From Verrucomicrobiota bacterium (lineage in GTDB: Bacteria > Verrucomicrobiota > Verrucomicrobiia > Limisphaerales > UBA11358), in NCBI GenBank assembly GCA_049510295.1, contig JBEKZC010000005.1, positions 17,546 through 81,545 on the forward strand: DNA of 64,000 nucleotides, read 5' to 3'. Under the pieces are notes generated by a model. The model ran no database searches, was not told where the DNA came from, and saw only the letters and a program-made list of their open reading frames with translations. A program made the translations under genes and the position numbers. Positions within the stretch are counted from its first letter, which is position 1, and the number at the start of each line of letters is the position of its first letter. Shown here one piece after another: positions 1 to 64,000 of this stretch.

Positions 1-1703
1 GCAACGCGAGCCACGAAACGAAAATTGATGCGAGAGAATTAAAATTGGGTGACGACACGATTGAGTTCATGAATCAGGGCATCGCGGACGCTCATACTGT
101 CATCATTCTCTATTCCCAGCACACCCCGAAGGCGAAATGGCAAAATCTCGAAATCAAATCGGCCGTCTGGAACGAGGTTGCACAGTCTGGAGGTGTGTGC
201 ATCGTTGTGAGGCTTGACGATTCGGCAATTCCACCTGTTCTTGGGCCTAAAGTGTATGGAAAGCTGAACGCGGCTGACCCAAGTTCCTATCGAAAGCTAT
301 TGGAAGATTTGTGCGGCGCGATTCTGCCGGGGAAAACTGCTTCTTCGCTGGTATCGGAAGCATTCAAATGTGAATCAACCAATCCGTTCCGTCGCGTCCG
401 GGCCGAGTATTTTGAAGATCGGCCTGACTTGCTGGCAAAAACATTTGCTCCTCCCGATGCGCTGAAACAGGGGGCGCTTGAAGAAATGAAGCCGTGCTTC
501 CTAGAGGGTTCGCGCGGGACTGGCAAATCAATGCTGTTACTCTCCCTCCGAGCGCGTAACTTTCTTTCGCGTCATAAAGGAAATAGCAAGCTGGTCAGCC
601 GTTATGCAACCAATGCCAAGAGCATTTTAGACCCATTTTGCGGGTCGGGGGCAGTTCTTGTTGCGGGGAGTCGAAACGGAATTCCCACGACAGGTATTGA
701 TGTGAATCCGATTGCAGCCTTGCTATCTCAGGTCAAACTCGCCGGGTTTTGTTTGAAAAATGCAATGGCGCTTGCAGACGAGCTTGTGCAAACAGCCCGC
801 AAGACGAAACGGACACTCCCCATTCAATGGGCGGCCAAAGGCTACTGGTTTACTCCGGCCACGTTGGATAAATATGAACGGCTTCGAGCAGCGAGTCTTA
901 ATCTTGCGCTGAACCAAACGAGTGAGGGCATGGCTGTGCTTCTGTCTTTTGCATTATCTGTTCGGCTTTGTTCCAAAGCCGACCAGCGTAGCCCAAAGCC
1001 GTTCATCTCAAAACTGGCAATTGCGCGTCGCAAAGGTAAGCATTTTGACCCCTATCAGATAATCCCGGCCCTTTTGACAGACTTGGGCGAGGCTTACGGC
1101 CCGAACTCTGGTCAAAATAGTTGCCGTTTTTTGTTAGCTGATATGGCTTCCGATGCATCGATACCACGCTTAGTCGGAAAGCACTCGCATGTAATTACAT
1201 CACCGCCCTACATCAATGCACAGGACTACTTTCGGAATTTCAAACTTGAGTTGAATCTACTTGAAGGGGTACTACCTTTTCAAGTGGGCGACCTGCAGGA
1301 GTGCTTCATCGGTACAGAGCGGGGCGATCTCCTCGCGGGCATTTCACTCAAACAAATCCAACAACAGCGTGAACGTGTGCCTCAGATAAAAGCACTCGCT
1401 CGAAAAGCTCCTCGATCAGAAGCAGTTGTCCACCGATACCTGCACGATATGGGGAATGCGTTTGATACCATCCAGAAATGTTTGGAGTACAAAGGCACTT
1501 TCGTGTTGGTCTGCGGAGATAATCTCATCGGAGGATTGCGCATCCGCACTTGGCAACTCCTGACTAATATGCTTGTCGAGCGCGGTTTCAAACTCTTCGA
1601 CACGTTCACTGACCGAATCGAGGACAGAATGCTTGCACCGAAGCGGTGCGGTCACAAAGGACTGATCAAAGAAGAGGTCATTTTGGCTTTTCGATCCAAC
1701 TGA
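1..1703 (+). CDS. TIR-like domain / Walker-A stub / amino-DNA-methyltransferase chimeric protein (5' end off window)
   Basis: The frame is open from nt 3, with no stop before the listed TTG at 45, so the N-terminus lies outside the window. The N-terminal ~95 aa look TIR-like (DTIEFMNQGIADAHTVIILYSQHT..KWQNLEIKSAVWNE..CIVVRLDDSAIPPVL). A P-loop follows (FLEGSRGTGKSMLLL) with no Walker B after it. Next come MTase motif I (ILDPFCGSGAVLV) and, ~190 aa later, motif IV (VITSPPYINAQDY), then a V/VI-like FVLVCGDN. GC looks lower than in the neighbours. Confidence 0.6.
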   Translation, partial: NASHETKIDARELKLGDDTIEFMNQGIADAHTVIILYSQHTPKAKWQNLEIKSAVWNEVAQSGGVCIVVRLDDSAIPPVLGPKVYGKLNAADPSSYRKLLEDLCGAILPGKTASSLVSEAFKCESTNPFRRVRAEYFEDRPDLLAKTFAPPDALKQGALEEMKPCFLEGSRGTGKSMLLLSLRARNFLSRHKGNSKLVSRYATNAKSILDPFCGSGAVLVAGSRNGIPTTGIDVNPIAALLSQVKLAGFCLKNAMALADELVQTARKTKRTLPIQWAAKGYWFTPATLDKYERLRAASLNLALNQTSEGMAVLLSFALSVRLCSKADQRSPKPFISKLAIARRKGKHFDPYQIIPALLTDLGEAYGPNSGQNSCRFLLADMASDASIPRLVGKHSHVITSPPYINAQDYFRNFKLELNLLEGVLPFQVGDLQECFIGTERGDLLAGISLKQIQQQRERVPQIKALARKAPRSEAVVHRYLHDMGNAFDTIQKCLEYKGTFVLVCGDNLIGGLRIRTWQLLTNMLVERGFKLFDTFTDRIEDRMLAPKRCGHKGLIKEEVILAFRSN

Positions 1704-1729
1704 ATAACGATTCAGCCATTTCACCAACT

Positions 1730-1840
1730 ATGATCAAACTTTCCCTTCCCTTCACCGAAGAAAAAATCCGGGCGCTGAAAGTCGGCGACGAGGTGCTGAT
1801 CTCCGGCGTCGTGTCCACCGGGCGCGGAATCGGGGGTTGA
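1730..1840 (+). pseudogene. orphan 5' fragment of the hydro-lyase beta-subunit gene (duplicate of 2885-2981)
   Basis: 97 nt starting exactly at an ATG match 2885-2981 with 9 mismatches. It encodes MIKLSLPFTEEKIRALKVGDEVLISGVVSTGRG, then diverges and stops at 1840. Confidence 0.85.
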
Positions 1841-1844
1841 AAAA

Positions 1845-2324
1845 ATGGAATCAGTTTACATTGAGACGAGTGTGGTGAGTTATCTGGCGGCGCTGGCCAG
1901 CCGGGACTTGATTGTTGCGGGACATCAACAGGTGACGCGTGACTGGTGGGAGAATCGCCGCGCAAAATTCACATGTTTCATTTCGCATGTCGTGCTGGAT
2001 GAGGCGCGGGACGGAGACGCGGCGCAAGCGGCGTTGCGCTTGCAGGCGCTGGAAGGCTTTCCCAAGCTGGCGGCGACGCCCGAAGCCGAGCGGCTGGCGG
2101 TGGCTTTTCTGCAGGGTGTTCTGCCGGTAAAAGCAGCACGGGATGCCGCCCATCTGGCAATTGCCACGGTTGGCAAGGTCAAGTATTTATTGACATGGAA
2201 CTGCAATCATCTGGCAAACGCGCAGATTTTGGATCGGCTTGAGCCGATTGTCACAGCCGCCGGCTTCAAACTGCCAAGAGTTTGCACTCCGGAGGAATTA
2301 ATGGGAGTTTCAAGGTATGAATGA
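1845..2324 (+). CDS. PIN-domain (VapC-like) putative toxin
   Basis: 159 aa. The N-terminus is YIETSVVSYL and the C-terminus is YLLTWNCNHLAN, typical of PIN/VapC-family proteins. Its stop overlaps the next ORF by 8 nt. Confidence 0.7.
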   Translation: MESVYIETSVVSYLAALASRDLIVAGHQQVTRDWWENRRAKFTCFISHVVLDEARDGDAAQAALRLQALEGFPKLAATPEAERLAVAFLQGVLPVKAARDAAHLAIATVGKVKYLLTWNCNHLANAQILDRLEPIVTAAGFKLPRVCTPEELMGVSRYE

Positions 2325-2529
2325 CGATCCGATTGTAGAAGAAGTGCGACGCGTTCGAGATAAACTGGCGCGCCAGTTTAACTACGATATCCACGCCATT
2401 TTCGCCGACTTGCGAACGCGCGAGCGCGTGGAGGACCCGGCTCATCCTCTCGTGAGGGACGCAAGCGAATGGGCGGAAAGCCGGGAAAACGCACTGGTGC
2501 TCCGCGACCAGCCTAAACCGAAGGGCTAG
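2317..2529 (+). CDS. small protein with a DPIxxE..R.KL module (putative partner of the PIN protein)
   Basis: 70 aa, translationally coupled to the PIN gene. It shares its N-terminal module (DDPIVEEVRRVRDKLARQ) and its C-terminal LVLRDQPKPK tail with the next ORF. Confidence 0.5.
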   Translation: MNDDPIVEEVRRVRDKLARQFNYDIHAIFADLRTRERVEDPAHPLVRDASEWAESRENALVLRDQPKPKG

Positions 2530-2536
2530 AATAGTC

Positions 2537-2866
2537 GTGACAGCCGATCCAATTCTTTTGGAACTTGAAGCCGTTAAAGAACGTCTGGCGGCGGAAGCGG
2601 GCGGCGACTCGCGGCGTTTCCTCGATCAGATGGAAGCGTGGGCGGTGGAGCATCCGCACGCCGGGCCGGTGGTGAATTCGCCGGAGGAGTTGCAGGTGCG
2701 ATTACGGGCGCGCGAGGCTGCCGAACCGCCGCCACCGCAGGGCAAGCCGTATCGGGTTTATGATCCGATCATCGCCGAGGTGCATCGGACGCGCGAGAAA
2801 CTCCAGCGCGAGCGGCAGGCCGAAACTTTGATTTTGAAGGACGAACCGCCGCGTAAGAAACATTGA
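2537..2866 (+). CDS. small protein carrying two DPIxxE..R.KL modules (paralogue of 2317-2529)
   Basis: 109 aa. It has ADPILLELEAVKERLAAE at the N-terminus and YDPIIAEVHRTREKLQRE near the C-terminus, and ends LILKDEPPRKK. Confidence 0.5.
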   Translation: MTADPILLELEAVKERLAAEAGGDSRRFLDQMEAWAVEHPHAGPVVNSPEELQVRLRAREAAEPPPPQGKPYRVYDPIIAEVHRTREKLQRERQAETLILKDEPPRKKH

Positions 2867-2884
2867 GGTGGATCAAAGATTACC

Positions 2885-3460
2885 ATGATTAAACTTTCAT
2901 TTCCCTTCACCGAAGAAAAAATCCGGGCGCTGAAAGTCGGCGACGAGGTGTTGATTTCCGGTGTCGTGTTTACCGGACGCGACGCGGTCCACAAGTATTT
3001 GCACGAGGGCGGCAAGCTGCCGCCGGGTGTGAATTTTCGCGACGGGATTCTTTATCATTGCGGCCCGGTCGTGATGAAGCAGGACGACGGTTCTTGGAAA
3101 GCCACCGCCGCCGGTCCGACGACTTCAATTCGCGAGGAGCCGTATCAGGCGCATATCATCAAGGAATTCGGCCTGCGCGGGGTCATCGGCAAGGGCGGCA
3201 TGGGTGACCGGACGCTGGCGGCATGCAAGGAATTCGGCTGCGTGTATCTGCACGCGGTCGGCGGCGCGGCGCAAGTGCTGGCCGATTGCATCAAAAAGGT
3301 GCGCAACGTCTATCTGATGGAAAAGTTCGGTGCGCCGGAGGCCATCTGGGAATTTGAAGTGGCAGATTTCCCCGCCGTTGTCACGATGGACTCGCACGGC
3401 AATTCGCTGCACAAGGAAGTCTTTGCCATGAGCCAGGCGGAACTGGCGAAAAGACTTTAA
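2885..3460 (+). CDS. Fe-S hydro-lyase beta subunit (class I fumarate hydratase C-terminal domain / L(+)-tartrate dehydratase beta type)
   Basis: 191 aa with GPTTSIREEPY and VIGKGGMG..AVGGAAQ motifs typical of the FumA-C/TtdB family. No alpha-subunit gene lies upstream in this window. Confidence 0.85.
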   Translation: MIKLSFPFTEEKIRALKVGDEVLISGVVFTGRDAVHKYLHEGGKLPPGVNFRDGILYHCGPVVMKQDDGSWKATAAGPTTSIREEPYQAHIIKEFGLRGVIGKGGMGDRTLAACKEFGCVYLHAVGGAAQVLADCIKKVRNVYLMEKFGAPEAIWEFEVADFPAVVTMDSHGNSLHKEVFAMSQAELAKRL

Positions 3461-3517
3461 ATAAGGAAACCAAGAGGGCAGGAGAATAATCTCCTCATGG
3501 TTTCATGGATTCCTTAT
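3461..3517 (+). terminator. nested hairpin downstream of the hydro-lyase gene
   Basis: ATAAGGAAACCA (3461-3472) pairs with TGGATTCCTTAT (3506-3517). An inner GGAGAataaTCTCC hairpin sits between them, and an A/T-rich tail (taaaattt) follows. Confidence 0.35.
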
Positions 3518-3559
3518 TAAAATTTGAAATTGCATTCGCGCGTGGCGTATTTATCCCGC
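3517..3559 (-). pseudogene. orphan copy of the last 43 nt (stop + 13 codons) of the lipoate-ligase-like gene
   Basis: ttaaaatttgaaattgcattcgcgcgtggcgtatttatcccgc matches 5679-5721 with 3 mismatches, in the same orientation. Confidence 0.8.
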
Positions 3560-3660
3560 CCCGGAATCACGACGATTCCGAGTTTACTTGTCGTGGTATG
3601 AATTCCATTGCATGCTCGGTTCGGATCGAAACCGCGTGTACGGGCTGATTGTGAATTTCC

Positions 3661-5637
3661 ATGAAAAATATTCGTTGGATGGCAGCAGTTCGCGGGTTGG
3701 CCGTGGCCGGCATGTTTCTTTACGTGTTTTCCCGGTTTGTCCCCTGCAGTTCAGTTGATGATTACCCGATCATTGATGATATTGACAACGCTTGGGCGCA
3801 GGCTCTGCATATTGCCTTCAGCCGGCATTGGCAGTTCGGCCAGGACATTGTTTTTACCTACGGTCCTTGGGGATTCCTAGCCAGAGGCTATTATCCCACG
3901 ACGTATCCGGTTTCCGTGATCGTGTGGGTGATGCTGTCACTGGTTTTTTTATGCGCGGGTTGGCGGCTGGCGTGTCATCTGTCGGACAACCGGCTGTTTT
4001 CCTGGCTCTGGTTGATCGGTTTCACCGGCGTGGCCAGCATTCCGGTCGGGAATGATTTTGACGTCCGGTTGGTTGCCTGGGTTGTGCTGCTGTTGTTCCT
4101 GCATTTTTTTGTGGAGAAAGGCGCGTTCACGGCGACGCAGGCCATGCTGGTGGTGTCACTGGGCTGGTTGAGCCTGGTCAAGTTCACCGGCTTGATGGAA
4201 TCCGTGCTGGTGGTGGCCCTCATTGCGGTGGACAATATCTTCCGTCACCGGCGGTTTCCGTGGATTGTGCCGTTATGGGCGGCCAGTCTGCTGGGCTTTT
4301 GGGTCATGGCCGGACAGCATTTGAGTTCGTTCGGGCCGTACCTGAGCAATTCCTGGCAAATCACCAGCGGTTATACGGAAGCGATGATGCGAACCGGCAG
4401 AACGGAAACCTGGGATGTCAGCGGTTTCCTGTTGCTGGCGGTGCTGCTGTGTACGATGACCGGCGGTGTTGCCTGGGCACGCCTCCGGTTTTGGGGGGCG
4501 CTTCCCCTGGCTGGTTTGGGAGGAACCCTGTTCATCGTTTTCAAACAAGGTTATGTCCGGCAAGACCGGCATGAGGTTGCCGCCGTGATGTCACTTTTGA
4601 TCATCTCTCTGGCGTGTCTGGCGCTGGCCGGGCCGGCAAAGGGGCGAAAAATGAGGCAGGCCCTGCTTCTGTTGGCGGGTTCCGTCCTGATGGCCTCGTC
4701 CGTGTTCGGGTACTGGCTCCCAGGCAATGGGCTGTGGACGCAGTGGGCCGGGACATTCAAACCCAGCAACCTGATGGGTCCAGTCACTGGCGTGTTTACC
4801 GGACATTTGCGAAGTGATTACGAGAAAAATCTCGCGACGATACGGGAGGAATATCCCGTGCCACCGATGAAAGGAGGAGCGGACCTCTATTCCTGTTTTC
4901 AAACCATCCTTTTTGCGCACGGGTTGCCCTATCAACCACGACCGGTCATTCAGAGTTATTCCGCCTACACGCCGGAACTGGCCAGACTGAATGCCGCCCA
5001 CCTGCAGACGGACCGCGCGGCCGGCAATCTTTTGTTTGCGATAGAGCCAATTGACGGTCGTTTTCCCGCATTGGATGATGGTCTTTCCTGGCCGGAATTG
5101 TTGACCCGATACGACCTGCGGGGCACTTCGGACGCCTTGGGAACATATTTGTTCCTGTCGCGGTCGGCGGCACCGCGGGAATATCACCTGACCCCGCTCC
5201 AGGATACGTCGGCCCGTTGGGGAGAACCCGTCACGCCTCCTTCCGCCACCGCCGGTCCGATCTGGGTTGAAATTGAGATAAAAAAAACCCTGATCGGGAC
5301 GGTGGTTTCGGCGCTTTACAAACCCCCGGTGTTGGTGCTGACCGTGTCCCTGCGGGATAACGGGCAACAAGACTTTCGCATGGTTCCCGCCATGGCCCGG
5401 GGCGGATTCCTGTTGTCGCCGGTGATCGGCGACAACCAGGCTTTCGCTGCGCTTGCCTCGGCGGATGGACAACGCGACCTGGCCGGCCAGGAAGTGATGT
5501 CCATGACCGTCCTGGCCGATACCCGATCTTATTCAACGATTTGCTATCAATCGCCGATGGCAGTCCGGTTTTACCGCCTGGATTTTCCCCGGCAGGATTT
5601 CAGAATGGACTGGCCGGTGAAACCAGCGGAACAGTGA
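3661..5637 (+). CDS. large polytopic membrane protein with a C-terminal soluble domain, function unknown (GT-C-like architecture)
   Basis: 658 aa. It has many hydrophobic segments in the first ~400 aa and a ~250-aa hydrophilic C-terminus. No catalytic motif was recognised. Confidence 0.55.
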   Translation: MKNIRWMAAVRGLAVAGMFLYVFSRFVPCSSVDDYPIIDDIDNAWAQALHIAFSRHWQFGQDIVFTYGPWGFLARGYYPTTYPVSVIVWVMLSLVFLCAGWRLACHLSDNRLFSWLWLIGFTGVASIPVGNDFDVRLVAWVVLLLFLHFFVEKGAFTATQAMLVVSLGWLSLVKFTGLMESVLVVALIAVDNIFRHRRFPWIVPLWAASLLGFWVMAGQHLSSFGPYLSNSWQITSGYTEAMMRTGRTETWDVSGFLLLAVLLCTMTGGVAWARLRFWGALPLAGLGGTLFIVFKQGYVRQDRHEVAAVMSLLIISLACLALAGPAKGRKMRQALLLLAGSVLMASSVFGYWLPGNGLWTQWAGTFKPSNLMGPVTGVFTGHLRSDYEKNLATIREEYPVPPMKGGADLYSCFQTILFAHGLPYQPRPVIQSYSAYTPELARLNAAHLQTDRAAGNLLFAIEPIDGRFPALDDGLSWPELLTRYDLRGTSDALGTYLFLSRSAAPREYHLTPLQDTSARWGEPVTPPSATAGPIWVEIEIKKTLIGTVVSALYKPPVLVLTVSLRDNGQQDFRMVPAMARGGFLLSPVIGDNQAFAALASADGQRDLAGQEVMSMTVLADTRSYSTICYQSPMAVRFYRLDFPRQDFRMDWPVKPAEQ

Positions 5638-5678
5638 AATGATTTTGCCTTTTCGCCACATGAAGGTTGCGGCTACGG

Positions 5679-6422
5679 TTAAAATTTAAAATTCCACTCG
5701 CGCGTGGCGTATTTATCCCGCGCCAGAGCAAAAATCTTTTCCGTTAAAAAACCTTTCAATGGTTCTTCCGCCTTCCAGGCCTGTCGTAACGCCGCCTTTA
5801 CTTCATTCGCCGGCATGTTCAAATTGGTCAGAAATTCGGTGTGCGCGCGGTGCTCCCGGTAATCGGGCTGCTTCGATGGCATCGGCAAAAGTTCACCGAT
5901 GAGCGCGAGGCCGGAGTCCAGCAGGAATGTTCCGTGAAAAAGCAGGAAGTGTTTGCGGCGGCGCTGGGAGTTGCCGGAAAATTTGCGGTCGCCGATGGCG
6001 AGATCGGTGTGACCGCGCACGGCAATTTCGGGTCTTGGGTCCCGGCTCCTGGATTTGGGCAAGAGGCTTTGCATCGCCGCGCGGTTGCGTTCCATGATGA
6101 ACTGGTTGGCGATGCTGATGCTGTGGAGTGGGCCGTCGGCGGTAATTCGCAGAACCAGCGTGTAGTTGAGGCAGCCGGGTCCTTGCACCACGGTGCCCCC
6201 GCCGGAACAGCGTCGCAGAACCGGGATGCCGCGCGTTTCGCACGCCGCGACGTTCACTTCTGCCGCCACCTTGTTCGCGTAGCCGACGACGACGAAAGGT
6301 TCGCGCGGTTCCCAGAAACGCAGCACCTCGTCGCCGGCACCGGTTTCCGCGGCGTCGAGCAGCACCTCGTCGCCGGCCAGGTTTTCGGCGGGCGAGGGGA
6401 GCGTCAGATCGAGTAATTTCAT
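5679..6422 (-). CDS. lipoate-protein ligase / octanoyltransferase family protein (BPL_LplA_LipB domain)
   Basis: 247 aa with LRFWEP..PFVVVGY...RRCSGGGTVVQGPGCLNYTLV. It is divergent from aceE, which fits the function. Confidence 0.8.
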   Translation of the reverse strand: MKLLDLTLPSPAENLAGDEVLLDAAETGAGDEVLRFWEPREPFVVVGYANKVAAEVNVAACETRGIPVLRRCSGGGTVVQGPGCLNYTLVLRITADGPLHSISIANQFIMERNRAAMQSLLPKSRSRDPRPEIAVRGHTDLAIGDRKFSGNSQRRRKHFLLFHGTFLLDSGLALIGELLPMPSKQPDYREHRAHTEFLTNLNMPANEVKAALRQAWKAEEPLKGFLTEKIFALARDKYATREWNFKF

Positions 6423-6516
6423 TTTGCAGTTGCGCTGATTTCGCTGGTGTTGAGTGTAGGGTTTCGGTTTAATCCTACCGAGCTTTTTGTGAAACGGAGC
6501 AATAGCGGAGAAGACA

Positions 6517-9192
6517 GTGAGTATTGAGAAAAAGGAAATTCACGGGTCGGGTGACAAATGGGCGGAGTCGCTGCAGTCCGTCTTCGATCTGGCCCTGGAA
6601 AACCAGGGACCGGAACGGACGGCGCAATTGCTGAGAAAACTCGCCGACCGTCTGCGCGCCTCGCAGGACGGGTTGCCGCGCGGTTTTAACACGCCTTACG
6701 TCAACACGATTCCGCCGGAGCAACAGCTGCCGTTTCCCGGCGACTGGCAGATGGAGCGCCGGATCAAGAGCTACATCCGCTGGAACGCCATGGCGATGGT
6801 GGTCAAGGCCAACTCCACCACCAACGTTGGCGGCCACATTTCCACCTACGCCTCGGCGGCGACGCTTTACGAGGTTGGATTCAATCACTTTTTCCGCGGA
6901 CGCACGGAGAATTTTCCAGGCGACATGGTTTATTTTCAGGGTCACGCCGCGCCGGGCATTTATGCGCGTGCGTTTCTCGAAGGCCGTTTGGACGAAAAAC
7001 ATCTGCAAAATTTTCGTCAAGAACTCGCCGCCGGCGGCGGGTTGTCGTCGTATCCGCATCCGTATCTGATGCCGGAGTTCTGGCAGTTCCCGACGGTTTC
7101 CATGGGGCTTGGCCCGCTCCTGTCCATTTATCAGGCGCGGTTTAATCGCTATCTTCAGGCGCGCGGTCTGGCCAAATGGACGGAGGAACCAAAAGTCTGG
7201 TGTTTTGTCGGCGACGGCGAATCGGACGAGCCGGAAACGCTCGGTTCGCTCACACTCGCGTCGCGCGAGAACCTCGACAACCTCATCTGGGTTGTGAATT
7301 GCAATTTGCAGAGACTGGACGGCCCCGTGCGCGGCAATGGCAAAATCATCCAGGAACTCGAAGCCGCATTCCTAGGCGCCGGCTGGAACGTCATCAAGCT
7401 CATTTGGGGCAGTGATTGGGACGATTTGCTTGCGCGCGACAAGTCCGGCCTGCTCGTCAAGCGCATGGAAGAGGCGGTGGATGGCGATTACCAGAAGTAT
7501 TCCGTCGAGCCGGGCAGCTACACGCGCCGGCATTTCTTCGGCAAATATCCCGAACTGCTCGAACTGGTGAACCACCTCACCGACGACCAGATTCGCAAGC
7601 TGTTGCGCGGCGGCCATGACACGCGCAAAGTCCATGCCGCCTACAAAGTGGCGATGGAGCACCAAGGCCGGCCGACGGTGATTTTGGCCAAAACGGTGAA
7701 AGGCTATGGCCTTGGCGAAGCGGGCGAAGGCCGCAACATTTCGCATCAGCAGAAAAAGATGAACGAGAAGGAACTGCGCGAATTCCGCGCGCGGTTCAAC
7801 ATCCCGATCAGCGACGACGTCATTGCCGAGACGCCGTTTTATCGTCCGCCGGCGGACAGTCCGGAGACAAAATATCTGCTCGAGCGACGCAAAATGCTCG
7901 GCGGCTTTTTACCCGCGCGCACGGTCAATCCCGGTTCGCCGGCACTCGACGTGCCCAAGCTCGATTTCTTCGCCGAATTTTTCAAAGGCTCGAGCACGGA
8001 AGTTTCGACGACGATGGCGTTTGTCCGGCTGATCAGCGTTTTGCTGCGGCACAAGGGTTTGAGCCGAAACATCGTGCCCATCATTCCCGACGAGGCGCGC
8101 ACGTTCGGCCTCGACGCGCTGTTCAAAGACATCGGTATTTACTCGTCCAAAGGTCAGGTTTACGAGCCGGTGGACAGCAGTTCATTGCTTTACTACAACG
8201 AAAAGAAGGACGGACAGATTCTCGAAGAAGGCATCACCGAGGCCGGTTCAATGGCGTCGTTCATTGCGGCAGGCACGTCTTACGCGACCCACGGCGTGCC
8301 GATGGCGCCGTTTTACATTTACTACTCGATGTTCGGCCCACAGCGCGTCGGCGACTTGTTCTGGCTGGCGGGTGATATCCGGGCGAAGGGCTTTTTGCTT
8401 GGCGCGACGGCCGGTCGCACCACGCTCAACGGAGAAGGACTCCAGCATCAGGACGGCCACAGCCTGCTTCATGCCGGCACCGTGCCGACGTTGCTGGCCT
8501 ACGATCCGGCGTTCGCGTACGAAATCGCGGTCATTGTGGCTGACGGCCTGCGGCGGATGTATGCCGAAGGTGAGGACATTTTTTATTATCTCACGCTCTG
8601 CAATGAAAATTATCCCATGCCGCCGATGCCGGCGGGTGTCGAGGACGGCATCTTGAAAGGGTTGTATAAATTCAAGCCCGGGCCGGAAGACAGAAAGTTC
8701 AAGGCCCACATCTTTGGCAGCGGGACAATCATCAACTCAGCGCTCAAGGCACAGGAAATCCTGGCAGAACGCTACGGCGTGTCGGCTGATGTGTGGAGCG
8801 CGACGAGCTACAAACTGCTCCGCACCGACGCGCTGCGGTGCAAACGCTGGAACATGTTGCATCCGACGCAGCCACCGAAGAAATCCTACGTGGAGACGTT
8901 GCTGGCGAAAGAGCAGGGTGTCTTTGTCGCGGTTTCGGATTACATGCGGTTGGTGCCTGACCAGATTGCACCGTGGGTGCCGGGCGGCTTGATGACGCTG
9001 GGCACGGACGGCTTTGGCCGCAGCGACACCCGCGCGCGGTTGCGCCGATTTTTTGAAGTGGACGCGGAATCCACCGTCGTCGCCACGCTCTTCGCGCTGG
9101 CGGAGAAAGGTCTCGTGGAACGACAGCTTGTCGCAAAGGCCATCAAAGATCTCGGCGTTGATCCGGAGAAGATTCAACCGCAAATTATCTAA
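6517..9192 (+). CDS. aceE: pyruvate dehydrogenase E1 component, homodimeric type
   Basis: 891 aa with YFQGHAAPGIYARAFLEGRL, a GDGESDEPE ThDP-binding region, and AceE-typical length and C-terminus. Confidence 0.95.
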   Translation: MSIEKKEIHGSGDKWAESLQSVFDLALENQGPERTAQLLRKLADRLRASQDGLPRGFNTPYVNTIPPEQQLPFPGDWQMERRIKSYIRWNAMAMVVKANSTTNVGGHISTYASAATLYEVGFNHFFRGRTENFPGDMVYFQGHAAPGIYARAFLEGRLDEKHLQNFRQELAAGGGLSSYPHPYLMPEFWQFPTVSMGLGPLLSIYQARFNRYLQARGLAKWTEEPKVWCFVGDGESDEPETLGSLTLASRENLDNLIWVVNCNLQRLDGPVRGNGKIIQELEAAFLGAGWNVIKLIWGSDWDDLLARDKSGLLVKRMEEAVDGDYQKYSVEPGSYTRRHFFGKYPELLELVNHLTDDQIRKLLRGGHDTRKVHAAYKVAMEHQGRPTVILAKTVKGYGLGEAGEGRNISHQQKKMNEKELREFRARFNIPISDDVIAETPFYRPPADSPETKYLLERRKMLGGFLPARTVNPGSPALDVPKLDFFAEFFKGSSTEVSTTMAFVRLISVLLRHKGLSRNIVPIIPDEARTFGLDALFKDIGIYSSKGQVYEPVDSSSLLYYNEKKDGQILEEGITEAGSMASFIAAGTSYATHGVPMAPFYIYYSMFGPQRVGDLFWLAGDIRAKGFLLGATAGRTTLNGEGLQHQDGHSLLHAGTVPTLLAYDPAFAYEIAVIVADGLRRMYAEGEDIFYYLTLCNENYPMPPMPAGVEDGILKGLYKFKPGPEDRKFKAHIFGSGTIINSALKAQEILAERYGVSADVWSATSYKLLRTDALRCKRWNMLHPTQPPKKSYVETLLAKEQGVFVAVSDYMRLVPDQIAPWVPGGLMTLGTDGFGRSDTRARLRRFFEVDAESTVVATLFALAEKGLVERQLVAKAIKDLGVDPEKIQPQII

Positions 9193-9398
9193 CTTTCGCC
9201 CGGGGTTGGTCATCTATTGGAAAGACCGCCGCCTGTCGATGAGAGGCTTGCTACCTGGAATGCGCTTCCGATAGCTGTTAATAATCCGGCAAATCCGGAA
9301 ACGCCCGCGGGAATTTTCTTTGACGGCCAGATTTTTTTCAACACGAACCTGTCAGACACCAATTGAAAGCACTCTTCAGGCTGGGAAAGCGAAGACTG

Positions 9399-11051
9399 TT
9401 ATCGGGGCACTTCTTTGATGATAAGATCGTCGTTTTGCAGGATGACTTTCCAATCTTGGACCACCGGCGTCAGGTGTTTATCATACGTGTCGCGTTGAAT
9501 ATGAATTTGCCCTGGCTTGCTGAATTGCACTGCATGGTGCAATGGCGTCTCGCTGACCATCACCAGTTTGGTGTAACCTAATTCTTTGATTCGTGCCAGT
9601 GCTGTGGGGTCTTCGAGAAATTTGGTGTCCCAAATGGTCAATCCTTTTCTGCCCGAAAGAATCAACTGCTCTCCGCCCCAGCCGCCGCCTTGGATCAACA
9701 ACTTGTCATCCGCTTGAGTATGTTCCCGAATGAGGCCAGCAATTCGGGCCGATCCCGGGTCGGTAATCAAGACGGTATTCATCGCCACCAAACCTTGCCC
9801 CGTGGCAGCTAACAGGAAAACCATGATCGCCAGAAGCATTGGACCCCGTTGTTGGGATTGTCTGAACCCAAAGATTTCCTCAAGTCGCATGGCTGCTTGC
9901 GCACTGAGTAGTGCTACCGGAGGAGTAAACATGAGGTAATAATGTATATGAATCAATACCAAGTGGGTAAATACGAAAGTGGTCAGGACAGCGCTAGCCA
10001 ACCAGAGTCGGCCAAGCCGGTCACGAGAACTAATAAGCGACCATAGGGGCAAGGCCGCAAGGACGTAGCTCCCAAACACGGCATTGAACAGACGCCATCC
10101 GCCCTTGATCCAGTTCCAAGGGTTCAGATTATAGGACCAAGTGCCAAAATACCACGTTGCCATTCCCGAACCTTTTGAAACTCGCAGGTCGGTGAATGGA
10201 AATTCCGCGCGCGCAATACAGGCGTTGCAGTATCTGGTCCAGATGAGAAAAACCAGGAGCGTGACAAGCCCGATTGATCCCAACTGAAGCCACCGGCGTA
10301 CAGATTTACGCCCGTGGAGAAGCAACAAAAAAAAGCTGGCGACGCCTGTGCAGAATAAAAACGGCAGTTTTGTTACCGCTGCCAATCCCCCAAAAATAAA
10401 GGCAGGAATCCACCATATCCACCTACCAGTGCGCACCAAACCGTCGGCAAAATAAAGAAAACAGATGGCAAACACTTCGCAACTGATGTCTGTGCCTCCC
10501 TGCCCCGCCATCATAAAAACCAGCGGTTGAGCACAATAGAACAAGAGTGCCCACCAGGCACCGCTTTCTCCCAAGTAATTGCGGGCCAATTGAAACAACG
10601 GCCAAAGCCCGCAGGCAAAGAAGAGCAAGGAGGCAACGTTGGCCCATCCGAACCATATTCCAAACATCTTGAACAAGACCGCCGTCAGCGCCTGCCAGAC
10701 CGGCAGTTCCTGCGGTGTGGGTTCATTGTTGGCGTTGAAGCCCACGATGACAGGTCGAAGCAGGTTGATCCTGTTCTTGGCAAATTCGAGCGCTGTTCCC
10801 AAGTGCTGATCGCGATAATCGTTATACCCCAATCCGCTCCCAATCAAATGATAAGCACAGATGCATAAAACCAGCGCCATGACGATGGGGACAAAAAGCC
10901 GGCGTGATGATGGGACCTGCCAGCCGGTGGAAACTAGATTCGCCACATTCAGTGTCTCTTGTGCAGACCTGGCAACCGTGAGCAGGTTTTCGGACTGGGG
11001 CTCCAGTGTGGACGTTTTCATTGGATAATACTCAGCCATTAACTGCGCCAT
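9399..11051 (-). CDS. GT-C type membrane glycosyltransferase-like protein (ArnT/PMT-like)
   Basis: 550 aa with ~10 TM segments, an N-terminal loop YNDYRDQHLGTALEFAKN, and a C-terminal soluble domain. GC is lower than in the neighbours (by eye). Confidence 0.5.
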   Translation of the reverse strand: MAQLMAEYYPMKTSTLEPQSENLLTVARSAQETLNVANLVSTGWQVPSSRRLFVPIVMALVLCICAYHLIGSGLGYNDYRDQHLGTALEFAKNRINLLRPVIVGFNANNEPTPQELPVWQALTAVLFKMFGIWFGWANVASLLFFACGLWPLFQLARNYLGESGAWWALLFYCAQPLVFMMAGQGGTDISCEVFAICFLYFADGLVRTGRWIWWIPAFIFGGLAAVTKLPFLFCTGVASFFLLLLHGRKSVRRWLQLGSIGLVTLLVFLIWTRYCNACIARAEFPFTDLRVSKGSGMATWYFGTWSYNLNPWNWIKGGWRLFNAVFGSYVLAALPLWSLISSRDRLGRLWLASAVLTTFVFTHLVLIHIHYYLMFTPPVALLSAQAAMRLEEIFGFRQSQQRGPMLLAIMVFLLAATGQGLVAMNTVLITDPGSARIAGLIREHTQADDKLLIQGGGWGGEQLILSGRKGLTIWDTKFLEDPTALARIKELGYTKLVMVSETPLHHAVQFSKPGQIHIQRDTYDKHLTPVVQDWKVILQNDDLIIKEVPR

Positions 11052-11153
11052 TAACTGCGACGTTTTGTGGCACTTCTTTATGTTCTTACCACTTCGGGGA
11101 CGGAAGTCGGCTGTTCAGCCGTCGGCTGGTGAGGTGAACTTCCAGGGCCAGGC

Positions 11154-11573
11154 TTAATTACGGCGCAGGGGACAGCGGCCGGCAACCCGGTTGGCGCAGA
11201 TGGGCGGCAGGAGGCTTCCAGAGGCGACCGTCAGCGCTAAAAATTCGTCGGTGATGCGCAGCACCAATTTCACACGGTCGGTCACCACAAGCTTGTGATA
11301 CAAACGTTCGCAGTAAGTGTGGATGGTGTGCGGCGAAACGCCATAATGGGCGGCAATGGCAAATTCGGTGCGGTCGTCAAAAACGTCTTTGATAATTTGA
11401 AGCTCCCGTCCGGAAAGCTTGAGGCTGCGGGCAATTTCATCCCAAGCCTGTTTGGAAAACATCGCCGCACCCAAAGGGCATCGCAACTTATGAGTGACCG
11501 GCGAGTCGGTCTTGGCAAGTGAATACACCCTGGCCGCGCTCATGGCTGGCTCCCCGCCAGTGTGGACTGGCAA
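11154..11573 (-). CDS. LuxR-family HTH transcriptional regulator (stand-alone)
   Basis: The C-terminal region LSGRELQIIKDVFDDRTEFAIAAHYGVSPHTIHTYCERLYHKL is a GerE/LuxR HTH. The start codon is uncertain. Confidence 0.7.
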   Translation of the reverse strand: MPVHTGGEPAMSAARVYSLAKTDSPVTHKLRCPLGAAMFSKQAWDEIARSLKLSGRELQIIKDVFDDRTEFAIAAHYGVSPHTIHTYCERLYHKLVVTDRVKLVLRITDEFLALTVASGSLLPPICANRVAGRCPLRRN

Positions 11574-11770
11574 TTTGGTTTCATAGCCGCTTTCAGGAAT
11601 CGCAAGGCCATCTGCGTGGCGTCGCTACGGCACCCTCTCGAAGCCATGCCTTGAGTCAACGATTCCCCCCAACTTACTGAATTTCGAGCGGATACTATCC
11701 TCCTCTTATTGTTGGGTCAAATGGTTTCTGCACACGAACAGGGTGCATCCCGGTACTGCGCCAACCCGAC

Positions 11771-11886
11771 AGCTACACTTGGAGCGCCGATTTCCGAATC
11801 GGCACGAGGTTCACTGTTCGCGGAACACGCCGGGCCGGAGGCCGGCGCTCCGGTGACAGTTGCGCTCACAGAGCGCCGCTACAAAA
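11771..11886. repeat. composite palindromic (REP-like) element
   Basis: The outer stem is GGAGCGCCG (11781-89) with CGGCGCTCC (11843-51). Inner hairpins are GCCGATttccgaATCGGC and GCGCTCacagAGCGC. The end CGCCGCTACAAAA recurs at 59441-59453. Confidence 0.7.
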
Positions 11887-11958
11887 AATGCGGAATAGTG
11901 CAATTATGAACCGCACTTGGTATGAGCTTGGCGCGGACAAAAGCTGCCCGCGCAATGG

Positions 11959-13386
11959 TCAATCCGTTTGTTGGGCATGAACGGGAGTCTCAGTTGCGCT
12001 GCTGGTTCCAATAGTTCCAACGTGATGATGGCCTGTTTCCAGCTCAGCCCAATGCCAGCCCGCCAGAAAAAAGACCGCCGGAACGGTATGCAACAGCAAC
12101 CGATCCAGGGTCATGGGCATCACCACGGCGAGGTCCCACGGTGTCACACTGTACGCCAACGCATAACTCATCAATTGCAATCCCAGCAAAATCCACAGGG
12201 CCAGCACATAGGGCCGTGCCAATGCCCGCCATCCCAACAGCGCCAGCACCCCCGCCATGATCCACAGCAGACCCCAAACATGGAATTCCGTTGTTTGCAC
12301 CAGCATCGCCGGAACAATTTCCTTCAATCTTGGCAAATGGGTCACCACCAGCGATGACAATAATTTCGATCCGTAATCTTCATGGGTATGCGGCAGACTC
12401 CGGCTCCAGATCAACCATGCCGCATCCAGCGCCAGCAGCCCCGTGAAAAACGCCGCGGCTCCAGCCCACCTGTGCCGCCGGCCGCCGCAAAGCCCAAATC
12501 CCAGGATTATCGCGCCATTCATCAGCGCCAATACCGTCCCTTCGTTTTTCGTGAAAGCAGCGAAGGCGCTGAACAGGATTGCCAGTATGAGATCCGGCCA
12601 TTGTTGCCGGTCTATCCATCTGGCCACGTAAAGAATGCTGCCGGCATAAAACATCGCCAGCGGCAGATCCGCACATCCGCCGCCGCCGTATCGGAACATC
12701 ACCGGCAGCATGGCCAGTATCGCGCTCAAGCATGCTGCCGGCAGCCGCCGCAGTTTCCATCGCAGCCCCAGGTACACCATCGGCACCAGCAGAACATCCA
12801 AAAATACCGACACCAGTTTCCCGATCTGATCATCAACTGTTCCCATCGCGGCATATGCGCCAGCCGTCAGAAACGGGACCATCAGCGGATAATCCAAATG
12901 GCTGTAGCTCAGGGTCAGATCATGGAAATAGGCCGGGGTCGGACGCAGGGCTTCGTGAGTCAGCACCTTTGCCTTGAACCCCCAAATGGCAAATGCGTCC
13001 CACTCCACCAGCGGCGTGGAAAGGGCGCCCGCCGCAATCATCGCCAGCCCGGCCACTGTTATAACCAACGGCACAACCACCCAGCCATCGCCTTTCTTCC
13101 AATCGGTTGCCAGAATCTTGATTCGTGCCAGCCGGTTCATTTTTTTCATGACCAGCAAACTGGCCAGCGTCAGGACGCCAACGATTGCTAACACGTTCCG
13201 CGGGGGGGCGAACCCGATCAATGACGCCCAAAACAGCAATAAACCCATGGTTCCCGCGCCGGCGGCCGGGCCAAGCCCAATCAATTGAACGATCGTCATC
13301 CGGCTTGAGGGATGGATGACCGAGAGCAGGGTGTACCCCACCAGCACAATCAGCAGCAGATACGAGCAACAGGCCAGGAGTGCCAT
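11959..13386 (-). CDS. GT-C type membrane glycosyltransferase-like protein
   Basis: 475 aa, polytopic, with an FTKNEGTVLAL segment. Its ATG overlaps the upstream stop by 1 nt (TGATG). Confidence 0.5.
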   Translation of the reverse strand: MALLACCSYLLLIVLVGYTLLSVIHPSSRMTIVQLIGLGPAAGAGTMGLLLFWASLIGFAPPRNVLAIVGVLTLASLLVMKKMNRLARIKILATDWKKGDGWVVVPLVITVAGLAMIAAGALSTPLVEWDAFAIWGFKAKVLTHEALRPTPAYFHDLTLSYSHLDYPLMVPFLTAGAYAAMGTVDDQIGKLVSVFLDVLLVPMVYLGLRWKLRRLPAACLSAILAMLPVMFRYGGGGCADLPLAMFYAGSILYVARWIDRQQWPDLILAILFSAFAAFTKNEGTVLALMNGAIILGFGLCGGRRHRWAGAAAFFTGLLALDAAWLIWSRSLPHTHEDYGSKLLSSLVVTHLPRLKEIVPAMLVQTTEFHVWGLLWIMAGVLALLGWRALARPYVLALWILLGLQLMSYALAYSVTPWDLAVVMPMTLDRLLLHTVPAVFFLAGWHWAELETGHHHVGTIGTSSATETPVHAQQTD

Positions 13387-13976
13387 CAGTTGCCTCCTGA
13401 TCTGGCGGCTGGCATCCCAGCCTGACCATCACGAGGCGGCAGTATCTCCAACCGTAGCGTCGCCTTGCCGGCGTTGTCGCTGTCCAATGTAAGTACGAAA
13501 CGGACATCATGCTCTTGCAACCATTGCTGGCTTGGATTGAATTCGATCCGCATAATGTCCCAGCCGTTATTGATGACTTTGTCAGCCGGGGCAACGTACA
13601 TCCGCCTTGGATACAAAGCGTAACTTATCCGATAATAAATAAAACTCAGTGGATTTTCGACGACCGGGTTTGTCTTTGCGTCCCCGGCAAGCTTCAACAG
13701 CATGTTGCCATTGCCCGTCCGATCTGCAATCCGGTCGGATTGTTCATACTGCATCATTGCCGCGCGGCTGGCCGTGGATTGCGTTGCAACAGCACAGATC
13801 TGGTGCAGCTCCGATTCCGGCCGCAATTGCAACCAGCACAGATGAACCAGCACCAACAGCACGACTCCCCATGCTGCGTACTGGAAACTTCTGCCATCAG
13901 CAGGAATGAACCGGTTCAAAATCATCTCACGTTTACCGCTATTCAGGCTGGAACCTGGCCGCCTGACCCGGCTCAT
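13386..13976 (-). CDS. hypothetical single-pass membrane protein
   Basis: The listed ORF was trimmed to the ATG at 13976, one nt after the murU stop (TAAaATG). One TM segment (AAWGVVLLVLVHLCWL) is present. Confidence 0.5.
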   Translation of the reverse strand: MSRVRRPGSSLNSGKREMILNRFIPADGRSFQYAAWGVVLLVLVHLCWLQLRPESELHQICAVATQSTASRAAMMQYEQSDRIADRTGNGNMLLKLAGDAKTNPVVENPLSFIYYRISYALYPRRMYVAPADKVINNGWDIMRIEFNPSQQWLQEHDVRFVLTLDSDNAGKATLRLEILPPRDGQAGMPAARSGGN

Positions 13977-13977
13977 T

Positions 13978-14700
13978 TTAGGGACAACCTCCATGCCGCA
14001 GCAAATATTTTTCGGCTGTTTTGATGTCCTCGAGAGTGCCGGTTTGGAACCATTGGCCGTGATGCGGCAGGCACGCAAGGCGGTTTTGAGCGAGCGCCTG
14101 GTGCCAGAGGATTTTGACTGTGAATTTTCCGGCCGGAGCATTCAATAAAATGCGGGGATGCATGATCCCGAGGCCGGCGATGATGTAAGGCGCTTCCCGC
14201 TCGTTCCAATCAAAGGTGTTGCCGGGTTTGATGAAAAGATGATCTTCGCCCTTGTCATGCCCGCTGGCTTTGGCCTTGGATTGCGTGAGGAGCAGAAAAT
14301 CCATTTTGGTGTCATCCCAATAACGGGTCAGACGATCCAGCGCACTTTCCTGTTCATCCGTCCAGATGATGTCGCTGTTGATGGTAAAAACAGGCTCATT
14401 CCCCAGAAGCGGCAGCGCTTTTTTTAATCCGCCGCCCGTTTCCAAGGGGTCGGCCTCTTCTGAGATTTTGATGGTCAAGCCATTGAAGGCGGACAAATAA
14501 GCGGTCAGTTGCTCCTTGAGGTGCGAGACGTTGATGATGACTTCCTTGATTCCATATGCCCGCAGCTTGTCGAGCGCATATTTGATCATCGGTTTGCCCG
14601 CGACCGGCACGAGCGGTTTGGGCATGCGGTCCGTCAACGGCTTCAGCCGCGTGCCGTATCCGGCGGCAAGGACCATGGCTGTTTTGATCTTAACGTGCAT
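13978..14700 (-). CDS. murU: sugar-1-phosphate nucleotidylyltransferase, MurU-like
   Basis: MVLAAGYGTRLKPLTDRMPKPLVPVAGKPMI, PLETGGGLKKALPLLG, N.D..WTD and W.DvGT-like QTGTLEDI. It pairs with an APH-fold kinase upstream. Confidence 0.75.
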   Translation of the reverse strand: MHVKIKTAMVLAAGYGTRLKPLTDRMPKPLVPVAGKPMIKYALDKLRAYGIKEVIINVSHLKEQLTAYLSAFNGLTIKISEEADPLETGGGLKKALPLLGNEPVFTINSDIIWTDEQESALDRLTRYWDDTKMDFLLLTQSKAKASGHDKGEDHLFIKPGNTFDWNEREAPYIIAGLGIMHPRILLNAPAGKFTVKILWHQALAQNRLACLPHHGQWFQTGTLEDIKTAEKYLLRHGGCP

Positions 14701-15886
14701 GGCGATCCATCCATCGTTTCACGCCGGCCAGCATGGGATGGTGCAAGGCCCTTTGCAACAGGCGTTCCACACGCGGGGAATGAAGTTTCTTGTAGTCATG
14801 CTTTCCCTCGTGCCGGCTTAACTTTTCAAAAATGGCCAGGATGCGCGTGTGCCGTAACGCCGCCAGAATGGCCAGGGAAGTCTCAAAAGCCTTTTGATCA
14901 AGGGCAGGGAACCGGGCCAGGTAGCGCGCCACCATCTTCTCCCCAAGCTCATCCGGAACATCGCGCCGGGCATCTTCCAGCAACGACATCAGGTCATACG
15001 TGATCGGGCCTTGATACGCATCCTGAAAATCAAGGAGTCCGGCCTGCCGGACGCCCGGGCGGTTCGGAAGCAACATCAGATTGGCCACATGATAATCGCG
15101 CAGCAGAAGCGAGGTTGGAACCTGATGCGCCAAGGGCAACACCTCCCGCCAGACGGTTTTGAATTCCGCCTTGCCTGCTTCTGAAATCGTGGGCGTGCGC
15201 CATTCCAAAAACAGCCCGATGTCTTCCAGCATTTTTTCCGGATGATACGTCCGCAGGCCCTTTGGAATTGCCTGTGGATGCCGGTGCAGGGCAATTAAAA
15301 CATCGGTAGCCAGCGTATAAAGCTTTTCCGGTTCAAACCATTCGTTGAAGAGATTCGACGCATTGGCAGGGCGCGTCACTCCGTGCGCGCCGCAATTGTC
15401 AGGTTGATGGGCGGCGGGCAGAGGACTGCCCGCCCTAGCTGATGTTTGTTCCCGTTGCCGTTGGGAAATGGCATCGGGTTGACCATCCAGCAGGCGGGTA
15501 AAGGTTGCATCGCCAAAATCTTCCAGCAGCAGGAGGCCTTTTTTATCGTTCCGGGCAAGGATGGCCGGCACGCTGAAGCCGAGCTGACGGAGATGCTGGC
15601 TGATCTGGATGAAAGGTGCCACGCTTTCCAGGATCGATGAGGCATCCATCAGGACCGCGCTTTGTTCATCCTTTTGCAGGCGGAAATATTTTCGGGCGGA
15701 GGCATCGCCGGTGAGGGGTTCACAGGCTGCGTTGCTCCAGGCGGTGGCGTCCAGAAATTCGCGCGCGCGGTTGTTGAGAATTTTGACCACGGATGGAAAC
15801 TGATTAACACGGACGAATCGCCAACGCGATGAAAAACAAAGTCCGGGCGCTTGCGGAAACCGGCGGATCAGCCGGGGAGGAACCAT
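14690..15886 (-). CDS. amgK: APH-fold anomeric sugar kinase, AmgK-like
   Basis: TGDASARKYFRL, LLLEDFGD, LLLRDYHVANLMLL and GLLDFQDA motifs. The stop overlaps the murU start by 11 nt. The start codon is uncertain. Confidence 0.7.
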   Translation of the reverse strand: MVPPRLIRRFPQAPGLCFSSRWRFVRVNQFPSVVKILNNRAREFLDATAWSNAACEPLTGDASARKYFRLQKDEQSAVLMDASSILESVAPFIQISQHLRQLGFSVPAILARNDKKGLLLLEDFGDATFTRLLDGQPDAISQRQREQTSARAGSPLPAAHQPDNCGAHGVTRPANASNLFNEWFEPEKLYTLATDVLIALHRHPQAIPKGLRTYHPEKMLEDIGLFLEWRTPTISEAGKAEFKTVWREVLPLAHQVPTSLLLRDYHVANLMLLPNRPGVRQAGLLDFQDAYQGPITYDLMSLLEDARRDVPDELGEKMVARYLARFPALDQKAFETSLAILAALRHTRILAIFEKLSRHEGKHDYKKLHSPRVERLLQRALHHPMLAGVKRWMDRHAR

Positions 15887-15895
15887 TTCGGAGAA

Positions 15896-16426
15896 TTAAA
15901 AGCTAAAACTGGCCTCGAGGTAGGCACGACTTGGTCGCTCCAATTCCACTGTATTTTTCCCGATGCCGGGTTCAAACTGGCAAACTTGTCCGTATCCGGC
16001 TGCGACATCCACCCATTTGCCCGCCCGTCCGTCCGCGTACAATTTTTTGTGAACCAACTGAAACAAATCGAGCTGATTGGAACCGCTCTGTTTTTCGAGA
16101 CGGGAATCGTATGAAAAACCGGTGGCGTTTTGATTGTCGGGTTTCAACACCGATGCCCAAAACTGGAGACGGGGATCGGAAGCGTAACAAAAGGAACTGG
16201 TTGCCGAATCATTGCGGGCCACTACAGGCGTCCGTGCCGGTGATTGATTGTAACTGACCATCGCCGGAGTCACCACCGATTCCAGCCCAAATACCAAAGT
16301 CGCGGCCAGAGCCAGGAGGAGTACGAGAAAACGATGGACATTCTTTGGACCAGATTGGAGGAGCAACAGGTTGGAAGCTTCGGTTCTCTGCACGCCCGAT
16401 TCCAAGCATCGTGCATACCAACTCAA
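15896..16426 (-). CDS. hypothetical exported protein (small beta-barrel-like, ends in ...ASFSF)
   Basis: It has a hydrophobic leader (FLVLLLALAATLVFG) and a C-terminal aromatic residue typical of outer-membrane proteins. The start is uncertain. Confidence 0.35.
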   Translation of the reverse strand: MSWYARCLESGVQRTEASNLLLLQSGPKNVHRFLVLLLALAATLVFGLESVVTPAMVSYNQSPARTPVVARNDSATSSFCYASDPRLQFWASVLKPDNQNATGFSYDSRLEKQSGSNQLDLFQLVHKKLYADGRAGKWVDVAAGYGQVCQFEPGIGKNTVELERPSRAYLEASFSF

Positions 16427-16539
16427 AAATGCCTGATAATCGGGATGTTTTTGACGGTTTTACATTCTTTTTTGTGTCCCAAAAACAAACTGTATCGGCG
16501 ACGCACAGATACACGGCCGTGTCGCCTTCGCGTTTCATC

Positions 16540-16568
16540 TTGCCAACGGGTAAAACGCGAGGTTTAAT
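16540..16568 (+). promoter_or_regulatory. sigma70-like promoter for tRNA-Phe
   Basis: TTGCCA (16540-45), a 17-nt spacer, then TTTAAT (16563-68), 14 nt before the tRNA 5' end. Confidence 0.45.
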
Positions 16569-16582
16569 GCGCGGCTGCGGCT

Positions 16583-16658
<76 letters not shown>

Positions 16659-17174
16659 CTTTTATTCAATAGAATAGGCCACTTTGTAAGTTCTCCCGAC
16701 AAGTTCCCCAAAAAAGTTTTTTTGTTTGGCCTACTTTTGGCCTATTCTAGCTTTCCTTTGCCTTTTCAGGAATGCCGCTCAAAGTTCATCTAGGCCAAAA
16801 TGCGTGACGCTATTCTGACACGTTATTTGTCGGCAACTGTCGGCAACTCTCGACGGTTTTTCACACCGTTGCCGGCCTCGTTTGCTCGGCAAAAAAGCTG
16901 TCGGCAGCGGTTCCCATTCGAGATGCGGAGGAAGTCGAGCGAATACAGCAGGCAGCTTGCACAGTCTCCCCAAGCCCCACGTGACTGAACTACACCAGCC
17001 GAACTGAAACAAATTTACTTTTCCCACGCCGATTTGGCACGAATTTTACCCGCCATATTGAATCATGATTCAAGTTGACCTTACAGCCATTCACTGAGCA
17101 CCATATTCCAAGTTTAGCTTTTTAACCTGAGTGGAAACAATCAACCAAAAAGATTCGTTTATAAAATCAAACCT

Positions 17175-17858
17175 ATGAAACTGACCAAATTCGCCTTCAC
17201 AGCCATCGTGGCGGCGCTCGCGCTATGGGTATCCAACACCAAAGCAAGCACAGGAATTCCAGTATTCGAAAAGCTCAACTTCAGCCTGACCGTCGTGCAA
17301 CAAAGCTTGGACTATTCGAATTCCGCCCCATCCACCTACCTCTCCACCGTCGAAACCGCAAAAATCACCAGCAAGGACCTTTTGAGTTTTTTGGCGACGG
17401 CCTTTAATACAAACTGGCCTACGGGCGCACAACTGGCGCTAAATAATCTTGATAAGCATATTTTTGTCGTGGACAAAACCGGCACGAATCCTGTTTTTGA
17501 CGTCAGCATCGGCATCAATGTCGGCGACACTAATGTCGTTTACTTTAGCTTTGATTCTAACCCCACTGTTTTTAGGGGCAAAGAGGTGCTCAAGACTGGC
17601 GGAAGCCGGAAGGAAGATCACTTTGGGATGATTTTCTTTTTTCTCTTCAGTGAACAGAATGGAGTCACCACCACCGACCTCAGTTTTCAAGGTTTCGACG
17701 CCGCCAAGCTCGTTGAGAGTTTCGGTAGCACGAAGGAGACATTCGGGGTGCATGATGCGGCACTTGTCGGCGGCGACGGTACGCTGAATAGCAAGTGGAC
17801 CGTGGTTAAGGGCAAGGTGACCGGCTTCGGGAAGTCGAAAGTTCTGCCTCCTACATAA
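17175..17858 (+). CDS. hypothetical secreted protein
   Basis: 227 aa with the signal peptide MKLTKFAFTAIVAALALWVSNTKA. No recognisable domain. Confidence 0.6.
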   Translation: MKLTKFAFTAIVAALALWVSNTKASTGIPVFEKLNFSLTVVQQSLDYSNSAPSTYLSTVETAKITSKDLLSFLATAFNTNWPTGAQLALNNLDKHIFVVDKTGTNPVFDVSIGINVGDTNVVYFSFDSNPTVFRGKEVLKTGGSRKEDHFGMIFFFLFSEQNGVTTTDLSFQGFDAAKLVESFGSTKETFGVHDAALVGGDGTLNSKWTVVKGKVTGFGKSKVLPPT

Positions 17859-18315
17859 AGTCTGCAAAAAACGACTTAAAGTTGGTGCGATACGGGTTTT
17901 GCCAACTTGACACACCGCACAGGTGAGAAGCACTTGGTTTCGGACGTCGCGTTGAAACGAAAGTTCGATCTCATTTCACAGACCGTTACCGGTAGTATTC
18001 TCACCCTCGGCGGAATCAAAGCGCGGCCTGGGTTAATTCAAGTGCGACGGGCGGGAATCACTGCACGGATCACTTGATTGCGGGCACGAGCCGAGTTTTG
18101 GGCGTAAAGTGTAACACAGTTTGGCGTCATTTGCAGTTGCCGGTTTCCGGCTGTCCTGAGTCATCCCGGGCGATTCGGGCGCGCCCTGGGGCAATTCTGC
18201 GCACGGCGGGCATCGTGGCGCGTCCGGCACGGCGGCAAATGTCTCCTTTGCTGCTCGGTTTTCGCTCTGAACTGCCCGGCAATGGTTCGTGCGAGCGGCG
18301 AGACGGCAACCCGAA

Positions 18316-18853
18316 TCACAGGCTGGTTTGAGTATAGAGTTTGACCACTTTAGCCACTATTTGCTCGGCTGCCAGTTGGATTGCTTCATCCGTAGTGCCG
18401 GCAAAGGCTGATTTACCGGACTTACCCTTCGGCTTCAAATACCTCAATTTGATTTCCAGAACTTAAATCAGAAACAGTCACATGAACCAAAATGCGCGCC
18501 TGGCCAGCCAAAGCCCCAGCCCATAATCGCGCATTGTCGGAAACCTTGTTGATCTCCTTTATGTCAGCTGCAACCTTTATTCCGCTGCCTGAATTGACGT
18601 CCGCTTTATTCCCGCTCACGCTCGTGAAGTATTGTTTTTCCCTCAAACCAGAAACGATCAAGTCACCAAGCAGATGTTTTTCAGTTTCCAAATCACCCAA
18701 AGAACCGGTGGATTCCACGAAGATAAAGTCCATTGAGACCAGCTTGCTGATCAAAACCGGGCTGTCATTCTTTACCACACCCGACGGCGACGCGCAGCCA
18801 ACAAGGTTCAACAGCACGAACAAAATCGCTGCCAGGTTAAATACACATTTCAT
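18316..18853 (-). pseudogene. lipoprotein gene (DUF4410-like?) with an apparent 1-nt frameshift near the 3' end
   Basis: The lipobox is MKCVFNLAAILFVLLNLVGC. The ORF stops at 18422. Skipping one nt (18424) continues the frame for 35 more codons (KSGKSAFAGTTDEAIQLAAEQIVAKVVKLYTQTSL*) ending at 18316. Confidence 0.5.
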
Positions 18854-19257
18854 TATGCTTGCCAGTGGTTTTGAGTTAAATCCGCTGCATAATAATGCTT
18901 TCACGAATCATTCCAAGGTGTCAAAAGCATAAATTTTGGGCCACTTTTTGATATGGTTCAGGCTTGCGCGATAGCGCGGCGTCCAGAAGCGGAGCACCAA
19001 TTTCAGCATCAACGCGGCGTAGCCACCTAAAAGCGGTTTTGAATTGAATCAGCGGCTGGCGTCTGTCCGGCGGCTTGTGCTCAATCGCGCCGGGTGCGTT
19101 TTGTTTCCTCTTTCAAGTCTTTTTGCAGCCGGGCAAAGGCGGCTTCAAAGGCGTCGTGATCTTTCCAGTTGGAAAAGTCAGGGATGAAATACTCGCGCAG
19201 CTCAACGGCCAAATCTTTGCCGATGTCCGAATCAAAACACTTCCAATCCTTCAACGT

Positions 19258-19302
19258 CTGAAAATCCTTGTGTCGGCGGTTCAATTCCGCCCCCAGCCAC
19301 CA
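19258..19302 (+). repeat. duplicated 3' 45 nt of tRNA-Phe (attR-like)
   Basis: ctgaaaatccttgtgtcggcggttcaattccgcccccagccacca is identical to 16614-16658. Confidence 0.95.
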
Positions 19303-19412
19303 GCCTTCGCCCGCAGCGTAGCGAGGACGAAGGCTGCCGCGCCGTAGCACAGAGTTGCGTAGGTGAGCTGGTAAGACGACTGCCAGCGGGCTACGGCTCG
19401 GCAAGCCAGCCA
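19303..19412 (+). repeat. ~110-nt structured tRNA-trailing element (copy 1)
   Basis: About 85% identical to the reverse complement of 21965-22079, which directly follows tRNA-Ala. It contains the hairpin GCCTTCG..CGAAGGC and a long stem GCCGTAGC..GCTGGTA/TGCCAGC..GCTACGGC. Confidence 0.8.
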
Positions 19413-19523
19413 ATCATTCGGAGCGAGGACTTTCCTGCCACGAATTCCGGGCTACGGATGGCAGGCCAGTTTAATTTTAGGGTTTCGGATTTTGCATTTT
19501 GGCTCTAGAGTTTTGCCAGACGC

Positions 19524-20690
19524 TTGAAAACGCTGCACAAATATCTGACCGGCCGGGTGCTCGCCTCGTTGGTGCTGACGGTGGCAGTGTTCACCTTTGT
19601 GTTGCTGCTCGGCGATGTCATCAAGGAGATTTTGGGCCTGCTCATCAACGGCCAGGCGCGTCCCGGCATTATCTTCCAGGCCATCAGCCTGCTGATTCCT
19701 TTTGTATGGGTCTTTGCGCTGCCCATGGGTTTGCTGACGGCGATGCTGCTGGTGTTCGGCCGTTTCAGCGCGGATCAGGAGCTCACCGCCGCGCGCGCAA
19801 GCGGCGTCAGCCTGCTTTCGCTCATCACGCCCATTTTGTTGTTAAGTCTTTGCTGCTGCGGGTTCAGCGCCTGGATCAACATGGACCTCGGCCCGCTTTC
19901 CCGGGTGGCCTACAAGAAGTTGCTTTTCCAGGTCCGGGCTGAACTGGTGAACGCCCAATTGCCTGAGGGCCGGTTCATTCATGATTTTCCGGGCTATATT
20001 TTTTACACGGAAAAAAATCGCGGCGGCAATTTGCAAGGGGTAATGATCTTCAAGCTCGAAAATGAGACCAACGTGGAGACAACTTTGCGCGCGCCGCGTG
20101 GGCGGTTTGAAACCGACGTGACGAACAAACAACTGATTTTGCACTTGTTCGACGCTCGCAGCGTGACGTTATCTGGACCACGTGTGGGAATCACCGCATC
20201 CCCGGAAATGACATTGAATTTCGACCTGAACACGGCGACGAACCGGCCGGGCAAACCCAAAATCAGCGACATGACGTTCTGGCAATTGCGGGACGAACTG
20301 CGCGATTTGGAGCGACAAATCGGCCTGCCGCCGGAAGCCGCCCTGACATCTGATGAATTGCGCGCCCAAGCCCGGGAACTTGCCAGCCAGCGAAACGATT
20401 TGACCGAGCCGATTCGCGTGGAGATGAACCGGGAGATTTCGTTTTCGTTTGCGTGTTTTGGCTTCACGCTCGTCGGGATTCCTCTCGGCATCCGCATGCA
20501 CCGGCGTGAGACGAACGTTGGCGTCGCCATCGCGCTTTTGCTCGTGCTGGTTTATTACAGCTTCATCATTGCCGGCGAACAGTTGTCCGTACGGCCCGAG
20601 CTGGTGCCGCATTTGATTCTCTGGCTGCCGAATTTTATCTTTCAAGCCGTCGGCGCGGTGCTGCTGTGGCGCGCAAACCGCGGAATTTAA
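19524..20690 (+). CDS. LptF/LptG-family LPS export permease
   Basis: 388 aa starting at a TTG. The N-terminus is [19 protein letters not shown]. It has 6 TM segments with a large periplasmic loop (YjgP/YjgQ architecture). Confidence 0.75.
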
Positions 20691-20693
20691 AAA

Positions 20694-21506
20694 TTACCCT
20701 GCCTTGCGCCGGTAAATTTTGTGTATCGCCGCCTGGTCAACCGGTTTGACGAGCAACTCGTCAATGTTCACGTGCGGCGGGCGGCTGGCAACCCAGACCA
20801 AAATCTCCGCGATGTCTTCCGCCGTCAGGGCGTTTATGCCTTCATAAACTTTTTCCGCCCGCATGGCGTCGCCTTTGAAGCGCACGAGCGAAAATTCTGT
20901 TTCCGCCAGGCCGGGATCAACTGTGCTGACGCGAATGCCGGTGCCGGTTAACTCCATTCGCAGGGCGCGGGTGATTTGCAACTCACCCGCCTTGGCAGCA
21001 CAATACACCGCGCCGCCTTCGTAAGCCGTGTGGCCGGCAACCGAGCCGATGTTGATGATGCTGGCGCCCGCGTCATGCGGCATGAGCGGCAGCGCCGCGC
21101 GCGTCATGCGCAACACACCGAGCACGTTTGTCTGCAACATTGTCTCCCAATCCGCATCCTTGCCCTCGGCGACGCTGTCTTGGCCGTGCGCGCCGCCGGC
21201 GTTGTTGATCAAAACGTGCAAGCGCGTCGGGTCTGGCGTCTGGCATCCGGGGTCTTGGATTTTGGATTTTGCCCAGGCGACGAACGTTTCCACGCTCGGC
21301 GTTTTGGTCACGTCCAAAACGTGAAAATGCGCCTCCCGGGCGCCGGCTTGGCGCGCCTCGGTGGCGACCTTTTCCAGGCGGTCGGTGCGCCGTGCGCCGA
21401 GCAAAAGTCTGGCGCCTTCCGCGCCGAACGCCCGTGCCGCCGCCGCGCCGAATCCACTCGACGCGCCGGTGATTAAAACCCATTTGTCTTTCAACACCGT
21501 TTTCAT
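20694..21506 (-). CDS. SDR-family NAD(P)-dependent oxidoreductase
   Basis: VLITGASSGFGAAAA (TGxxxGxG), NNAG, and the YCAAK active-site motif. Confidence 0.9.
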   Translation of the reverse strand: MKTVLKDKWVLITGASSGFGAAAARAFGAEGARLLLGARRTDRLEKVATEARQAGAREAHFHVLDVTKTPSVETFVAWAKSKIQDPGCQTPDPTRLHVLINNAGGAHGQDSVAEGKDADWETMLQTNVLGVLRMTRAALPLMPHDAGASIINIGSVAGHTAYEGGAVYCAAKAGELQITRALRMELTGTGIRVSTVDPGLAETEFSLVRFKGDAMRAEKVYEGINALTAEDIAEILVWVASRPPHVNIDELLVKPVDQAAIHKIYRRKAG

Positions 21507-21698
21507 GGCTTGATGAATTTATTCAGACGAATTATTTGTTCTTCCGTCAACCTCGCTTCAAAGTTTGAATCTATTCGACAGTTTGTCGAATAAAAAACCA
21601 AGACGCACGGGCAGCCAATGACGACCGCGACAACATCCGAAAGAGTGGACCTTGTGAAAAACGAATGCCCTCCAAATGGCGCGGTTGCGTTTTGAAAT

Positions 21699-21943
21699 TC
21701 AAAGCCGTTTTTTGGCAAAAGCGCGTCCTGAGGCGGTTTTTAAATAATGTTCAAACTTGGCAGCCTGTTCGCGATCGATAAAAGCAATCGCTGTCTTGAT
21801 TCGCCACGGCCGGAATTTGGATGTGTGCGGAACTTCTCCGGCGTTGTGTTTTGAAGCCGGGCACAAAGGCCTTCAGTGCTTCCGGCGTAAAAGTGTTCAG
21901 TAGCAGATTCACTTTGAAGAATGTAAACGTGGTGAAATTACAT
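21699..21943 (-). pseudogene. small GIY-YIG nuclease-family gene, disrupted
   Basis: The reading is ATG-TAA-FHHVYILQSESATEHFYAGSTEGLCARLQ, then a -1 shift in an A4 run, then KHNAGEVPHTSKFRPWRIKTAIAFIDREQAAKFEHYLKTASGRAFAKKRL*. Codon 2 is a stop and there is one frameshift. Confidence 0.65.
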
Positions 21944-21964
21944 TTGTAATCCCCGTATCCGCTA

Positions 21965-22079
21965 CTGAAGAACTGGCTTGCCGAGCCGTAGCCCGCTGGT
22001 AGTGCGTCGTACCAGCCCGCCTACGCGCTATGCGCTTCGGCGCGGCAGCCTTCGTCCTCGCTCCGCTGCGGGCGAAGGC
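21965..22079 (-). repeat. ~110-nt structured tRNA-trailing element (copy 2)
   Basis: It immediately follows the CCA end of tRNA-Ala on the minus strand and is homologous to 19303-19412. Confidence 0.8.
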
Positions 22080-22155
22080 TGGTGGAGCCGACAGGAATCG
22101 AACCTGCGACCTTCTCATTGCGAACGAGACGCTCTGCCAACTGAGCTACGACCCC
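22080..22155 (-). tRNA. tRNA-Ala (anticodon CGC), CCA encoded
   Basis: Manual cloverleaf of GGGGTCGTAGCTCAGTTGGCAGAGCGTCTCGTTCGCAATGAGAAGGTCGCAGGTTCGATTCCTGTCGGCTCCACCA. The G3:U70 Ala identity pair is present. Confidence 0.93.
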
Positions 22156-22396
22156 ATCCACGTCAGCCGCCAATAGCTTCGCCAAAATGATCGCCGGGCG
22201 CAACTGGTTTGTGAACGCAACGGGCGTATTTTGGCACCCAGACATCAAACTGGCGGCTTCCAGCCGCGTGATTCCTCTGCCGTGCCGGTGCTCGGATGCG
22301 TCAGCCCCACGGCAACTCGCCGCTTATCACCAACCGGGAACACGCGACTGAAGTCGGTGTTGGCAATTCCTGTCGCCCTTGCTATTTTCCGGGCGC

Positions 22397-23311
22397 ATGT
22401 CCGACACGGCTGTTGTGGCCCAAACGCCCTCGAAGGCACGAGTGTTTCTCCGCCGGCTGATCACCACGGTGATTCTCTGGACGGTGATTCTCGCGGCTTT
22501 GTTCTCCAGCAGCCGGCTGATTTCCGGCGGCGTTTTCATCCTCATCATGATATTTCTCGCGACGGCCGGACTTGCGGAATTTTACGGACTCGTTGAAAGG
22601 CGCAACCTTGTCTGCTTCAAATGGTGTGGTCTGTCCGGTGGTGTGCTGCTCCTGGTGGGCACGTTTTTGCATCTGACCGGACATCTCGGCATTTACGATT
22701 CGCCGTCGCGCGCGAATGATTTTGAAACGGGTTTCCTCATCCTGTTCGTGCTCGGTTTGTGCGTGCGGCAATTTCTTTCGCGCAGCAACACGGCGGGCAT
22801 TCTGGCGATCTCCACGACCTTGTTTGGCCTGATGTATGTGCCGTGGCTGTTGAACTTCATCCAGAAAATCAATTTTTTCCCCGGGGTGGACGGCAAGTTC
22901 TACGTCCTTTACTTCGTCCTCGTGACGAAATTCAGCGACACCGGCGCGTATGCCGTCGGCTCGCTCATCGGCAAACATAAAATGATTCCACGCATCAGCC
23001 CCGCCAAAACGTGGGAGGGCTTGGGCGGCGCAATTTTTCTTTCGACCGTGGCGAGCCTCGTCTTTGCGCATTTTTTTGGCGATAAAATGGCCGGCATGAA
23101 CTGGCGGCACGCGATGGGGCTGGGTGTTTTGCTGGGTTCGGCGGCAGTTATCGGTGACTTGATTGAATCGCTCTTCAAACGCGAGGCGGGCGTGAAAGAT
23201 TCCGGCGGACTGTTTCCCGGCATCGGCGGCATTCTCGACTTGCTGGACAGTTTGCTGTTCAATGCGCCGATCATGTATCTTTATTTGCGCCATATCCTCA
23301 CGCATCCATGA
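22397..23311 (+). CDS. cdsA: phosphatidate cytidylyltransferase
   Basis: KFSDTGAYAVGSLIGKHKMIPRISPAKTWEG and GDLIESLFKR motifs. The start was moved to the ATG at 22397. Confidence 0.9.
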   Translation: MSDTAVVAQTPSKARVFLRRLITTVILWTVILAALFSSSRLISGGVFILIMIFLATAGLAEFYGLVERRNLVCFKWCGLSGGVLLLVGTFLHLTGHLGIYDSPSRANDFETGFLILFVLGLCVRQFLSRSNTAGILAISTTLFGLMYVPWLLNFIQKINFFPGVDGKFYVLYFVLVTKFSDTGAYAVGSLIGKHKMIPRISPAKTWEGLGGAIFLSTVASLVFAHFFGDKMAGMNWRHAMGLGVLLGSAAVIGDLIESLFKREAGVKDSGGLFPGIGGILDLLDSLLFNAPIMYLYLRHILTHP

Positions 23312-23316
23312 TGGGG

Positions 23317-23340
23317 ATTTACGATTTACGATATACGATT
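23317..23340. repeat. left arm of a perfect 24-bp inverted repeat flanking the four-helix-bundle gene
   Basis: atttacgatttacgatatacgatt. Its reverse complement occurs at 23753-23776. It starts 6 nt after the cdsA stop. Confidence 0.95.
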
Positions 23341-23392
23341 TACGCCCGTGTTGGCAGACCATGATGATTAAACATTCAAAGACTGAACTGCT

Positions 23393-23767
23393 ATGACTCG
23401 TGAAGAAATGAAATCTCGGACGAAGGAATATGCGAATCGCATCGTTCGCGTTTGTGCAGCGCTGCCGAATAATTGGGTCGCGCAAACATTGGGCAAGCAA
23501 CTTCTCCGCAGTGGAACTTCGGTGGGGGCAAACCATCGCGCCGTCTGCCGCGCCAAATCCAACCCGGATTTCATCAACAAGCTTCGTATTGTCGAGGAGG
23601 AATGTGACGAATCGCTTTTTTGGATGGAACTGCTGGTGGACAACAATCTCATCAAGCTGTCCCGACTTGGTGGCCTGATGAAGGAGGCTGATGAAATTCT
23701 GGCCATCATCGTCTCTTCGGCGAAAACCGCGCGAACATCAAATGGACGCGTCAATCGTATATCGTAA
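23393..23767 (+). CDS. four-helix-bundle protein (23S rRNA intervening-sequence protein family)
   Basis: 124 aa with ...LGKQLLRSGTSVGANHRAVCRAKSNPDFINKLRIVEEECDESLFWMELL, which is typical of that family. Confidence 0.85.
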   Translation: MTREEMKSRTKEYANRIVRVCAALPNNWVAQTLGKQLLRSGTSVGANHRAVCRAKSNPDFINKLRIVEEECDESLFWMELLVDNNLIKLSRLGGLMKEADEILAIIVSSAKTARTSNGRVNRIS

Positions 23768-23776
23768 ATCGTAAAT
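23753..23776. repeat. right arm of the perfect 24-bp inverted repeat
   Basis: aatcgtatatcgtaaatcgtaaat. It overlaps the stop of the four-helix-bundle gene and the first two nt of the dxr ATG (23775). Confidence 0.95.
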
Positions 23777-24911
23777 GAAGAACGTTGTTTTACTCGGTTC
23801 GACCGGCTCCATCGGCACCAGCACCGTCAAGGTGGCCGAGGATTTGCCGGACCGCATCCGGCTGGTCGGCCTGGCCGCCGGGAACAACGCCGAACTGTTG
23901 CTCAAACAGGCGCGCAAACACCGGCCCGAGGCGATTTCAATCAACCATCCCGAAAAAGCCCGCGACCTGGGAAAATTCTTCGGGGCGGCGACACAGGTTT
24001 ATTCGGGCGACGAAGGCCTGATCAAACTTGCCACGCTGCCGGCGGCGGACATCGTGCTCATTGCCATCGTCGGCACGGCGGGATTAAAGCCCGCGCTCGC
24101 CGCTATTCGTGCGGGCAAGGATATTGCCATCGCGTCGAAGGAAATTCTTGTGATGGCCGGCGAAATCGTGATGAGCGAGGCGCGCAAACACGGCGTTCGC
24201 GTGCTCGCCGTGGACAGCGAACATTCGGCAATTTTTCAGTGTCTCGATGGCAAGCCGTCCAATTCCGTCCGCAAACTCTGGCTGACGGCGTCCGGCGGAC
24301 CGTTTCGCAACACGCCGAAGGAGGAATTTCCAGACATCACCGTTGAGCGCGCGCTCAAACATCCGTCGTGGGTCATGGGCAAAAAAATCACCATTGATTC
24401 GGCGACGCTGTTCAACAAGGGGCTGGAAATGATTGAAGCGCGCTGGCTGTTTGACATCGGCCTGGAACGTGTGGGCGTGCTGGTGCATCCGCAAAGCATC
24501 GTTCATTCCATGGTGGAATTTGTGGATGGAGCGCTGCTCGCGCAGCTTTCGACGCCGGACATGTGTCTGCCGATTCAATACGCATTGACGTATCCCGATC
24601 GCGCGCCGAGTGAGCGGGTGCAGACCAATTTCGCAAAACTCGGCAATCTGACGTTTGAAGAACCGGATGAGGAACGTTTTCCGGCGCTGAAACTCGCGCG
24701 CCGGGCAGGGGAGGTGGGCGGCACGTTGCCGGCGGTGTTGAACGCGGCGAACGAGGTGGCGGTCGAAGCGTTTGTGAATCGCAAAATTAATTTCCCGCAA
24801 ATCACGGAAATCGTGCGTTGCACGATGGATGCGCACAAAGTTGTGTTGCACCCGGCGCTGGAACAAATTTTGGAGGCTGATGCCTGGGCGCGGTGCGAAG
24901 CGGCAAAATAA
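23775..24911 (+). CDS. dxr: 1-deoxy-D-xylulose-5-phosphate reductoisomerase
   Basis: VVLLGSTGSIGTSTVKV, the SEHSAIFQC motif, and NAANEVAV. Confidence 0.95.
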   Translation: MKNVVLLGSTGSIGTSTVKVAEDLPDRIRLVGLAAGNNAELLLKQARKHRPEAISINHPEKARDLGKFFGAATQVYSGDEGLIKLATLPAADIVLIAIVGTAGLKPALAAIRAGKDIAIASKEILVMAGEIVMSEARKHGVRVLAVDSEHSAIFQCLDGKPSNSVRKLWLTASGGPFRNTPKEEFPDITVERALKHPSWVMGKKITIDSATLFNKGLEMIEARWLFDIGLERVGVLVHPQSIVHSMVEFVDGALLAQLSTPDMCLPIQYALTYPDRAPSERVQTNFAKLGNLTFEEPDEERFPALKLARRAGEVGGTLPAVLNAANEVAVEAFVNRKINFPQITEIVRCTMDAHKVVLHPALEQILEADAWARCEAAK

Positions 24912-24915
24912 AAAA

Positions 24916-24964
24916 ATCGTCCTCGTCCTCGTAATCGAAAAACAAGAGTCGAGGACGAGAACGA
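24916..24964 (+). terminator. hairpin downstream of dxr (low-complexity palindromic repeat)
   Basis: tcgtcctcgtcctcg ... cgaggacgagaacgag, preceded by an A-run. It may be a terminator or another repeat family. Confidence 0.35.
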
Positions 24965-25021
24965 GAACAAAGAACGAGGCCGATTGCGCGCGGCAGGTGG
25001 CGAAATAGACGGCTCCTTCCC

Positions 25022-25273
25022 TCACCGATTTGAAACTTCGGCGGTGCAGCTTGTCCTGATGTTAGGCGACGATTTGCGGACACTCTCATCATTGACTCCT
25101 GTGACGCTCAACTCCAAACCAGTCTGGGTCACGTCGGCAAACAAACGTGCTCCGTCCTCAAACTCAATGCCAAGCGCTCCGTCTCGATGTCTCCAGATTC
25201 GTTTCACGACTTTGCCGCGCAACATTTCAGTGGCGCGATTCGCTTCGTCTTGGAGTGACGATGACATAAACAC
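25022..25273 (-). CDS. small hypothetical protein
   Basis: 83-aa ORF in an otherwise empty spacer. No motif was recognised. Confidence 0.3.
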   Translation of the reverse strand: MFMSSSLQDEANRATEMLRGKVVKRIWRHRDGALGIEFEDGARLFADVTQTGLELSVTGVNDESVRKSSPNIRTSCTAEVSNR

Positions 25274-25412
25274 GTACAGCGGTATACCAGATAATGGACG
25301 GATGCCCGCAAAGTCGGGACAGCCTATCCAGTTTCATGTGCCAACCCTATTTCCGTCGTCCGTGGCTGTCCAGAATGATTTTGGTTCAACGCGCCACCTC
25401 ACCCTGAATCTC

Positions 25413-25518
25413 GTAGCCGCGGACGTCAGTCCGCGCCAAAATAATTCTGGGAAAAGACTTCCAAACCGGGAAGTTTGCGCCGACTGATGTCGGCGGCTAC
25501 GGTTCAGGAATTCAACGC
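25413..25518. repeat. GTAG-type REP doublet (REPIN-like), family 1b, intergenic copy
   Basis: GTAGCCGC-GGACgtcaGTCC-GC ... GCGCCGACtgatGTCGGC-GGCTAC followed by GGTTCAGGAATTCAACGC. It has the same ends as the copy inside tsaD. Confidence 0.85.
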
Positions 25519-25650
25519 TCGCCTTTTTTTGTTGCGGCGTTTTTTCTACCTGAAAAACGGCTGGTGGCGGTAACTTGCGTTCCGTGATTGCGGGCAAAGT
25601 TTTCCCTGATATATTCAGGGCGTCCCTTCGTAAGGGGCGGATTTTTTTAC

Positions 25651-27045
25651 ATGACCATTTTGAATGTCATTTACGTTATTGCCGCCGTGTTGGCTTTGTT
25701 TGGCGCGGCCATTTTCATCCATGAGTTCGGCCATTTCTGGGTCGCGCGGAAGCTGGGCATGAAGGTCGAGGAATTCGCCGTCGGTTTTGGCCCGAAAATT
25801 TACAGTTGGAAGCGCGATGGCATTGAATACTCAATCCGTTGGATTCCGGCTGGCGGTTTTGTGAAGTTGCCACAGATGATTACCTCCGAGGCGCTCGAAG
25901 GCCAGTCGGTGGAAGAAGTTCCGCCGGCGCCGCCCGGGCACAAAATTCTCGTCGCCTTCGCCGGACCGTTCATGAATGTTGTCTTTGCATTCGCCATCGC
26001 TACGGTCATTTATTTTGTCGGCCTGCCCATTCCGGTAAATCCAGCCATCATCGGCTATGTCGAACCGGGGTCGGTGGAAGCCAAACTCGGCATTCATGAA
26101 GGCGATCGCATCGTGTCGGTGAATGGCGAGAAGGTGAAATCCTGGCAGGACGTGGTGCTGGATACGGTGGTGGCGCGCACGAACCTTCTGCCGGTGGTCA
26201 TTGAACATGACGGCAAGGAAAGCACGTATCAACTCCAGGCAACGGCCGACAACGCCATCGGCCTGAAGCTGCTCAATCTCGATCCGCGTGACCATCCCGA
26301 AGTAATGGAGGTTGTTTCCGGCAGTGCGGCGGAAAGGGCTGGCTTGAAGCAAGGCGACCACATCATCTCATTAGCTGGTGTGCCCATTGCCAGCCGCGAA
26401 CAACTGATTGACATTATTCACAAACGCGGCGGACAACCCACCGAAATGCGGATTGATCGCGGCGCGCAAAAAGTGGCGCTTAACATCACGCCGACGGTTG
26501 ATCCGACGACCAAAGGCGGGAGAATCGGCGTCATGCTCGGCACGGATTCGACACAGGTTTACATTGTCCAGAAGCCGGGGCCGACGCCGTTGGAACAAGT
26601 GCGCGACGTGATGGATAAAACATTCGCGACCATCGGCGCGCTCATTCATTCACGGGAAACGGGCGTGGGCGCAAAAGATTTGTCCGGGCCGGTCGGCATC
26701 CTCGCCATTCTCGCCAATGCGGTGAATAGTGACTATCGCCTGGCTTTGAGTTTTCTGGTGTTGCTCAACATCAACCTCGCGATCATCAATTTGCTGCCGA
26801 TTCCTGTGCTCGACGGCGGACACATTCTGATGGCGATCATTGAAAAAATTCGCCGCCGGCCGTTGAGCATCAAATTCGTTGAATACACCACGACCGGCTT
26901 CGCGGTGTTGCTGATTTCGTTCATGCTTTACGTGACTTTTTTTGACATCAAGCGGTTTTCGCTGTTCCGCGCGATGTTCAAAAGCGACGTGCAAATTCAG
27001 CAATCGGCGCAGCCAGCGGAAACCGCGCCGGCCCAGCCCAAATAA
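25651..27045 (+). CDS. rseP: RIP metalloprotease RseP (site-2 protease, M50)
   Basis: HEFGHFWVARKLGM (HExxH), PDZ-like middle region, and a C-terminal LNLAIINLLPIPVLDGGH. The start was moved to the ATG at 25651. Confidence 0.9.
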   Translation: MTILNVIYVIAAVLALFGAAIFIHEFGHFWVARKLGMKVEEFAVGFGPKIYSWKRDGIEYSIRWIPAGGFVKLPQMITSEALEGQSVEEVPPAPPGHKILVAFAGPFMNVVFAFAIATVIYFVGLPIPVNPAIIGYVEPGSVEAKLGIHEGDRIVSVNGEKVKSWQDVVLDTVVARTNLLPVVIEHDGKESTYQLQATADNAIGLKLLNLDPRDHPEVMEVVSGSAAERAGLKQGDHIISLAGVPIASREQLIDIIHKRGGQPTEMRIDRGAQKVALNITPTVDPTTKGGRIGVMLGTDSTQVYIVQKPGPTPLEQVRDVMDKTFATIGALIHSRETGVGAKDLSGPVGILAILANAVNSDYRLALSFLVLLNINLAIINLLPIPVLDGGHILMAIIEKIRRRPLSIKFVEYTTTGFAVLLISFMLYVTFFDIKRFSLFRAMFKSDVQIQQSAQPAETAPAQPK

Positions 27046-27048
27046 TTC

Positions 27049-28935
27049 ATGCGTTACTGCGAATCCCCGTTTTTCCATCACCGGCGAAAGACCCGCGAAG
27101 TCGTCATCGGTGATCCGGCGCGTGGCGGGGTCATCATCGGGGGCGACCATCCCGTCGTGAAGCAGTCCATGCTCACCTGCGACACGATGGATACCGCCGA
27201 ATCCGTCAAACAGACGCTCGATCTCGTTGCCGTCGGCTGCCAGCTCGTCCGCATCACCGCGCCAACCGTGAAGGACGCGGCGAACCTGCAGAACATTGTT
27301 GCCGAGCTGCATAAACGCGGCTGTTTCGTGCCGATTGTGGCGGACATCCATTTCAAGCCGGAAGCGGCGATGGAAGCGGTTAAGTGGGTTGAGGTCGTGC
27401 GCGTCAATCCCGGCAATTACGCCGACTCAAAGAAATTTGCCATCAAGGAATACACGAACGAGCAATATGCCGCCGAGTTGAAGCGCATTGAGGAAAAATT
27501 CGCGCCGCTCGTGCTGGAATGCATCCGCCTGAAACGCTGCCTGCGCATCGGCACCAACCACGGCTCGTTGAGCGACCGCATCATGAATCGCTATGGCGAC
27601 ACGCCGCTCGGCATGGTGGAGAGCGCGCTGGAATTCGCCCGCATCTGCCGCCAGCACAACTTCCACAATTTCAAGTTCTCGTTGAAGTCGTCGAATCCGA
27701 AAGTGATGATCGAGTGCTACCGGCTGTTGGTGGCGCGGCTGGAACAGGAAGGGCCGGATTGGAATTATCCGATTCATCTCGGCGTCACCGAAGCAGGCGA
27801 GGGCGAGGATGGTCGCATCAAGAGCGCCATCGGCATCGGTTCGCTGTTGTGCGACGGCCTGGGCGACACGATTCGCGTCTCGCTCACGGAGGATTCGCCG
27901 CGTGAAATCGAAGTCTGCACCGATTTGCTGGCGCAGATTCCCCATCTCACACTTTCGGAAGGGCGAGTTCCACGAGCCCCCAATTCAAAATGCGAAAAAA
28001 GTTTGGGGCTCGCGGAACTCGCCCCTCCGAACTCTTTTCCGTTCGACCCGTTCCACTTCGAGCGTCGCAAAACACCGGAAATTGAGCTGGTTGACGGCGT
28101 GAAATGCGGCGGCGAACAGCTCATCCGCGTGGTCGTCACCCGCGCCACGTGGGACAAGGTGGCTCCGAAGATTCGGCCCAAGGATGACGTGAAACCGGAA
28201 GCGGTCTATGAAGACCTGAACATTGCCGAGATTGACCCCACCAAGGATTTTGAAATCAACTGTGAGACGCAACTTGTCACCGTGAAGGACGGCGTAAACC
28301 TGCCGGCCATCACAGCGTTTCGTTTGCTGGCTTTGAAACTGAAGCGGCTCGGACGCAACAATCCGATTTTGCTGAAGGACTGCCTGGAGTTTGGTAGCCG
28401 CCGCCGTGAGTCGGCGCAAAACTCACCCGCGAAGGAAGGTGCGCCGACTGACTTCGTCGGCGACGAAGTTCTTGAACCGAAAATCGCTCTGCTGCGGGCA
28501 TCGGTGGTCATTGGTTCGTTGCTGGCGGATGGCGTTGGCGACGCAATTTTGATTCGCGGCGAGGCCGGTGGCGGACAATCACTGCGGCTGGCTTACAACA
28601 TTTTGCAGGCGGCGGGTTGCCGTTCGTTCAAGACCGATTACGTGGCGTGTCCGTCATGTGGGCGGACGCTGTTCAATCTTCAGACCGTCACCGCGCGCAT
28701 CAAATCGCGCACGGAACATCTCAAGGGCGTGAAGATCGCGATCATGGGTTGCATCGTGAACGGCCCGGGCGAGATGGCCGACGCGGATTTCGGCTACGTG
28801 GGCGGCGCGCCGGGCAAGATCAATCTTTACGTTGGCAAGCAAGCCATCAAATTCAACATCCCCGAAACCGAGGCCGTGGACCGTCTGGTGGACCTCATCA
28901 AGGAACACAACAAGTGGATGGAGCCGGAAACGTAA
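27049..28935 (+). CDS. ispG: 4-hydroxy-3-methylbut-2-en-1-yl diphosphate synthase, long form
   Basis: VRVNPGNYAD, VACPSCGRT and MGCIVNGPGE. The 628-aa length indicates the insert-domain type. Confidence 0.93.
   Translation: MRYCESPFFHHRRKTREVVIGDPARGGVIIGGDHPVVKQSMLTCDTMDTAESVKQTLDLVAVGCQLVRITAPTVKDAANLQNIVAELHKRGCFVPIVADIHFKPEAAMEAVKWVEVVRVNPGNYADSKKFAIKEYTNEQYAAELKRIEEKFAPLVLECIRLKRCLRIGTNHGSLSDRIMNRYGDTPLGMVESALEFARICRQHNFHNFKFSLKSSNPKVMIECYRLLVARLEQEGPDWNYPIHLGVTEAGEGEDGRIKSAIGIGSLLCDGLGDTIRVSLTEDSPREIEVCTDLLAQIPHLTLSEGRVPRAPNSKCEKSLGLAELAPPNSFPFDPFHFERRKTPEIELVDGVKCGGEQLIRVVVTRATWDKVAPKIRPKDDVKPEAVYEDLNIAEIDPTKDFEINCETQLVTVKDGVNLPAITAFRLLALKLKRLGRNNPILLKDCLEFGSRRRESAQNSPAKEGAPTDFVGDEVLEPKIALLRASVVIGSLLADGVGDAILIRGEAGGGQSLRLAYNILQAAGCRSFKTDYVACPSCGRTLFNLQTVTARIKSRTEHLKGVKIAIMGCIVNGPGEMADADFGYVGGAPGKINLYVGKQAIKFNIPETEAVDRLVDLIKEHNKWMEPET
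28394..28465. repeat. degenerate family-1b REP doublet inside the ispG reading frame
   Basis: gtagccgccgccgtgagtcggcgcaaaa...ggtgcgccgactgacttcgtcggcgacg aligns with both ends of the 25413 element. GAGTCGGCGCA/TGCGCCGACT form a stem. It is translated as ..SRRRESAQNSPAKEGAPTDFVGD.. Confidence 0.55.
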
Positions 28936-28984
28936 GCGGGGGTAATCTTCAAATAAAATTCAGACGTTCGGAAGGGGAAATTTT

Positions 28985-31567
28985 TCAGGAATGGCCGTTT
29001 TCAGAATTCCCATGAAGAACTTCATGCAGCGTATTAAGCATGGTCTCGGCGGTGTAGGGCTTGGGAATAAAATGCTGGATGCCGACGTTCTTGGCCATGG
29101 CCATGCCACCGGCGGAGGCCAGGCCGGTTGAACTGACGATCCTGACTTCCGAATTGATGGCTTTGAGGGCAACAATGGTGGCCGGGCCATCCATGATGGG
29201 CATGGCCATGTCGGTGATGACCACGTCAATTTCCTTTTGCCGGGGCGCGTAAAGCGAGACGGCTTCAGCGCCATCCGCCGCGAGCAGGACGCGGTAGCCA
29301 AAACGGGTCAGCACTTTTTGCGCAAGGTTGCGAACCGGCTCCTCATCATCCACGACCAGCACCAGTTCATCATGGCCGCGCGGCAGTTTGGATTCTTCCA
29401 TTGCCGCGTCATCCTCGTCATCCAGCGTGGTGTTGGCTGGAAAATAGACTTTGAATGCCGTGCCCTTGCCCGGCGTGCTGTGATAGTTGATGAACCCGCC
29501 GTGACTCTTGACGATGGCCAAAGTGGTGGACAGGCCCAGCCCGGTGCCTTTGCCGAGGGCTTTGGTGGTAAAGAAAGGATCAAATATCTTGTCCTGTATC
29601 GTCTTCGGAATTCCCGTGCCGGTGTCCTCCACTTTGATGCACACGTACGGACCGGGCCGGGCCTCCAGATTCATGCCGGCATAGACTTCGTCGAAAGTCA
29701 CATTTCCCATGTGGATGGCCAGGGTGCCGCCCTTGGGCATGGCGTCGCGCGCGTTGACGCAGAGATTCAACAGGACCTGGTGGATTTGGGTCGGGTCGCC
29801 GATGATGGTCCAGAGGTCGTCGGGCGAATGGAATTCAAACTTCACTGATTTAGGAAAGGTTTCATGGACAATCTGTTTGATTTCGTGGACGATGTGAGCG
29901 GGATAAACCAAGATGCGCTCGCCGGTGACCCCGCGCCCGAAAGCCAGCACCTGTTTCACGAGGCTCGCACCGCGCTGGACGTTGGTTTCCAGAACGCCCA
30001 GCAGTTGTTGCCCGTCGTCATCGGTGATTTTTTCCTTTAACACCTGCACCGTGACGAGGAGCGGTGTCAGCACGTTGTTGAGGTCGTGGGCGATGCCGCC
30101 CGCCAGGGCGCCAATCCCTTCCATGCGTTGGGAACGCAGAAACTGGGATTCGAGATTTTTCTTTTCAGTGATGTCGGTATTGATAATGAGCCGGGATTTC
30201 GGACGGCCCTGCTCGTCGCGAATGAGATTGCATCGCCCCTGGACCGTGACGGTTTTGCCATCCTTGGTGCTTTCCTGCAATTCGCCGCTCCACTCGCCGC
30301 GTTCCTTGACAGCCTTGATGGCCTCCGCATGTCGCGGTGAAATGACCCCGCCCAGAAACAGGTCCACGGGTTTTTTCCCGACGGCTTCGGCTGCGCTCCA
30401 ACCATAAATCCGCTCCGCGCTGGTGTTCCAATAGACGATCCGATCATCCAAATCCAGGACCAGAATGGCGTCCCGCGCCTTGTCCAGCAAGGCGGCCTGT
30501 TCGCGAACATGTTCCTCGGCCTGCCTGCGCTGGGTGATGTCGTTGAAAAGCAGCAGCAGGTGAGGTTCATCGCCCCGGGTGAAGGGAGTAAAGTGGCACA
30601 CCAGCCAGACTTCCTTGCCAAACGTGCTGACGAAGTGGGACTCGCATTGCTGCGGCTTTCCCGTGGCCAGGGCTTCTTCTGCGGCTTTGAGCATGCCGCA
30701 AGCGCGCCAGGATTCGAGTTGCCTGAAATTCTGCTCCAAAATCCGGGACGTCGGGCCGTGGATCGTCCGCGCGGCGAACTCGTTGACCAGCACACACTGG
30801 CCGGATGCCTTGAAAACAAGGATTCCTGCCGAGGCGTCCGAGATGATTTTTTGATTAAAGTCGAGTGTCTCGGTCAATTGCTGTTCCGCCCGCTTGCGTT
30901 CGGTGATGTCCTCCTTGACCGCCAGGTAGTGGGTGATTTCGCCGTTTGGGCCGGTAATCGCGGAGATGGAGGCCGATTCCCAATACAGTTCCCCGCTCTT
31001 CTTCCGGTTGTGAAATTCCCCGCGCCACTCTCCGCCGGCGGCGATCGTCTCCCACAGCCGCTGGTAATTTTCGGGCGGCATTTCGCCCGACTTCAAAATG
31101 CGCGGATTTTTACCGACCGCCTCCTTGAAGGAATAGCCCGTCACTTCCGTGAACTTCGGGTTCACATATTCGATGTTGCCGGCCTTGTCGGTGATGACGA
31201 TGGAAACCGGGCTGTGTTCGACGGCGCGCGACAACTTGCGGACCTCTTCATCCGCCCGCTTGCACTGCCAAATCACGAAGGCCATCAGCCACAACACGCT
31301 GACGCCCATCAAACGGTTGAACATTACCAAATGGGGATCAATCCCCGGCGGAGAAAGAAAGAACCCCGCCAGCATCAGCAACGAGAAAACGGCGGCGAGC
31401 AAAATGGGTAAAAGCCGGCCGCCGACATAAACCGATAACAGCAGGGGAATGAAATACCAAACCCAGTCGGAAATTCCCAGGGGACTGGCCAGATCCAAAA
31501 CAAACCCTCCAATGGCAATAACGGGAATTGCCAGAAGAGCAACCGTTCTAAGTCGCGCAGAGTTCAT
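28985..31567 (-). CDS. hybrid sensor histidine kinase (TM - 3x PAS - HisKA - HATPase_c - receiver)
   Basis: N-terminal TM segments and PAS-like repeats. The H-box is AGGIAHDLNNVLT, and the G-boxes are DTGTGI and GKGTGLGLS. The C-terminal receiver is VLVVDDE...VVITDMAMPIMDG. Confidence 0.9.
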   Translation of the reverse strand: MNSARLRTVALLAIPVIAIGGFVLDLASPLGISDWVWYFIPLLLSVYVGGRLLPILLAAVFSLLMLAGFFLSPPGIDPHLVMFNRLMGVSVLWLMAFVIWQCKRADEEVRKLSRAVEHSPVSIVITDKAGNIEYVNPKFTEVTGYSFKEAVGKNPRILKSGEMPPENYQRLWETIAAGGEWRGEFHNRKKSGELYWESASISAITGPNGEITHYLAVKEDITERKRAEQQLTETLDFNQKIISDASAGILVFKASGQCVLVNEFAARTIHGPTSRILEQNFRQLESWRACGMLKAAEEALATGKPQQCESHFVSTFGKEVWLVCHFTPFTRGDEPHLLLLFNDITQRRQAEEHVREQAALLDKARDAILVLDLDDRIVYWNTSAERIYGWSAAEAVGKKPVDLFLGGVISPRHAEAIKAVKERGEWSGELQESTKDGKTVTVQGRCNLIRDEQGRPKSRLIINTDITEKKNLESQFLRSQRMEGIGALAGGIAHDLNNVLTPLLVTVQVLKEKITDDDGQQLLGVLETNVQRGASLVKQVLAFGRGVTGERILVYPAHIVHEIKQIVHETFPKSVKFEFHSPDDLWTIIGDPTQIHQVLLNLCVNARDAMPKGGTLAIHMGNVTFDEVYAGMNLEARPGPYVCIKVEDTGTGIPKTIQDKIFDPFFTTKALGKGTGLGLSTTLAIVKSHGGFINYHSTPGKGTAFKVYFPANTTLDDEDDAAMEESKLPRGHDELVLVVDDEEPVRNLAQKVLTRFGYRVLLAADGAEAVSLYAPRQKEIDVVITDMAMPIMDGPATIVALKAINSEVRIVSSTGLASAGGMAMAKNVGIQHFIPKPYTAETMLNTLHEVLHGNSENGHS

Positions 31568-31728
31568 AAGCCATGCTGTCCCTAGGATAACTTTGAATAT
31601 ATGTTATTATTAGTGCTTAAGCAAGGTGAATTTTCCTTGTATTCCTCCAAAAGTGGCCCATGACCCGCGGCCAATAACGCTTGCCAAATGCGCGCACTGC
31701 GTTAAAGTTTCCGGCCACTTTTCAATTT

Positions 31729-32070
31729 ATGGACCTATATCGCGCAAACGGAATTTTGGCCCAGGCAACTGCGCCGCAAACGGGCCAACCGCAGCAGCCC
31801 GTTTGGATGACGTTTGCCCCGATGATTCTGCTGGTCATCGTGTTTTACTTCATTTTGATTCGTCCGCAGCAGCAGCGCGCCAAGCAGCAGGTTAAATTGA
31901 TTGCCAGCCTCAAATCGGGCGACAAGGTCGTCACGTCCAGCGGCATAGTCGGCGTCGTCACCTCGGTGAAAGACCGGACCGTTTCACTTCGTTCGGCTGA
32001 CGCCAAAATGGAAGTCACCAAATCTTCGGTCACGGAAATCCTTGAAGGCGGCGATGCCGCAGAATCCTGA
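31729..32070 (+). CDS. yajC: preprotein translocase subunit YajC
   Basis: MILLVIVFYFILIRPQQQRAKQ...GDKVVTSSGIVGVV. The start was chosen at the ATG at 31729. Confidence 0.85.
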   Translation: MDLYRANGILAQATAPQTGQPQQPVWMTFAPMILLVIVFYFILIRPQQQRAKQQVKLIASLKSGDKVVTSSGIVGVVTSVKDRTVSLRSADAKMEVTKSSVTEILEGGDAAES

Positions 32071-32077
32071 GCCAACC

Positions 32078-34636
32078 ATGAGCCGAAACAATCCCTGGAT
32101 ATTTCTTTTTGTTGTTCTGATCGTCTGCTGGTCGTTTTACGAAATGTACCCGCCGACGTCGCGCAGCCTGGTGCAGGAGTTTGAAACCCGGGCGGTGAAC
32201 CGGGACACAAACTTTACGGGTATTGTACAGCGACTTCAGCCGTTGCAACAGGCGGGAACCAACAGCGAGTTTGGCAATTTGCAGGAGGCCATCGGCACGA
32301 ACAACATCTCGCCGTATTTCCCGTTCTTTAATGCCAAGAATGAGTTGAATCCGAACACTTTCATCCTGAATCAGCTTCAACGCGATGCGTTGGGTAAAAT
32401 CAAACTCGGACTGGATTTGCAGGGTGGCACGTCATTCCTCGTGAGAATGGACACCAACCGCCTGGTCTACGTTGAGACGGTTACGAATGGTTCAGGCGCA
32501 ATCGAGGTGATTACGAACGTGGCCAGGACGGAAGGCGCATTATCGCAGGCGGTTGAAGTGTTGCGCAAGCGCGTGGATGCTTTCGGCGTGGCCGAGCCAA
32601 TCATTCAGCCGGCGGGCGGCAACTGCATTTTGATTCAGTTGCCCGGGCTGTCTCACGAAGCGAAGGTAAGCGCCGAAAAGCAAATTCAAAAAGCCGCGTA
32701 TTTGGAATTCCGGATGGTGAAGGATGACAGCGACGAGATCATCAAAAACAACGAGCCGATCCCGCCCGGCTACGTATTGCTCAAGCGCGTTGAACCACAA
32801 CCCAATGGCCCGCCGGTCATCGAGCAGGTCATCGTGAAGAAAAAACCGGAAAACGGATTGGCCGGCGACATCATCGAAAACGCCATGGCCGTGCGCGGCA
32901 ACCTGGGAGAACCGCAAATTGATTTCCGGCTGAACAGTGAAGGCGCCAAACGGTTTGGTGAGGTGACCCGAAACAATATCGGGCAACGGCTGGCCATTAT
33001 TTTGGACGGCGAATTGTATTCCGCGCCAGTAATCCAAAGTGCGATTGAAACGGGTAGTGGACAAATTACAGGTCATTTCACCGTTGAGCAGGCCCAGGAA
33101 CTGGCCAATGTCCTGCAAAATCCGCTGCGGGCGCCGCTCACAATTGATTCTTCCTATGACGTTGACCCGACACTCGGCAGAGACTCGATTCGCAGCGGCA
33201 TCCATGCGTCCGTCCTGGCGATCATTTTTGTTTCCCTGTTCATGCTGGGTTATTATCTGCTGGCGGGCATCGTGGCAAATGTCGCGCTGGTCATTAACAT
33301 CATCATCCTGCTCGGCGTGATGTGCTCCATCGGCACAACGCTCACGTTGCCGGGCATCGCAGGCGTGGTGCTCACCGTCGGCATGGCGGTGGACGCGAAC
33401 GTGCTGATTTACGAGCGCATCCGCGAGGAGTTGGCCAAGGGCAAGTCGCTGCGCGGTGCCATAGCCGCCGGTTACGCCCGCGCCTTCGGCACGATTTTCG
33501 ATTCGCATGTCACGACGCTGATTTCCTCGATCATTTTGATTTTCATGGGCACGGGTGAAATCAAGGGTTTCGGCGTCACGCTGACCATTGGCGTGGCCGC
33601 CAGCCTGTTTACCGCGCTGGTGGTGACGCGGCTGATCTTCAATTTCCTGCTCGACCGCAACTGGATCAAATCGCTGCCGATGTTTCACCTCATTCGCGCC
33701 ACCAAACTCGACTTTATGAAACTTGCCAAGCCGGCGTTCATTTTGACCTGGACGATCATTCTAATCGGTTTGGGTTACGGGATTTTTGATCGCGGCTCGA
33801 AATTGTTCGGCGTGGATTTCGCCGGCGGCGACAGCACGACGTTCAGCTTTCATCAAAGAGTGGATGTGGAGCAAATCCGCGCCGCGCTGACGCAAATCGG
33901 CGAAAAGGATTCTCAAATCCAATATCAAAAAGACGTGGGCGGCGGCACGGAAACGCTCCGCGTGACAACTTCAACCGGCTCCGCCGACAAAGTCGAGCAG
34001 GCGCTCGCCGGTCAATTCCCGCAAGCGCAGTTCAAAACCATCGGCCAGCAACGCGTCGGCGCGGTGGTGGGTGACGAAATCAAACGCTCGGCCATCATAG
34101 CTTCGCTGTTGTCGTTGTTTGGCATTCTGATTTATGTGGCGTTCCGTTACGAATTTTACTTCGCCGTCGGCGCGGTCGTCGCGGTCATTCATGATGTATT
34201 GATGACGATTGGCTGTTATTGCATTGCCAACGGCGTTTCGGGCCGCGAATTTAATGCCACCGTCGTCGCGGCAATTCTGACCATCATTGGCTTCTCCACC
34301 AACGACACCATCGTGATTTTTGACCGTATCCGGGAAGATCTGAAGCTCGGCGTGCGCGGCTCGTTCAAGGAAATCATCAACCAGGCGCTCAATCAAACCT
34401 TGAGCCGGACACTGATCACCTCGGGCACGGTGTTTCTGGCCACAACGGCGCTTTACGTTTTTGGCGGTGGCGTCATCAACGACTTCGCATTCACCTTCCT
34501 CATCGGCATTCTCACCGGCACGTATTCGAGCATCTACATCGCCAGCGCGCTGGTGTTGTGGTTGCACAAAGGCGAACGTCCGGCCATCGGCGGTTCGCAG
34601 GTGACGATGCAAAACACGACGGCGCCGCGCGTCTGA
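32078..34636 (+). CDS. secDF: protein translocase subunit SecDF (fused)
   Basis: GLDLQGGTSFLV and DANVLIYERIREE in the SecD half. GVDFAGGDSTTF and NDTIVIFDRIRED in the SecF half. The start was placed at the ATG at 32078, after the yajC stop. Confidence 0.93.
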   Translation: MSRNNPWIFLFVVLIVCWSFYEMYPPTSRSLVQEFETRAVNRDTNFTGIVQRLQPLQQAGTNSEFGNLQEAIGTNNISPYFPFFNAKNELNPNTFILNQLQRDALGKIKLGLDLQGGTSFLVRMDTNRLVYVETVTNGSGAIEVITNVARTEGALSQAVEVLRKRVDAFGVAEPIIQPAGGNCILIQLPGLSHEAKVSAEKQIQKAAYLEFRMVKDDSDEIIKNNEPIPPGYVLLKRVEPQPNGPPVIEQVIVKKKPENGLAGDIIENAMAVRGNLGEPQIDFRLNSEGAKRFGEVTRNNIGQRLAIILDGELYSAPVIQSAIETGSGQITGHFTVEQAQELANVLQNPLRAPLTIDSSYDVDPTLGRDSIRSGIHASVLAIIFVSLFMLGYYLLAGIVANVALVINIIILLGVMCSIGTTLTLPGIAGVVLTVGMAVDANVLIYERIREELAKGKSLRGAIAAGYARAFGTIFDSHVTTLISSIILIFMGTGEIKGFGVTLTIGVAASLFTALVVTRLIFNFLLDRNWIKSLPMFHLIRATKLDFMKLAKPAFILTWTIILIGLGYGIFDRGSKLFGVDFAGGDSTTFSFHQRVDVEQIRAALTQIGEKDSQIQYQKDVGGGTETLRVTTSTGSADKVEQALAGQFPQAQFKTIGQQRVGAVVGDEIKRSAIIASLLSLFGILIYVAFRYEFYFAVGAVVAVIHDVLMTIGCYCIANGVSGREFNATVVAAILTIIGFSTNDTIVIFDRIREDLKLGVRGSFKEIINQALNQTLSRTLITSGTVFLATTALYVFGGGVINDFAFTFLIGILTGTYSSIYIASALVLWLHKGERPAIGGSQVTMQNTTAPRV

Positions 34637-34648
34637 CGATACACAATC

Positions 34649-35632
34649 ATGCCCGGCTTTGTTGAAATCACGCCATGGCACTGGGCGGGTTTCATCCTTT
34701 GCGTGCTGATTTTTCTCGCGCTCGATCTCGGCCTGTTTCATCGCCACGCGCGGGTCGTCAAATTCAAGGAGGCGGCCGCCTGGAGCGCGGTTTGGTTTGC
34801 GCTGGCCATGGCTTTTGCCGGGGCCATGGCACATTGGCGCGGACGAGAAGAGGCGGTTCAATTCACCACCGGCTATCTCATCGAACTTTCACTGTCGCTC
34901 GACAACATTCTTGTCATCGCGCTCATTTTTGCCTGGTTTCACATCCCGGTGAAATTTCAGCATCGTCTGCTGTTTTGGGGCATTCTCGGCGCGCTCGTCA
35001 TGCGCGGCACGATGATTGCCGCCGGCGTGGAACTGATCCATCAATTCGACTGGGTGCTTTATGTTTTCGGCGCGTTTCTCGTTTTCACCGGCATCAAAAT
35101 GCCTTTTTCCGGCCAGGAAACCGTGCAGCCGGAAAAAAACCTTGCGCTGCGGCTCGCACGAAAATTATTTGCCGTTGCGCCGGACCTTGACGGCCAAAGA
35201 TTTTTCACCCGGCTCGACGGCCGCCTTGCGCTCACCCCGCTGGCGGTGGTGCTGCTGCTCATCGAAACAACTGATTTGATTTTTGCCCTGGATTCCGTGC
35301 CGGCGGTTTTCTCCGTCACCCGCAACGCTTTCATTGTCTTCACGTCGAACATCTTCGCCATTCTTGGCCTGCGCTCGCTTTATTTCCTGCTGGCCGGTGC
35401 GCTCGGTTATTTTCGCTATTTGAAAATCGGCTTGTCGGTCGTGCTCGCCTTTGTCGGCGTAAAAATGCTCCTCGATCCGCACGGCCAGGAACCGAAAGGG
35501 TTTCAGGTCGAAATCCCGACGGGCGTTTCGTTGATGACCGTTGCTACGATTATTGTGATTGCCATCGTGCTGTCCGTCATGGTCGCGGAGCGGGAGAAAC
35601 GCACCGGGGTGGGCAATTCGTCAAAAACGTAA
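34649..35632 (+). CDS. TerC-family integral membrane protein
   Basis: YLIELSLSLDNILVIALIF and TDLIFALDSVPAVF repeated TerC motifs. Confidence 0.85.
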   Translation: MPGFVEITPWHWAGFILCVLIFLALDLGLFHRHARVVKFKEAAAWSAVWFALAMAFAGAMAHWRGREEAVQFTTGYLIELSLSLDNILVIALIFAWFHIPVKFQHRLLFWGILGALVMRGTMIAAGVELIHQFDWVLYVFGAFLVFTGIKMPFSGQETVQPEKNLALRLARKLFAVAPDLDGQRFFTRLDGRLALTPLAVVLLLIETTDLIFALDSVPAVFSVTRNAFIVFTSNIFAILGLRSLYFLLAGALGYFRYLKIGLSVVLAFVGVKMLLDPHGQEPKGFQVEIPTGVSLMTVATIIVIAIVLSVMVAEREKRTGVGNSSKT

Positions 35633-35637
35633 GCCCA

Positions 35638-37362
<1,725 letters not shown>

Positions 37363-37455
37363 GGCGCAACCGGGCACCGCCGCCAAACGACTCAGCCCGT
37401 TGGTTGGTGGTTGTGCCAGGGTGCGTCCGGCGGCGTGAAGTATTTTAGAAATTAC

Positions 37456-37483
37456 TTGCAATTATTTCGGGAATGGCTAAATT
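37456..37483 (+). promoter_or_regulatory. candidate sigma70 promoter with a ~130-nt leader for the RRM protein gene
   Basis: TTGCAA (37456-61), a 16-nt spacer, then TAAATT (37478-83). Confidence 0.35.
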
Positions 37484-37617
37484 TGCCCCGTCTGTTGGAC
37501 AACTTGTCCTTTCGAGGCATGGAAAATCTTCAAGTGAACGTGGTTCAGTGATGATTTGAGACCCGATGGTCGGGAACAGTCTGGAAAAACGGTTGGTCTT
37601 GAACAGCAAATCATTAA

Positions 37618-37944
37618 ATGAGCACGAAACTGTTTGTCGGAAATCTTTCCTTCAACACTACTGAAAATGACCTGCAGGAAGCGTTTGCCGCCCACGGCAC
37701 GGTCGTCGAAGCCAACCTCATGATGGACCGGATGAGCGGCCGCTCGCGCGGCTTTGCCTTCGTCACCATGTCCACACCCGAGGAAGCGCAAAAGGCGATT
37801 GCCGCCATGAACGGCGCGACGCTGGGCGAGCGTCAATTGACGGTTAATATCGCCCGTCCGAAAGAAGAGCGTCCCCGCAGTGACCGCGGCCCGCGCCGTG
37901 ACTTCGGTGGCGGTGGCGGTGGCGGACGCCGGGATCGTTATTAA
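37618..37944 (+). CDS. RRM-type RNA-binding protein with a Gly/Arg-rich tail
   Basis: RNP-2 is KLFVGNLSF and RNP-1 is RGFAFVTM. The C-terminus is RDFGGGGGGGRRDRY. Confidence 0.92.
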   Translation: MSTKLFVGNLSFNTTENDLQEAFAAHGTVVEANLMMDRMSGRSRGFAFVTMSTPEEAQKAIAAMNGATLGERQLTVNIARPKEERPRSDRGPRRDFGGGGGGGRRDRY

Positions 37945-37967
37945 TCATCGCCGCAAGCAGCTTTGGC

Positions 37968-38008
37968 CGGGGCGACGTTCTTGACGGGCGTTGCCCCGTG
38001 TCATTTTA
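37968..38008 (+). terminator. candidate intrinsic terminator after the RRM gene
   Basis: CGGGGCGACG...CGTTGCCCCG stem followed by tgtcatttta. Confidence 0.45.
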
Positions 38009-38067
38009 TGGCGCGGATTTTTTATTGGCTTTAACGGTGCCGAGTTGGATAAGATTCGCTTTCATTC

Positions 38068-38280
38068 ATGGAAGAACACATACAAATCGAGGGACGCATT
38101 TTGACGGTGTTGGCCGGAACGATGTTTCGCGTCGAACTGGACAATAAACACCAGGTCCTCGCGACAATTTCCGGCAAGATGCGCAAACGATTTGTCCGTC
38201 TCACCGCGGGCGACCGTGTGAAAATGGAAATGTCGCAGTACGATTTAAACAAGGCACGCATCGTCTGGCGATTGGGCTGA
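38068..38280 (+). CDS. infA: translation initiation factor IF-1
   Basis: 70 aa: IQIEGRILTVLAGTMFRVELDNKHQVLATISGKMRKRFVRLTAGDRVKMEMSQYDLNKARIVWR. Confidence 0.95.
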   Translation: MEEHIQIEGRILTVLAGTMFRVELDNKHQVLATISGKMRKRFVRLTAGDRVKMEMSQYDLNKARIVWRLG

Positions 38281-38347
38281 ATTGACGGGGGAAATTTCAT
38301 TGCGGCCGGGCTTGCGTCTGCAAGCGGCCAGCAACAGCTTTTACTGC

Positions 38348-39031
38348 ATGAACGCCGCCATTCTTGTCGCCGCCGGCAGAGGCATCCGCATGGGCGCGGA
38401 TGTGGACAAATTGTTTCTCGAAGTGGCCGGACGCCCGGTCGTCGCGCACACCTGGCAGCGGTTCGATGGCGCGAAGTGCATCGGTGAAATTATTCTCGTC
38501 GTTCGCGACGGGATGGAAAAAAACTTCCTGGAACTTGCGGCAAAATTTCATTTTCAAAAACCATTTCGTGTCGTCGTTGGCGGGACGGAACGGCAGGATT
38601 CGGTCTGGAACGGTCTGGAGGCGTTGTCGGTGACGGCGGAAATTGTGGCCATTCAGGATGCGGCGCGCCCCTGCACGAGCGGGGAGTTGATTGCCGCAAC
38701 AGTCAAGGCGGCGGATGAAAGCGGCGCCGCGGTGGCGGCAAAACCGGTAACGGACACCATCAAGAAATCCGATGACGGCAGATTCATTCAGCGCACGCTC
38801 GACCGGTCACGGCTTTGGACGGTGCAAACGCCCCAGACATTTCGGGTCGAGGTGATTCGCCGGGCGCTGGCGGAAGCGCGCCGTCGCAAATTGATTTTCA
38901 CCGACGACACGTCGGCGTGTGAATTGATTGGCCAGCCGGTTCGGCTGGTGTCCAGCGTGGCGCCGAATCCGAAAGTCACGGTGCCGGGCGATTTATCGTT
39001 CATTGAGACGTTGTTGAAAGGCGGCGTTTGA
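38348..39031 (+). CDS. ispD: 2-C-methyl-D-erythritol 4-phosphate cytidylyltransferase
   Basis: AAILVAAGRGIRMG, GGTERQDSV, AIQDAARP and VQTPQTF. The start was moved to the ATG at 38348. Confidence 0.9.
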   Translation: MNAAILVAAGRGIRMGADVDKLFLEVAGRPVVAHTWQRFDGAKCIGEIILVVRDGMEKNFLELAAKFHFQKPFRVVVGGTERQDSVWNGLEALSVTAEIVAIQDAARPCTSGELIAATVKAADESGAAVAAKPVTDTIKKSDDGRFIQRTLDRSRLWTVQTPQTFRVEVIRRALAEARRRKLIFTDDTSACELIGQPVRLVSSVAPNPKVTVPGDLSFIETLLKGGV

Positions 39032-39127
39032 TCCGGAACGCCCCGCACCCCGGCTGTTCCAGTAGTGAGTCAATTTGATGAAAGCTGGTGGACGGATGGA
39101 GACGAAATCACAAGCAAAACCCCAAAC

Positions 39128-39239
39128 CCCAAACCATAATGACTAAAGAATGCTCAAACAACCAGGTGGCCAAACCGGCCCACCTCCACCGCGCATTCGA
39201 GCTTCGGACTTTGGGTTTCTTTCGTCATTATGGTTTGGG
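39128..39239. repeat. long hairpin (23-bp arms, 1 mismatch) in the ispD-ctp spacer
   Basis: cccaaaccataatgacTaaagaa (39128-50) pairs with ttctttCgtcattatggtttggg (39217-39), with a 66-nt loop. It is flanked by ccccaaa and gtcattc short tandem repeats. Confidence 0.75.
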
Positions 39240-39403
39240 AATTAGTCATTCCGCGAAGCGGCTTGGTTTGGTCATTCGTCATTCCCTGGAGATGCGCGTT
39301 TCACGGAGACACCCTCGCCCCATCGGTTTGAATCAAAATAACCCACCACCCCATTCCCAAATACTTGGTGTTCGGACGCCTTTGTGGTAGTTTTCCCCCG
39401 TTT

Positions 39404-40732
39404 ATGAGACGACGTTTGATTTATGGTTTGGTGATTGTGGCGCTGGTGTTGAATCTGGCGATTGGCGCGCGGATTTATCTGGGGTCGGCGCACGCGGCGG
39501 GCAAGCAGGACGCGGTGTATCCGAATCTGGAGTTGTTCGCCGACGTGCTTGAAAAGGTGCGCAAGGAATATGTGGACGGCCAGAATCTGACGTATCATGA
39601 CTTGGTTTACTCGTCGCTCAAGGGCATGGTCGGCTCGCTGGATCCTCACAGCGAATTCATGGACGTGAATGATTACCAGCAATTGCAGAACGACACGGAA
39701 GGACGCTTCGGCGGACTCGGCCTCGTCGTTTCGATGAGGGACAATTATGTGACCGTCGTTGCGCCAATGGAGGACACGCCTGGATTTCGCGCGGGAATTT
39801 TGCCCGACGACCGCATCATCAAGATTGACGGCAAGAGCGCTGAAAAAATGTCGTTGCCGGAAGCGGTGAAACTGCTTCGTGGCGATCCGGACACGAAGGT
39901 GACGGTGACCATTCAGCGTCCGTCGTCGGGTCTGGTCAAGGATTTCACGCTCACGCGCGCCATCATCAAGATGGACATGGTCAAGGACATCAATGGCAAA
40001 AAGGAATTCCCGCTCGGTGATGACAAAATTGGCTATGTCCGCATCACGGAATTCGGCGACAAAGCCGGTGAAGAACTCGAAGCCGCCTTGAACAAACTGA
40101 AAGCGGAGGGGATGAAGGCATTGATTATTGATTTGCGCTGGAATCCCGGCGGCTTGCTGGATGAGGCAGTGGAAGTTTGCGGGAAATTTCTGCCTCGCGG
40201 CCAGCTGGTCGTCACCACCGAAGGACGCGATCCCAGCCAGAATTCCGTCCGCCGTGCCGGTGGCAGCGGCGATGAATTTGCCAGCAAGGATGGTTCCCCC
40301 AAGCCGATGGTCGTGCTGGTCAATCTCGGCAGCGCGAGCGCGGCGGAAATCGTCACCGGCTGTTTGCAGGATTTGCACCGCGCGGTCATTCTCGGCGAAA
40401 AAACCTTCGGCAAAGGCTCGGTGCAAAGCATTTTTCCGCTCGATGACGGCTCGGCGCTGAAACTCACAACCGCCAAATATTACACGCCCAGTCACAAGGT
40501 CATTCACCAGCATGGCATCACGCCGGACATCGAAGTGCCCATGACCGAGGAACAGGAAGCGGCTTTGTTGCTGAAACGCGCGCCGGGCGGGATGGCATCC
40601 CTCAGCGAAACCAATCGCGTCAGCATCGAAAACGTTCATGACATCCAGCTCGAACGCGCCCGGGATTTGCTCAAGGGCATTATGCTGTACAGCGAACGCG
40701 CGGATAAGGCGGAAAAAATGGCCGCGAAATAA
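39404..40732 (+). CDS. carboxy-terminal processing protease (S41)
   Basis: PDZ region, LIIDLRWNPGGLL, and NLGSASAAEIVTGCLQD...GEKTFGKGSVQ. The start was moved to the ATG at 39404. Confidence 0.9.
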   Translation: MRRRLIYGLVIVALVLNLAIGARIYLGSAHAAGKQDAVYPNLELFADVLEKVRKEYVDGQNLTYHDLVYSSLKGMVGSLDPHSEFMDVNDYQQLQNDTEGRFGGLGLVVSMRDNYVTVVAPMEDTPGFRAGILPDDRIIKIDGKSAEKMSLPEAVKLLRGDPDTKVTVTIQRPSSGLVKDFTLTRAIIKMDMVKDINGKKEFPLGDDKIGYVRITEFGDKAGEELEAALNKLKAEGMKALIIDLRWNPGGLLDEAVEVCGKFLPRGQLVVTTEGRDPSQNSVRRAGGSGDEFASKDGSPKPMVVLVNLGSASAAEIVTGCLQDLHRAVILGEKTFGKGSVQSIFPLDDGSALKLTTAKYYTPSHKVIHQHGITPDIEVPMTEEQEAALLLKRAPGGMASLSETNRVSIENVHDIQLERARDLLKGIMLYSERADKAEKMAAK

Positions 40733-40836
40733 AATGAGACCTCTGCAAAACGGGCGTAGCGGCTTTCGGCAGAAAGCCGGCCAATTCAATTTTCCGAATA
40801 AATACGGCGGTCTGCCGACACGCCGCTACGATAAAC

Positions 40837-41970
40837 ATGACGGTTCTTGCCCTTGAAACTTCCTGTGACGAAACCAGCGCCGCCGTTGTGCGCGACGGCA
40901 GGGTTTTGTCCAGCACCGTTTCCTCGCAAATCAAGTTGCACGCCGAATACGGCGGCGTCGTGCCGGAACTTGCCGCCCGCGAACATCTGCGGAATTTGAT
41001 TCCCGTCGTGCAAACCGCGTTACGCGATGCGGGTGTGCCGCCGGGACAACTCGACGCTGTTGCTGCCACGCAAGGACCGGGTTTGCCGATGGCCTTGCTC
41101 GTCGGATTCAAAGCGGCGCAAGCCGTCGCGTTTGCCTTGCGGAAGCCATTCATGGGCATCAACCATCACGAAGCGCATTTGTATTCACCCTGGATTTCTC
41201 AACAACCAGTGCCACTCCCTGTAGCCGCGGACGTCAGTCCGCGCACTTTAAGTTCAATGAAAGTCAGCGCCGACTCATGTCGGCGGCTACGGTTCAGGGA
41301 CTCAATGCGCGGAATTTTCTTTGCCGACTTTGCCGCCTTTCAACCAAACGTTTCGCTCATTGTCAGCGGCGGGCACACGATGCTCGTGCGGGTGGAATCC
41401 GAATTGAAACATCGCGTGCTCGGTTCGACGGTGGACGACGCAGCGGGCGAATGTTTCGACAAAACCGGCAAGCTCATGGGGCTGCCATATCCCGCCGGAC
41501 CGGAAATTGACCGGCTGGCAGAGCAGGGGAATCCCAAGGCGTATCATTTTCCGCGACCTTTGCTTAATGACCCCGGTGACGACTTCAGCTTCAGTGGCTT
41601 GAAAACCTCCGTGCGCTATTTTCTCCGCGATCATCCGGGGATTTTGGATGACGCGCAACGGGTGCGCGATTTGTGCGCCAGCATCCAGGCGGCGATTGTC
41701 GAGGTGCTCGTGAAAAAAACCATCCGCGCGGCGAAGCGAAACCACGTCCGTTGTGTGACTGCCTCCGGAGGCGTTACCTGCAATCGCGCCTTGCGTCGCG
41801 AACTGGCGCGCGCGTGCGAGCGTGAAGGTTTAACGCTGCGTCTCGCGGAAAAAAGTCTTTGCACCGACAACGCGGCGATGATCGGCATACTGGCCGAACG
41901 AAAATTGGCGCATCAAATTCCGGCTTCAACCTTCGACGAGGAAATCAAACCTAGCTGGGTTCTTGCTTGA
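40837..41970 (+). CDS. tsaD: tRNA N6-adenosine threonylcarbamoyltransferase TsaD (carries an in-frame repeat insertion)
   Basis: LALETSCDETSAAV, HAEYGGVVPE, GINHHEAHL, VSGGHT, DDAAGECFDKTGK and CTDNAAMI. Confidence 0.93.
   Translation: MTVLALETSCDETSAAVVRDGRVLSSTVSSQIKLHAEYGGVVPELAAREHLRNLIPVVQTALRDAGVPPGQLDAVAATQGPGLPMALLVGFKAAQAVAFALRKPFMGINHHEAHLYSPWISQQPVPLPVAADVSPRTLSSMKVSADSCRRLRFRDSMRGIFFADFAAFQPNVSLIVSGGHTMLVRVESELKHRVLGSTVDDAAGECFDKTGKLMGLPYPAGPEIDRLAEQGNPKAYHFPRPLLNDPGDDFSFSGLKTSVRYFLRDHPGILDDAQRVRDLCASIQAAIVEVLVKKTIRAAKRNHVRCVTASGGVTCNRALRRELARACEREGLTLRLAEKSLCTDNAAMIGILAERKLAHQIPASTFDEEIKPSWVLA
41221..41310. repeat. GTAG-type REP doublet, family 1b, in frame inside tsaD
   Basis: gtagccgcggacgtcagtccgcgc...gcgccgactcatgtcggcggctac + ggttcagggactcaatgc. 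It shares its ends with the intergenic copy at 25413. It is translated as VAADVSPRTLSSMKVSADSCRRLRFRDSMRG. Confidence 0.85.
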
Positions 41971-41989
41971 GTCGAGAAATGCGTCACAC

Positions 41990-44683
41990 ATGGCTGACCG
42001 TTTGCCCATTTACGAAATCGAGCGCGACATCGTCGTCCGGCTGAAAGCCGGCCGGCGGCTGATTTTGTCCGCGCCGACCGGTTCCGGCAAATCCACGCAG
42101 GTGCCGCAGATGCTGCTCCGGCACGGACTGCTCGGCGACGGGCAGGTGGTGATTCTTCAGCCGCGCCGGCTGGCTACGCGGTTGCTCGCGTCGCGCGTGG
42201 CGCAGGAACTCGGCGTCCAGCTTGGCAACGAAATCGGCTACCAAATCCGCTTCGAAAATGTCACGTCGCCGCAGACGAAAATCCGTTTTGTGACGGAAGG
42301 CGTTTTGTTGCGGCAGATGATTGACGATCCAAAGCTGCGCGGCGTTGCCGTCTTGATCTTCGACGAATTTCACGAGCGGCATCTTTACGGCGACATCACG
42401 CTGGCGCGCGCACTGGATTTGCAGGAGCAGCACCGGCCCGACCTGAATCTCATCGTCATGTCCGCCACGCTCGATGCAGAGTTGCTGGAGGATTATCTTT
42501 CCCAATGTAGCAGCGGACGTGAGTCCGCTCATTCTTCTTCGGCGGAAAGTCAGAGCCGACTCACGTCGGCTGCTACAAATAATTTTCGCTGCTCCATCCT
42601 TTCCTCTGAAGGCCGGGTGTTCCCGGTTGAAATCAAATATGCCGCGGAGCCGGGTTACACGGGCAAACGCCCGGTTTGGGAACAGGCTGCCGAGGCCTTC
42701 AGCCACTACGTCGGCTCCGGTGGGGAAGGGGACGTGCTGGTGTTCATGCCGGGAGGTTATGAGATTTCGCAGACCATCGAGGCCATCCGGCACACTTCGG
42801 AGTCGAAAGGTTTTATTTTGCTTCCGTTGCACGGTGAACTTTCGCCCAAAGACCAGGACGCCGCAGTGGCGCGTTACGGTCAGCGTAAAGTGGTCGTTTC
42901 CACCAATGTCGCCGAGACCTCGCTGACCATTGACGGCATCCGGCTGGTGATTGACAGCGGGCTGGCGCGCATTCCGCGTTACGATCCGTATCGCGGCATC
43001 AATACGCTGCTCATCGAAAAGATCAGCCAATCGTCCGCCGACCAGCGCACGGGTCGGGCGGGTCGCACCGTGCCGGGTGTTTGCATGAGGCTTTGGTCGC
43101 GGGAGGAACATGGACATCGGCTGGTTCAGGAACTGCCCGAAATCAAGCGGCTTGATCTGGCCGAAGTGGTGCTCACGCTCAAAGCCGCCGGGGTCGAAGA
43201 TTTGCGGAAATTCCGCTGGCTCGAAAAGCCGGACGAAATTTCGCTCACCCATGCGGAGGAATTGTTGCTGGATTTGGGTGCGCTCCAACGTAGGACAGGC
43301 GTCCCGCCTGTCTCCAATCAATTTCCCGCTCAAGCGCAACAGAAAGTTGGAGACAGGCTGGAAGCCTGTCCTACGTTAATAACCTCCATCGGCTGCAAGA
43401 TGCTCGCCTTTCCGCTACATCCGCGCTACTCGCGCATGTTGCTCGCGGCGCAGGAATACGGCTGCGTTCATCAAGCCTGCCTCGTTGCCGCGCTCACGCA
43501 GGGGCGCGATTTGCTTTTGCGGAATGTGGACCGCGACACGAATTCGTTCCGTGAGGATTTGCTCGGCGACAAGCCGTCGTCCGACTTCTGGATTCTCATG
43601 CGCGCGTGGACTTATGCGGCCAAAAACCAATTCCGCCTCGACGCCTGCCGCCGGCTTGGCATCCACGCCGTGACCGCGCGGCAGGTCGGGCCGTTGTTCG
43701 AACAGTTCCTTCGCATCGCCAAAGATGAAGGTCTCGATGTAAAAGCACGGGAAGTGAAAGATGATGCTTTGCAAAAGTGCATTCTCATCGGGTTTTCCGA
43801 CCGCGTGGCGCGCCGGCTCGACCAGGGCACACTCCGTTGTGAATTGGTTCATAATCGTCGCGGTGTGCTGGCGCGTGAAAGCGCCGTGCAACACAGTCCC
43901 TTGTTCGTTGCCGCCGAAGTCCGCGAAGTCGAGGGCAGGGAAGTGAACACCATTCTTTCCCTGGCCACCGCCATTGAAGTGGACTGGTTGCGCGAACTGT
44001 TCCCCGAAGACATGGAGTCGGATTTGCATGTCCAATTCGATTCAACGGCAAAACGGGTGCAAGCTGCGGAATTGTTGAAGTTTCGCGGCTTGGCGTTGTC
44101 GGCCAAACGCGTTGAACCGCCGCCGGCCGACATGGCGGCACGATTGCTGGCCGATGAGATAATTGCCGGACGATTGCCGTTGCCGAATTGGGATCACAGT
44201 GTCGAGCAATGGCTGTTGCGGCTGCGCCTGCTTTGCCAGCATTGTCCCGAGCTCCAGCTTCCGCCCATCACCGAAGATGACCGCAAGCACATCATCGGGC
44301 AGCTTTGCCACGGCGCGGTGAGCTACAAGGACATCAAGGAACGTGAAGTAAAACCGGTCGTGATGTCGTGGCTGTCCGAGGCGCAGCGCGGGTTGCTGGA
44401 CAAGCACGCGCCGGAGCGGTTGACGCTGCCAAACGGCCGCACGCCGAAGGTCGCTTACGAGGCAACCGGCTTGCCGCATATTTCGTTGCGCATCCAGGAG
44501 CTTTACGACGTGACCCAGACGCCGAAGATTGCGCTGGGGCGCGTGCCGGTGCTGGTCCACATTCTGACCCCGGGCATGAAGCCGATCCAGATTACACAGG
44601 ACCTGACCAGTTTCTGGCGTGAGCACTATCCGCGCATCAAATCCGAGTTGCAGCGGAAATATCCGAAACACCTGTGGCGATGA
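41990..44683 (+). CDS. hrpB: ATP-dependent RNA helicase HrpB (DEAH box; carries two in-frame repeat insertions)
   Basis: APTGSGKST, FDEFHERH, MSATLD, VVSTNVAETSLTI, QRTGRAGR and a C-terminal HrpB-type domain. The start was chosen at the ATG at 41990. Confidence 0.9.
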   Translation: MADRLPIYEIERDIVVRLKAGRRLILSAPTGSGKSTQVPQMLLRHGLLGDGQVVILQPRRLATRLLASRVAQELGVQLGNEIGYQIRFENVTSPQTKIRFVTEGVLLRQMIDDPKLRGVAVLIFDEFHERHLYGDITLARALDLQEQHRPDLNLIVMSATLDAELLEDYLSQCSSGRESAHSSSAESQSRLTSAATNNFRCSILSSEGRVFPVEIKYAAEPGYTGKRPVWEQAAEAFSHYVGSGGEGDVLVFMPGGYEISQTIEAIRHTSESKGFILLPLHGELSPKDQDAAVARYGQRKVVVSTNVAETSLTIDGIRLVIDSGLARIPRYDPYRGINTLLIEKISQSSADQRTGRAGRTVPGVCMRLWSREEHGHRLVQELPEIKRLDLAEVVLTLKAAGVEDLRKFRWLEKPDEISLTHAEELLLDLGALQRRTGVPPVSNQFPAQAQQKVGDRLEACPTLITSIGCKMLAFPLHPRYSRMLLAAQEYGCVHQACLVAALTQGRDLLLRNVDRDTNSFREDLLGDKPSSDFWILMRAWTYAAKNQFRLDACRRLGIHAVTARQVGPLFEQFLRIAKDEGLDVKAREVKDDALQKCILIGFSDRVARRLDQGTLRCELVHNRRGVLARESAVQHSPLFVAAEVREVEGREVNTILSLATAIEVDWLRELFPEDMESDLHVQFDSTAKRVQAAELLKFRGLALSAKRVEPPPADMAARLLADEIIAGRLPLPNWDHSVEQWLLRLRLLCQHCPELQLPPITEDDRKHIIGQLCHGAVSYKDIKEREVKPVVMSWLSEAQRGLLDKHAPERLTLPNGRTPKVAYEATGLPHISLRIQELYDVTQTPKIALGRVPVLVHILTPGMKPIQITQDLTSFWREHYPRIKSELQRKYPKHLWR
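42507..42576. repeat. GTAG-type REP doublet, family 1a, in frame inside hrpB
   Basis: gtagcagcggacgtgagtccgctc...agagccgactcacgtcggctgctac. It is nearly identical to the intergenic copy at 48116-48184. It is translated as CSSGRESAHSSSAESQSRLTSAAT. Confidence 0.9.
43287..43376. repeat. GTAG-type REP doublet, family 3, exactly 90 nt, in frame inside hrpB
   Basis: AACGTAGGACAGGCgtcccGCCTGTCTCC ... GGAGACAGGCtggaaGCCTGTCCTACGTT. A partial copy lies at 46607-46636. It is translated as QRRTGVPPVSNQFPAQAQQKVGDRLEACPT. Confidence 0.85.
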
Positions 44684-44714
44684 AATTAGGGATTAAATAT
44701 ACGAAGTGAACGAA

Positions 44715-44776
44715 CCCCTCGCCCCGTCCCTCTCCCCGCCCAGCGGGAAGAGGGTGGCCGCTGGCCGGGAGAGGGG
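44715..44776. repeat. CCCTCTCCCC/GGGAGAGGGG palindromic repeat
   Basis: Hairpin in the hrpB-downstream spacer. Related motifs in both orientations lie at 47871-47905 and 48063-48092. Confidence 0.6.
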
Positions 44777-44795
44777 TGATGATTGATAACCCGCG

Positions 44796-45317
44796 ATGAA
44801 TAAAAAATCTTCAACCGATTTTGTTTCACGGCTTTGCCCGAAGTGCGGGCTATGCTGCAACAGCGTTTTGTTTGCCGACGCGGAATTGCGAAAAGGCGAT
44901 GACGCCCAACGACTGGCTGAACTTGGGTTGTCGTTGGAGAAAAAAGGCCGCCAACGGGCTTTCGCGCAGCCGTGCGCCTGTTTCGATGGCAGGCTTTGCC
45001 GGGTTTATGCGGAGCGTCCCGTGCGTTGCCGGACATTTGAATGTGGTTTGTTGAAGCGCGTTCAGGCTGGTGAGCTTGACGCAGATATGGCGTTGGAAAC
45101 GATTGCCCAAGCCAAACGTCAGGTGGAAAAAGTTTGTGAACTATTGCGCCCCGCGGGTTCGGGTGACGGGCAACTCGCGTTGAGTCATCGCTACGAACGG
45201 GCCATGAGCGAGCCAGTTGATTTATCCGGCGGAAAAGCGTCAGCCGGATTGCCCGGTAAACTGATGACAACCTATCGTGATTTGATGCAGACGCTTCAGG
45301 GTGATTTCCTGAAGTAA
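44796..45317 (+). CDS. YkgJ-family cysteine-cluster protein
   Basis: CPKCGLCCNSVLF ... CACFDGRLCRVYAERPVRCRTFEC. Confidence 0.7.
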   Translation: MNKKSSTDFVSRLCPKCGLCCNSVLFADAELRKGDDAQRLAELGLSLEKKGRQRAFAQPCACFDGRLCRVYAERPVRCRTFECGLLKRVQAGELDADMALETIAQAKRQVEKVCELLRPAGSGDGQLALSHRYERAMSEPVDLSGGKASAGLPGKLMTTYRDLMQTLQGDFLK

Positions 45318-45318
45318 C

Positions 45319-46053
45319 TTACGGATACTGCTGCTGGATGGAGCGATTGGCCATGCGACCGCGCATAACCGCATACCAGTACAACGCCCGAAACGGATAA
45401 AGCGGAATCGAACGGACAAATTGCATCCGCAGGCGTATGGCGTTGAGCAAAACCTGTTCGTAAGGCATGGTCAGTGCCTTCCATTTAAGGCCAAATTTAT
45501 TCACGAGATACGCTTCAGCTTCCAGGTGCCGTCGCCAGGCTTCGTCCGGCGAGACATTGGGAAAACTTTGCTGATACTGGTTTGGACGTTGAGGAAACAT
45601 GCCGATGCTCCCGCTGGTGCTGGTATCCAGGCAGGTAAAGTTGGTGTCGTCAAAGTAGGTTTCGATGGAGAAAGTCACTTTTTGATGAAAATAGAAGGAG
45701 AAAAATCGCTGAGCATCCCTTTGTCGGAAGGTGGCCACTTGGATCGAGCCGAACTGAAAGCTGGTCAGATGCTGGAGGTCGTTCGCATTCAGCCAATCCT
45801 GATAGCCTGACAGTATTTGTTGTTTATCTGCACTCAAACCGCCGGGAAGCGAATGCATCATGTTCTCCGGTTCACTCATTTTCCGAACCAGAAAATATAC
45901 CTGTCCGGCGATGATAAAGGGCACGGCAGCAATAAAGAGCCAAAAGGAGTTGTCAAAAATAAATCCAGAGGAATGCATGGACCGCAAAATAATCAGTTCG
46001 CTTTGAATGTAAAGCCCGTCGGCAGGACGGCGGGGCATGGCGGTCGCATTCAT
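45319..46053 (-). CDS. hypothetical membrane protein
   Basis: 244 aa with one or two TM segments (FWLFIAAVPFIIAGQVYFLV). GC is lower (by eye). No motif was recognised. Confidence 0.5.
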   Translation of the reverse strand: MNATAMPRRPADGLYIQSELIILRSMHSSGFIFDNSFWLFIAAVPFIIAGQVYFLVRKMSEPENMMHSLPGGLSADKQQILSGYQDWLNANDLQHLTSFQFGSIQVATFRQRDAQRFFSFYFHQKVTFSIETYFDDTNFTCLDTSTSGSIGMFPQRPNQYQQSFPNVSPDEAWRRHLEAEAYLVNKFGLKWKALTMPYEQVLLNAIRLRMQFVRSIPLYPFRALYWYAVMRGRMANRSIQQQYP

Positions 46054-46116
46054 TGGGGTACGGAAACATTTCAGGCGAAACGTTGGACACTTGCCGCATC
46101 TGCCAATGGGATTGGC

Positions 46117-46425
46117 CTAGGCCAATATCCTGCGGGACATTTTTTTTGTGAGTGTCACCCGCCAGGGATCGTCGTCGGCGTAGCTCACCTTGGCAAACCA
46201 GAGGTAATAAAACTCACCATTGTCTTCAAACATCCACTGCTGCACCGGGTCCCCGGCTTTCATCCGGAACGTCATGCCGGGCTGGCTGCCCCAATCCGAA
46301 CCCAAGGGCACTTCTGAATCCTCCATTTCCGCCGGCCCGCCTAGCAGTTCCAACACCTGGGAGGGGCTCCAACCTCCCTTGATTTGGCCGAACTTTTTTT
46401 TGAATGACGGTTTGAACCACAACAT
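46117..46425 (-). CDS. small hypothetical protein
   Basis: The listed 249-aa ORF was trimmed to the ATG at 46425, because its upstream part overlaps the aminotransferase gene. 102 aa remain. Confidence 0.4.
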   Translation of the reverse strand: MLWFKPSFKKKFGQIKGGWSPSQVLELLGGPAEMEDSEVPLGSDWGSQPGMTFRMKAGDPVQQWMFEDNGEFYYLWFAKVSYADDDPWRVTLTKKMSRRILA

Positions 46426-46630
46426 ATGTCGGACTGTCTGTTTGACCCAAATTGAACCCCGACTGGCTGGAGGGGCAAGAAGAAACCGGCAGGAGCAAGT
46501 GATTCTGCCGTTGCCGACCACCGGTGTGCTTGATGACACTACATTTTGTTCGAACTCTGCGGCGGCAGCGGTCCGCTGGCGAGTCACGGTCACAGCAAAG
46601 CGCTTTTGAGAACAGGCTGGAAGCACTGTC

Positions 46631-47806
46631 CTACTTTGAAAGGCTTTTACAGAACCGCTCGATGCGCTCCAATCCCTTCTCAAGGTTTGCCATGCTGGTG
46701 GCGTAGCTGATGCGGATGTAATCGTCCGCACCGAACGCGATGCCGGGCACGGCGGCGACCTTCTCCGCTTCGAGCAGCTTCGCGCAGAATTCGGTGGACT
46801 TAAGACCGGTCTTGGAAATGTTCGGGAACAGGTAAAATGCGCCCTTCGCGTTGACGCACGAAACACCCGGTATGCTGTTCAATTTCTGGTGCGCGAAACG
46901 GCGGCGTTTGTCGAATTCCACCAGCCAGGCTTTCAAATGATCCATTGAACCGGTGATTGCGGCCAGCGCACCCTTCTGCGCGAACGACGTCGGGTTGCTT
47001 GTGCTGTGGCTTTGCACGGCGTCAATTGCTTTCGCAATCGGCTCCGGCGCGGCGAGAAATCCCAAACGCCAGCCGGTCATGCTCCAAGCCTTGGCAAATC
47101 CGTGAACGATGATGGTGTGCTCCTGGTGCGCCGGCGAGAAGCTGGCAACGCTCTTGTGCACCGCGCCGTCGTAAAGCAGGTGCTCGTAAATTTCGTCGCT
47201 CATGATGAGCACGCCCTTTTCCACGCAAACGTCGCCCAGCGCCTTGATTTCTTCCGGCGTATAAACGCTGCCGGTCGGGTTGCTCGGCGAGTTCAGGATG
47301 AAAAGCCGTGTGTTGGGCGTGATGGCGGCGCGGAGTTGCGCGGGGGTGACTTTGAATTCGGTCTTGTCGGTGGTTGGCAGGATCACCGGTTTCGCGCTCG
47401 CGAGCTTCACCATTTCCGGATAGCTCAACCAATAGGGCGCGGGAATAAGCACTTCATCGCCTTCCTGGCACGTCGCCAGAATGGCGTTGTTACACGAATG
47501 TTTGCCGCCGCAGGAAACAATGATTTGCGACGGCTTGTAAGTGAGGCCGTTCTCGCGCTTGAACTTGTCGGCGATGGCCTGGCGCAATTCCGGGATGCCG
47601 CTGGACGGCGTGTATTTGGTGAACCCGGCGGCGAGCGCCTTGGCGGCGGCGTCCTTGATGTGTTGCGGCGTGTCGAAATCCGGTTCACCGGCGCCGAAGC
47701 CGACAACGTCCTCGCCCGCGGCCTTCATGGCCTTGGCCTTCGCGTCAATGGCCAGGGTGAGCGACGGTGACAACGAAGCGGCGCGTTTGGAAATTTTGTA
47801 GTTCAT
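46631..47806 (-). CDS. class I pyridoxal-phosphate aminotransferase (aspartate aminotransferase-like)
   Basis: 391 aa with NSPSNPTG and the PLP-lysine region GFAKAWSMTGWRLGF. Confidence 0.9.
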   Translation of the reverse strand: MNYKISKRAASLSPSLTLAIDAKAKAMKAAGEDVVGFGAGEPDFDTPQHIKDAAAKALAAGFTKYTPSSGIPELRQAIADKFKRENGLTYKPSQIIVSCGGKHSCNNAILATCQEGDEVLIPAPYWLSYPEMVKLASAKPVILPTTDKTEFKVTPAQLRAAITPNTRLFILNSPSNPTGSVYTPEEIKALGDVCVEKGVLIMSDEIYEHLLYDGAVHKSVASFSPAHQEHTIIVHGFAKAWSMTGWRLGFLAAPEPIAKAIDAVQSHSTSNPTSFAQKGALAAITGSMDHLKAWLVEFDKRRRFAHQKLNSIPGVSCVNAKGAFYLFPNISKTGLKSTEFCAKLLEAEKVAAVPGIAFGADDYIRISYATSMANLEKGLERIERFCKSLSK

Positions 47807-48115
47807 AATTTAAAACGCGGAAAGATTACGAACGGGGCGGGGGAGCGCAAGAAAGGAAATTTGTTTTAACACCCGCCCTCACCTGTTTCCTCTCCCCCGG
47901 GAGAGGACATGCCGATGATGAATTTCTGTTTTACGAATAACCGTTCGGCCAATCCAGTCGCAGGTCTTTCAATGAGACGGCGAATGATTCTCCTTCTCCT
48001 TCCGTCTTCGCTTCGCTTCGACGCGACTATAAATTTGAACTGCGCCGTAGCCCGGCGTAGGCGGGTGGGGAGAAGGCCGGGATGAGGGAGGCCGTGAACA
48101 AATTCAGGTATTGAT

Positions 48116-48184
48116 GTAGCAGCGGACGTGAGTCCGCTCATTCACATCCGGCGAAAGTCAGAGCCGACTCACATCGGCTGCTAC
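48116..48184. repeat. GTAG-type REP doublet, family 1a, intergenic copy
   Basis: gtagcagcggacgtgagtccgctcattcacatccggcgaaagtcagagccgactcacatcggctgctac. Confidence 0.9.
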
Positions 48185-48195
48185 AAGTCATTACC

Positions 48196-50373
48196 TCACT
48201 TCGTCAGATAATACTTCCGCGTGTATTCCTTGACCATGCGGTCGGTGGTGAAATGCGGCACGAGCGTGACCATCGCGCGGCGAATGCGCTGAATCCATTG
48301 GCGCGGAATGCCTTGTTCGTCGCGGTCGAAGAACATCGGAATGACCTGTTCGGTGAGCGTCTGGTAAAGATTGGCGCTGTCCACTCGATCCTGTTCCTCG
48401 ACATTATTTGGGTTGGAATCGCCGCTGATGGCAAAACCGTTGGTGCCGTCGTAACCTTCGCGCCACCAGCCGTCGAGGATGCTGAAATTCAGGCAGCCAT
48501 TGCAGCCGGCCTTCATGCCGCTGGTGCCGGAGGCTTCCAGCGGGCGGCGCGGGTTGTTCAGCCAGACGTCGCAGCCGGAAACCATCTGCCGCGCGATATG
48601 AACGTCGTAGTTTTCGACAAACACCACACTGCCCGCCAATTCACCCTGTTTGCTGAGGTGAATGATTTGCTGGATGAAGCGTTTTCCTTCGTCGTCACGC
48701 GGATGCGCCTTGCCGGCGAAAATAAACTGCACCGGACGCTGTTTGTCGTGCGCGAGTTTCACGATGTTGTCGAACTGCTGGAAAATCAGCGGCGCGCGTT
48801 TGTAAGTGGCGAAGCGGCGCGCGAAGCCGATGGTCAGCGCGTCCACGTTGAGCAAATGTTCGAAACGGATGTAATCGCCGGGCGTGATGCGCTGGGTTTG
48901 GTGCAACAGCCGGCGGCGGACGAATTCAATCATCTCGCGCCGCAGTTTGTAGCGCAACGCCCAAAGCTCCTCGTCGGAAACGAACGACGCGTCGGCCATT
49001 TTTTCCCAGAATTCATGGTGGTGAATCGCTGAAGCCCAATCGTGTCCATATTTTTCGTCCCACATCTTGACCACGCCCTCTTTCTTGTCCTTCATTTTTT
49101 CCCGCCAGAACTGGCGCACCGAACCTTTCATCCAGCCAAGCAGGTGAATGCCGTTGGTGATGTGGCCGATGGGAACTTTTTCGACGGGCGTGCCGGGATA
49201 AAGGGATTGCCACATGTGACGGCTGACATCGCCGTGCAGTTCACTCACGCCGTTGGCGGCGCGCGACACTTTGAGCGCGAGCACGGTCATGCAAAATGGC
49301 TCGTGCGCGTCTTCGGGATGCACGCGGCCCAGCGGCAGGATGTCCTGAAACGGCACGGGCAATTGCTGCTGGTAAAGCAGGAACGCGTAGTCCATCAATT
49401 CGGGAGCGAAGCGGTCATGTCCGGCTTCAACTGGCGTGTGGGTGGTAAAAATACATTGCGCCCGGGTCGCGGCGACCGCGTCGGCAAAATTTTGTCCGGC
49501 GGCCATTTTTTCACGGATCAATTCCAGCGTCAGGAAGGCCGCGTGACCCTCGTTCATGTGAAAGACCGACGGTTGCACGCCGAGCTTGCGCAGCAGGCGG
49601 ACCCCGCCGATGCCGAGCAGGATTTCCTGCATGATGCGCATCGTGCCGTCGCCACCATAAGCGCGCGCGGTCAAATCACAAAAATGCTGGGCGTTTTCCG
49701 GGCGGTTGGCGTCCAGCAGATAGACCGGCACGCGCCCGACGTTCACGCGCCAGGCCTGAAAGAAGACGCGGTTCATGTCAATTTCCACGTCGCACACGAG
49801 CTTCTGGCCGTTGGCGTCCAGCACGGGTTCGAGCGGCACGTTTTGCGGGTCCACCAGATTGTAGAATTCGGTCTGCCAGTTGTTCGAGTCTATGGCCTGT
49901 TGAAAATAACCTTCGCGGTAAAACAAACCAACGCCGACGAAGCCGAGGCCGAGGTCGCTGGCGGATTTCGCATGGTCGCCGGCCAGGATGCCGAGGCCGC
50001 CCGCCGAAATCGGCAGCGACTCGTGAAAACCAAATTCGGCGGAAAAATACGCGACGGGATTTTGGAGCAATTGTGGCGCGTTCACGTGTCCCCAGGTGGT
50101 TTTGCTCTGGAGATACGACTCGAAATTGAGCAGCACGGTCAGGGCGCGATGCTCAAAGTCGGCGTCTTGCAGTCGCACGCGCAGTTCGTATTCCGAGACT
50201 TCGCGCAAAATGGCGGCGGCGTTGTGATAAAGATTTTGCCAGCTGCGCGGCGAGAGTTCCTGGAATAAATCCTGGGCCTCCTGATCCCAGCTCCACCATA
50301 AATTGCGGGACAACTTGTTCAAGCCCGCAACCAGCCCGTTCAGTTCCGCGCCCGCGAGAGGTTTCCTTGTCAT
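48196..50373 (-). CDS. alpha-glucan phosphorylase family protein
   Basis: 725 aa with GGLGILAGDH and the PLP-lysine region EASGTSGMKAGCNG. Confidence 0.9.
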   Translation of the reverse strand: MTRKPLAGAELNGLVAGLNKLSRNLWWSWDQEAQDLFQELSPRSWQNLYHNAAAILREVSEYELRVRLQDADFEHRALTVLLNFESYLQSKTTWGHVNAPQLLQNPVAYFSAEFGFHESLPISAGGLGILAGDHAKSASDLGLGFVGVGLFYREGYFQQAIDSNNWQTEFYNLVDPQNVPLEPVLDANGQKLVCDVEIDMNRVFFQAWRVNVGRVPVYLLDANRPENAQHFCDLTARAYGGDGTMRIMQEILLGIGGVRLLRKLGVQPSVFHMNEGHAAFLTLELIREKMAAGQNFADAVAATRAQCIFTTHTPVEAGHDRFAPELMDYAFLLYQQQLPVPFQDILPLGRVHPEDAHEPFCMTVLALKVSRAANGVSELHGDVSRHMWQSLYPGTPVEKVPIGHITNGIHLLGWMKGSVRQFWREKMKDKKEGVVKMWDEKYGHDWASAIHHHEFWEKMADASFVSDEELWALRYKLRREMIEFVRRRLLHQTQRITPGDYIRFEHLLNVDALTIGFARRFATYKRAPLIFQQFDNIVKLAHDKQRPVQFIFAGKAHPRDDEGKRFIQQIIHLSKQGELAGSVVFVENYDVHIARQMVSGCDVWLNNPRRPLEASGTSGMKAGCNGCLNFSILDGWWREGYDGTNGFAISGDSNPNNVEEQDRVDSANLYQTLTEQVIPMFFDRDEQGIPRQWIQRIRRAMVTLVPHFTTDRMVKEYTRKYYLTK

Positions 50374-50687
50374 ACGTCTTTGGTCCTAAATGTTGCACTG
50401 GCCGGCACAACGGCCGGCCAACAGTGCTGACACTAATTGCGGGCGCGTGGTTCGGCAAATAAAAATTGAATCCCAATTCGTCAAACCGACACCTCGCAGC
50501 ACGGGGGCGCATGTTCTGTTGCCCGCCATTGGCTGCCGCCGCAATGGCATCGCGAAACGTCGCATCCAGCGCAGCGAGAGTCGACCAAGGCGTTGATGGT
50601 TGAGAGTTGAGGTTGAGGGCTGATCCACCTTTGGTGTGCTGAGGCGTGACGCTTCGCGGAGTTGAGAGGGGCGGGCGATATTCCCGC

Positions 50688-51773
50688 TTATTTGTCGGCG
50701 CACGTGTAGGTGCGCAAAAGCTGCATCAGGCCCTCGGCTTGCAGGGAGAGATCCCCGAATTGCTTTTTCAAACTGGGCTGCGAGCAAAAGCCCTGGAGAT
50801 ACGCGCGCTGAACTGCCTCGGTCAGGTCCTTGAACTCCACGACGCCGGTGGCGGAGGGTTTGGCCTCGATGTCCGTGTATTGCACCGGATGGCCGCACGA
50901 GAAGCCCAACGTCTTCAGGTTGATGGTGCGCTCCTGCGGATTGGTTTGGGTGCGATAATGGATCTGGCGCGCCGATACGTCATAGACCATCTGCCAGACG
51001 GTGTCCTGGTGGCTAACCTGTTGCAACGTGTCAAAGGCGTATTCCACATCGGCCTTGGGAGTGCCGGGCTGAAATCTGACCGCGCGGGCGGCGGCGCGGC
51101 AAAAGCGCGCGTCGGACGTCGGGTCTTTCAACGGCGCGGAAATGGTTCCGGGGTTGGGATGATCGTGGGCATAGGCGAGTGAATGTTCATAGGTTTCGTT
51201 GGCCAGGGCGTGCAAGGGAAGGTCGTTGCCGCGATGACAGACCAGTTTGCCATCCAGGCACTCGACGCTGGCGCAGCCGCCACTGGCATCACACACCAGA
51301 TAATGGATGCGGGCGAAGACCGGAGGCGCTTCCAGGCGAATCTTCGCGTCGGTGGCGATCACCTCATCCACGGTGCGGCAGTTATCGAGCTGATATTGCA
51401 TCCATTGCAGCAGGTTGACGGCCGGCCGGGAGTCCTTGGCCGGGTATTGGGTTTCATCCAGGCTCATGTTCTCGACCACCAGACCCGCTTCATTCATGCC
51501 GCCGAAGGGCATTTCCTGGCCGAACTGGTTGAAAGTGACGCTGCCGTATCCGGAGGTCCATGACACAGGCGTATCTCCCGGCTGGACGAACGAAGTTTTT
51601 TTGACGCCACGTTGATTGACGATGATGAGGGCGTTATCCCAATCCCAATCCAGGTTGCGGCCGAAGTAGATGCGTCCGCCACCCTGCAGCACAAAGGTGG
51701 TACAGGGCCGGGCGATGTTGCTGACCAGCAGGGTGGCGAGGCAGAGGTGCAGAATCAGAGCAATACGTTTCAT
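50688..51773 (-). CDS. secreted Ntn-hydrolase, choloylglycine hydrolase / linear amide C-N hydrolase family
   Basis: The signal peptide is MKRIALILHLCLATLLVSNIARP, followed by the catalytic Cys in CTTFVLQGGGRIYFGRNLDW. The start was moved to the ATG at 51773. Confidence 0.75.
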   Translation of the reverse strand: MKRIALILHLCLATLLVSNIARPCTTFVLQGGGRIYFGRNLDWDWDNALIIVNQRGVKKTSFVQPGDTPVSWTSGYGSVTFNQFGQEMPFGGMNEAGLVVENMSLDETQYPAKDSRPAVNLLQWMQYQLDNCRTVDEVIATDAKIRLEAPPVFARIHYLVCDASGGCASVECLDGKLVCHRGNDLPLHALANETYEHSLAYAHDHPNPGTISAPLKDPTSDARFCRAAARAVRFQPGTPKADVEYAFDTLQQVSHQDTVWQMVYDVSARQIHYRTQTNPQERTINLKTLGFSCGHPVQYTDIEAKPSATGVVEFKDLTEAVQRAYLQGFCSQPSLKKQFGDLSLQAEGLMQLLRTYTCADK

Positions 51774-51862
51774 GATGGCTGTCCGGTATTGGATCGTACG
51801 AAACTTGCCCTGGCGATTGCAAGCCGGCTGGCATTGCGGTAATGGGCCAGTTTGTATTTCCG

Positions 51863-51912
51863 GGTGGGGCGAGGCTACCGACGAGCCGGCTCGCGAGCAC
51901 GCTCGCCCCACC
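51863..51912. repeat. GGTGGGGCGAG...CTCGCCCCACC palindromic repeat (copy 1)
   Basis: It has the same termini and GGCT(A/C)CCGACGAG core as 53935-54006. Confidence 0.8.
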
Positions 51913-52024
51913 AAAATGACCCTAAACGGGTCCTGGGTATTGACTCAAGTTTCAACCAACTAGGGAAAATTTCCATTCGCAAATTGGCCGAACGCGGCTA
52001 GATTTCCAGCGCGTTCGCAAAGGA

Positions 52025-52831
52025 ATGAAAAAATACTGGCATGTCATCGGCATCGGGATTCAAAACAACCTGACGTATCGCGTCAATTACCTGACGCGAA
52101 CGCTGTTCAGTTTCATCCCGCTGTTTGCCATGCTGTCGCTTTGGCGCACGATTTACGCGGGGAAAGGGCAGGGGAGCGCGCTCGGCGGTTACACCCAGGC
52201 GCAGATGATTTTTTACTACCTGCTCGTGGCCGTGGTGGACGTGCTGACGGCGGTGAACGAGGATGACTGGCAGATCGCCGCGGACATCCGCGAAGGCAAC
52301 ATCAGCCAGTTCCTGCTCAAGCCGATTGATTATCTGTGGTACCGGCTGTGCCTGTTTTTTTCCGGGCGCATCGCGTTCATCTCCATGGCGTGCGTGCCGC
52401 TGGCGGTTTTTATTTTCTGCTTCCGGGATTATGCAGTCTGGCCGGCCAGCGGGGCGGCGCTGCCCGCCTTTGTGATTTCGCTCGTGCTGACGGCGCTGCT
52501 GCAATTCTTTATTTCCTACACGATGGCCATGCTGGCGTTCTGGCTGCTGGAAATTTCAACGTTCATTTTCATTCTGTTCGCCTTCGAATTCCTGGCCAGC
52601 GGCCATTTGTTCCCGCTCGACCTGTTGCCGCCCGTGATCGGCCACGCGCTTTTTTTCACGCCGTTTCCGTCCATGCTTTACGTTCCTATTGCCATTTACA
52701 TGGGCAAAATCGCCGGGGCCGGCATCTGGTTCGGATTGTTGGGGCAATTGTCATGGTTGCTGCTCGCCTATTGCCTCGCACGGTTCGCGTGGCGGCGCGG
52801 CATCAGGAAATACGCCGCGTTTGGAGGATGA
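52025..52831 (+). CDS. ABC-2-type transporter permease-like protein
   Basis: 268 aa with 6 TM segments. The N-terminus is YRVNYLTRTLFSFIPLFAMLSLW. The family call comes from general architecture only. Confidence 0.5.
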   Translation: MKKYWHVIGIGIQNNLTYRVNYLTRTLFSFIPLFAMLSLWRTIYAGKGQGSALGGYTQAQMIFYYLLVAVVDVLTAVNEDDWQIAADIREGNISQFLLKPIDYLWYRLCLFFSGRIAFISMACVPLAVFIFCFRDYAVWPASGAALPAFVISLVLTALLQFFISYTMAMLAFWLLEISTFIFILFAFEFLASGHLFPLDLLPPVIGHALFFTPFPSMLYVPIAIYMGKIAGAGIWFGLLGQLSWLLLAYCLARFAWRRGIRKYAAFGG

Positions 52832-52835
52832 CGAA

Positions 52836-53687
52836 ATGAAGGCTGAAGGCAAAAGGCTGAAGGCTGAAGTGGACGTCACCCGTCACCCGTCACTCGTCAC
52901 GCGTTACCTGACGATTTACGCGGCGTTGTGGAAGACGTCTGTGACGCGCGAAATGTCGTTCAAGGGCAACTTCCTCCTTTGGATTGTCGTCGAACTGGCC
53001 TGGTTCGGACTGCAACTTGCCTTCGTTGGCGTGATTTTCAGCCAGACCACCACCGTCGGCACGTGGACGGTGTGGCAGGTGGTGTTGCTCACCGGCACGA
53101 GCAATTTCATCCAGGAAATCTACCAGGCGTTCTTCCTCGTGAACTGCACGAACCTTTCCGAACTCGTCCGCACCGGCAAGATGGATTTCCTGCTGTTGCT
53201 GCCGGTCAACACGCGCTTTTTGGTTTCCATGCGGCAGGTGAACATCCCGTCATTTGCCAACGCCGCGTTTGCCGTTTGCGTGATGACTTACGCGGCGGGA
53301 AAATTGCATTTGCACCCGACTGCCGGACAACTGCTCGGCTTTGGCGCATTGTGTGTCATCGGGCTTTTGGTGCATTACTCGCTCATGTTCATGCTGGCCT
53401 CGGTGAGCTTTTGGACGGTGCGCGCGCAAGGCATTGTGTGGGGCTACTACAATCTGTTCAACATCGCGCGGATGCCGGACGAGGCGTTTCGCGGCGCGTT
53501 CAAAGCTGTGTTCACCTTCGCGCTGCCCGTGCTGCTCGTGTCCAACGTGCTCGTGCGCGTGCTGGCGGACAAATTGACTTCGCCTTCCGCGTGGCTGGTG
53601 CTGTTGGGACTGGGCGTCACCTGGGCGCTCATTTCCGAATGGTTCTGGCGTTTCTCCATCCGCCGCTATACCAGCGCGAGCACGTAG
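52836..53687 (+). CDS. ABC-2-type transporter permease-like protein (second subunit)
   Basis: The start was chosen at the ATG at 52836. The first ~20 codons are short tandem repeats (ggctgaagg, gtcaccc). The remainder is a 6-TM permease-like body. Confidence 0.45.
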   Translation: MKAEGKRLKAEVDVTRHPSLVTRYLTIYAALWKTSVTREMSFKGNFLLWIVVELAWFGLQLAFVGVIFSQTTTVGTWTVWQVVLLTGTSNFIQEIYQAFFLVNCTNLSELVRTGKMDFLLLLPVNTRFLVSMRQVNIPSFANAAFAVCVMTYAAGKLHLHPTAGQLLGFGALCVIGLLVHYSLMFMLASVSFWTVRAQGIVWGYYNLFNIARMPDEAFRGAFKAVFTFALPVLLVSNVLVRVLADKLTSPSAWLVLLGLGVTWALISEWFWRFSIRRYTSAST

Positions 53688-53739
53688 GGCGTGTCTTAAA
53701 AATCGGTTTGATGTGTCAGCGCCGGAGACGCGCGAGCAA

Positions 53740-53878
53740 GTAGCCCACGGTGAAACCGTGGGTTTGGTCGTCGAAAAGATCAAGCCCCGGCAGGGGCGGC
53801 AGAAAACCGGCGTAAAACGTTTCTTTCGCCCCGTTCCGGGGCTTGGACGGTTTGCGGTGGTTTCACCGTGGGCTGCTA
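53740..53878. repeat. nested palindromic REP-like element
   Basis: GTAGCCCACGGtgaaaCCGTGGG at the left and the inverted GGTTTCACCGTGGGCTGCTAT at the right. The inner stem is AAGCCCCGG/CCGGGGCTT. Confidence 0.75.
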
Positions 53879-53934
53879 TCGGTCGCTGCTCCGCACCTAC
53901 AAATGGATTTTGAAAACACGCCTTGGAATGCAAG

Positions 53935-54006
53935 GGTGGGGCGAGGCTCCCGACGAGTCGGAGAGAAGTCAAAATGCTTGCGGCTCGCGAGGACGCTCGC
54001 CCCACC
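53935..54006. repeat. GGTGGGGCGAG...CTCGCCCCACC palindromic repeat (copy 2)
   Basis: See 51863-51912. Confidence 0.8.
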
Positions 54007-54055
54007 AAATCAGAGTAGGGATTGATTTTCCCCGGCGAATATTTATTTTCCGGCC

Positions 54056-54814
54056 ATGAAAAGAATTCCCTCGTTATTGTTTCCCGTTGTCGCGGCGTTC
54101 GCCTTTTGGGCCGCACCGGCGTCATTTGCCCAAAACACGAATGAAGTCGTCCAAAACACCGCCATTATCCCTGAGCTGCGCATCAGCCCGGCTGATTGGG
54201 TGGCCCGACACGAAGGTTTTGTGCAGGAGGCCCGAAAGGGCGGCATTAATATTTTATTCCTTGGAGATTCCATCACGGACGGATGGCGCAACACAGGTTC
54301 GAACGTCTGGAACAAGTATTACGCGCCGCGACACGCCGCCGACTTTGGCATTGGCGGCGACCGCACCCAGCACGTCCTCTGGCGCATGGACCACGGCGAA
54401 CTCGACGGCATCAAGCCCAAGGTCGTCGTGCTCATGATCGGCACCAACAACACCGGCAAGGAAAACGACACCGGAAAAATCCGCAACACCATCCCCGAAA
54501 CCATTGAGGGCGTGCAGGCGGTCGTCAAAGAATTGCGCGTGAAACTGCCGGACAGCAAAATTTTACTCCTGGCTATTTTTCCGCGCAGCACCCTGGACAA
54601 TCCGCAACGCACCCAGGTTGCCTTGATTAACACCGTCATTGCCAAGCTCGACGACGGCAGGATGGTGAAGTTCCTCGACATTGGCCCGGAATTCCTGGAA
54701 GCCGACGGGACGCTTCCCAAGAGCATTATGCCGGACTTGCTGCATCCCAACGAACACGGCTACCGAATCTGGGCCGAAGCCATGGAACCGGCGCTGGATG
54801 AAATGTTGAAGTAG
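54056..54814 (+). CDS. secreted SGNH/GDSL-family hydrolase
   Basis: It has a signal peptide. Block I is FLGDSITDGW, followed by GIGGDRTQ, MIGTNN and the DLLHPN catalytic His block. Confidence 0.85.
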   Translation: MKRIPSLLFPVVAAFAFWAAPASFAQNTNEVVQNTAIIPELRISPADWVARHEGFVQEARKGGINILFLGDSITDGWRNTGSNVWNKYYAPRHAADFGIGGDRTQHVLWRMDHGELDGIKPKVVVLMIGTNNTGKENDTGKIRNTIPETIEGVQAVVKELRVKLPDSKILLLAIFPRSTLDNPQRTQVALINTVIAKLDDGRMVKFLDIGPEFLEADGTLPKSIMPDLLHPNEHGYRIWAEAMEPALDEMLK

Positions 54815-55022
54815 ATTGTACTCTGCAGCGATGGTCTGTCCCGAAAGCTTTTGGGTCTGTGACCGCCACCAATCAAAAACTGCGACGCTCATAGAACGCC
54901 GGTACAAAGCTTCCGTCGGGTGTTACAATTATTGAAATAGCTATTACACAAATTGTAACATTGGGGTTGCCAGCTAAATGAAGACTTTGAACAGAAGTCA
55001 ACTCCGCCGGCGTCCGAACCGG

Positions 55023-56489
55023 CTATTCGTTGTGCGGAATCTGGATCGTGCTTCCGCCGATGAATTCCCGGATCACGGCGTCGCCCGGGATGAGGTCACA
55101 GGTTGAAAGTTGTTTCTTCGTGAAACCTTCCACCGATTCGAGCAGCGTCTTTACCCGGTCGTAACGGATGCGCGCGTCGAGAAAACCCGCGTAAGGCGCG
55201 AAATCCTCCGGCTTGGGCAGCAGACCGCCTTCCCCGATGAAGAACGGTTTGAGCGCGGGCAAATCGAAGGGGAGCCCGCCGTTGATAATGCAATCGCCCA
55301 GTCCCATGAGCGGGATGATGCTGAACAGTTCGCCGTAGCGCACGTAATGCCAGTGCAAAATCGTGCGCAGCGCGCTGTGGTTGCGGTGGCGCGCGTCACG
55401 CAACATGCGCCGGATGAGGCGCACGTCGGTGAGCTGCGTGAGCCGGTTCGTGCTCCCGTCGCCTTCGTACAAAACGTTCAGCGTTTCGATGTAGAGACGG
55501 AATTGCGTGGAGGCGTCAATGCCTTCGGTAATGGGCGGATAAAATCCGTGCAGACAATCCAGCAACAGAATCTGGTCCGGCTCCAGCTTGACCGTCTTGG
55601 CGCCCATGCGCCGGCCTTCCTTGAAACTGTAAATCGGTTTTTCAATCGTCTGCCCGTCGAGGAGCCCCCGGAGGTGCTGATTTAACAACTGGATGTCCAG
55701 CGCTTCCGGCGTCTCGTAATTCCGGTCGTTGATCCAGTCGGTCGGATGCTCGACCAGCGACCAGAAATAGTCGTCGAGATTGAGCATTAAAAAACGCAGG
55801 CCCTGTTTTTCGAGCCGCTGTGTCAGCTTGACCGTGGTGGTGGTCTTGCCGGAGGAACTCGGACCGCTCACCCATATCATCCGCAGACGGTTGCCACCGT
55901 TGTTCAAGCGGGACAAAACCTTCCGTGCGGCCTCGTCCAGCGACTCCTCATAAACCGCCAGCGACGCGGCGATCACCTCCTTGATGCGCCCGCTGAGAAC
56001 CGCCTCGTTCAGACCGGCCACCGTGTCCACGCCATTCCGGCGGTTCCAGTCGAGGATTTGCTTCATGCGCTCGCAGGGAAAACCGTTGCCGGAGAATTTT
56101 TCCGGCGTCAGCGCTCCTTCACGCAGCCAATGCCGCCCCCAGCGATAACACTCGTAGGCGTCGGCGGTGTTTTGGAAACCATAGCTGCGCAGCGCGTGCA
56201 ACACCTCGTCCTGGATGGTCTCGATCGGCGGCGGAAAATTCGAAATCAGGTGATGCGGGTCGGAGTTGAGACAGACAATGGCCGCGTCCGCCAGAAAGCC
56301 CGCGATGTTTTCATCCGAACCCTGCGCGCTGAAAATCTTGCCGTTCACGCCCGGCAAAAAATCCGTCTGAAAACCGCCGATGGATTCCGCAGCGTGCAAA
56401 ATGACCTTGCGGATGCGGTCCGAATCGAATTTGACCAGCGCCCGGTTTCGCTTCTGGACTTTGACAATGCGGTTTTGAACTGGCATCAC
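55023..56489 (-). CDS. ATP-cone domain fused to a uridine-kinase/PRK-like P-loop kinase
   Basis: The N-terminus IVKVQKRNRALVKFDSDRIRKVILHAA is ATP-cone-like. The central region has the P-loop VSGPSSSGKTTTT, then LNLDDYFW and ILLLDCLHGF (Udk-like). Confidence 0.6.
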   Translation of the reverse strand: MMPVQNRIVKVQKRNRALVKFDSDRIRKVILHAAESIGGFQTDFLPGVNGKIFSAQGSDENIAGFLADAAIVCLNSDPHHLISNFPPPIETIQDEVLHALRSYGFQNTADAYECYRWGRHWLREGALTPEKFSGNGFPCERMKQILDWNRRNGVDTVAGLNEAVLSGRIKEVIAASLAVYEESLDEAARKVLSRLNNGGNRLRMIWVSGPSSSGKTTTTVKLTQRLEKQGLRFLMLNLDDYFWSLVEHPTDWINDRNYETPEALDIQLLNQHLRGLLDGQTIEKPIYSFKEGRRMGAKTVKLEPDQILLLDCLHGFYPPITEGIDASTQFRLYIETLNVLYEGDGSTNRLTQLTDVRLIRRMLRDARHRNHSALRTILHWHYVRYGELFSIIPLMGLGDCIINGGLPFDLPALKPFFIGEGGLLPKPEDFAPYAGFLDARIRYDRVKTLLESVEGFTKKQLSTCDLIPGDAVIREFIGGSTIQIPHNE

Positions 56490-56577
56490 CGCGAACTATA
56501 CCGCAGCGGGACAAACACTCAATGCCGTTTCAACGCGGCCGATGAAGCGCGAATTCTTGGGGGAATTAGCCGGTTGC

Positions 56578-57324
56578 CTACCAGCTGGGCAACTTTTGGG
56601 TGGTAGTTTTGGTGGAAGTGGCTGGCGCTGTTGGGGTGGAACTGCCGGACGCCTTTGGGGGGGCAGGCTGGGTAACGACCGGTTTGAGCGGCGTTGGCCG
56701 GGGCATTTCCTTGTAGTCGCGCGGGATTCCAAACATCGAGGCGTCCAGCGGCCCTTCCTTGGCCGAAATCAGGGCCAGAGTGATCGTCCGGCCGCCGCCG
56801 GTAACTTGTGACCTTACCACCATGCCCGGCAACGCGCTCAACGCGGGAGTCATATCCGTGTCCGCGCCGGGAGTTTTGTCCAGCACGGCGTAGTCGGCCC
56901 GGATCCGGGCGTAATCCGGATAATTTTTGGCCACCCAGACCGTCCCGGTTATGCCACGGGAATTCGACCACGTATAAAGTTCCGTATCGTAGTCGCCCAC
57001 TTTCTGGGTTTTACCCGTGGTGCGTGGGACGGGCGCCCGGGAGGCGGTACCCGACGACCTGGCTTGCTTCATCGGCTGGCCGGGCGATTTTAAATACAGC
57101 TTCTGGGTGTGCAACAGCGTGATGGTTTCGCCCGTGTTCAAATCCATGATAGTACTCAAGGCCTGCGGCTGGCCGGCATACATGTCCATGCGGATCTTGG
57201 TGCCCTTGATCTTTATTGCGGCCACCCCGTTGTAGTTCGGGGTGACAATTTGCTGTTGCGTGACCAGATCGGCCCGCGCACCGGCGGCGCAAACCAGCGC
57301 GAGGGAAATAAAAATTCGTTTCAT
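56578..57324 (-). CDS. secreted protein (DUF4412-like) with a Pro-rich C-terminal tail
   Basis: The signal peptide is MKRIFISLALVCAAGARA and the tail is PTPLKPVVTQPAPPKASGSSTPTAPATS. Confidence 0.5.
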   Translation of the reverse strand: MKRIFISLALVCAAGARADLVTQQQIVTPNYNGVAAIKIKGTKIRMDMYAGQPQALSTIMDLNTGETITLLHTQKLYLKSPGQPMKQARSSGTASRAPVPRTTGKTQKVGDYDTELYTWSNSRGITGTVWVAKNYPDYARIRADYAVLDKTPGADTDMTPALSALPGMVVRSQVTGGGRTITLALISAKEGPLDASMFGIPRDYKEMPRPTPLKPVVTQPAPPKASGSSTPTAPATSTKTTTQKLPSW

Positions 57325-57379
57325 GGCGGCGCGATAATCCTACCGGCCTTCGCGGAAGAAAAGCAAAAAACATGAGGTT

Positions 57380-57443
57380 GTAGCATCGAGCCAGTGGCTC
57401 GATAAATCGTTCAGATAAAATCGGCGCACAGCCCCGACGCTAC
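57380..57443. repeat. GTAG-type REP doublet, family 2
   Basis: GTAGCATCGAGCCagtGGCTCGAT ... CGGCGCacaGCCCCGACGCTAC. Its partner copy is at 58999-59049. Confidence 0.8.
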
Positions 57444-57628
57444 AACTCCGAAGCGCCCGCGTCAGTAGTTCACTCTTGGCTTTCCAAATGCTTTATCTCA
57501 GTTGAGCTTATTATGCGAACCGACGATAAGAGGCGATTTGAACAAGATGAAGGCAGGCCACGTCTAAATTCTGGACATGGCCGGGCTTCAGAAGGCAGCA
57601 CTGTCGCCATCTCACAAAAGGGGTTTGC

Positions 57629-58504
57629 ATGAGTTTCAGTTTCCCACAAGTCATGGAATTCATCACCGGCGCGCTGCAATTCATCGTCGCCGCTTATGCC
57701 CTGCGACTAAACCGGATATTCGGGACCGCACGCGTGGGCTGGTCGCTGTTCTGGGCCTTTGCGCTTCTGGCAGTGCTCCACTTGTTTCAATCCATTGCGT
57801 CGTTCAATTCCGGCGCACCGTTGGGGGTTGAGATTGAGGTGATGTATTCGCTCATTTCGCTGCTGCTGCTGACCGGCTTGGTCCACATCGAAACCTTGCT
57901 CAAAGAGCGTTTGCGGATGGAGCGCGAGGAACAGCGTTTGCGGGCCGAATTGGAATCTGAAGTCAAAAAGAAAACGGCGTATCTGAGCCGGGCCATCGAG
58001 GAGCTGCAATCGGAAATTGACGGACGCAAACGAATGGAGGCGGAGGTCGAGAAGACGCACAAGGAATTGCTCGCCGCTTCCCGCCAGGCGGGGATGGTGG
58101 AAATAGCCGCCGGGGTGCTGCATAACGTGGGCAATATGCTCAAGAGCGCCGATGTTTCCGCCAACCTGGTTTCCGACCAGGTGAAGCAATCCAAAATCGC
58201 CAATATCGTCCATGTCGGCGCCCTGATACGCGAACACGTGAAGGACCTGGGTGACTTCATGGCGCGCGATCCGAGGGGCCAAAAGTTGCCGGTGTATATC
58301 GCGCAACTGGCCGAGCATCTGGCCAATGAGCAAACCACCCTCTCAAGTGAGCTGGAATCCCTCAGAAAGAACATCGAGGAAGCCGAAGTGGAGCAGCAAA
58401 GTTATACTGAACTCATGAGCAAGAATGACGTGGCAAAAGCCACTGCCCCAGTCGAACAAGCGCCAGCCATGAATGGCGGCACGCCGGTGCGGCCCAGCGT
58501 ATAG
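57629..58504 (+). CDS. membrane sensor-kinase-like protein lacking a catalytic ATP-binding domain
   Basis: It has 3-4 TM segments, a coiled coil, and a DHp-like segment (AAGVLHNVGNMLKS ... EQQSYTEL). The ORF then ends without N/G1/G2 boxes. Confidence 0.55.
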   Translation: MSFSFPQVMEFITGALQFIVAAYALRLNRIFGTARVGWSLFWAFALLAVLHLFQSIASFNSGAPLGVEIEVMYSLISLLLLTGLVHIETLLKERLRMEREEQRLRAELESEVKKKTAYLSRAIEELQSEIDGRKRMEAEVEKTHKELLAASRQAGMVEIAAGVLHNVGNMLKSADVSANLVSDQVKQSKIANIVHVGALIREHVKDLGDFMARDPRGQKLPVYIAQLAEHLANEQTTLSSELESLRKNIEEAEVEQQSYTELMSKNDVAKATAPVEQAPAMNGGTPVRPSV

Positions 58505-58569
58505 ATTTCCAGCAGACACAAACCGCACCTCCCCGAAATCACTGCGCATCGCCCTGGCGCGCAACTCTG

Positions 58570-58926
58570 TCAGCGTGGTTTGTCGTCATGGTCCAACAAT
58601 CGGGCGAAGTAAAAGCAGCCGGCCGCGATGAGGATTGAAACCGCCACGATGATTTCCGCCTGTGTGCCGGGCTGTTTCAGGTCATCGAACCACTCCTCAA
58701 TTACCGGGCCCATTTTGCCGTAAAGCATGCCCATCTGCCGCGTCTGGGCCTTGTTGTATCCCAGCATGGAGAGGTCATCCGACACATCAGGAGAACGCGT
58801 CCCCAGCCAATAAACCAGGCCCGCGCTGCCAAGGCCCAGCACCAGCACGATGATGCCGATCATCCTGAGCTGCGCACTCCGCTTGAAGGACGAATGGGGA
58901 CCGGAGGTTTTGTCATTTGTCGTCAT
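58570..58926 (-). CDS. small two-TM membrane protein
   Basis: 118 aa with two hydrophobic segments. No motif was recognised. Confidence 0.45.
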   Translation of the reverse strand: MTTNDKTSGPHSSFKRSAQLRMIGIIVLVLGLGSAGLVYWLGTRSPDVSDDLSMLGYNKAQTRQMGMLYGKMGPVIEEWFDDLKQPGTQAEIIVAVSILIAAGCFYFARLLDHDDKPR

Positions 58927-58998
58927 GTGCGCAGTGTTTTACGCGTACCGTCAGTGAAACACAAGTCCGCCGCCGGGTGCTAGTGTCCTAAATTTCGT

Positions 58999-59049
58999 GT
59001 AGCGTCGAGCCGGCGTCTCGACCAAATCGGCGCAAAGCGCCGACACTAC
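58999..59049. repeat. GTAG-type REP doublet, family 2, nested in a longer palindrome
   Basis: GTAGCGTCGAG..CTCGAC ... TCGGCGCaaaGCGCCGACACTAC. It is flanked by the outer inverted repeat GTGTCCTAAATTT / AAAATTAGGACAC. Confidence 0.8.
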
Positions 59050-59113
59050 AACAAAATTAGGACACCGGGTGCTGGATTGCCATTTGCGCCTGAACCGGCA
59101 ACACTGTTTGCCC

Positions 59114-59392
59114 ATGAAACACAATTCGTATTTCGACGGAAAAGTTCAGAGTCTGGCTGTGAACACATCGGAAGGCCCAGCCACGGTGGGCGTCATCGAG
59201 CCGGGCAAATACACCTTCAAGACCGACTCGGAAGAACACATGCACATCGTCGCCGGCACGTTGAAGTCGAAGCTTCCAGGCGCCACGTGGCAGGCGTTTG
59301 TCAGGGGCCAGTTCTTTGTCGTTCCCGCGCAGGCCTCTTTTGATGTCGAGGCCACCGCCGACGTGGCCTACATCTGCTATTACAAAAAGTAA
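59114..59392 (+). CDS. ppnP: pyrimidine/purine nucleoside phosphorylase PpnP (DUF1255)
   Basis: MKHNSYFDGKVQSLAV...GVIEPGKYTF.T...E.M.IV.G. The start was moved to the ATG at 59114. Confidence 0.85.
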   Translation: MKHNSYFDGKVQSLAVNTSEGPATVGVIEPGKYTFKTDSEEHMHIVAGTLKSKLPGATWQAFVRGQFFVVPAQASFDVEATADVAYICYYKK

Positions 59393-59395
59393 GAT

Positions 59396-59453
59396 ATAGC
59401 GGCGCTCTGTGAGCGCCGGAATATGGCGACGGTCATAGACCGCCGCTACAAAA
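59396..59453. repeat. palindromic REP-like element
   Basis: TAGCGGCG...CGCCGCTACAAAA with the inner hairpin GGCGCTctgtgAGCGCC. It is related to 11862-11886. Confidence 0.65.
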
Positions 59454-59522
59454 GAACGATCACCTCCGGCGACGCGCCTAAATTCCAACAGCAGGCGGCC
59501 GTGCTCCCAAATCAAAAACAGA

Positions 59523-59903
59523 TCACAACCTCACGGACTTGCGCGGGACGCGATTTGGCCGGGACGATTTTTGAGACTTCTTGCTGTGGGCGGCGATTTG
59601 AATCGCACGGTGCGCCCATGCCACCAGTTCTTCCCGGTTTTCCAGCACGTCCGGCGGCACTTCGTGATAACCCATCGTCATCACGCGCCCCTTCATCTCG
59701 TAGGTGAACGGCGGCATCCCACGCGCCGTGTAATCCGCCTGCGACTGCGCGTCCGTTTTGAAAAACAGCCGGCCCTCGTCCAAAATCCCGAAGAACCGCC
59801 CGCCGGAATATAACCCATGCGCGCCGAACATCGCCTTGGCATGCACGTCCGGCAGCGCGCTTAACTGGTCGAGCACAAATTCTTTGAAGGAGTCGTCAGG
59901 CAT
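59523..59903 (-). CDS. TfoX N-terminal-domain protein
   Basis: MPDDSFKEFVLDQL...KAMFGAHGLYSGGRFFGILDEGRLFFKTD. Confidence 0.8.
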   Translation of the reverse strand: MPDDSFKEFVLDQLSALPDVHAKAMFGAHGLYSGGRFFGILDEGRLFFKTDAQSQADYTARGMPPFTYEMKGRVMTMGYHEVPPDVLENREELVAWAHRAIQIAAHSKKSQKSSRPNRVPRKSVRL

Positions 59904-60191
59904 AATGCAAACGTGGGAGAAGATTTAACGCAAAGAACGCGACCTGTCACGCCGTAGCCGGAAGCGAAGGTGGAAGGTGCAAGCCAAAAAGCAATTGCGG
60001 TAACTCTGGGAACATTGCCATTGCAGCGGGTGGAGTTGTTTGTCGGTTGCCTTAAAGCTGGTCGGGATATCAGCCTTTGCTCTGAAGCTTCGGTGCGACT
60101 GGTTGGCTTCTCCAGAGGTGTGCGCCATGGTTAAAAAATATGTATTACCTGAAGGAATACAGGAAGTTACGCAAATTGCCAATAATTCGCC

Positions 60192-60220
60192 TTGTCTTTT
60201 TCTGGAACATGTCCTATACT
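60192..60220 (+). promoter_or_regulatory. candidate promoter of receiver gene 1 (near-leaderless)
   Basis: TTGTCT (60192-97), a 17-nt spacer, then TATACT (60215-20), with the ATG at 60233. The homologous position before receiver gene 2 has diverged (CATGCT). Confidence 0.4.
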
Positions 60221-60232
60221 TAGACAGTTGTT

Positions 60233-60706
60233 ATGATATTAAATGTTCCAACTCAAAAAATCCTGGTTGTTGATGACAATCCGATAATCCTGAAGGTCTT
60301 GTCTTCGGCCTTCAAAGCCAGAGGCTACGAGGTGTTTGCCGCCGTTGACGGTCCCGAGGCCTTCATCATCGTGAGCCGGGAACAGCCGGACCTCATTTTG
60401 CTCGATATTTTCTTTCCGCCGGATCTTTTCCAAAGCGGCAACACTTGGGATGCGTTTAAGATTATGAACTGGCTCCAACGCATGGGCGGACCCCAAGCCA
60501 GGCACATCTCCGTAATCATCATGTCCGGCGCTGACCCGGGGGAAATCAAGGATCGTTGTCTGGCCGCCGGCGCGCTGGACTACTTCCAAAAACCGATCCA
60601 GATGCCCGAGTTGCTGGACGCCATTCAGCAAATCTTCTGCCCGGCTGTGAGCGAAGTGCCTCTTGAATTGGCGGCCATTTCAAATTCCGACAGCCTGCGC
60701 CTTTAG
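60233..60706 (+). CDS. stand-alone CheY-like receiver protein (copy 1)
   Basis: ILVVDDN, DLILLDIFFPPD (phospho-acceptor Asp), IIMSG and FQKP. Confidence 0.9.
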   Translation: MILNVPTQKILVVDDNPIILKVLSSAFKARGYEVFAAVDGPEAFIIVSREQPDLILLDIFFPPDLFQSGNTWDAFKIMNWLQRMGGPQARHISVIIMSGADPGEIKDRCLAAGALDYFQKPIQMPELLDAIQQIFCPAVSEVPLELAAISNSDSLRL

Positions 60707-60805
60707 CCAAACATCCGGTGGCAATGCGCTCAACGGGGCGGGGGCAAATTGGCAATAATTTGCCTTCTTTTTTTCTGGAGTATTTGTCATGCTGAGGCCG
60801 TTGTT

Positions 60806-61279
60806 ATGGTGTCAAGTGTTCCCACCAAAAAAATTCTGGTTGTTGATGATAATCAGATAATCCTGAACGTCTTGTCGTCGGCCCTTAAAGCCGGAGGCTA
60901 CGAGGTGTTTGCCGCCGTTGACGGTCCCGCAGCCTTCACGGTCGTGCTTCAGGAACAGCCGGACCTCATCCTGCTCGATATTTTCTTTCCGCCCGATATC
61001 TTCCAGAGTGGCAACACTTGGGATGCGTTTCAGATTATGCACTGGCTCCAACGCATGGGCGGACCCCAAGCCAGCCGCACCCCCGTATTCGTCATGTCCG
61101 GGGCTGAACCGGGGGAAATCAGGGATCGCTGTCTGGCCGCCGGCGCAGTGGACTACTTCCAAAAACCGGTCAGGATACCCGAACTGCTGGACGCCATTCA
61201 GCAAATCTTCCGCCCGAGTGTGAGCGATGTGCCGCTTGAATTGGCGGCCATTTCAAATTCCGATCGCTTGCGCCTCTAG
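60806..61279 (+). CDS. stand-alone CheY-like receiver protein (copy 2, tandem paralogue)
   Basis: About 80% aa identity to copy 1 over the full length (by eye). The duplication unit of ~573 bp includes the upstream region. The start was moved to the ATG at 60806. Confidence 0.9.
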   Translation: MVSSVPTKKILVVDDNQIILNVLSSALKAGGYEVFAAVDGPAAFTVVLQEQPDLILLDIFFPPDIFQSGNTWDAFQIMHWLQRMGGPQASRTPVFVMSGAEPGEIRDRCLAAGAVDYFQKPVRIPELLDAIQQIFRPSVSDVPLELAAISNSDRLRL

Positions 61280-61285
61280 CCAAAC

Positions 61286-61337
61286 CTTCGGCACAACGCG
61301 CCCAACTGGTCGAGGGAAAATTCTTTGAAGGAGTCGT
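61286..61337 (-). repeat. copy of the tfoX 5' coding region lacking the ATG
   Basis: aactggtcgagggaaaattctttgaaggagtcgt differs by 3 mismatches from 59862-59895. Confidence 0.85.
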
Positions 61338-61563
61338 TAACCCCAATGGGGTTGCGTCATTCAGCCCAACGTTGCCCCGAATGCTTTCGGGGCTACGTTG
61401 GGTTCACGGATCAAAACGGAATCAACCCTGACAGGGTTGAATCAACCTGTGAAATAAAGGGATGCAACCCCGATGGGGTTGGAAATGATTTTGGAACGGA
61501 TGACCCAGGGTAGCGCGTTCCGCACAACCCTGGGCTGAGAGATGGAATCCCGTTGGGATTCTG
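61338..61563. repeat. cluster of at least 5 short hairpins (REP-like cluster)
   Basis: AACCCCaatGGGGTT, CCCAACGT..ACGTTGGG with inner CCCCGAAtgcttTCGGGG, CAACCCTgacAGGGTTG, CAACCCCgatGGGGTTG, ACCCAGGG..CCCTGGGC and GAATCCCgttGGGATTC. Confidence 0.8.
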
Positions 61564-61627
61564 GCCCGCACCTCCGGCAACGCCTCAACTGGTCGAGAAC
61601 AAATTCTTTGAAGGAGTCGTCAGGCAT
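61564..61627 (-). repeat. copy of the tfoX 5' end including the ATG
   Basis: A 41-nt core has 1 mismatch against 59863-59903. It encodes MPDDSFKEFVLDQL, then runs into the hairpin cluster. It sits 1 nt after the stop of the 61629-62147 gene. Confidence 0.9.
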
Positions 61628-61628
61628 A

Positions 61629-62147
61629 TCACCAACCGCGTCCGCGTTTTACTATCGGAATTTTTCTTCGTATGACGATTTTTTCATTCGAGGCGCGTCC
61701 GGGGAAATTGGTGTGAAATACTAACTTCATATCCGCAATGCTCAACCTCTCGATTTTTTTGTCACCGATAGTCAATTGTGCCAAAAAAAAGAACAGCACG
61801 CATTCTTCATCTGTGATGTCTTCAAAATCATAAGTAACCCAAATACCTCCTGCTGGGCGTTCAATTGAGCGCCTTTCGGGAAAGCAACTGTAGCTCAATT
61901 CGCATTCATATGGCTTTCTGGCTGGAAGCTGAATCCAACAGCGAGGACGCTCCTTGAGGAAAGCTGAAAGCCCGAAGGGTTTCATCGGCTCACCCAACTT
62001 CAACGAGGGCCGTGAATTCCGTAATTTTGCGCGAAAATCAGCATCAGCGTAAACAATTAAATGAGTTCTTAAATGAAGAGCTATCGCGCCGTTCTTCTTT
62101 TTGTAGGCTCGAAAAGTCGTATCGGCTAATTCAATCGCCTTTTTCAC
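61629..62147 (-). CDS. hypothetical protein (AT-rich gene)
   Basis: 172 aa with no recognised motif. GC is clearly lower than the surroundings (by eye). Confidence 0.45.
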   Translation of the reverse strand: MKKAIELADTTFRAYKKKNGAIALHLRTHLIVYADADFRAKLRNSRPSLKLGEPMKPFGLSAFLKERPRCWIQLPARKPYECELSYSCFPERRSIERPAGGIWVTYDFEDITDEECVLFFFLAQLTIGDKKIERLSIADMKLVFHTNFPGRASNEKIVIRRKIPIVKRGRGW

Positions 62148-62202
62148 AAGCCATGAAATTTAGAAGATTGTTTGGCAAATGAGGTCAATGCTTAAGAGCG
62201 CA

Positions 62203-62352
62203 TCAGCTTTCCTTTTTTTCCATTTTCGCCCAAGTGTCTTTCAATGTAATCGTCCGATTAAGCACCAGCTTGCCGGGCGCGCTGTCTTTATCCAACGCGA
62301 AGTAGGCGAGGCGCTTGAATTGGTAGTGCAACTCCGGCTTCGCTTCCTTTGC
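62203..62352 (-). pseudogene. glnS: 3'-terminal remnant of a glutaminyl-tRNA synthetase gene
   Basis: A 49-codon open stretch, AKEAKPELHYQFKRLAYFALDKDSAPGKLVLNRTITLKDTWAKMEKKES*, resembles the conserved GlnRS C-terminus (FQFER.GYF..D....LVFNRTV.LRD.W). An in-frame stop lies immediately upstream. Confidence 0.6.
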
Positions 62353-62363
62353 TCAGGTGTTTT

Positions 62364-62882
62364 TCATTTTGCAAGTGGCGGCGGGGCGTTCTGTTGGCTC
62401 TTCTGCAACGCCTGTTTGCCGATTTTGACCAGAACGAGCTTCCGCAAATTGTCGGACGGTTTTGAGGGGTCCGGCCCTTTACACATGCCGGCGATGTTCC
62501 GCGTAATCTGGACCGGGGTCAGGATGAGCCCCCAGGGAAATCCCCACCAGCCGAGCACGGCCGAGAACAGCACACCGCCCAACTGGTTTTTGGTCGCGCA
62601 GGAACGGCAGGAGACCTGCGGCGTGGTGGTCCACCGCGTCAGCACCAGGGCCGACCAGACCCGATGGACTTTGTGAACGTCAATGGGGCCGAGTCCACGG
62701 CACTTGGGACAGTTGCCCCGGAAAATTTCCTCCACCTGCCGGTCAATCACGTCCGGCGGGACTTTTTGGGCAAGGCTGAGGACATAAGCGTTGGTGAGGC
62801 ATTTTTTGTTGCAGAAGCGCTGGGTGCCGGAACTCAAGCCGCCCATTATAATCATTGACCCGCAATAACCGCATTTTGCCAT
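62364..62882 (-). CDS. zinc-ribbon membrane protein, function unknown
   Basis: Cys pairs are CGYCG..FCNKKC and CPKCRG..CRSC. A TM hairpin follows with GWWGFPWG. Confidence 0.5.
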   Translation of the reverse strand: MAKCGYCGSMIIMGGLSSGTQRFCNKKCLTNAYVLSLAQKVPPDVIDRQVEEIFRGNCPKCRGLGPIDVHKVHRVWSALVLTRWTTTPQVSCRSCATKNQLGGVLFSAVLGWWGFPWGLILTPVQITRNIAGMCKGPDPSKPSDNLRKLVLVKIGKQALQKSQQNAPPPLAK

Positions 62883-62970
62883 AGGCTTATGGCTACTTAC
62901 CCTGAAGCCTCCCGGTGCGAATGTCGAGTCAGGATTTCCGCGCTCTTACGGCTCCAGCGTAGCGGCATTT

Positions 62971-64000
62971 TTACGGCTGGAAAGCGTAGGCCTGAACGGT
63001 TCCGTTGGCCAAGGTAACCAAAACACCGCTCTGGCCTGAATGCGATGCGATGGCAAAACTTGCAAACTCTTTTGCATGGGCAATGGACGAGATTTTTTGT
63101 CCGGTTAGGGTGGCAATGACGAGATTTCCCGATCCGTCAATGAAGGCCCACTCCTGAGTTCCATCGCCTTTAAGATCGCCGACGGCGAAACTGCTCGTAC
63201 GCCAGCCCGCGTGATTGCCAATCGCGGAGGTCGTCCAGGCGACTTTTCCGGTCTCGTCAAAGACCACTGTGTGGTCACCGTTGATCGCGGCGACTTGAAT
63301 GGTTTTGTCGGCGGTCCGGCAGGCGGCCATTTGCGCGTAATATCCGCCGTTCGGGCGCAATGTTGCCTGCAGCTTCCCTTGGGCATCAAACATTCTGACC
63401 GACCCTCCAGCCTCGGTGGCAAACACCCGCGTCGGTTGATCTTGGGCTGCGGAGACGATGGCCTGGTTCCAGACATTGCCAAGGTCTGCCGACCATAGCT
63501 TGTTGCCATCAGCCGACCACGCCTGGAGACCTCCACCTCCGTTCATGCCCACAATCATTTCATCGGTCCCGTCGCCATTTAGATCGCCCCAATGTGCGCC
63601 ATCAACCCCGGCGGAAGCGCTGACGCTCCATAATTTCTTTCCGGAATGATCCGTGACCGTCACATCGTGGCCCCAGTTGCTGTAACCCAGCAGGCGCGCC
63701 CCTTTTTCCTTGTTTCGTCCGCATTCGATCAGGGTAAACCGGCCGGGCAGAGGCACGGATGACGTTTCCGCTCCGGTCAAATCAAGCACGTGCAGTGTTG
63801 ACCCGGCGGCAACCAGCACGCGAGGGACTCCGTCGTTCTCCCAATCGCCCGCGCACAATGCCTGCGCGCCCGGAATATTTGTTGACCACAGGACTGATGG
63901 TTTCAGCATCTGGCTCGCGTCGGGGAGGGTGGGTGGACCCGCCGGCGCCGGCTTGGGTTCGCCCGGAAAATCCGTTGCCAGCGCATCGCGCTTCAGGTCG
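62971..64000 (-). CDS. FG-GAP/VCBS-repeat beta-propeller protein (5' end off window)
   Basis: GDLNGDGTDEMIVG and GDLKGDGTQEWAF repeats. The frame stays open upstream of the listed Met to nt 64000 (..DLKRDALATDFPGEPKPAPAGPPTLPDASQM..). Confidence 0.7.
   Translation of the reverse strand, partial: DLKRDALATDFPGEPKPAPAGPPTLPDASQMLKPSVLWSTNIPGAQALCAGDWENDGVPRVLVAAGSTLHVLDLTGAETSSVPLPGRFTLIECGRNKEKGARLLGYSNWGHDVTVTDHSGKKLWSVSASAGVDGAHWGDLNGDGTDEMIVGMNGGGGLQAWSADGNKLWSADLGNVWNQAIVSAAQDQPTRVFATEAGGSVRMFDAQGKLQATLRPNGGYYAQMAACRTADKTIQVAAINGDHTVVFDETGKVAWTTSAIGNHAGWRTSSFAVGDLKGDGTQEWAFIDGSGNLVIATLTGQKISSIAHAKEFASFAIASHSGQSGVLVTLANGTVQAYAFQP

Follow-up and report, generated by a model that had tools for sequence, protein, structure and literature searches.

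ATPases of the Orc/Cdc6 type fused to TIR domains have been mentioned in mobile defence neighbourhoods (PMC10853773). The window analysed here, a stretch of 64,000 nt from a Verrucomicrobiota bacterium, opens inside a reading frame that joins, in this order, a TIR domain, the Walker-A-only start of an ORC/Cdc6-like ATPase and an amino-methyltransferase (MTase). Like the TIR-ORC/Cdc6-like (STAND-related) ATPases, which combine PF13676 and PF24389, the product has 228 N-terminal residues that align collinearly, at 80% identity, with intact 751-aa proteins, and it keeps the TIR catalytic glutamate and Walker A; unlike them, it is a fragment that breaks off ahead of Walker B and lacks the entire remainder of the protein. 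Its last part shares motifs I and IV and full-length similarity over residues 23-393 with PF01555-related amino-MTases and the PADLOC 'MTase_II' model PDLC03362, its best solved sequence match being 2zie, a putative modification methylase of Thermus. It departs from PF01555 in the permuted order of motifs I and IV, with a helical insert of ~190 aa between them, and from the related amino-MTases in lacking the LDRYPAKM segment that precedes motif I.

The locus can also be set beside a cassette of three adjacent genes in relatives (L012, L018, L020 and L025-L027): the window ORF represents the two ends of this cassette, at a locus shared with the sister lineage L011, but it lacks the CARF gene and the greater part of the ATPase, and genes 1 and 3 are welded into one ORF. 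In its microhomology joint, its loss of essential domains, its low GC and its island location the ORF resembles the deletion pseudogenes of decaying defence islands, a likeness extended by the sister lineage, which inactivated the same gene through an IS insertion; unlike typical deletion pseudogenes, it is uninterrupted over 601 codons and may be translated. Named defence systems yielded sub-threshold weak matches only (bSEFIR, PDC-S66, mad2/mad8, DS41_1, Sll1717, DUF1156), and the ORF was assigned to none of them. We hold, with a probability of about 90%, that the fused ORF is the chimeric remnant of a three-gene defence operon left by a single deletion, an instance of ordinary gene decay. 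It is not a new kind of TIR-methyltransferase protein.

Layout of the fused reading frame

The ORF occupies frame 3 of the forward strand and is open from the window edge, which cuts it, to a stop codon at 1701-1703 (window 3..1703). An earlier note, made from the letters alone, had described three parts in one uninterrupted frame, and a Pfam scan of the 566 aa inside the window agrees, returning TIR_2, PF24389 and N6_N4_Mtase. The upstream sequence that the note had wished for was recovered from contig L001 (window coordinates equal those of L001 minus 8156), where the full ORF spans L001:8054-9859, a gene of 1,806 nt encoding 599-601 aa, with the conserved start MKHVFISHAG at L001:8087. The ORF contains no stop codons or frameshifts, and the joint is in frame, as would occur by chance in one case out of three. 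GC content is 0.48-0.52 in the fused gene against 0.57-0.62 in its flanks, which confirms the lower GC that the note had judged by eye. A promoter and terminator scan of L001 6900-11700 returned nothing beyond shuffle expectation. The product should still be translatable from the start of the TIR gene, 18-50 nt past the stop codon of the fumarase alpha-subunit gene, which lies just upstream of the window (L001:7157-8035).

The TIR domain (3..299, forward strand; Pfam TIR_2, E=1e-9) is cut by the window edge, its first ~35 codons lying upstream at L001:8054-8158. Residues 3-99 of the window fragment match positions 24-121 of the 122 in PF13676 at 39.4 bits (cutoff 28), and the full-length orthologue of L011 scores 69.6 bits against the same profile. 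The WxxxE motif reads WQNLE, with a catalytic-type glutamate, E50, at nt 150-152; in a phmmer search of the PDB it aligned to the W..E motif of the bacterial TIR NADases 7uxr, 3h16, 4lqc and 8g83 (AbTIR), and E50 is nearly invariant across 32 homologues (alignment A5). Judged by sequence, the domain carries the catalytic glutamate characteristic of NADase-type TIRs. Its AlphaFold2 (AF2) pLDDT is 77-89. A linker (300..380, forward strand) follows, collinear with that of the intact 751-aa homologues by tblastn, in which residues 25-228 of the L012 ATPase match window 3-605 at 80% identity.

The ATPase remnant (381..587, forward strand) comprises an N-terminal NPFRRVRAEYFED motif, the Walker A sequence GSRGTGKS (nt 507-530) and then a helix. 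Residues 127-196 match PF24389 (ORC-CDC6-like) with E=3e-9 and 36.7 bits (cutoff 27), covering only positions 1-66 of the 571 in the profile; intact relatives cover positions 1-566. Walker B, the sensor motifs and the C-terminal helical/wHTH region (profile ~67-571) are absent from the remnant in the Pfam match, as the earlier note had proposed for an NTPase start of about 60 aa, and tblastn found none of the ATPase beyond residues 25-228 elsewhere in the 64 kb window. The similarities to TIR and P-loop profiles are both real. The stub is modelled at a pLDDT of 38-67, falling below 50 if modelled joined to the MTase, and on these models it appears to be a non-folding leftover that is not integrated in the MTase fold.

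Residues 23-393 of the amino-MTase and its stop codon occupy 588..1703 on the forward strand, with 86% identity to the standalone protein P0002. Motif I (DPFCGSG, nt 630-650) lies well upstream of motif IV (SPPY, nt 1200-1211), as had been pointed out from the letters, and both are invariant in the family alignment. The match to N6_N4_Mtase (PF01555) reaches 29.3 bits (cutoff 26.7), and PADLOC type II MTase models cover residues 200-561 (E=1e-19). The SPPY motif presumably indicates N4-cytosine as the target base, and one source names the homologue P0080 'cytosine-N4-specific'. AF2 gives a pLDDT above 90 across the MTase core, and a Foldseek search of this model against the PDB returned only generic Rossmann-fold MTases, with a weak top match to E. 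coli Dam (TM ~0.3-0.45).

This part has neither a start codon of its own nor the conserved N-terminal LDRYPAKMVxxLA, a segment with little or no variation among 23 homologues, in whose place the window has ATPase-derived LRARNFLSRHKGNS. All 23 aligned homologues begin MxxRLPTRLDRYPAKM and have no stub, so that the stub cannot be read as the normal N-terminus of this MTase family. The LDRYPAKM segment aligns with the HPAxFP that precedes motif I in PDB 2zie. The MTase is probably inactive or weakened, because the segment lost is the one directly before the AdoMet-binding motif I (HPAxFP in 2zie-type beta-class enzymes).

The intact operon and the deletion junction

In L011, whose fumA shares 88% nucleotide identity with that of the L001/window population, the corresponding position, with the fumarase alpha gene on one side and the beta gene on the other, is occupied by separate genes for a TIR-ORC/Cdc6 ATPase, a CARF6-type protein and an MTase. 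The order there is Fumerase, TIR plus ORC/Cdc6 with an IS5-family element inside, the rest of ORC/Cdc6, a 315-aa gene and a 393-aa MTase, followed by a 5′ copy of fumC, toxin-antitoxin (TA) cassettes and Fumerase_C. Eight contexts have sufficient flanking sequence, and each of them contains the trio; it is disrupted by the IS in L011 and undisrupted in the other seven, where the genes are adjacent (L012, L013/14, L018, L020 from Ca. Angelobacter, L025, L026 and L027). The ATPases have 751-759 aa, the CARF6-like proteins 257-315 aa and the MTases 391-397 aa. Carriers of the trio are found among Verrucomicrobiae and in at least one acidobacterium, and their MTases are as little as 53% identical; even out to Acidobacteria, where identity is 53-62%, the genes remain collinear. 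PADLOC CARF6 profiles recognise the middle gene over its full length (E=7e-26). Scans with PADLOC v2.0 and NCBIfam did not turn up the trio under the name of any system, and literature searches likewise brought no account of it. Its modification enzyme is partnered by a TIR/CARF module and not by a nuclease. In the intact system the methylase might label self DNA, with the ATPase as the sensor and TIR/CARF as the signalling or killing arm.

Comparison with these relatives by blastn and by a base-by-base three-way comparison places the deletion junction at 583..588 of the forward strand (…AAATAGCA|AGCTGG…), with a microhomology of 2 bp (CA). The left arm aligns L001 7154-8739 with L011 4933-6516 and the right arm L001 8743-9982 with L011 10021-11260, leaving between the aligned arms a gap of 3,504 nt in L011 and of 2,596 nt in the IS-free L012. 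Relative to the intact operon, the window population has lost ATPase residues ~229-751, the entire CARF gene and MTase codons 1-22, including LDRYPAKM; no CARF6 homologue occurs anywhere in the window. The ancestral gene order, the deletion and its breakpoints are established by these comparisons. With separate genes in L011, a mapped breakpoint and the trio elsewhere, they support the suggestion in the earlier note that a deletion had joined a TIR-STAND/ORC-type gene to a neighbouring MTase; they add that a whole CARF6-type gene, which was not visible to its author, once lay between the two.

We propose that a Verrucomicrobiota lineage would have carried, between its fumarase alpha and beta subunit genes, an operon for a ~751-aa TIR-ORC/Cdc6-like ATPase, a ~314-aa CARF6-type protein and a ~393-aa SPPY amino-MTase. 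A single illegitimate deletion of ~2.6 kb at 2 bp of microhomology would then have brought MTase codon 23 directly behind ATPase codon ~228, in frame by chance. Gone with it would be all of the ATPase from a point ahead of Walker B onwards, the complete CARF gene and the beginning of the MTase, LDRYPAKM included. The fused ORF is almost certainly no longer a working defence system, because it has neither an ATPase/oligomerisation module to activate the TIR domain nor a CARF partner.

Downstream of the scar, and separate from it, lies a cassette of three small genes (1845..2866, forward strand; 159, 70 and 109 aa) between two copies of a 100-nt direct repeat. The left repeat (1727..1826, forward strand) is a partial 5′ copy of the fumarase beta gene from its ATG to codon ~32; it is 90% identical to 2882-2981, and FumC residues 1-32 match window 1730-1825 by tblastn. 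The intact fumarase beta-subunit gene (Fumerase_C; Pfam PF05683, E=1e-56) occupies 2885..3460 of the forward strand. For the PIN cassette that had been reported beside the ORF, the 159-aa gene (1845-2324) does carry the NCBI name 'VapC family toxin' (VapC/PIN-like), but Pfam and NCBIfam scans of the three small genes gave no matches. Different cassettes sit at the same fumarase beta site in L011. Codon ~32 of the fumarase beta gene is a site-specific insertion hotspot for small toxin-antitoxin cassettes.

Distribution, constraint and alternative readings

The TIR-stub-MTase fusion is confined to one cluster (P0001/P0345). Among the matches listed, the P0001 cluster alone spans the query from end to end (100%), and the remaining 119 are MTases of 347-430 aa; an exhaustive phmmer search of 1.84 billion cluster representatives with a junction-centred query gave one-sided matches only and no protein that spans the junction. 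The only other TIR-MTase joint, P0149, is an independent fusion that combines ATPase residues 1-101 with MTase residues 128-199 at a different breakpoint and has no motif I. Truncated remnants of the gene family occur in L017, L021 and L024; together with the IS insertion in L011 and the fusion in P0149, they show gene decay to be recurrent in the TIR-ATPase/MTase family. A breakpoint hotspot after Walker A had been suggested by homologues that end near SLRARNF (P0125, P0130, P0139, P0144). We rejected it as sampling bias: the search behind it gave only short proteins and missed the 751-aa L012 protein, an exhaustive search returned mostly proteins of 741-797 aa with fragments of all lengths, and P0139 terminates 48 nt from a contig end.

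Ten contigs, assembled independently from JGI and ENA samples, carry the 1,806-nt gene without a single difference and are at least 99.85% identical overall. Population polymorphism, considered as a test of post-deletion selection, was uninformative, all 10 contigs being identical in the gene. Relative to L011, dN/dS is 0.07 for the TIR domain and stub and 0.125 for the MTase. Synonymous and non-synonymous changes number 11/7 (TIR) and 25/21 (MTase) on the window branch; for the L011 branch the figures are 13/4 and 29/20, and these counts contain no significant non-synonymous excess that would mark relaxed constraint on the window branch. The deletion looks recent, in a sequence that has not yet decayed, because no relaxation of constraint is detected. 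Low dN/dS and the branch counts fit a very recent deletion and continued selection alike.

The earlier note had offered, beside the scar, a genuine TIR-MTase effector/modification fusion, in which the chimera would have gained or retained a function after the deletion, either as an orphan methylase translated from the TIR start in the fumarase operon once a costly TIR/ATPase/CARF arm was lost, or as a TIR effector anchored to an MTase that binds DNA. Such a protein would account for the in-frame joint, the identical gene in all population contigs, the low dN/dS with no relaxation detected on the window branch, the retained TIR catalytic glutamate and MTase motifs I and IV, and an MTase core predicted by AF2 to fold. 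Against this, the architecture is confined to one near-clonal population, whose contigs are so similar that selection has had no time to become visible; the conserved MTase motif LDRYPAKM is missing, the Walker-A stub appears to be a non-folding leftover, the three genes are separate in every context with enough flank, and other remnants of the family are clearly dead. We consider a selected fusion improbable.

Even less credence is due to a chimeric contig that joins two unrelated genes through faulty assembly or binning: the source is metagenomic and the microhomology merely 2 bp, but the same junction and gene recur in the 10 contigs examined (22 by index), from different samples and assemblers at JGI and ENA, and the flanking sequence on either side is collinear with L011. 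Nor do we see any realistic chance that the fusion came first and gave rise by insertion to the three-gene form, a reading that has in its favour nothing but the formal symmetry of a two-state comparison. The occurrence of the two forms contradicts it, the ATPase, CARF6 and MTase genes being collinear out to Acidobacteria, and so does the content of the fused form, which has just 66 of 571 ATPase profile positions and lacks the MTase N-terminus common to the aligned homologues. Decay of the three-gene operon through one deletion remains the reading we adopt.

Implications for the defence cassette and its decay

Before an odd multi-domain ORF from a defence island is claimed as a new architecture, it should be compared with its syntenic relatives. 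If the chimera were nevertheless under selection, it would offer a snapshot of how an orphan methyltransferase, or else a novel effector fusion, emerges from a defence operon. The comparison also brings out the combination of a TIR-ORC/Cdc6 ATPase, a CARF6-type protein and an SPPY amino-MTase as an uncharacterised cassette. Its TIR-ATPase gene has been independently inactivated, by deletion in the window, by an IS in the sister lineage and in remnants elsewhere, a pattern that may reflect the cost of the effector.

The chimeric reading frame and its surroundings

On the forward strand, frame 3 runs open from the window's first base until a stop codon at 1701-1703, so that the chimeric ORF (window 3-1703) contributes 566 residues within the window. 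Pfam models match these residues as TIR_2 (aa 3-99, E=1e-9), as the ORC-CDC6-like family PF24389 (aa 127-196, E=3e-9; profile positions 1-66 of 571 only) and as N6_N4_Mtase in two pieces of permuted order, with motif I at approximately aa 197-236 and motif IV beyond it, while PADLOC type II methyltransferase (MTase) profiles extend over aa 200-561 (E=1e-19). GC content is 0.48-0.52 in the chimeric gene versus 0.57-0.62 in its flanks. Given the Pfam, PADLOC and GC results, the earlier note was accurate in describing one uninterrupted frame that joins a TIR segment, the mere start of an NTPase and an MTase with motif I upstream of motif IV, in a locus of lower GC.

The upstream sequence that the earlier note had suggested obtaining was recovered by looking up exact copies of the 159-aa protein encoded next to the ORF, which led to 10 contigs that contain the left end of the window and come from various JGI and ENA samples. 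The complete ORF has 601 codons (L001:8054-9859, in a contig whose coordinates minus 8156 give window positions), its conserved TIR start MKHVFISHAG lies at L001:8087, 50 nt past the stop of the fumarase alpha-subunit gene, and its product is the NCBI protein MGA2178379.1, annotated as 'TIR domain-containing protein' in a Verrucomicrobiota MAG. The contigs are at least 99.85% identical overall and the chimeric ORF is identical in 10/10, which rules out an assembly artefact as the source of the junction. No variation usable for a selection test is present in the chimeric gene among these 10 contigs. Another contig, L002, matches L001 at 99.985% identity over 13.4 kb that begin just upstream of fumA, but at only ~89-91% before that point; this sharp recombination boundary, at L001:~7118, suggests that the fumarase/island segment was recently transferred between diverged strains.

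Downstream, the 5′-terminal ~100 nt of the fumarase beta gene, fumC (ATG to codon ~32, ending ACCGGGCGCG), occur as two copies in the window (1727-1826 and 2882-2981) and three in the relative L011 (11164-11265, 11803-11925 and 12750-12850). Between the copies lie a VapC-like gene and two small genes in the window, and PemK and DUF4258/DUF2283 in L011, with no recombinase gene inside either set of cassettes. The arrangement has the appearance of a hotspot for site-specific insertion, each cassette supplying the fumarase beta gene with a new 5′ end. Neither Pfam nor NCBIfam matches any of the three window cassette proteins (1845-2324, 159 aa; 2317-2529, 70 aa; 2537-2866, 109 aa), even at E<=1, although the 159-aa protein bears the NCBI name VapC family toxin. 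The 109-aa family is present on many Verrucomicrobiota/Limisphaerales contigs. Directly downstream of fumC, window 3661-5637 encodes a predicted 658-aa multi-pass membrane protein with no Pfam match, which measures 646, 652 or 658 aa among near-identical contigs.

Origin of the junction

Two readings had been offered for the chimera, a genuine TIR-MTase fusion and a deletion scar. Among the matches listed in a whole-protein search, the only cluster with the chimeric architecture was the query itself, and the remaining matches were MTases of 347-430 aa covering just its C-terminal two-thirds. The junction search proposed in the earlier note was run exhaustively with phmmer, using 137 aa centred on the junction as query against 1.84 billion cluster representatives; matches were confined either to the left half, being ATPase relatives of mostly 741-797 aa, or to the right half, being MTases, and no representative spanned both as a fusion. 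The chimeric ORF does not qualify as a working ORC/Cdc6 NTPase, as an intact member of its own MTase family or as a recurrent fusion architecture. With no junction-spanning protein among these representatives, and with the genes separate elsewhere, the genuine-fusion reading is not borne out.

The best MTase match to the chimeric protein, P0002 (86% identity), lies on L011, which is syntenic with the window. Gene order there is the fumarase alpha gene, a TIR+ORC/Cdc6 gene interrupted by an IS5-family element, the rest of the ORC/Cdc6-like ATPase (profile positions 137-566), a 315-aa gene, a 393-aa MTase with its true start (MMTRLPTRLDRYPAKM), a partial copy of the fumC 5′ end, toxin-antitoxin cassettes and the fumarase beta gene. 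By blastn, L001 7154-8739 aligns with L011 4933-6516 left of the breakpoint (88% identity) and L001 8743-9982 with L011 10021-11260 right of it (83% identity). Base-by-base comparison places the crossover, …AAATAGCA followed by AGCTGG…, at window ~583-588, where the parental sequences share just CA. The missing interval amounts to 3,504 nt in L011, IS element included, and to 2,596 nt in L012, which lacks the element; it comprises ATPase residues ~229-751, the whole middle gene and MTase residues 1-22, and neither the middle gene nor the remaining ATPase was found elsewhere within the 64-kb window.

The ATPase (751-759 aa), middle (257-315 aa) and MTase (391-397 aa) genes are mutually adjacent in L012 (4742-9137), L013/14, L018 (a Verrucomicrobiae MAG), L020 (Candidatus Angelobacter, Acidobacteria) and L025-L027, the MTases of the last three being just 53-61% identical to that of the window. 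Counting L011, the trio is carried by 8/8 contexts with enough flank, the window being the sole exception. Synteny with L011, the mapped crossover and the separate trio genes of relatives bear out the deletion scar, and at the sequence level they show that a single ~2.6-kb microhomology deletion joined the two outer genes of a conserved TIR-ATPase/CARF/MTase operon. Each part is an ordinary member of a known family or a fragment of one; their combination is an accident of deletion.

State of the remnant and recurrent decay

The TIR part keeps a catalytic-type Glu (E50, in WQNLE) that is nearly invariant among homologues, in a motif aligning with that of solved bacterial TIR NADases. The ATPase stub retains Walker A only, and AF2 gives it a pLDDT of 38-67 in a model with the TIR domain and <50 in one with the MTase; confidence is high for the TIR domain (77-89) and for the MTase core (>90). 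Motifs I and IV of the MTase are intact, and ATPase-derived residues occupy the position of an N-terminal segment, LDRYPAKMVxxLA, that is invariant or nearly so in 23 MTase homologues down to 52% identity. Profile-to-PDB comparison aligns this segment with HPAxFP…L directly before motif I of the Thermus methylase 2zie. Since the segment before motif I contributes to the cofactor and target pocket of amino-MTases, activity of the window MTase is probably reduced or lost. Having lost its own start codon, and with no in-frame ATG from the junction to motif I, the MTase could be made only as part of the chimera; an ATG at nt 531, within the stub, is the sole possible alternative start.

Estimates of dN/dS against L011 are 0.07 for TIR+stub and 0.125 for the MTase, alongside 0.05 for fumA and 0.11 for fumC, at a divergence of dS ~0.45-0.66. 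With L012 and L018 as outgroups, synonymous/non-synonymous counts are 11/7 (TIR+stub) and 25/21 (MTase) on the window branch and 13/4 and 29/20 on the L011 branch, with no significant difference between branches for either part. These counts would fit either a deletion very recent relative to the divergence or continued selection, and the near-clonal population is consistent with a recent deletion. That the chimeric ORF is a selected functional fusion we regard as very unlikely; the product of the deletion would be translated, yet functionally dead or crippled.

The IS5-family element in L011 (DUF4096 + DDE_Tnp_1, L011:~6632-7506), whose terminal inverted repeats at 6629-6652 and 7487-7510 are imperfect, means that the TIR-ORC/Cdc6 gene was inactivated independently a second time at this locus. 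Other remnants include P0149, an independent TIR-to-MTase joint on a 936-nt contig (ATPase aa 1-101 to MTase aa 128-199, without motif I); P0144 (L017:3756-4403), a 215-aa stump followed by no cassette remainder; P0154 (L021:6001-6441), a 55-residue TIR piece continuing into D12-MTase-like sequence inside an EcoRV R-M island; and P0141 (L024:6001-7140), which is truncated and lies in an IS-ridden island. Truncations at first seemed to cluster directly behind Walker A, but this pattern disappeared in the unbiased junction-centred search and was dropped.

The ancestral three-gene cassette

The trio, whose third gene is an SPPY amino-MTase, recurs as a conserved unit across Verrucomicrobiae and in at least one acidobacterium (Ca. 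Angelobacter). Its neighbourhoods hold R-M genes, AbiE, PIN toxins, integrases and IS elements, and hence place it in defence islands; TIR fusions of Orc/Cdc6 ATPases have been noted in mobile defence neighbourhoods (PMC10853773). PADLOC CARF6 profiles match the middle protein along its whole length (E=7e-26). No system in PADLOC v2.0 or NCBIfam matches the trio above threshold, and no description of a trio with CARF6 and this MTase was found in the literature. From known domain roles, the MTase would mark host DNA, the ORC/Cdc6-like ATPase would sense invader DNA or its state and oligomerise, the TIR domain would consume NAD+ or make a nucleotide signal, and the CARF6-type protein would bind that signal. 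The trio may represent a defence system not yet characterised, in which a methylase is paired with a TIR/CARF module.

Follow-up and report, generated by a model that had tools for sequence, protein, structure and literature searches.

Defence and gene-transfer hotspots carry a variable cargo of toxin-antitoxin and defence genes between core genes, and this cargo turns over by recombination in the flanks. Elements of the SXT/R391 type that sit at prfC bring with them a new 5' coding end for that gene together with its upstream signals, and the old 5' end stays at the other junction; these elements are large, possess their own tyrosine integrase and have a short identical core. The ends of genes are also moved aside in the polymorphic toxin systems. 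Circular intermediates have been proposed for displacement of the C-terminal ends of Rhs genes (Jackson et al. 2009, PMC2935791) and illegitimate recombination facilitated by homology has been proposed for the effector-immunity arrays of the T6SS (Kirchberger et al. 2017, PMC5361080).

We find that, in the Limisphaerales (Verrucomicrobiota), the class I fumarate hydratase operon has at its alpha-beta junction a hotspot for genes of horizontal origin. It resembles the defence hotspots in that its cargo is variable, lies between two conserved genes, and is absent from some relatives and present in others. However, this hotspot falls within an operon, where a spacer of 12 nt separates the genes for two subunits of the same enzyme, and the insertions have left behind a readable series of orphan copies of the start of the beta gene. 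The locus shares with SXT/R391 a replacement 5' end that appears to be imported and an old 5' end that is kept at the other junction; in contrast, the unit is just 1 kb in length, has no integrase and is bracketed by a diverged repeat of 97 nt.

The fumarate hydratase locus and its cassette proteins

The window, by which we mean the whole 64,000-nt stretch of DNA that was analysed, opens within this locus (Table 1). The fumarate hydratase has two subunits and the genes are arranged in the order alpha, TIR-methylase, orphan, PIN-p70-p109, beta. The alpha-subunit gene, reported to be absent in a preliminary description of this DNA, is in fact present on the same strand as the Fumerase_C beta gene, just beyond the left edge of the window. 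The same description had recorded a 97-nt duplication of the 5' end of the beta gene starting at its ATG, bracketing DNA that encodes a PIN protein and two small proteins, and had noted that every mismatch between the copies has G/C in the orphan and A/T in the gene. All of these observations hold. The copies align without gaps and are identical at 88 of 97 positions; the nine mismatches (seven C/T, one C/A and one G/A) are at repeat positions 6, 15, 16, 67, 72, 78, 86, 87 and 93, and the bracketed DNA contains three co-oriented open reading frames. Similarity begins at the ATG, with only 'AC' common to both copies on its 5' side. The 50-nt perfect core (positions 17-66) gives the pair the appearance of attL/attR-like direct repeats with an identical core. 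Constraint on this core at the nucleotide level was considered and rejected: synonymous diversity among species across codons 9-22 is 0.29, not unusually far below the gene mean of 0.37, and equally low values occur in other segments of the gene.

The structure almost certainly does not stem from faulty assembly or from the merging of strain variants into a chimera. Mis-assembly had been raised as a concern, but 11 contigs that come from independent samples and different assemblers (JGI, ENA) are identical to the window across positions 1-3460, and analogous structures are found in dozens of metagenome-assembled genomes (MAGs), including long-read assemblies of more than 1 Mb.

The TIR-methylase gene is an older insert, placed between the alpha stop codon and the orphan, and the same arrangement of gene, spacer and orphan is seen in L040. 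Its product matches the Pfam domains TIR_2 and N6_N4_Mtase and a fragment of an ORC-CDC6-like domain, and PADLOC assigns residues 235-596 to MTase_II. The 8-nt sequence 'TTTCACCA' is present after the alpha stop codon and again ahead of the orphan ATG, and may have been left by the TIR-methylase insertion as a microhomology or a duplication.

The 159-aa protein PIN_A is predicted to adopt the PIN/VapC fold, a Rossmann-like alpha/beta/alpha sandwich. Its AF2 model has a pLDDT of 92.4 and the top Foldseek matches are VapC20, VapC15, VapC11 and other VapBC structures (probability 1.0, TM 0.53-0.69). No Pfam or NCBIfam model matched the PIN_A of the window; PF01850 was matched by 7 of its 28 homologues (best E=8e-6), and some homologues are named VapC family toxins by NCBI. 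Residues E7, E53 and D100 are invariant in the 28 homologues and were matched by eye to the four acidic active-site positions usual in PIN domains; the fourth position was placed, also by eye, within an invariant T117-W-N-C-x-H122 motif, where Asn is found instead. The p70 gene overlaps that of PIN_A by 8 nt and follows it in all eight contexts examined, the putative toxin coming first in the module; neither p70 nor p109 matched known antitoxin families. The PIN-p70(-p109) unit would be read, from its sequence, as a toxin-antitoxin module. Because p109 partners a different PIN allele (PIN_B) in relatives, it is probably a partner gene that was retained when its PIN_B was displaced.

The 36-codon reading frame that begins in the orphan stops so close to the PIN start that it is probably translated as a leader, coupling the expression of PIN to that of the operon. 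A stop-to-ATG spacing of 3-4 nt also occurs in L023, L051 and L094, despite different junction positions. In-frame leaders were also sought in 'promoter-type' cassettes, where only about five of ten were in frame, not clearly above chance, and the coupling claim is therefore restricted to the PIN and DUF4230 cassettes. Neither promoter-like nor terminator-like sites were found on the + strand in positions 1-3460, and no known RNA families were found. The cassette would be expected to be co-transcribed with the fumarase operon.

Table 1. Features of the fumarate hydratase locus, in window coordinates
Feature	Position	Strand	Basis or remark
Alpha subunit, PF05681, 292 aa	stops 122 nt before window position 1; lies 1,850 nt 5' of orphan ATG	+	source contig annotation, profile
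TIR + type II DNA-methylase fusion, 601 aa; 3' 1,703 nt in window	1..1703	+	ATG 103 nt left of window
Spacer of TIR-methylase cassette; replaces native 12-nt 'GGAGA...' alpha-beta spacer of empty sites	1704..1729	+
Orphan copy of beta codons 1-32, apparently the displaced former 5' end	1730..1826	+	nearest: native-clade 5' ends L031, L020, L023
Intact 36-codon ORF (orphan plus 4-codon tail)	1730..1840	+	TGA 4 nt before PIN ATG
Left junction and cassette head, 'GAATCGGGGGTTGAAAAA'	1827..1844	+	homologous to heads in L023, L112
PIN-fold VapC-like protein (PIN_A), putative toxin, 159 aa	1845..2324	+	AF2/Foldseek, homologues
p70, 70 aa, putative antitoxin, matches no known family	2317..2529	+	constant downstream partner of PIN_A
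p109, 109 aa, paralogue of p70	2537..2866	+	partners PIN_B in relatives
Cassette-borne spacer, Shine-Dalgarno-like GAGGTG before working beta ATG	2867..2884	+	homologous spacers after p81-p111 genes in L044, L052, L062, L094
Repeat copy at working gene start, apparently the imported 5' end	2885..2981	+	nt 1-90 nearest L043, L036, L032
Class I fumarate hydratase beta subunit (Fumerase_C), intact	2885..3460	+	PF05683, E=1e-56
Orphan copy of last 49 nt of convergent lplA-like gene	3517..3565

The alpha-beta junction in related genomes

We compared 52 related Limisphaerales genomes in which alpha and beta are on one locus. Empty sites, with the two genes 4-25 nt apart and separated by a 'GGAGA...' spacer, were present in 13 of them, so that the proposal of an insertion, which would have been undermined had no relative possessed an empty site, stands. 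The further supposition that there had been one integration event does not, because the site is a recurrent hotspot with cassette arrays. Inserts of 0.5-4.0 kb composed of toxin-antitoxin or defence genes fill the site in 33 of the 52 genomes, and at least one orphan beta start accompanies the insert in 21 of these 33. Overall we found 36 orphan beta starts in 28 genomes. In the simplest cases (L024, L026, L038, L055) the orphan comes directly after alpha with a spacer of the native type, and the orphans are therefore old resident starts. L015, L040 and L051 each have two orphan copies, and in the L112/L111 metagenome contig five toxin-antitoxin cassettes are separated by four orphans that end at nt 97-104. 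The ends of the orphans range from nt 52 to nt 147. Of 31 such ends, 16 lie between nt 96 and nt 107, where all four L112 orphans also end, and another group is clustered at nt 52-67; both clusters adjoin a 'GCGACG' motif and the filler sequences at the junctions are variable across the whole range. Similarity on the 5' side of the ATG was at chance level in all 33 adjacent copy pairs, as expected if each cassette brings its own spacer.

At least 15 unrelated types of cargo occupy the site, among them MazF/PemK, ParE, DUF3368, HEC-01, PD-T4-6-like kinase and TIR proteins, representing toxin-antitoxin systems and candidate defence functions. Cargo with PIN, DUF3368, ParE, MazF or DUF4230 genes has the same junction in common. 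PIN-p70 is not confined to the fumarase operon: it is flanked by repeats of 83-163 nt in five of its eight genomic contexts, which include four other loci (L101, L108, L095, L110) where these repeats are imperfect. In at least two of those loci the repeats are duplicated 3' ends of the upstream gene, Aldedh in L101 and DUF4838 in L108; all differences between the L101 copies are synonymous (0/8 nonsynonymous) and the outer edge of the repeat is at the stop codon. The window contains a second insert of the same kind, a 658-aa gene at 3661-5637 that is bracketed by copies, at 3517-3565 and 5679-5727, of the last 49 nt of the lplA-like gene.

A static explanation for this diversity is that a long ancestral array was inherited vertically and eroded in each lineage by deletions between repeats, with no recent insertion and with the window's cassette fixed. 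The direct repeats would indeed ease deletion, and no recent mobility was seen in the 11 contigs of the window's population. A search of JGI metagenome contigs for an allele lacking PIN, using an exact-match pattern with a variable gap and thus a weak negative, gave no match. Furthermore, divergence between species is about equal for cassette and host genes, with an identity of 91.5% for p109 and 91.7% for alpha. We had considered that cassettes might be much closer between species than are their hosts, which would point to recent transfer, and found a modest excess in PIN_A alone (91.7%, compared with 85.9% for beta). Nevertheless, we regard the static explanation as improbable. Loss alone explains the empty sites but not the range of unrelated cargo, nor the fact that close relatives, with 91-92% nucleotide identity in alpha, have completely different arrays; it also sits poorly with the presence of PIN-p70 at several unrelated loci and with the different affinities of the working 5' end and the body of the beta gene that are described below.

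Origin of the two gene starts and a displacement model

The two copies in the window have a pS of 0.28 and a pN of 0.028, giving a pN/pS ratio of 0.10; the corresponding ratio is 0.16 for functional genes of different species and 0.27 for the other orphan pairs when pooled. Because these values match between-species divergence, the copies appear, from their sequences, to be diverged, orthologue-like alleles and not the products of duplication in situ. This has a direct bearing on target-site duplication, in which a transposon-like PIN cassette would have made staggered cuts about 100 nt apart and one of the resulting copies, the orphan, would then have decayed. The flanking repeats of PIN-p70 in most of its contexts are of a length that suits such a process, but it is very improbable for several reasons. 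Neutral decay would drive the ratio of nonsynonymous to synonymous change towards 1, and the differences here and in L101 are mostly synonymous; the pS equals that between species; and the outer edge of the repeat coincides with a landmark of the reading frame, namely the ATG for 33 of 33 pairs and, for L101, the stop codon, to which a cutting enzyme would be blind. The orthologue-like relationship of its flanking copies likewise sets the cassette apart from transposons and insertion sequences, as does the finding that there are no terminal inverted repeats at its ends.

The two starts also differ in their relatives. The orphan is closest to 5' ends of the native clade, and the first 90 nt of the working gene are closest to those of more distant lineages (Table 1); the differences behind this nearest-neighbour argument number just 2-5 nt in 97, and its resolution is weak. 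Starting at approximately nt 121, the working beta gene is nearest to L015, L034 and L023, the same genomes that are nearest for alpha, and the affinity switches back at approximately nt 90-150. The working 5' end appears to have been imported, since it is closer to distant lineages than is the rest of the gene. These distinct affinities, together with the orthologue-like divergence, support the earlier suggestion that the cassette brought its own replacement 5' end and that the upstream copy is the displaced former start. The idea that the mismatches record a directional process has not survived. In 34 other pairs of orphan and functional starts we counted 212 GC-to-AT and 268 AT-to-GC differences, with single pairs skewed in both directions, and polarisation with outgroups revealed changes on both copies: the orphan C is derived at sites 16 and 86, and the functional T is the minority state at sites 78 and 87. 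A signature of mutation, for instance by deamination, was rejected on the same grounds, there being no general bias and changes having occurred on both lineages. The bias in the window reflects two diverged alleles with different GC3 values, 0.78 in the orphan and 0.59 in the imported start.

We favour, with rather more confidence than doubt, a model of serial displacement in which recombination takes the conserved start of the gene as its anchor. Cassettes lie in the orientation of the operon, the last gene ending 2-20 nt before the beta ATG, and the mobile unit that enters another genome would comprise the cassette, its spacer and the beta start that is attached to it. On its right side the unit would be joined by homologous recombination inside beta. 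On its left side it would be joined further 5', within the resident copy of the segment and mostly near nt 97-105 at 'ACCGGGCGCG', and the resident start would therefore be displaced upstream rather than replaced. The old start would be shunted aside as an orphan and the gene would continue with the imported one. At the locus in the window, the TIR-methylase cassette would have entered first, between alpha and beta, and PIN-p70(-p109) would then have displaced the beta start that lay behind it. A bracketed cassette could spread or be lost by ordinary RecA recombination with no need of its own recombinase, whether by a double crossover with the orphan and beta as homology arms or through an excised circle. 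The recombination route would be either an illegitimate or microhomology joint or a circle followed by homologous recombination. The model does not extend to the landing of a first cassette in the 12-nt spacer or at the ORF boundary of other loci. In addition, random illegitimate joining would be expected to give junctions less tightly clustered than the 16 of 31 at nt 96-107, and this clustering could reflect a site-specific step.

Both clusters of junctions, with their shared 'GCGACG' motif, are also in keeping with an integron-like site-specific system in which the first 100 nt or so of beta would be an attachment site and a recombinase encoded elsewhere would move circular cassettes at about nt 97-105. 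We consider such a system unlikely while acknowledging its attractions. As in integrons, the cassettes are compact, co-oriented and without recombinase genes, toxin-antitoxin modules are frequent among them, up to five occur together, and the repeats between them, at approximately 60-140 nt, are of attC-like length; the regularity of the five-cassette L112 array and the use of the same junction by unrelated cargo add to the likeness. However, no intI lies next to the array. The repeats duplicate coding sequence, the last of them being the start of a working gene, and they lack the hairpin-forming character of attC sites: when the two copies were folded as DNA on either strand, no hairpins were seen, with z-scores of 0.0 to +2.0 relative to shuffled sequences. 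The scatter of other junctions across nt 52-147, with their variable filler, is a further difficulty, and the bracketing of PIN-p70 by the ends of genes unrelated in sequence argues against one sequence-specific site.

The search for mobility genes points in the same direction. In agreement with the preliminary description, the genes called in the source contig (L001) out to 10 kb from the locus in each direction include no recombinase or integrase, and the element itself encodes only PIN, p70 and p109. Integrases were likewise not found in the ORF clusters of the inserts or the scanned cargo proteins. When IMG/VR viral contigs were searched with the core pattern for a phage or plasmid vector carrying the beta start, there was no match, and text searches of the literature for toxin-antitoxin cassettes flanked by duplicated gene ends returned nothing specific. 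That we are dealing with an undescribed integron-like platform, whose recombinase or nuclease is encoded elsewhere, recognises the 'GGGCGCG/ACG' region and draws cassettes of toxin-antitoxin and defence genes into an operon of housekeeping function, is a quite unlikely proposition. Were it true, each cassette would come with a spare gene start and the enzyme would never be lost, and the same machinery would explain the PIN-p70 modules that are bracketed by duplicated gene ends elsewhere.

Likeness to displacement systems and biological meaning

The serial displacement that we propose has its closest counterparts in the Rhs, CDI and T6SS systems. There, as here, the incoming DNA consists of a fragment of a conserved gene together with new cargo, and recombination within this conserved stretch pushes the old unit to one side without deleting it. 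The product is a string of orphans, each with a conserved fragment of variable length, here 36 orphans that end between nt 52 and nt 147 in arrays of two to five copies. No element-borne recombinase takes part, and the proposed routes are the same, namely a circle that undergoes homologous recombination, or illegitimate recombination aided by homology. That p109 was probably retained when PIN_B was displaced recalls the orphan immunity genes that are kept in those systems. The fumarase locus differs from them in being a mirror image, with a 5' end moved upstream instead of a 3' tip moved downstream. Its conserved segment belongs to a housekeeping metabolic enzyme and not to a polymorphic toxin, and the cargo is made up of independent operons, for toxin-antitoxin or defence functions, that are unrelated to fumarase, whereas in those systems it provides alternative domains of one protein.

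These findings describe an accumulation of small toxin-antitoxin and defence cassettes, without a recombinase, in an operon of an essential type. The operon is unbroken, a spare gene start being supplied with each cassette. Inserts would be easy to delete between the repeats, and this may account for the predominance of addictive toxin-antitoxin modules in the cargo. The old starts that have piled up at the junction are a readable record of successive insertions, and an orphan gene end beside an intact copy is a signature that can be searched for and that could reveal other hotspots and new defence cargo in metagenomes. The displacement logic of Rhs, CDI and T6SS would, on this evidence, extend to a housekeeping gene, and to its 5' end, in an uncultured order of Verrucomicrobiota from soil and peat.

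Architecture of the duplicated beta start

The start of the beta-subunit gene of class I fumarate hydratase is present twice, in copies that align without gaps at 88 of 97 positions; the mismatches fall at positions 6, 15, 16, 67, 72, 78, 86, 87 and 93, and the 50-nt core between them is perfect. At all nine the upstream copy has G or C and the downstream copy A or T (seven C/T, one C/A, one G/A), which bears out the repeat and the one-sided mismatches of the preliminary description. The gene order is alpha, a TIR-methylase fusion, a 26-nt spacer, the displaced beta start (the orphan), a cassette of PIN, p70 and p109 genes, an 18-nt spacer containing GAGGTG, and beta. The alpha gene was earlier reported absent, but in the source contigs it is present (PF05681, 292 aa), its stop codon lying 122 nt left of window position 1 and so beyond that reader's view. 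As described before, there is no recombinase gene among those called within 10 kb either side of the locus on the source contig. The mis-assembly that had been considered is ruled out: contig L001 agrees with the window over 12.3 kb without a mismatch, and window positions 1-3460 recur unchanged in ten more contigs, which come from other samples and assemblers.

No promoter-like or terminator-like site was found on the + strand of 1-3460, which fits transcription of the whole locus from the operon promoter. The reading frame of the orphan is unbroken and ends 4 nt ahead of the PIN ATG. A spacing of 3-4 nt between stop and ATG recurs in the PIN cassettes of L023, L051 and L094, whose junctions lie at three different positions, as well as in L026 and L049, and this suggests that PIN translation may be coupled to the old beta start. 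In the fusion protein upstream, a TIR domain is joined to a short P-loop fragment of ORC/CDC6-like type and to a type II DNA methylase that is nearly complete. The methylase part has a counterpart in L040 (86% amino acid identity) with a different N-terminus in front of it. The fusion gene may serve in defence, or it may be a chimera made by recombination. An 8-mer, TTTCACCA, occurs just past the alpha stop and just before the orphan, and therefore brackets the fusion gene; it could represent microhomology, a short duplication or chance.

Features of the window (window positions unless a contig is named)
Feature	Position	Strand	Remarks
8-mer TTTCACCA	L001 8044-8051; 1719-1726		5-6 nt before ATG in both places
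TIR + type II methylase fusion gene, 601 aa	..1703		between alpha and orphan; starts 103 nt left of window (L001 8054-9859; window part 1-1703)
Orphan beta start	1730-1826	+	upstream repeat copy; opens 36-codon ORF 1730-1840
PIN ORF, 159 aa	1845-2324		between repeat copies; co-oriented with p70 and p109
p70 ORF, 70 aa	2317-2529		between repeat copies; co-oriented
p109 ORF, 109 aa	2537-2866		between repeat copies; co-oriented
Intact beta gene (Fumerase_C)	2885-3460	+	E=1e-56; starts with downstream repeat copy, 2885-2981
lplA-like 3'-end orphan	3517-3565		just past beta stop
658-aa membrane-protein gene	3661-5637		between beta and lplA
lplA-like working 3' end	5679-5727	-	stop-proximal end of gene; 49-nt direct repeat of 3517-3565, 90% identical
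tRNA-Phe and repeat of its 3' 45 nt	16583-16658; 19258-19302		perfect repeat 2.6 kb downstream
REP-like palindromic repeats	25411-25541, 28392-28434, 41219-41331, 42505-42584, 48114-48192		intergenic; GTAGC[AC]GCGGACGT[CG]AGTCCGC
Tandem-repeat region	59853-61631		300-nt repeat, 84% identical (60171-60470, 60744-61043); 55-nt segment three times

The 159-aa PIN protein itself has no Pfam or NCBIfam match; it has more than 2,000 homologues, seven of 28 sampled matched PF01850, and its AF2 model (pLDDT 92) matched VapC toxins at probability 1.0. Because E7, E53, D100 and a T-W-N-C-x-H motif are what is invariant, its active site would be a variation on the usual set of four acidic residues. The p70 and p109 proteins are paralogues in one small-protein family that has no known domain. 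At every locus examined p70 follows the window's PIN type, PIN_A, and proteins of the p81-p111 type follow a second type, PIN_B (about 50% identical to PIN_A), in L023, L044, L052, L062 and L112. Compared with L023, the window is 76-86% identical over the orphan, 90% over the first 40 nt or so of the PIN gene and 88-98% over p109, spacer and beta, but L023 has no p70, and the bodies of the two PIN genes are unrelated at the DNA level; the window cassette thus looks like a mosaic in which PIN_A-p70 would have taken the place of PIN_B while p109 remained.

Resident and incoming starts among relatives

We scanned one genome per species and compared 80 Limisphaerales/Verrucomicrobiota loci with beta 82-97% identical; as these relatives are species representatives, insertion events are not datable. 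Both alpha and beta lie on the retrieved locus in 52. The two genes are adjacent in 13 of these (4-25 nt apart, typically 'TGA GGAGAnnnnnnn ATG'), which supplies the empty site that the cassette reading called for; they are separated by 31-299 nt in six and by an insert of 0.5-4.0 kb in 33. At least one orphan beta start is found in 21 of the 33 inserts, and there are 36 orphans in all, spread over 28 genomes. In the simple cases (L024, L026, L038 and L055) alpha is followed directly by the orphan across a native-type spacer, which shows that orphans are former resident beta starts. Nearly all insert genes, called heuristically, share the strand of the operon, and the final one stops 2-20 nt before the beta ATG. 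The cargo comprises toxin-antitoxin genes and candidates for defence: MazF/PemK, ParE/RelE-like, two PIN types, DUF3368, HEC-01 (AAA_21 + DUF4276), a PD-T4-6-like kinase, TIR proteins, Schlafen/AlbA_2, a STAND-like ATPase and Nmad3. Relatives with alpha 91-92% identical in nucleotide sequence have quite different arrays.

The most integron-like array found is on a metagenome contig (L112 1-5442, equal to L111; PIN_A 92% identical), where four orphans of about 100 nt separate five toxin-antitoxin cassettes in 3.6 kb, at spacings of 840, 1090, 857 and 618 nt. Its order is PIN_B-p109, orphan, 64 aa-DUF3368, orphan, PIN_A-p70-p81, orphan, 96 aa-PIN, orphan, 61 aa-ParE, beta, and the orphans end at nt 97, 104, 100 and 98. 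The first 53 nt of its PIN_B and PIN_A genes share 85% identity, against only about 50% for the proteins. Displacement would also occur at the beta 3' end, since L023 (8701-8820) carries an orphan of the last 40 codons, 95% identical in amino acids, 2.1 kb downstream of the intact gene.

In genomes that lack alpha upstream of beta, a conserved element of about 45 nt, 'TTCAGTTCGCTGGACTTTTGGGCnGGTTTGGATTGAAATGCnnCC', lies right before the beta ATG (L054, L063-L065, L067, L074, L075, L083), and it also precedes orphans in L056 and L078. It is promoter-like (TGGACT, 17 nt, TGAAAT) and ends about 10 nt before the start codon; as a promoter it would give a near-leaderless transcript. Several MAG records (L016, L031, L033, L044, L048, L053, L057, L060, L062, L064, L076, L077, L079 and L093) have a locus with 83-95% identity to the beta protein of Limisphaerales and bear one of the titles Bifidobacteriaceae, Bifidobacterium, Limnocylindrales, Acidiferrales, Aquilonibacter, Sulfopaludibacter or Akkermansia muciniphila; the bins are probably mislabelled or contaminated.

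The two copies in the window differ with pS 0.28 and pN 0.028, a ratio of 0.10, where neutral decay would give about 1; over the same codons the ratio is 0.16 between functional genes of different species and 0.27 for the other orphan/functional pairs pooled. The orphan's two nonsynonymous differences (L6 and S29) are derived, T standing there in 78 and 67 of 80 relatives. The orphan is nearest to native-clade 5' ends (L031 0.97, L020 0.94, L023 0.93), the working 5' end to L032, L036 and L043 (0.95-0.96), and beta from about nt 121 on to L015, L034 and L023, which are likewise nearest for alpha. None of the 33 adjacent copy pairs has related sequence upstream of the ATG. Taken together, these results indicate that the working start arrived with the cassette from another lineage and that the orphan is the start thereby displaced; the low ratio and the differing affinities thus uphold the proposal of a cassette carrying its own replacement 5' end. 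The direction of the mismatches is real in this pair but follows no general pattern: among 34 other pairs, 212 differences have GC in the orphan and AT in the functional copy as against 268 of the opposite kind, and single pairs are skewed either way (L015 1:10, L055 13:4). It is idiosyncratic, two alleles simply differing in GC3 (orphan 0.78, working copy 0.59).

Recurrence at other loci and a proposed route of displacement

Outside the fumarase operon, long and imperfect repeats flank PIN_A-p70 in four of seven contexts (none in L104, L106 or L113). In at least two, it is the end of the neighbouring gene that is duplicated: the final 87 nt of an aldehyde dehydrogenase gene in L101 (92% identical, every difference synonymous) and the final 83 nt of a DUF4838 gene in L108 (95%); those in L095 and L110 measure about 140 and 163 nt. 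The window's 658-aa gene is bracketed in the same manner by an lplA-like 3'-end orphan and its working copy, and there are relatives without the gene. Inserts with a replacement gene end and an orphan thus arise generally in these genomes and are not bound to one target sequence. Only some relatives have the 658-aa gene (L021, L025, L026, L034), and the first three retain the lplA-like orphan.

The window has further repeats. The tRNA-Phe interval is low in GC (0.47) and has genes for a 227-aa protein and a lipoprotein-like protein of 160 aa. It contains no integrase and resembles an islet of the integrase-less kind that occupies a tRNA attachment site. Repeats similar to the REP-like family, 'GTAGCCTCGCGCGAAGGCGGA', surround PIN cassettes in L099 and L100, and the tandem-repeat region probably consists of small paralogous genes in a cluster.

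The data are best fitted by displacement through recombination that is anchored in a conserved gene segment. For Rhs tips, Jackson et al. proposed that homologous recombination excises a circle with a core fragment and cargo, which re-enters by homologous recombination, the old unit being shunted aside (PMC2935791), and Kirchberger et al. described a related route, homology-facilitated illegitimate recombination, for T6SS effector-immunity arrays (PMC5361080); the fumarase case would be the mirror image, at the 5' end of a housekeeping gene. Displacement is favoured by orphan lengths that vary (nt 52-147), by spacers specific to each cassette, by the lack of a recombinase near the locus, and by searches that found neither an attC-like structure in the repeat nor terminal inverted repeats at the cassette ends. 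Orphan ends, placed by nhmmer to about ±5 nt, nevertheless cluster at nt 96-107 (16 of 31 overall, four of four in L112), adjoining 'ACCGGGCGCG', with a second cluster at nt 52-67. Such clustering could come from a hotspot of microhomology, from junctions that share ancestry, or from a site-specific step; a step of this last kind, by an enzyme encoded elsewhere, would explain the clustered ends, and we consider it unlikely. There was no sign of recent mobility: at this locus the population is clonal, an exact-match pattern found no PIN-less allele in JGI metagenome contigs, and the cassette genes are about as diverged as the host genes.

The initial observation is therefore confirmed and its interpretation partly supported. 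The locus is best classed as a variant of cassette accretion of the displacement type, and it is notable for regular multi-cassette arrays within a metabolic operon and for the clustered junction.

Follow-up and report, generated by a model that had tools for sequence, protein, structure and literature searches.

The DNA analysed here (the window) is a stretch of 64 kb from a Verrucomicrobia of a peat bog, in which four loci carry small inserts of accessory genes between duplicated gene ends. At each of them, a direct repeat extends from an internal point of a gene to the exact end of that gene, one copy being part of the intact gene and the other standing as an orphan at the distal end of the insert. 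All four duplications were found at the expected window coordinates, and the description given in a first-pass annotation of the window, with intact host genes, an orphan terminus at the far end and a cargo of one to three accessory genes, holds at every locus.

The first locus involves the 5' end of an intact gene for a hydro-lyase beta subunit of the TtdB/FumA C-terminal family (2885-3460, plus strand; PF05683, TIGR00723). The repeat pairs 1727-1826 with 2882-2981 (100 nt, 90% identity) and begins 3 nt 5' of the ATG, with nt 1-97 of the intact gene (2885-2981) as the second copy and an orphan beta start, identified by self-comparison (nt 1-97, at 1730-1826, plus strand), as the outer boundary. 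The orphan retains about 25 nt of native upstream sequence (1705-1729), which matches L001, one of the comparison loci designated by L numbers, where the site is empty and a single beta start follows the same 25 nt. The cargo (1845-2866, plus strand) comprises a VapC/PIN-like toxin gene (1845-2324), homologues of which are labelled VapC family toxins in their sources, and ORFs of 70 aa (2317-2529) and 109 aa (2537-2866). In L181, L184 and L185 this cassette again follows a beta copy, and in L186-189 its surroundings are unrelated. Upstream lies the 3' part of a chimeric TIR/ORC-Cdc6-like/N6-methylase gene (601 aa; 45-1703, plus strand; Pfam), which occupies a variable slot between the first beta copy and the hydro-lyase alpha gene, the latter lying beyond the left edge of the window. 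L081 contains the complete chimeric gene together with the alpha gene, and other defence-like genes take its place in this slot in relatives.

At the second locus, the 3' end of an intact LplA/LipB-type lipoate ligase-like gene (5679-6422, minus strand; PF21948) is duplicated by a repeat that begins at the LplA stop codon (3517-3565 versus 5679-5727, 49 nt, 90% identity). The last 49 nt of the intact gene (5679-5727) constitute the second copy and the orphan at 3517-3565 (minus strand; self-comparison) the outer boundary, with an orthologous orphan in L001 and L192/L193. The cargo is a multi-pass membrane protein of 658 aa (3661-5637, plus strand; ORF prediction) without a family match in Pfam or NCBIfam, whose identity to its L001 and L192 orthologues is 62-68%, as compared to 79-95% for the flanking genes. 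A REP-like sequence of family D18 at 5650-5680 abuts the LplA-like gene. Empty sites, in which beta directly adjoins LplA, are present in L184, L011, L012 and L199. A diversity-generating retroelement was considered for this locus and rejected, as the mismatches (G/A, G/C, T/C, C/G, G/A) are not adenine-specific; no reverse transcriptase is present among the annotated ORFs of the window.

The third locus is an intact tRNA-Phe(GAA) gene (16583-16658, plus strand; ARAGORN, Rfam), whose 3' 45 nt, from the anticodon loop to the terminal CCA, are repeated with 100% identity (16614-16658 versus 19258-19302). The former is an attL-type copy, and the orphan (plus strand), after which native downstream DNA resumes, an attR-type copy. 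The 2.6-kb insert (16659-19257; 49.7% GC versus 56.1% in the window) encodes a 227-aa secreted protein (17175-17858, plus strand) and a DUF4410 lipoprotein (18422-18904, minus strand), and no integrase remnant was detected in it. An exact empty site exists in L192-L195, where tRNA-Phe is immediately followed by the sequence found after the window orphan. In L002, a 2.4-kb element with a tyrosine integrase lies inside tRNA-Phe, and the orphan tRNA half ends in the same anticodon-loop region where the window repeat begins. This element, which carries the opposite tRNA half, is the only integrase-bearing one found at tRNA-Phe.

The fourth locus concerns the 5' end of an intact TfoX_N-domain gene, tfoX (59523-59903, minus strand; PF04993). 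Copies located with nhmmer, 78-90% identical, lie at 59838-59906 (copy A, the first ~65 nt of the intact gene), 61280-61348 (orphan copy B, minus strand) and 61562-61629 (orphan copy C, minus strand, with its ATG at 61627), and a partial fourth copy at 60707-60750. The cargo (60171-61316, plus strand) contains two response-regulator genes (60233-60706 and 60806-61279) that form a 573-bp tandem duplication, the duplicated unit of which includes the partial tfoX copy. Copy B, from which the first ~9 nt are missing, adjoins the stop codon of the second response-regulator gene. Copy C comes directly after the stop codon of a 172-aa gene (61629-62147) and is identical to an L101 copy at 6874. A REP-like palindromic cluster, recognized in the sequence, separates copies B and C (61349-61561) and has an equivalent in L101.

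The density of gene-end repeat pairs in the window exceeds chance. A uniform self-BLAST scan gave 6.25 gene-terminus pairs per 100 kb for the window (four in 64 kb), 0.23 for other Verrucomicrobia loci (one in 431 kb) and 0.10 for other phyla (one in 964 kb), so that the window is 25-60 times denser than the 1.4 Mb of control loci. Rare comparable single cases outside the window were seen in L010 and L039 in the same scan. Loci 1, 2 and 4 are collinear at 99.7-100% identity in 20 independently assembled contigs from other samples, which excludes an assembly artefact. Clean empty sites occur at loci 1, 2 and 3 in species-level relatives, with a mosaic pattern of presence and absence. However, the suggestion of a system active in this genome is not borne out, since the inserts at loci 1, 2 and 4 are fixed across the 20 population contigs and the locus 2 insert is common to genomes that are only 88% identical in the neighbouring aceE.

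The four repeats are unrelated in sequence and share no convincing motif; the sole common 9-mer, CGCGCCMGR, was picked post hoc and has 13 occurrences versus 8.5 expected. No hairpin was found in the beta, tfoX or LplA copies, which as single-stranded DNA fold no better than shuffled sequences (z of +0.3 to +2.5 for beta and tfoX, and -0.9 to -0.5 for LplA). In the absence of a common sequence among the four repeats, one site-specific enzyme serving all loci is unlikely. The REP sequences beside LplA and between tfoX copies B and C, and a nearby GIY-YIG pseudogene (21702-21958), are present as annotated and show no mechanistic link to the junctions.

Two of these gene ends are hot spots for arrays in relatives. 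The first 97 nt of beta form direct-repeat arrays of up to five copies with one toxin-antitoxin pair per interval, and orphan beta starts fall into 222 clusters. The first ~65 nt of tfoX likewise form arrays of up to seven copies (70 orphans in 80 loci), and all 70 of these orphans are co-oriented with tfoX. The beta copies seen all span nt 1-97 whatever the cargo, the boundary at nt 97 being identical for at least 10 cargos in distinct genomes; nearly all tfoX orphans extend from the ATG to about nt 57-68, with inner edges ranging from nt 51 to 70. Near-invariant cores cover nt 17-69 of beta, and nt 16-28 plus 31-56 of tfoX. The most decayed copy of an array is the one furthest from the intact gene, and the same junction classes are found at differing array positions, including downstream of tfoX. 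The position of the crossover could be read in only two natural pairs, L001 being too diverged for the window copies to be informative, and both pairs place it at the inner edge. In the filled/empty tfoX pair L126/L128, whose flanks are 96% identical, the orphan retains the whole native allele (nt 1-70) with its native upstream sequence, and nt 1-66 of the rebuilt gene belong to a different allele. The rebuilt beta start of L199 matches the orphan exactly at nt 50-97 and diverges strongly from it at nt 1-49.

As the first-pass annotation had stated, no integrase or transposase was found in or beside the four inserts using Pfam, tblastn/phmmer with a clade integrase and a catalytic-motif search, nor were integrase, excisionase or transfer genes detected between the att copies by these means and NCBIfam. 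No recombinase was found in cis in about 90 beta/tfoX array loci, including three 20-kb views within contigs of 0.2-0.8 Mb. No integrase-bearing element was found at the same att site in 80 tfoX loci or seven distinct beta-array contexts, in a sample of about 0.6 Mb rather than whole genomes, and a search of IMG/VR for the three att cores yielded no phage-like carrier. Since the recombinase search employed one seed integrase and a tyrosine/serine motif, with Pfam applied to about 45 proteins only, other recombinase classes could be missed.

Site-specific integration into an attachment site overlapping the end of a gene explains each locus best. A small circular element would bring a gene terminus of its own, extending from the crossover point as far as the ATG, stop codon or CCA, and recombination with the chromosomal gene would insert the cargo, with the element-borne terminus rebuilding an intact gene and the former native terminus orphaned on the distal side of the insert. 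Further integration at the rebuilt site would move older cassettes outward and so generate arrays. The anatomy, the empty sites, the arrays, the lack of a recombinase in cis and two crossover positions are observed, whereas we infer a site-specific recombinase acting in trans on such a circular intermediate, and accretion of this kind is the best reading, with about an even chance of being correct. The empty sites, the fixed extent of the repeats, their single orientation, the accretion-like arrays, the inner-edge crossover in two cases, the integrase element of L002 and the precedents described for dusA islands, CIMEs and partial-tRNA arrays argue for integration, whereas the roughly 90 loci without a cis recombinase, the lack of a carrier in IMG/VR, and cassettes down to 0.6 kb and att identities of up to 97 nt, both unusual for integrase elements, count against it. 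If an integrase had once been carried, some intact versions should have appeared among those loci. The unrelated att sequences imply several recombinases rather than one gene-terminus system.

The main rival dispenses with a dedicated recombinase. After a first duplication, direct copies could recombine through RecA and excise circles consisting of one copy and the cargo, which after transfer, for example by transformation, would re-insert in a Campbell-type manner through a single crossover with the gene end or with one of the copies, with general recombination and gene conversion growing and shuffling the arrays. This would accommodate the missing cis recombinase, the long near-invariant cores, the same junction classes at various array positions and the mosaic presence among relatives, and the repeat boundaries would be fixed simply by inheritance. 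However, the first duplications are left unexplained, as is the presence of one at each of four unrelated gene ends. RecA acts poorly on repeats of 45-49 nt with 90% identity, both informative cases place the switch from native to foreign sequence at the inner edge and not within the repeat, and an integrase precedent exists in the clade for tRNA-Phe. Homologous recombination alone is possible but rather unlikely.

An origin in independent illegitimate events that lie at gene ends by chance, such as homology-facilitated illegitimate recombination after DNA uptake or local duplication and insertion, would require no cassette system. Such accidents would suit the single events at loci 2 and 3, the variable inner edges of the tfoX orphans and the rare single cases of a similar kind elsewhere. 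Against them stand the constant beta boundary at nt 97, the 222 orphan-beta clusters, the 70 co-oriented tfoX orphans, and the exactness of the tRNA repeat; for loci 1, 3 and 4 this explanation is already disfavoured, and overall it is improbable. The first-pass annotation had instead proposed a single novel system acting in trans that would recognize gene termini as such and capture or mobilise minimal cassettes at all four loci, possibly with REP/RAYT functions or a GIY-YIG nuclease. The recurrence of one architecture within 64 kb at a density far above that of the controls, the lack of a cis recombinase and the REP clusters abutting two junctions would agree with this. However, the repeats have neither a convincing common motif nor secondary structure, REPs are scattered across intergenic DNA generally, and GIY-YIG is a pseudogene in the window and an ordinary neighbour gene in L194. 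Moreover, LplA orphans were seen only in the window lineage, L001 and L192/L193, in contrast to the wide distribution of beta and tfoX orphans, a sign of separate histories. Such a system is very improbable.

The architecture belongs to a described class with integration at a gene end, an element-borne replacement and the original left as an orphan. Islands at dusA are 5-170 kb in size. In them, an element-borne copy replaces the 5' portion of the gene and the displaced 5' end marks the outer limit of the insert, which is exactly the anatomy of loci 1 and 4, with the host gene remaining functional (PMC4482086). However, dusA islands always have an integrase beside the site (PMC4482086), whereas the cassettes described here are 0.6-3 kb, lack an integrase in about 90 loci and lie at sites that hold multi-copy arrays. 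CIMEs, such as those of the ICESt1 family at fda, are att-flanked, lack integration genes, arise in tandem as a later element enters the gene-end att site, and are mobilised by the integrase of a related element (PMC5704250); for them it is easy to find relatives that use the same site and bear an integrase, and mobilisation is demonstrated, whereas no such relative was seen for beta, tfoX or LplA, and gain and loss show only as mosaics at the species level. The fit of both classes means that the loci are not beyond assignment, contrary to the first-pass annotation. tRNA-targeting integrative islands and those of the tycheposon type, with arrays of partial tRNAs and degenerate integrase-less elements (10.1101/2020.12.28.424599), resemble locus 3 in its exact 45-nt duplication, which leaves the intact tRNA on one side and a partial tRNA on the other, although no integrase remnant was detected in the 2.6-kb element and the L002 element carries the opposite tRNA half.

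Other systems share features with the arrays. Integrons and CALINs (PMC4889954) likewise have co-oriented, mostly promoterless cassettes of 0.5-1 kb, rich in toxin-antitoxin genes, without a recombinase inside and with a recombination site of 60-100 nt between cassettes. However, what is repeated here is the beginning of a housekeeping coding sequence, without a hairpin or R''/R' attC boxes. An attC identity (RYYYAAC...GTTRRRY, an imperfect palindrome) was rejected, as the copies fold no better than shuffles, and neither IntI or an attI platform at the array end, which with a Pc promoter would mark an integron but is dispensable in a CALIN, nor a tyrosine recombinase in or beside the arrays was found. 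Xer-dependent IMEX and Acinetobacter dif modules (PMC6449649) are also small, often encode toxin-antitoxin pairs, and are bracketed by short sites served by a host-encoded recombinase. Their sites are 28-bp XerC/XerD sites of alternating orientation on plasmids, whereas those described here are direct, chromosomal, 45-97 nt long and identical to gene ends, and inspection of the copies by eye revealed no dif-like 11-6-11 palindrome.

The long arrays of tiny cassettes that relatives hold at two of the sites, with no recombinase nearby, were unexpected and have not been described. The mosaic empty sites at loci 1, 2 and 3 and the beta/tfoX array hot spots in many relatives show that the four loci are not mere accidents and that the process recurs within the clade, which supports the first-pass annotation in part. 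Cassettes that lack a recombinase would be either decayed elements or units mobilisable in cis, and the 0.6-3 kb beta and tfoX cassettes are more likely the latter, moved by recombinases encoded elsewhere.

The window belongs to a Limisphaerales/Pedosphaera-type genome of the Verrucomicrobiota, and the closest genome found is the peat MAG SPRUCE 686 (L001), with an AceE protein 92% and aceE DNA 88% identical to those of the window. All four gene-end duplications reported in the first-pass annotation were found at the coordinates given there. They comprise a 100-nt repeat (90% identity) covering the 5' end of the TtdB/FumA-type hydro-lyase beta gene (locus 1; 1727-1826 and 2882-2981), a 49-nt repeat (90%) of the final codons and stop of an LplA-like gene, which is encoded on the minus strand (locus 2; 3517-3565 and 5679-5727), a 45-nt repeat (100%) running from the anticodon loop to the CCA end of tRNA-Phe (locus 3; 16614-16658 and 19258-19302), and, for a TfoX_N gene, three copies of its first ~65 nt (locus 4; 59838-59906 in the intact gene, 61280-61348 and 61562-61629). 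The inserts carry one to three accessory cargo genes. Using a uniform self-BLAST scan, gene-terminus repeat pairs numbered four in the 64-kb window (6.25 per 100 kb), one in 431 kb of other Verrucomicrobia loci (0.23 per 100 kb) and one in 964 kb of loci from other phyla (0.10 per 100 kb). Over loci 1, 2 and 4 the window is collinear with 20 contigs assembled independently from other samples (99.7-100% identity), which rules out an assembly artefact and establishes that these three structures are real and fixed in the window's population. A look-up for presence/absence polymorphism at the same three loci, biased towards the same haplotype because it was made by exact protein, found none, and the proposed active system has no demonstrable activity in this population.

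At locus 1, the related locus L081 extends the window leftwards and shows the alpha-subunit gene followed by the TIR/ORC/methylase gene, an orphan beta start (a copy without the rest of the gene), the VapC-like cassette and beta. L001 contains neither the cassette nor the orphan, and since the ~25 nt upstream of its beta gene are common to the window's orphan, the latter represents the original start of the beta gene. Searching public data with the VapC-like protein revealed that insertion at the beta start was more than one event. The related loci L181-L183 harbor five co-oriented copies, each exactly beta nt 1-97, whose four intervals are occupied by four different toxin-antitoxin pairs (a DUF3368-type, a VapC-like, a PIN and a ParE pair). 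The same array design with other cargo (DUF4230, Fic, PemK and a 127-aa gene) is found in L184, L185, L196, L198 and L199, where the beta copy always ends in CACCGGGCGCG. These beta cassettes are tightly packed, with cargo starting 17-47 nt past nt 97 and 4-27 nt separating the end of the last cargo gene from the next ATG. With one 43-aa orphan ORF as query, 222 clusters of orphan beta ORFs were retrieved, and the best 120 of these 222 are all ORFs of 33-72 aa, many of them annotated as 'fumarate hydratase beta subunit'. A VapC-like cassette with 79% nucleotide identity to that of the window is also present in the unrelated context of L186-189; in L186, the flanking element is a direct repeat of 138 nt (5737-5874 and 6714-6850), which belongs to the cassette's own third small gene and is not a beta copy.

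Defence-like genes fill the slot between the alpha gene and the first beta copy, and they differ from relative to relative: a TIR/ORC-Cdc6/N6-methylase chimera in the window (45-1703; 7014-8819 in L081), a TPR/Sel1 protein in L001 (2021-4300), an NPHP3_N-type NTPase in L184 (3754-5538), an SMC_N/AAA_15 gene with DUF4276 in L196 (8215-9989) and a pentapeptide-repeat protein in L198 (7915-9993). Neither beta nor alpha repeats flank the slot genes in the window or these relatives.

Arrays of comparable design occur at the tfoX start, examined in 80 metagenome loci whose TfoX proteins are 72-93% identical to that of the window. A profile of the first ~65 nt recovered 150 copies, 80 in intact genes and 70 as orphans, with up to seven copies per locus, some of them 3' of tfoX. 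All orphans are co-oriented with tfoX and nearly all span from the ATG to about nt 57-68, retaining the frame for ~20 codons before a stop. Selection on the encoded peptide was considered and rejected, because conservation lacks a codon-position pattern, and Leu-to-Pro and Gln-to-Pro changes and early stops are seen. The genes between the copies are accessory cargo of an ordinary kind, encoding response regulators, pectin-degrading enzymes (GH28 and PL4), an MFS transporter, DUF4412 proteins and unknowns. A direct comparison is offered by L126 and L128, whose flanks are 96% identical, since two additional cassettes sit precisely at the tfoX start of L126; in the outer orphan of L126, the native upstream sequence and the complete native allele (nt 1-70) are retained, while the intact tfoX of L126 carries a different allele over nt 1-66. 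In the window, the response-regulator gene has undergone a 573-bp tandem duplication (60171-61316), with copies 84% identical and an AAATT microhomology at the junction. A partial fourth tfoX copy (60707-60750) lies within it, and the duplication post-dates the cassette because the duplicated unit includes part of the second tfoX copy.

At locus 2, the orphan LplA end together with an orthologous membrane-protein gene is shared by the window, L001 and L192/L193. This membrane-protein gene is fast-evolving, with 62-68% protein identity as compared to 79-95% for the flanking genes. The beta and LplA genes are immediate convergent neighbours in L011, L012, L184 and L199. At the nucleotide level in aceE, L184 is 91.8% identical to the window as against 88% for L001; L184 has an insert at locus 1 and none at locus 2, whereas the reverse holds for L001. 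As this distribution of inserts disagrees with relatedness, precise loss or lateral exchange must have happened. In L198, beta and LplA have a PDDEXK_3 gene (11200-11900) between them, and the diverged ~90-nt direct repeat that flanks this gene is not a gene end.

At locus 3, tRNA-Phe adjoins the sequence found 3' of the window's orphan in L192-L195, whose flanks are ~89% identical to the window, and this uninterrupted site identifies 16659-19257 (2.6 kb; GC 49.7% vs 56.1% for the window) as a clean insertion. With its extent from the anticodon loop to the 3' end, the repeat matches the classical att arrangement of integrases that target tRNA genes. In the related locus L002 (4983-7560), a 2.4-kb tyrosine-integrase element comes after an orphan 5' half of tRNA-Phe (nt 1-40) and before the intact tRNA-Phe, which places the breakpoint in the same anticodon-loop region as the window repeat. 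Unusually, the part of the tRNA on this minimal element is the 5' and not the 3' one, and an AlpA-like gene lies 3' of tRNA-Phe. No significant integrase remnant was found in the locus 3 insert by six-frame reading or tblastn with the L002 integrase; a 31-aa match at 18225-18317 (E=0.5) was discarded. Concerning the position of the gene, tRNA-Phe lies within about 60 nt after AceE in L009, L011 and L012, and the native 5' half is still kept at the post-AceE position in L002. In the window, a block of 7.4 kb (9193-16582) with glycosyltransferase, LuxR and APH genes separates AceE from tRNA-Phe. A similar block follows AceE in L001 (12719-21935), without tRNA-Phe beyond it, because synteny breaks at window position 16511.

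No integrase or transposase gene was detected in the inserts by Pfam, NCBIfam, tblastn/phmmer with a clade integrase or catalytic-motif searches. Likewise, no recombinase was seen in the 80 tfoX loci, seven distinct beta-array contexts and three 20-kb views inside large contigs. A search with one seed integrase (phmmer) and tyrosine/serine recombinase regular expressions, which is blind to unusual recombinases, matched the L002 integrase and one further region (L155, 13209-14321; regular expression). Exact-core scans of IMG/VR revealed no phage or satellite carriers of the beta, tfoX and tRNA-Phe sites. Attempts to recognize structured sites, attC-like or other, gave single-stranded DNA folds no better than shuffles, and Rfam detected only the two tRNAs. 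Repeats of the DGR type were dismissed, as the mismatches showed no adenine specificity and an RT was not found. The motif CGCGCCMGR or its complement is present at the inner edge (the repeat end inside the gene) of the orphan beta copy (1818-1826, minus strand) and of the intact LplA copy (5719-5727, plus strand), and at tfoX nt 61-69 in most relatives' alleles. It was set aside as evidence, being defined post hoc and found at 13 sites in the window against 8.5 expected; most tfoX orphans diverge before its position, and its recurrence at copy edges is probably a coincidence. At least two REP-like palindromic families are scattered in intergenic DNA of the window (25411-25541, 28392-28465, 41219-41331, 42505-42584, 48114-48192, 51862-51915 and 53934-54009), and relatives have their own, such as D2/D3/D6 in L101. 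The nearby GIY-YIG pseudogene is indeed present (21702-21958, minus strand; in-frame stop and frameshift), with an intact 86-aa orthologue at the same position in L194 (5073-5333), but it has no visible link to the junctions. An independent case of the same architecture occurs in another Verrucomicrobia MAG (L010, 9241-10214), where a 0.8-kb insert, encoding one 160-aa product and no recombinase, lies between 76-nt copies (88%) of the 3' end of a GlcD-like FAD oxidase gene.

The first-pass annotation suggested one active trans-acting system and held that this architecture, if specific to gene termini, could not be assigned to a described element class. This reading is supported in part. The recurring, clade-wide process with no recombinase in cis stands, but a single system is unlikely, and the loci fall into a known class, since elements that integrate into a gene end and supply a replacement end have this described anatomy (PMC4482086), and arrays of partial tRNAs are likewise described (10.1101/2020.12.28.424599). 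Site-specific accretion by recombinases acting in trans is ranked first and held with about even confidence. Crossover would occur near the inner edge of the repeat, in preference to the RecA crossovers spread along the repeat that a RecA-driven exchange of cassettes implies, because repeat extents are fixed, copy orientation is uniform, copies decay with distance from the intact gene, and in two cases the change from native to foreign allele falls at the inner edge. RecA-driven exchange, ranked second, is rather unlikely. That each insert arose by an independent illegitimate event is improbable, and a single novel gene-terminus recombinase serving all four loci is likewise improbable, as the repeat sequences are unrelated. 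A simple history of decayed islands does not fit the absence of any recombinase from the tfoX and beta-array loci surveyed; nor was a phage-like carrier of the sites found in IMG/VR.

We tentatively raise the possibility of an integron-like platform of a new kind in Limisphaerales-type Verrucomicrobia, in which the first 60-100 nt of a housekeeping gene, either the TtdB/FumA-type hydro-lyase beta subunit or the TfoX_N gene, would act as the recombination site. A putative unlinked recombinase or hijacked host enzyme would insert, stack and exchange compact recombinase-less cassettes at the gene start, the cargo being genes for toxin-antitoxin, defence, regulator or glycan-degradation functions. 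As every cassette would supply a new gene start, the target gene would survive, with the orphan start possibly serving as a short leader ORF for the cargo. Such arrays resemble those of integrons in function; however, the repeat here is the coding start of a gene, and unlike attC, which is a folded site, it is not an attC-like hairpin. A literature search for earlier descriptions of beta-start or tfoX-start arrays retrieved only integron and ICE papers, so that, as far as could be found, both kinds of array, the toxin-antitoxin arrays at the beta start and those at the tfoX start, are undescribed.

For annotators, orphan 33-72 aa 'fumarate hydratase beta' ORFs mark cassette boundaries and are not genes. 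If the loci were merely decayed islands, the finding would be ordinary. If the arrays are built by a trans-acting recombinase or a host enzyme, they would represent a second natural solution to the problem solved by integrons, namely how small promoterless cassettes are stockpiled and exchanged at a fixed chromosomal site, with a gene's own coding start replacing the folded attC. This would explain part of the accessory-genome turnover, including toxin-antitoxin, defence and pectin-degradation genes, in the abundant uncultured Verrucomicrobia of peat and soil.
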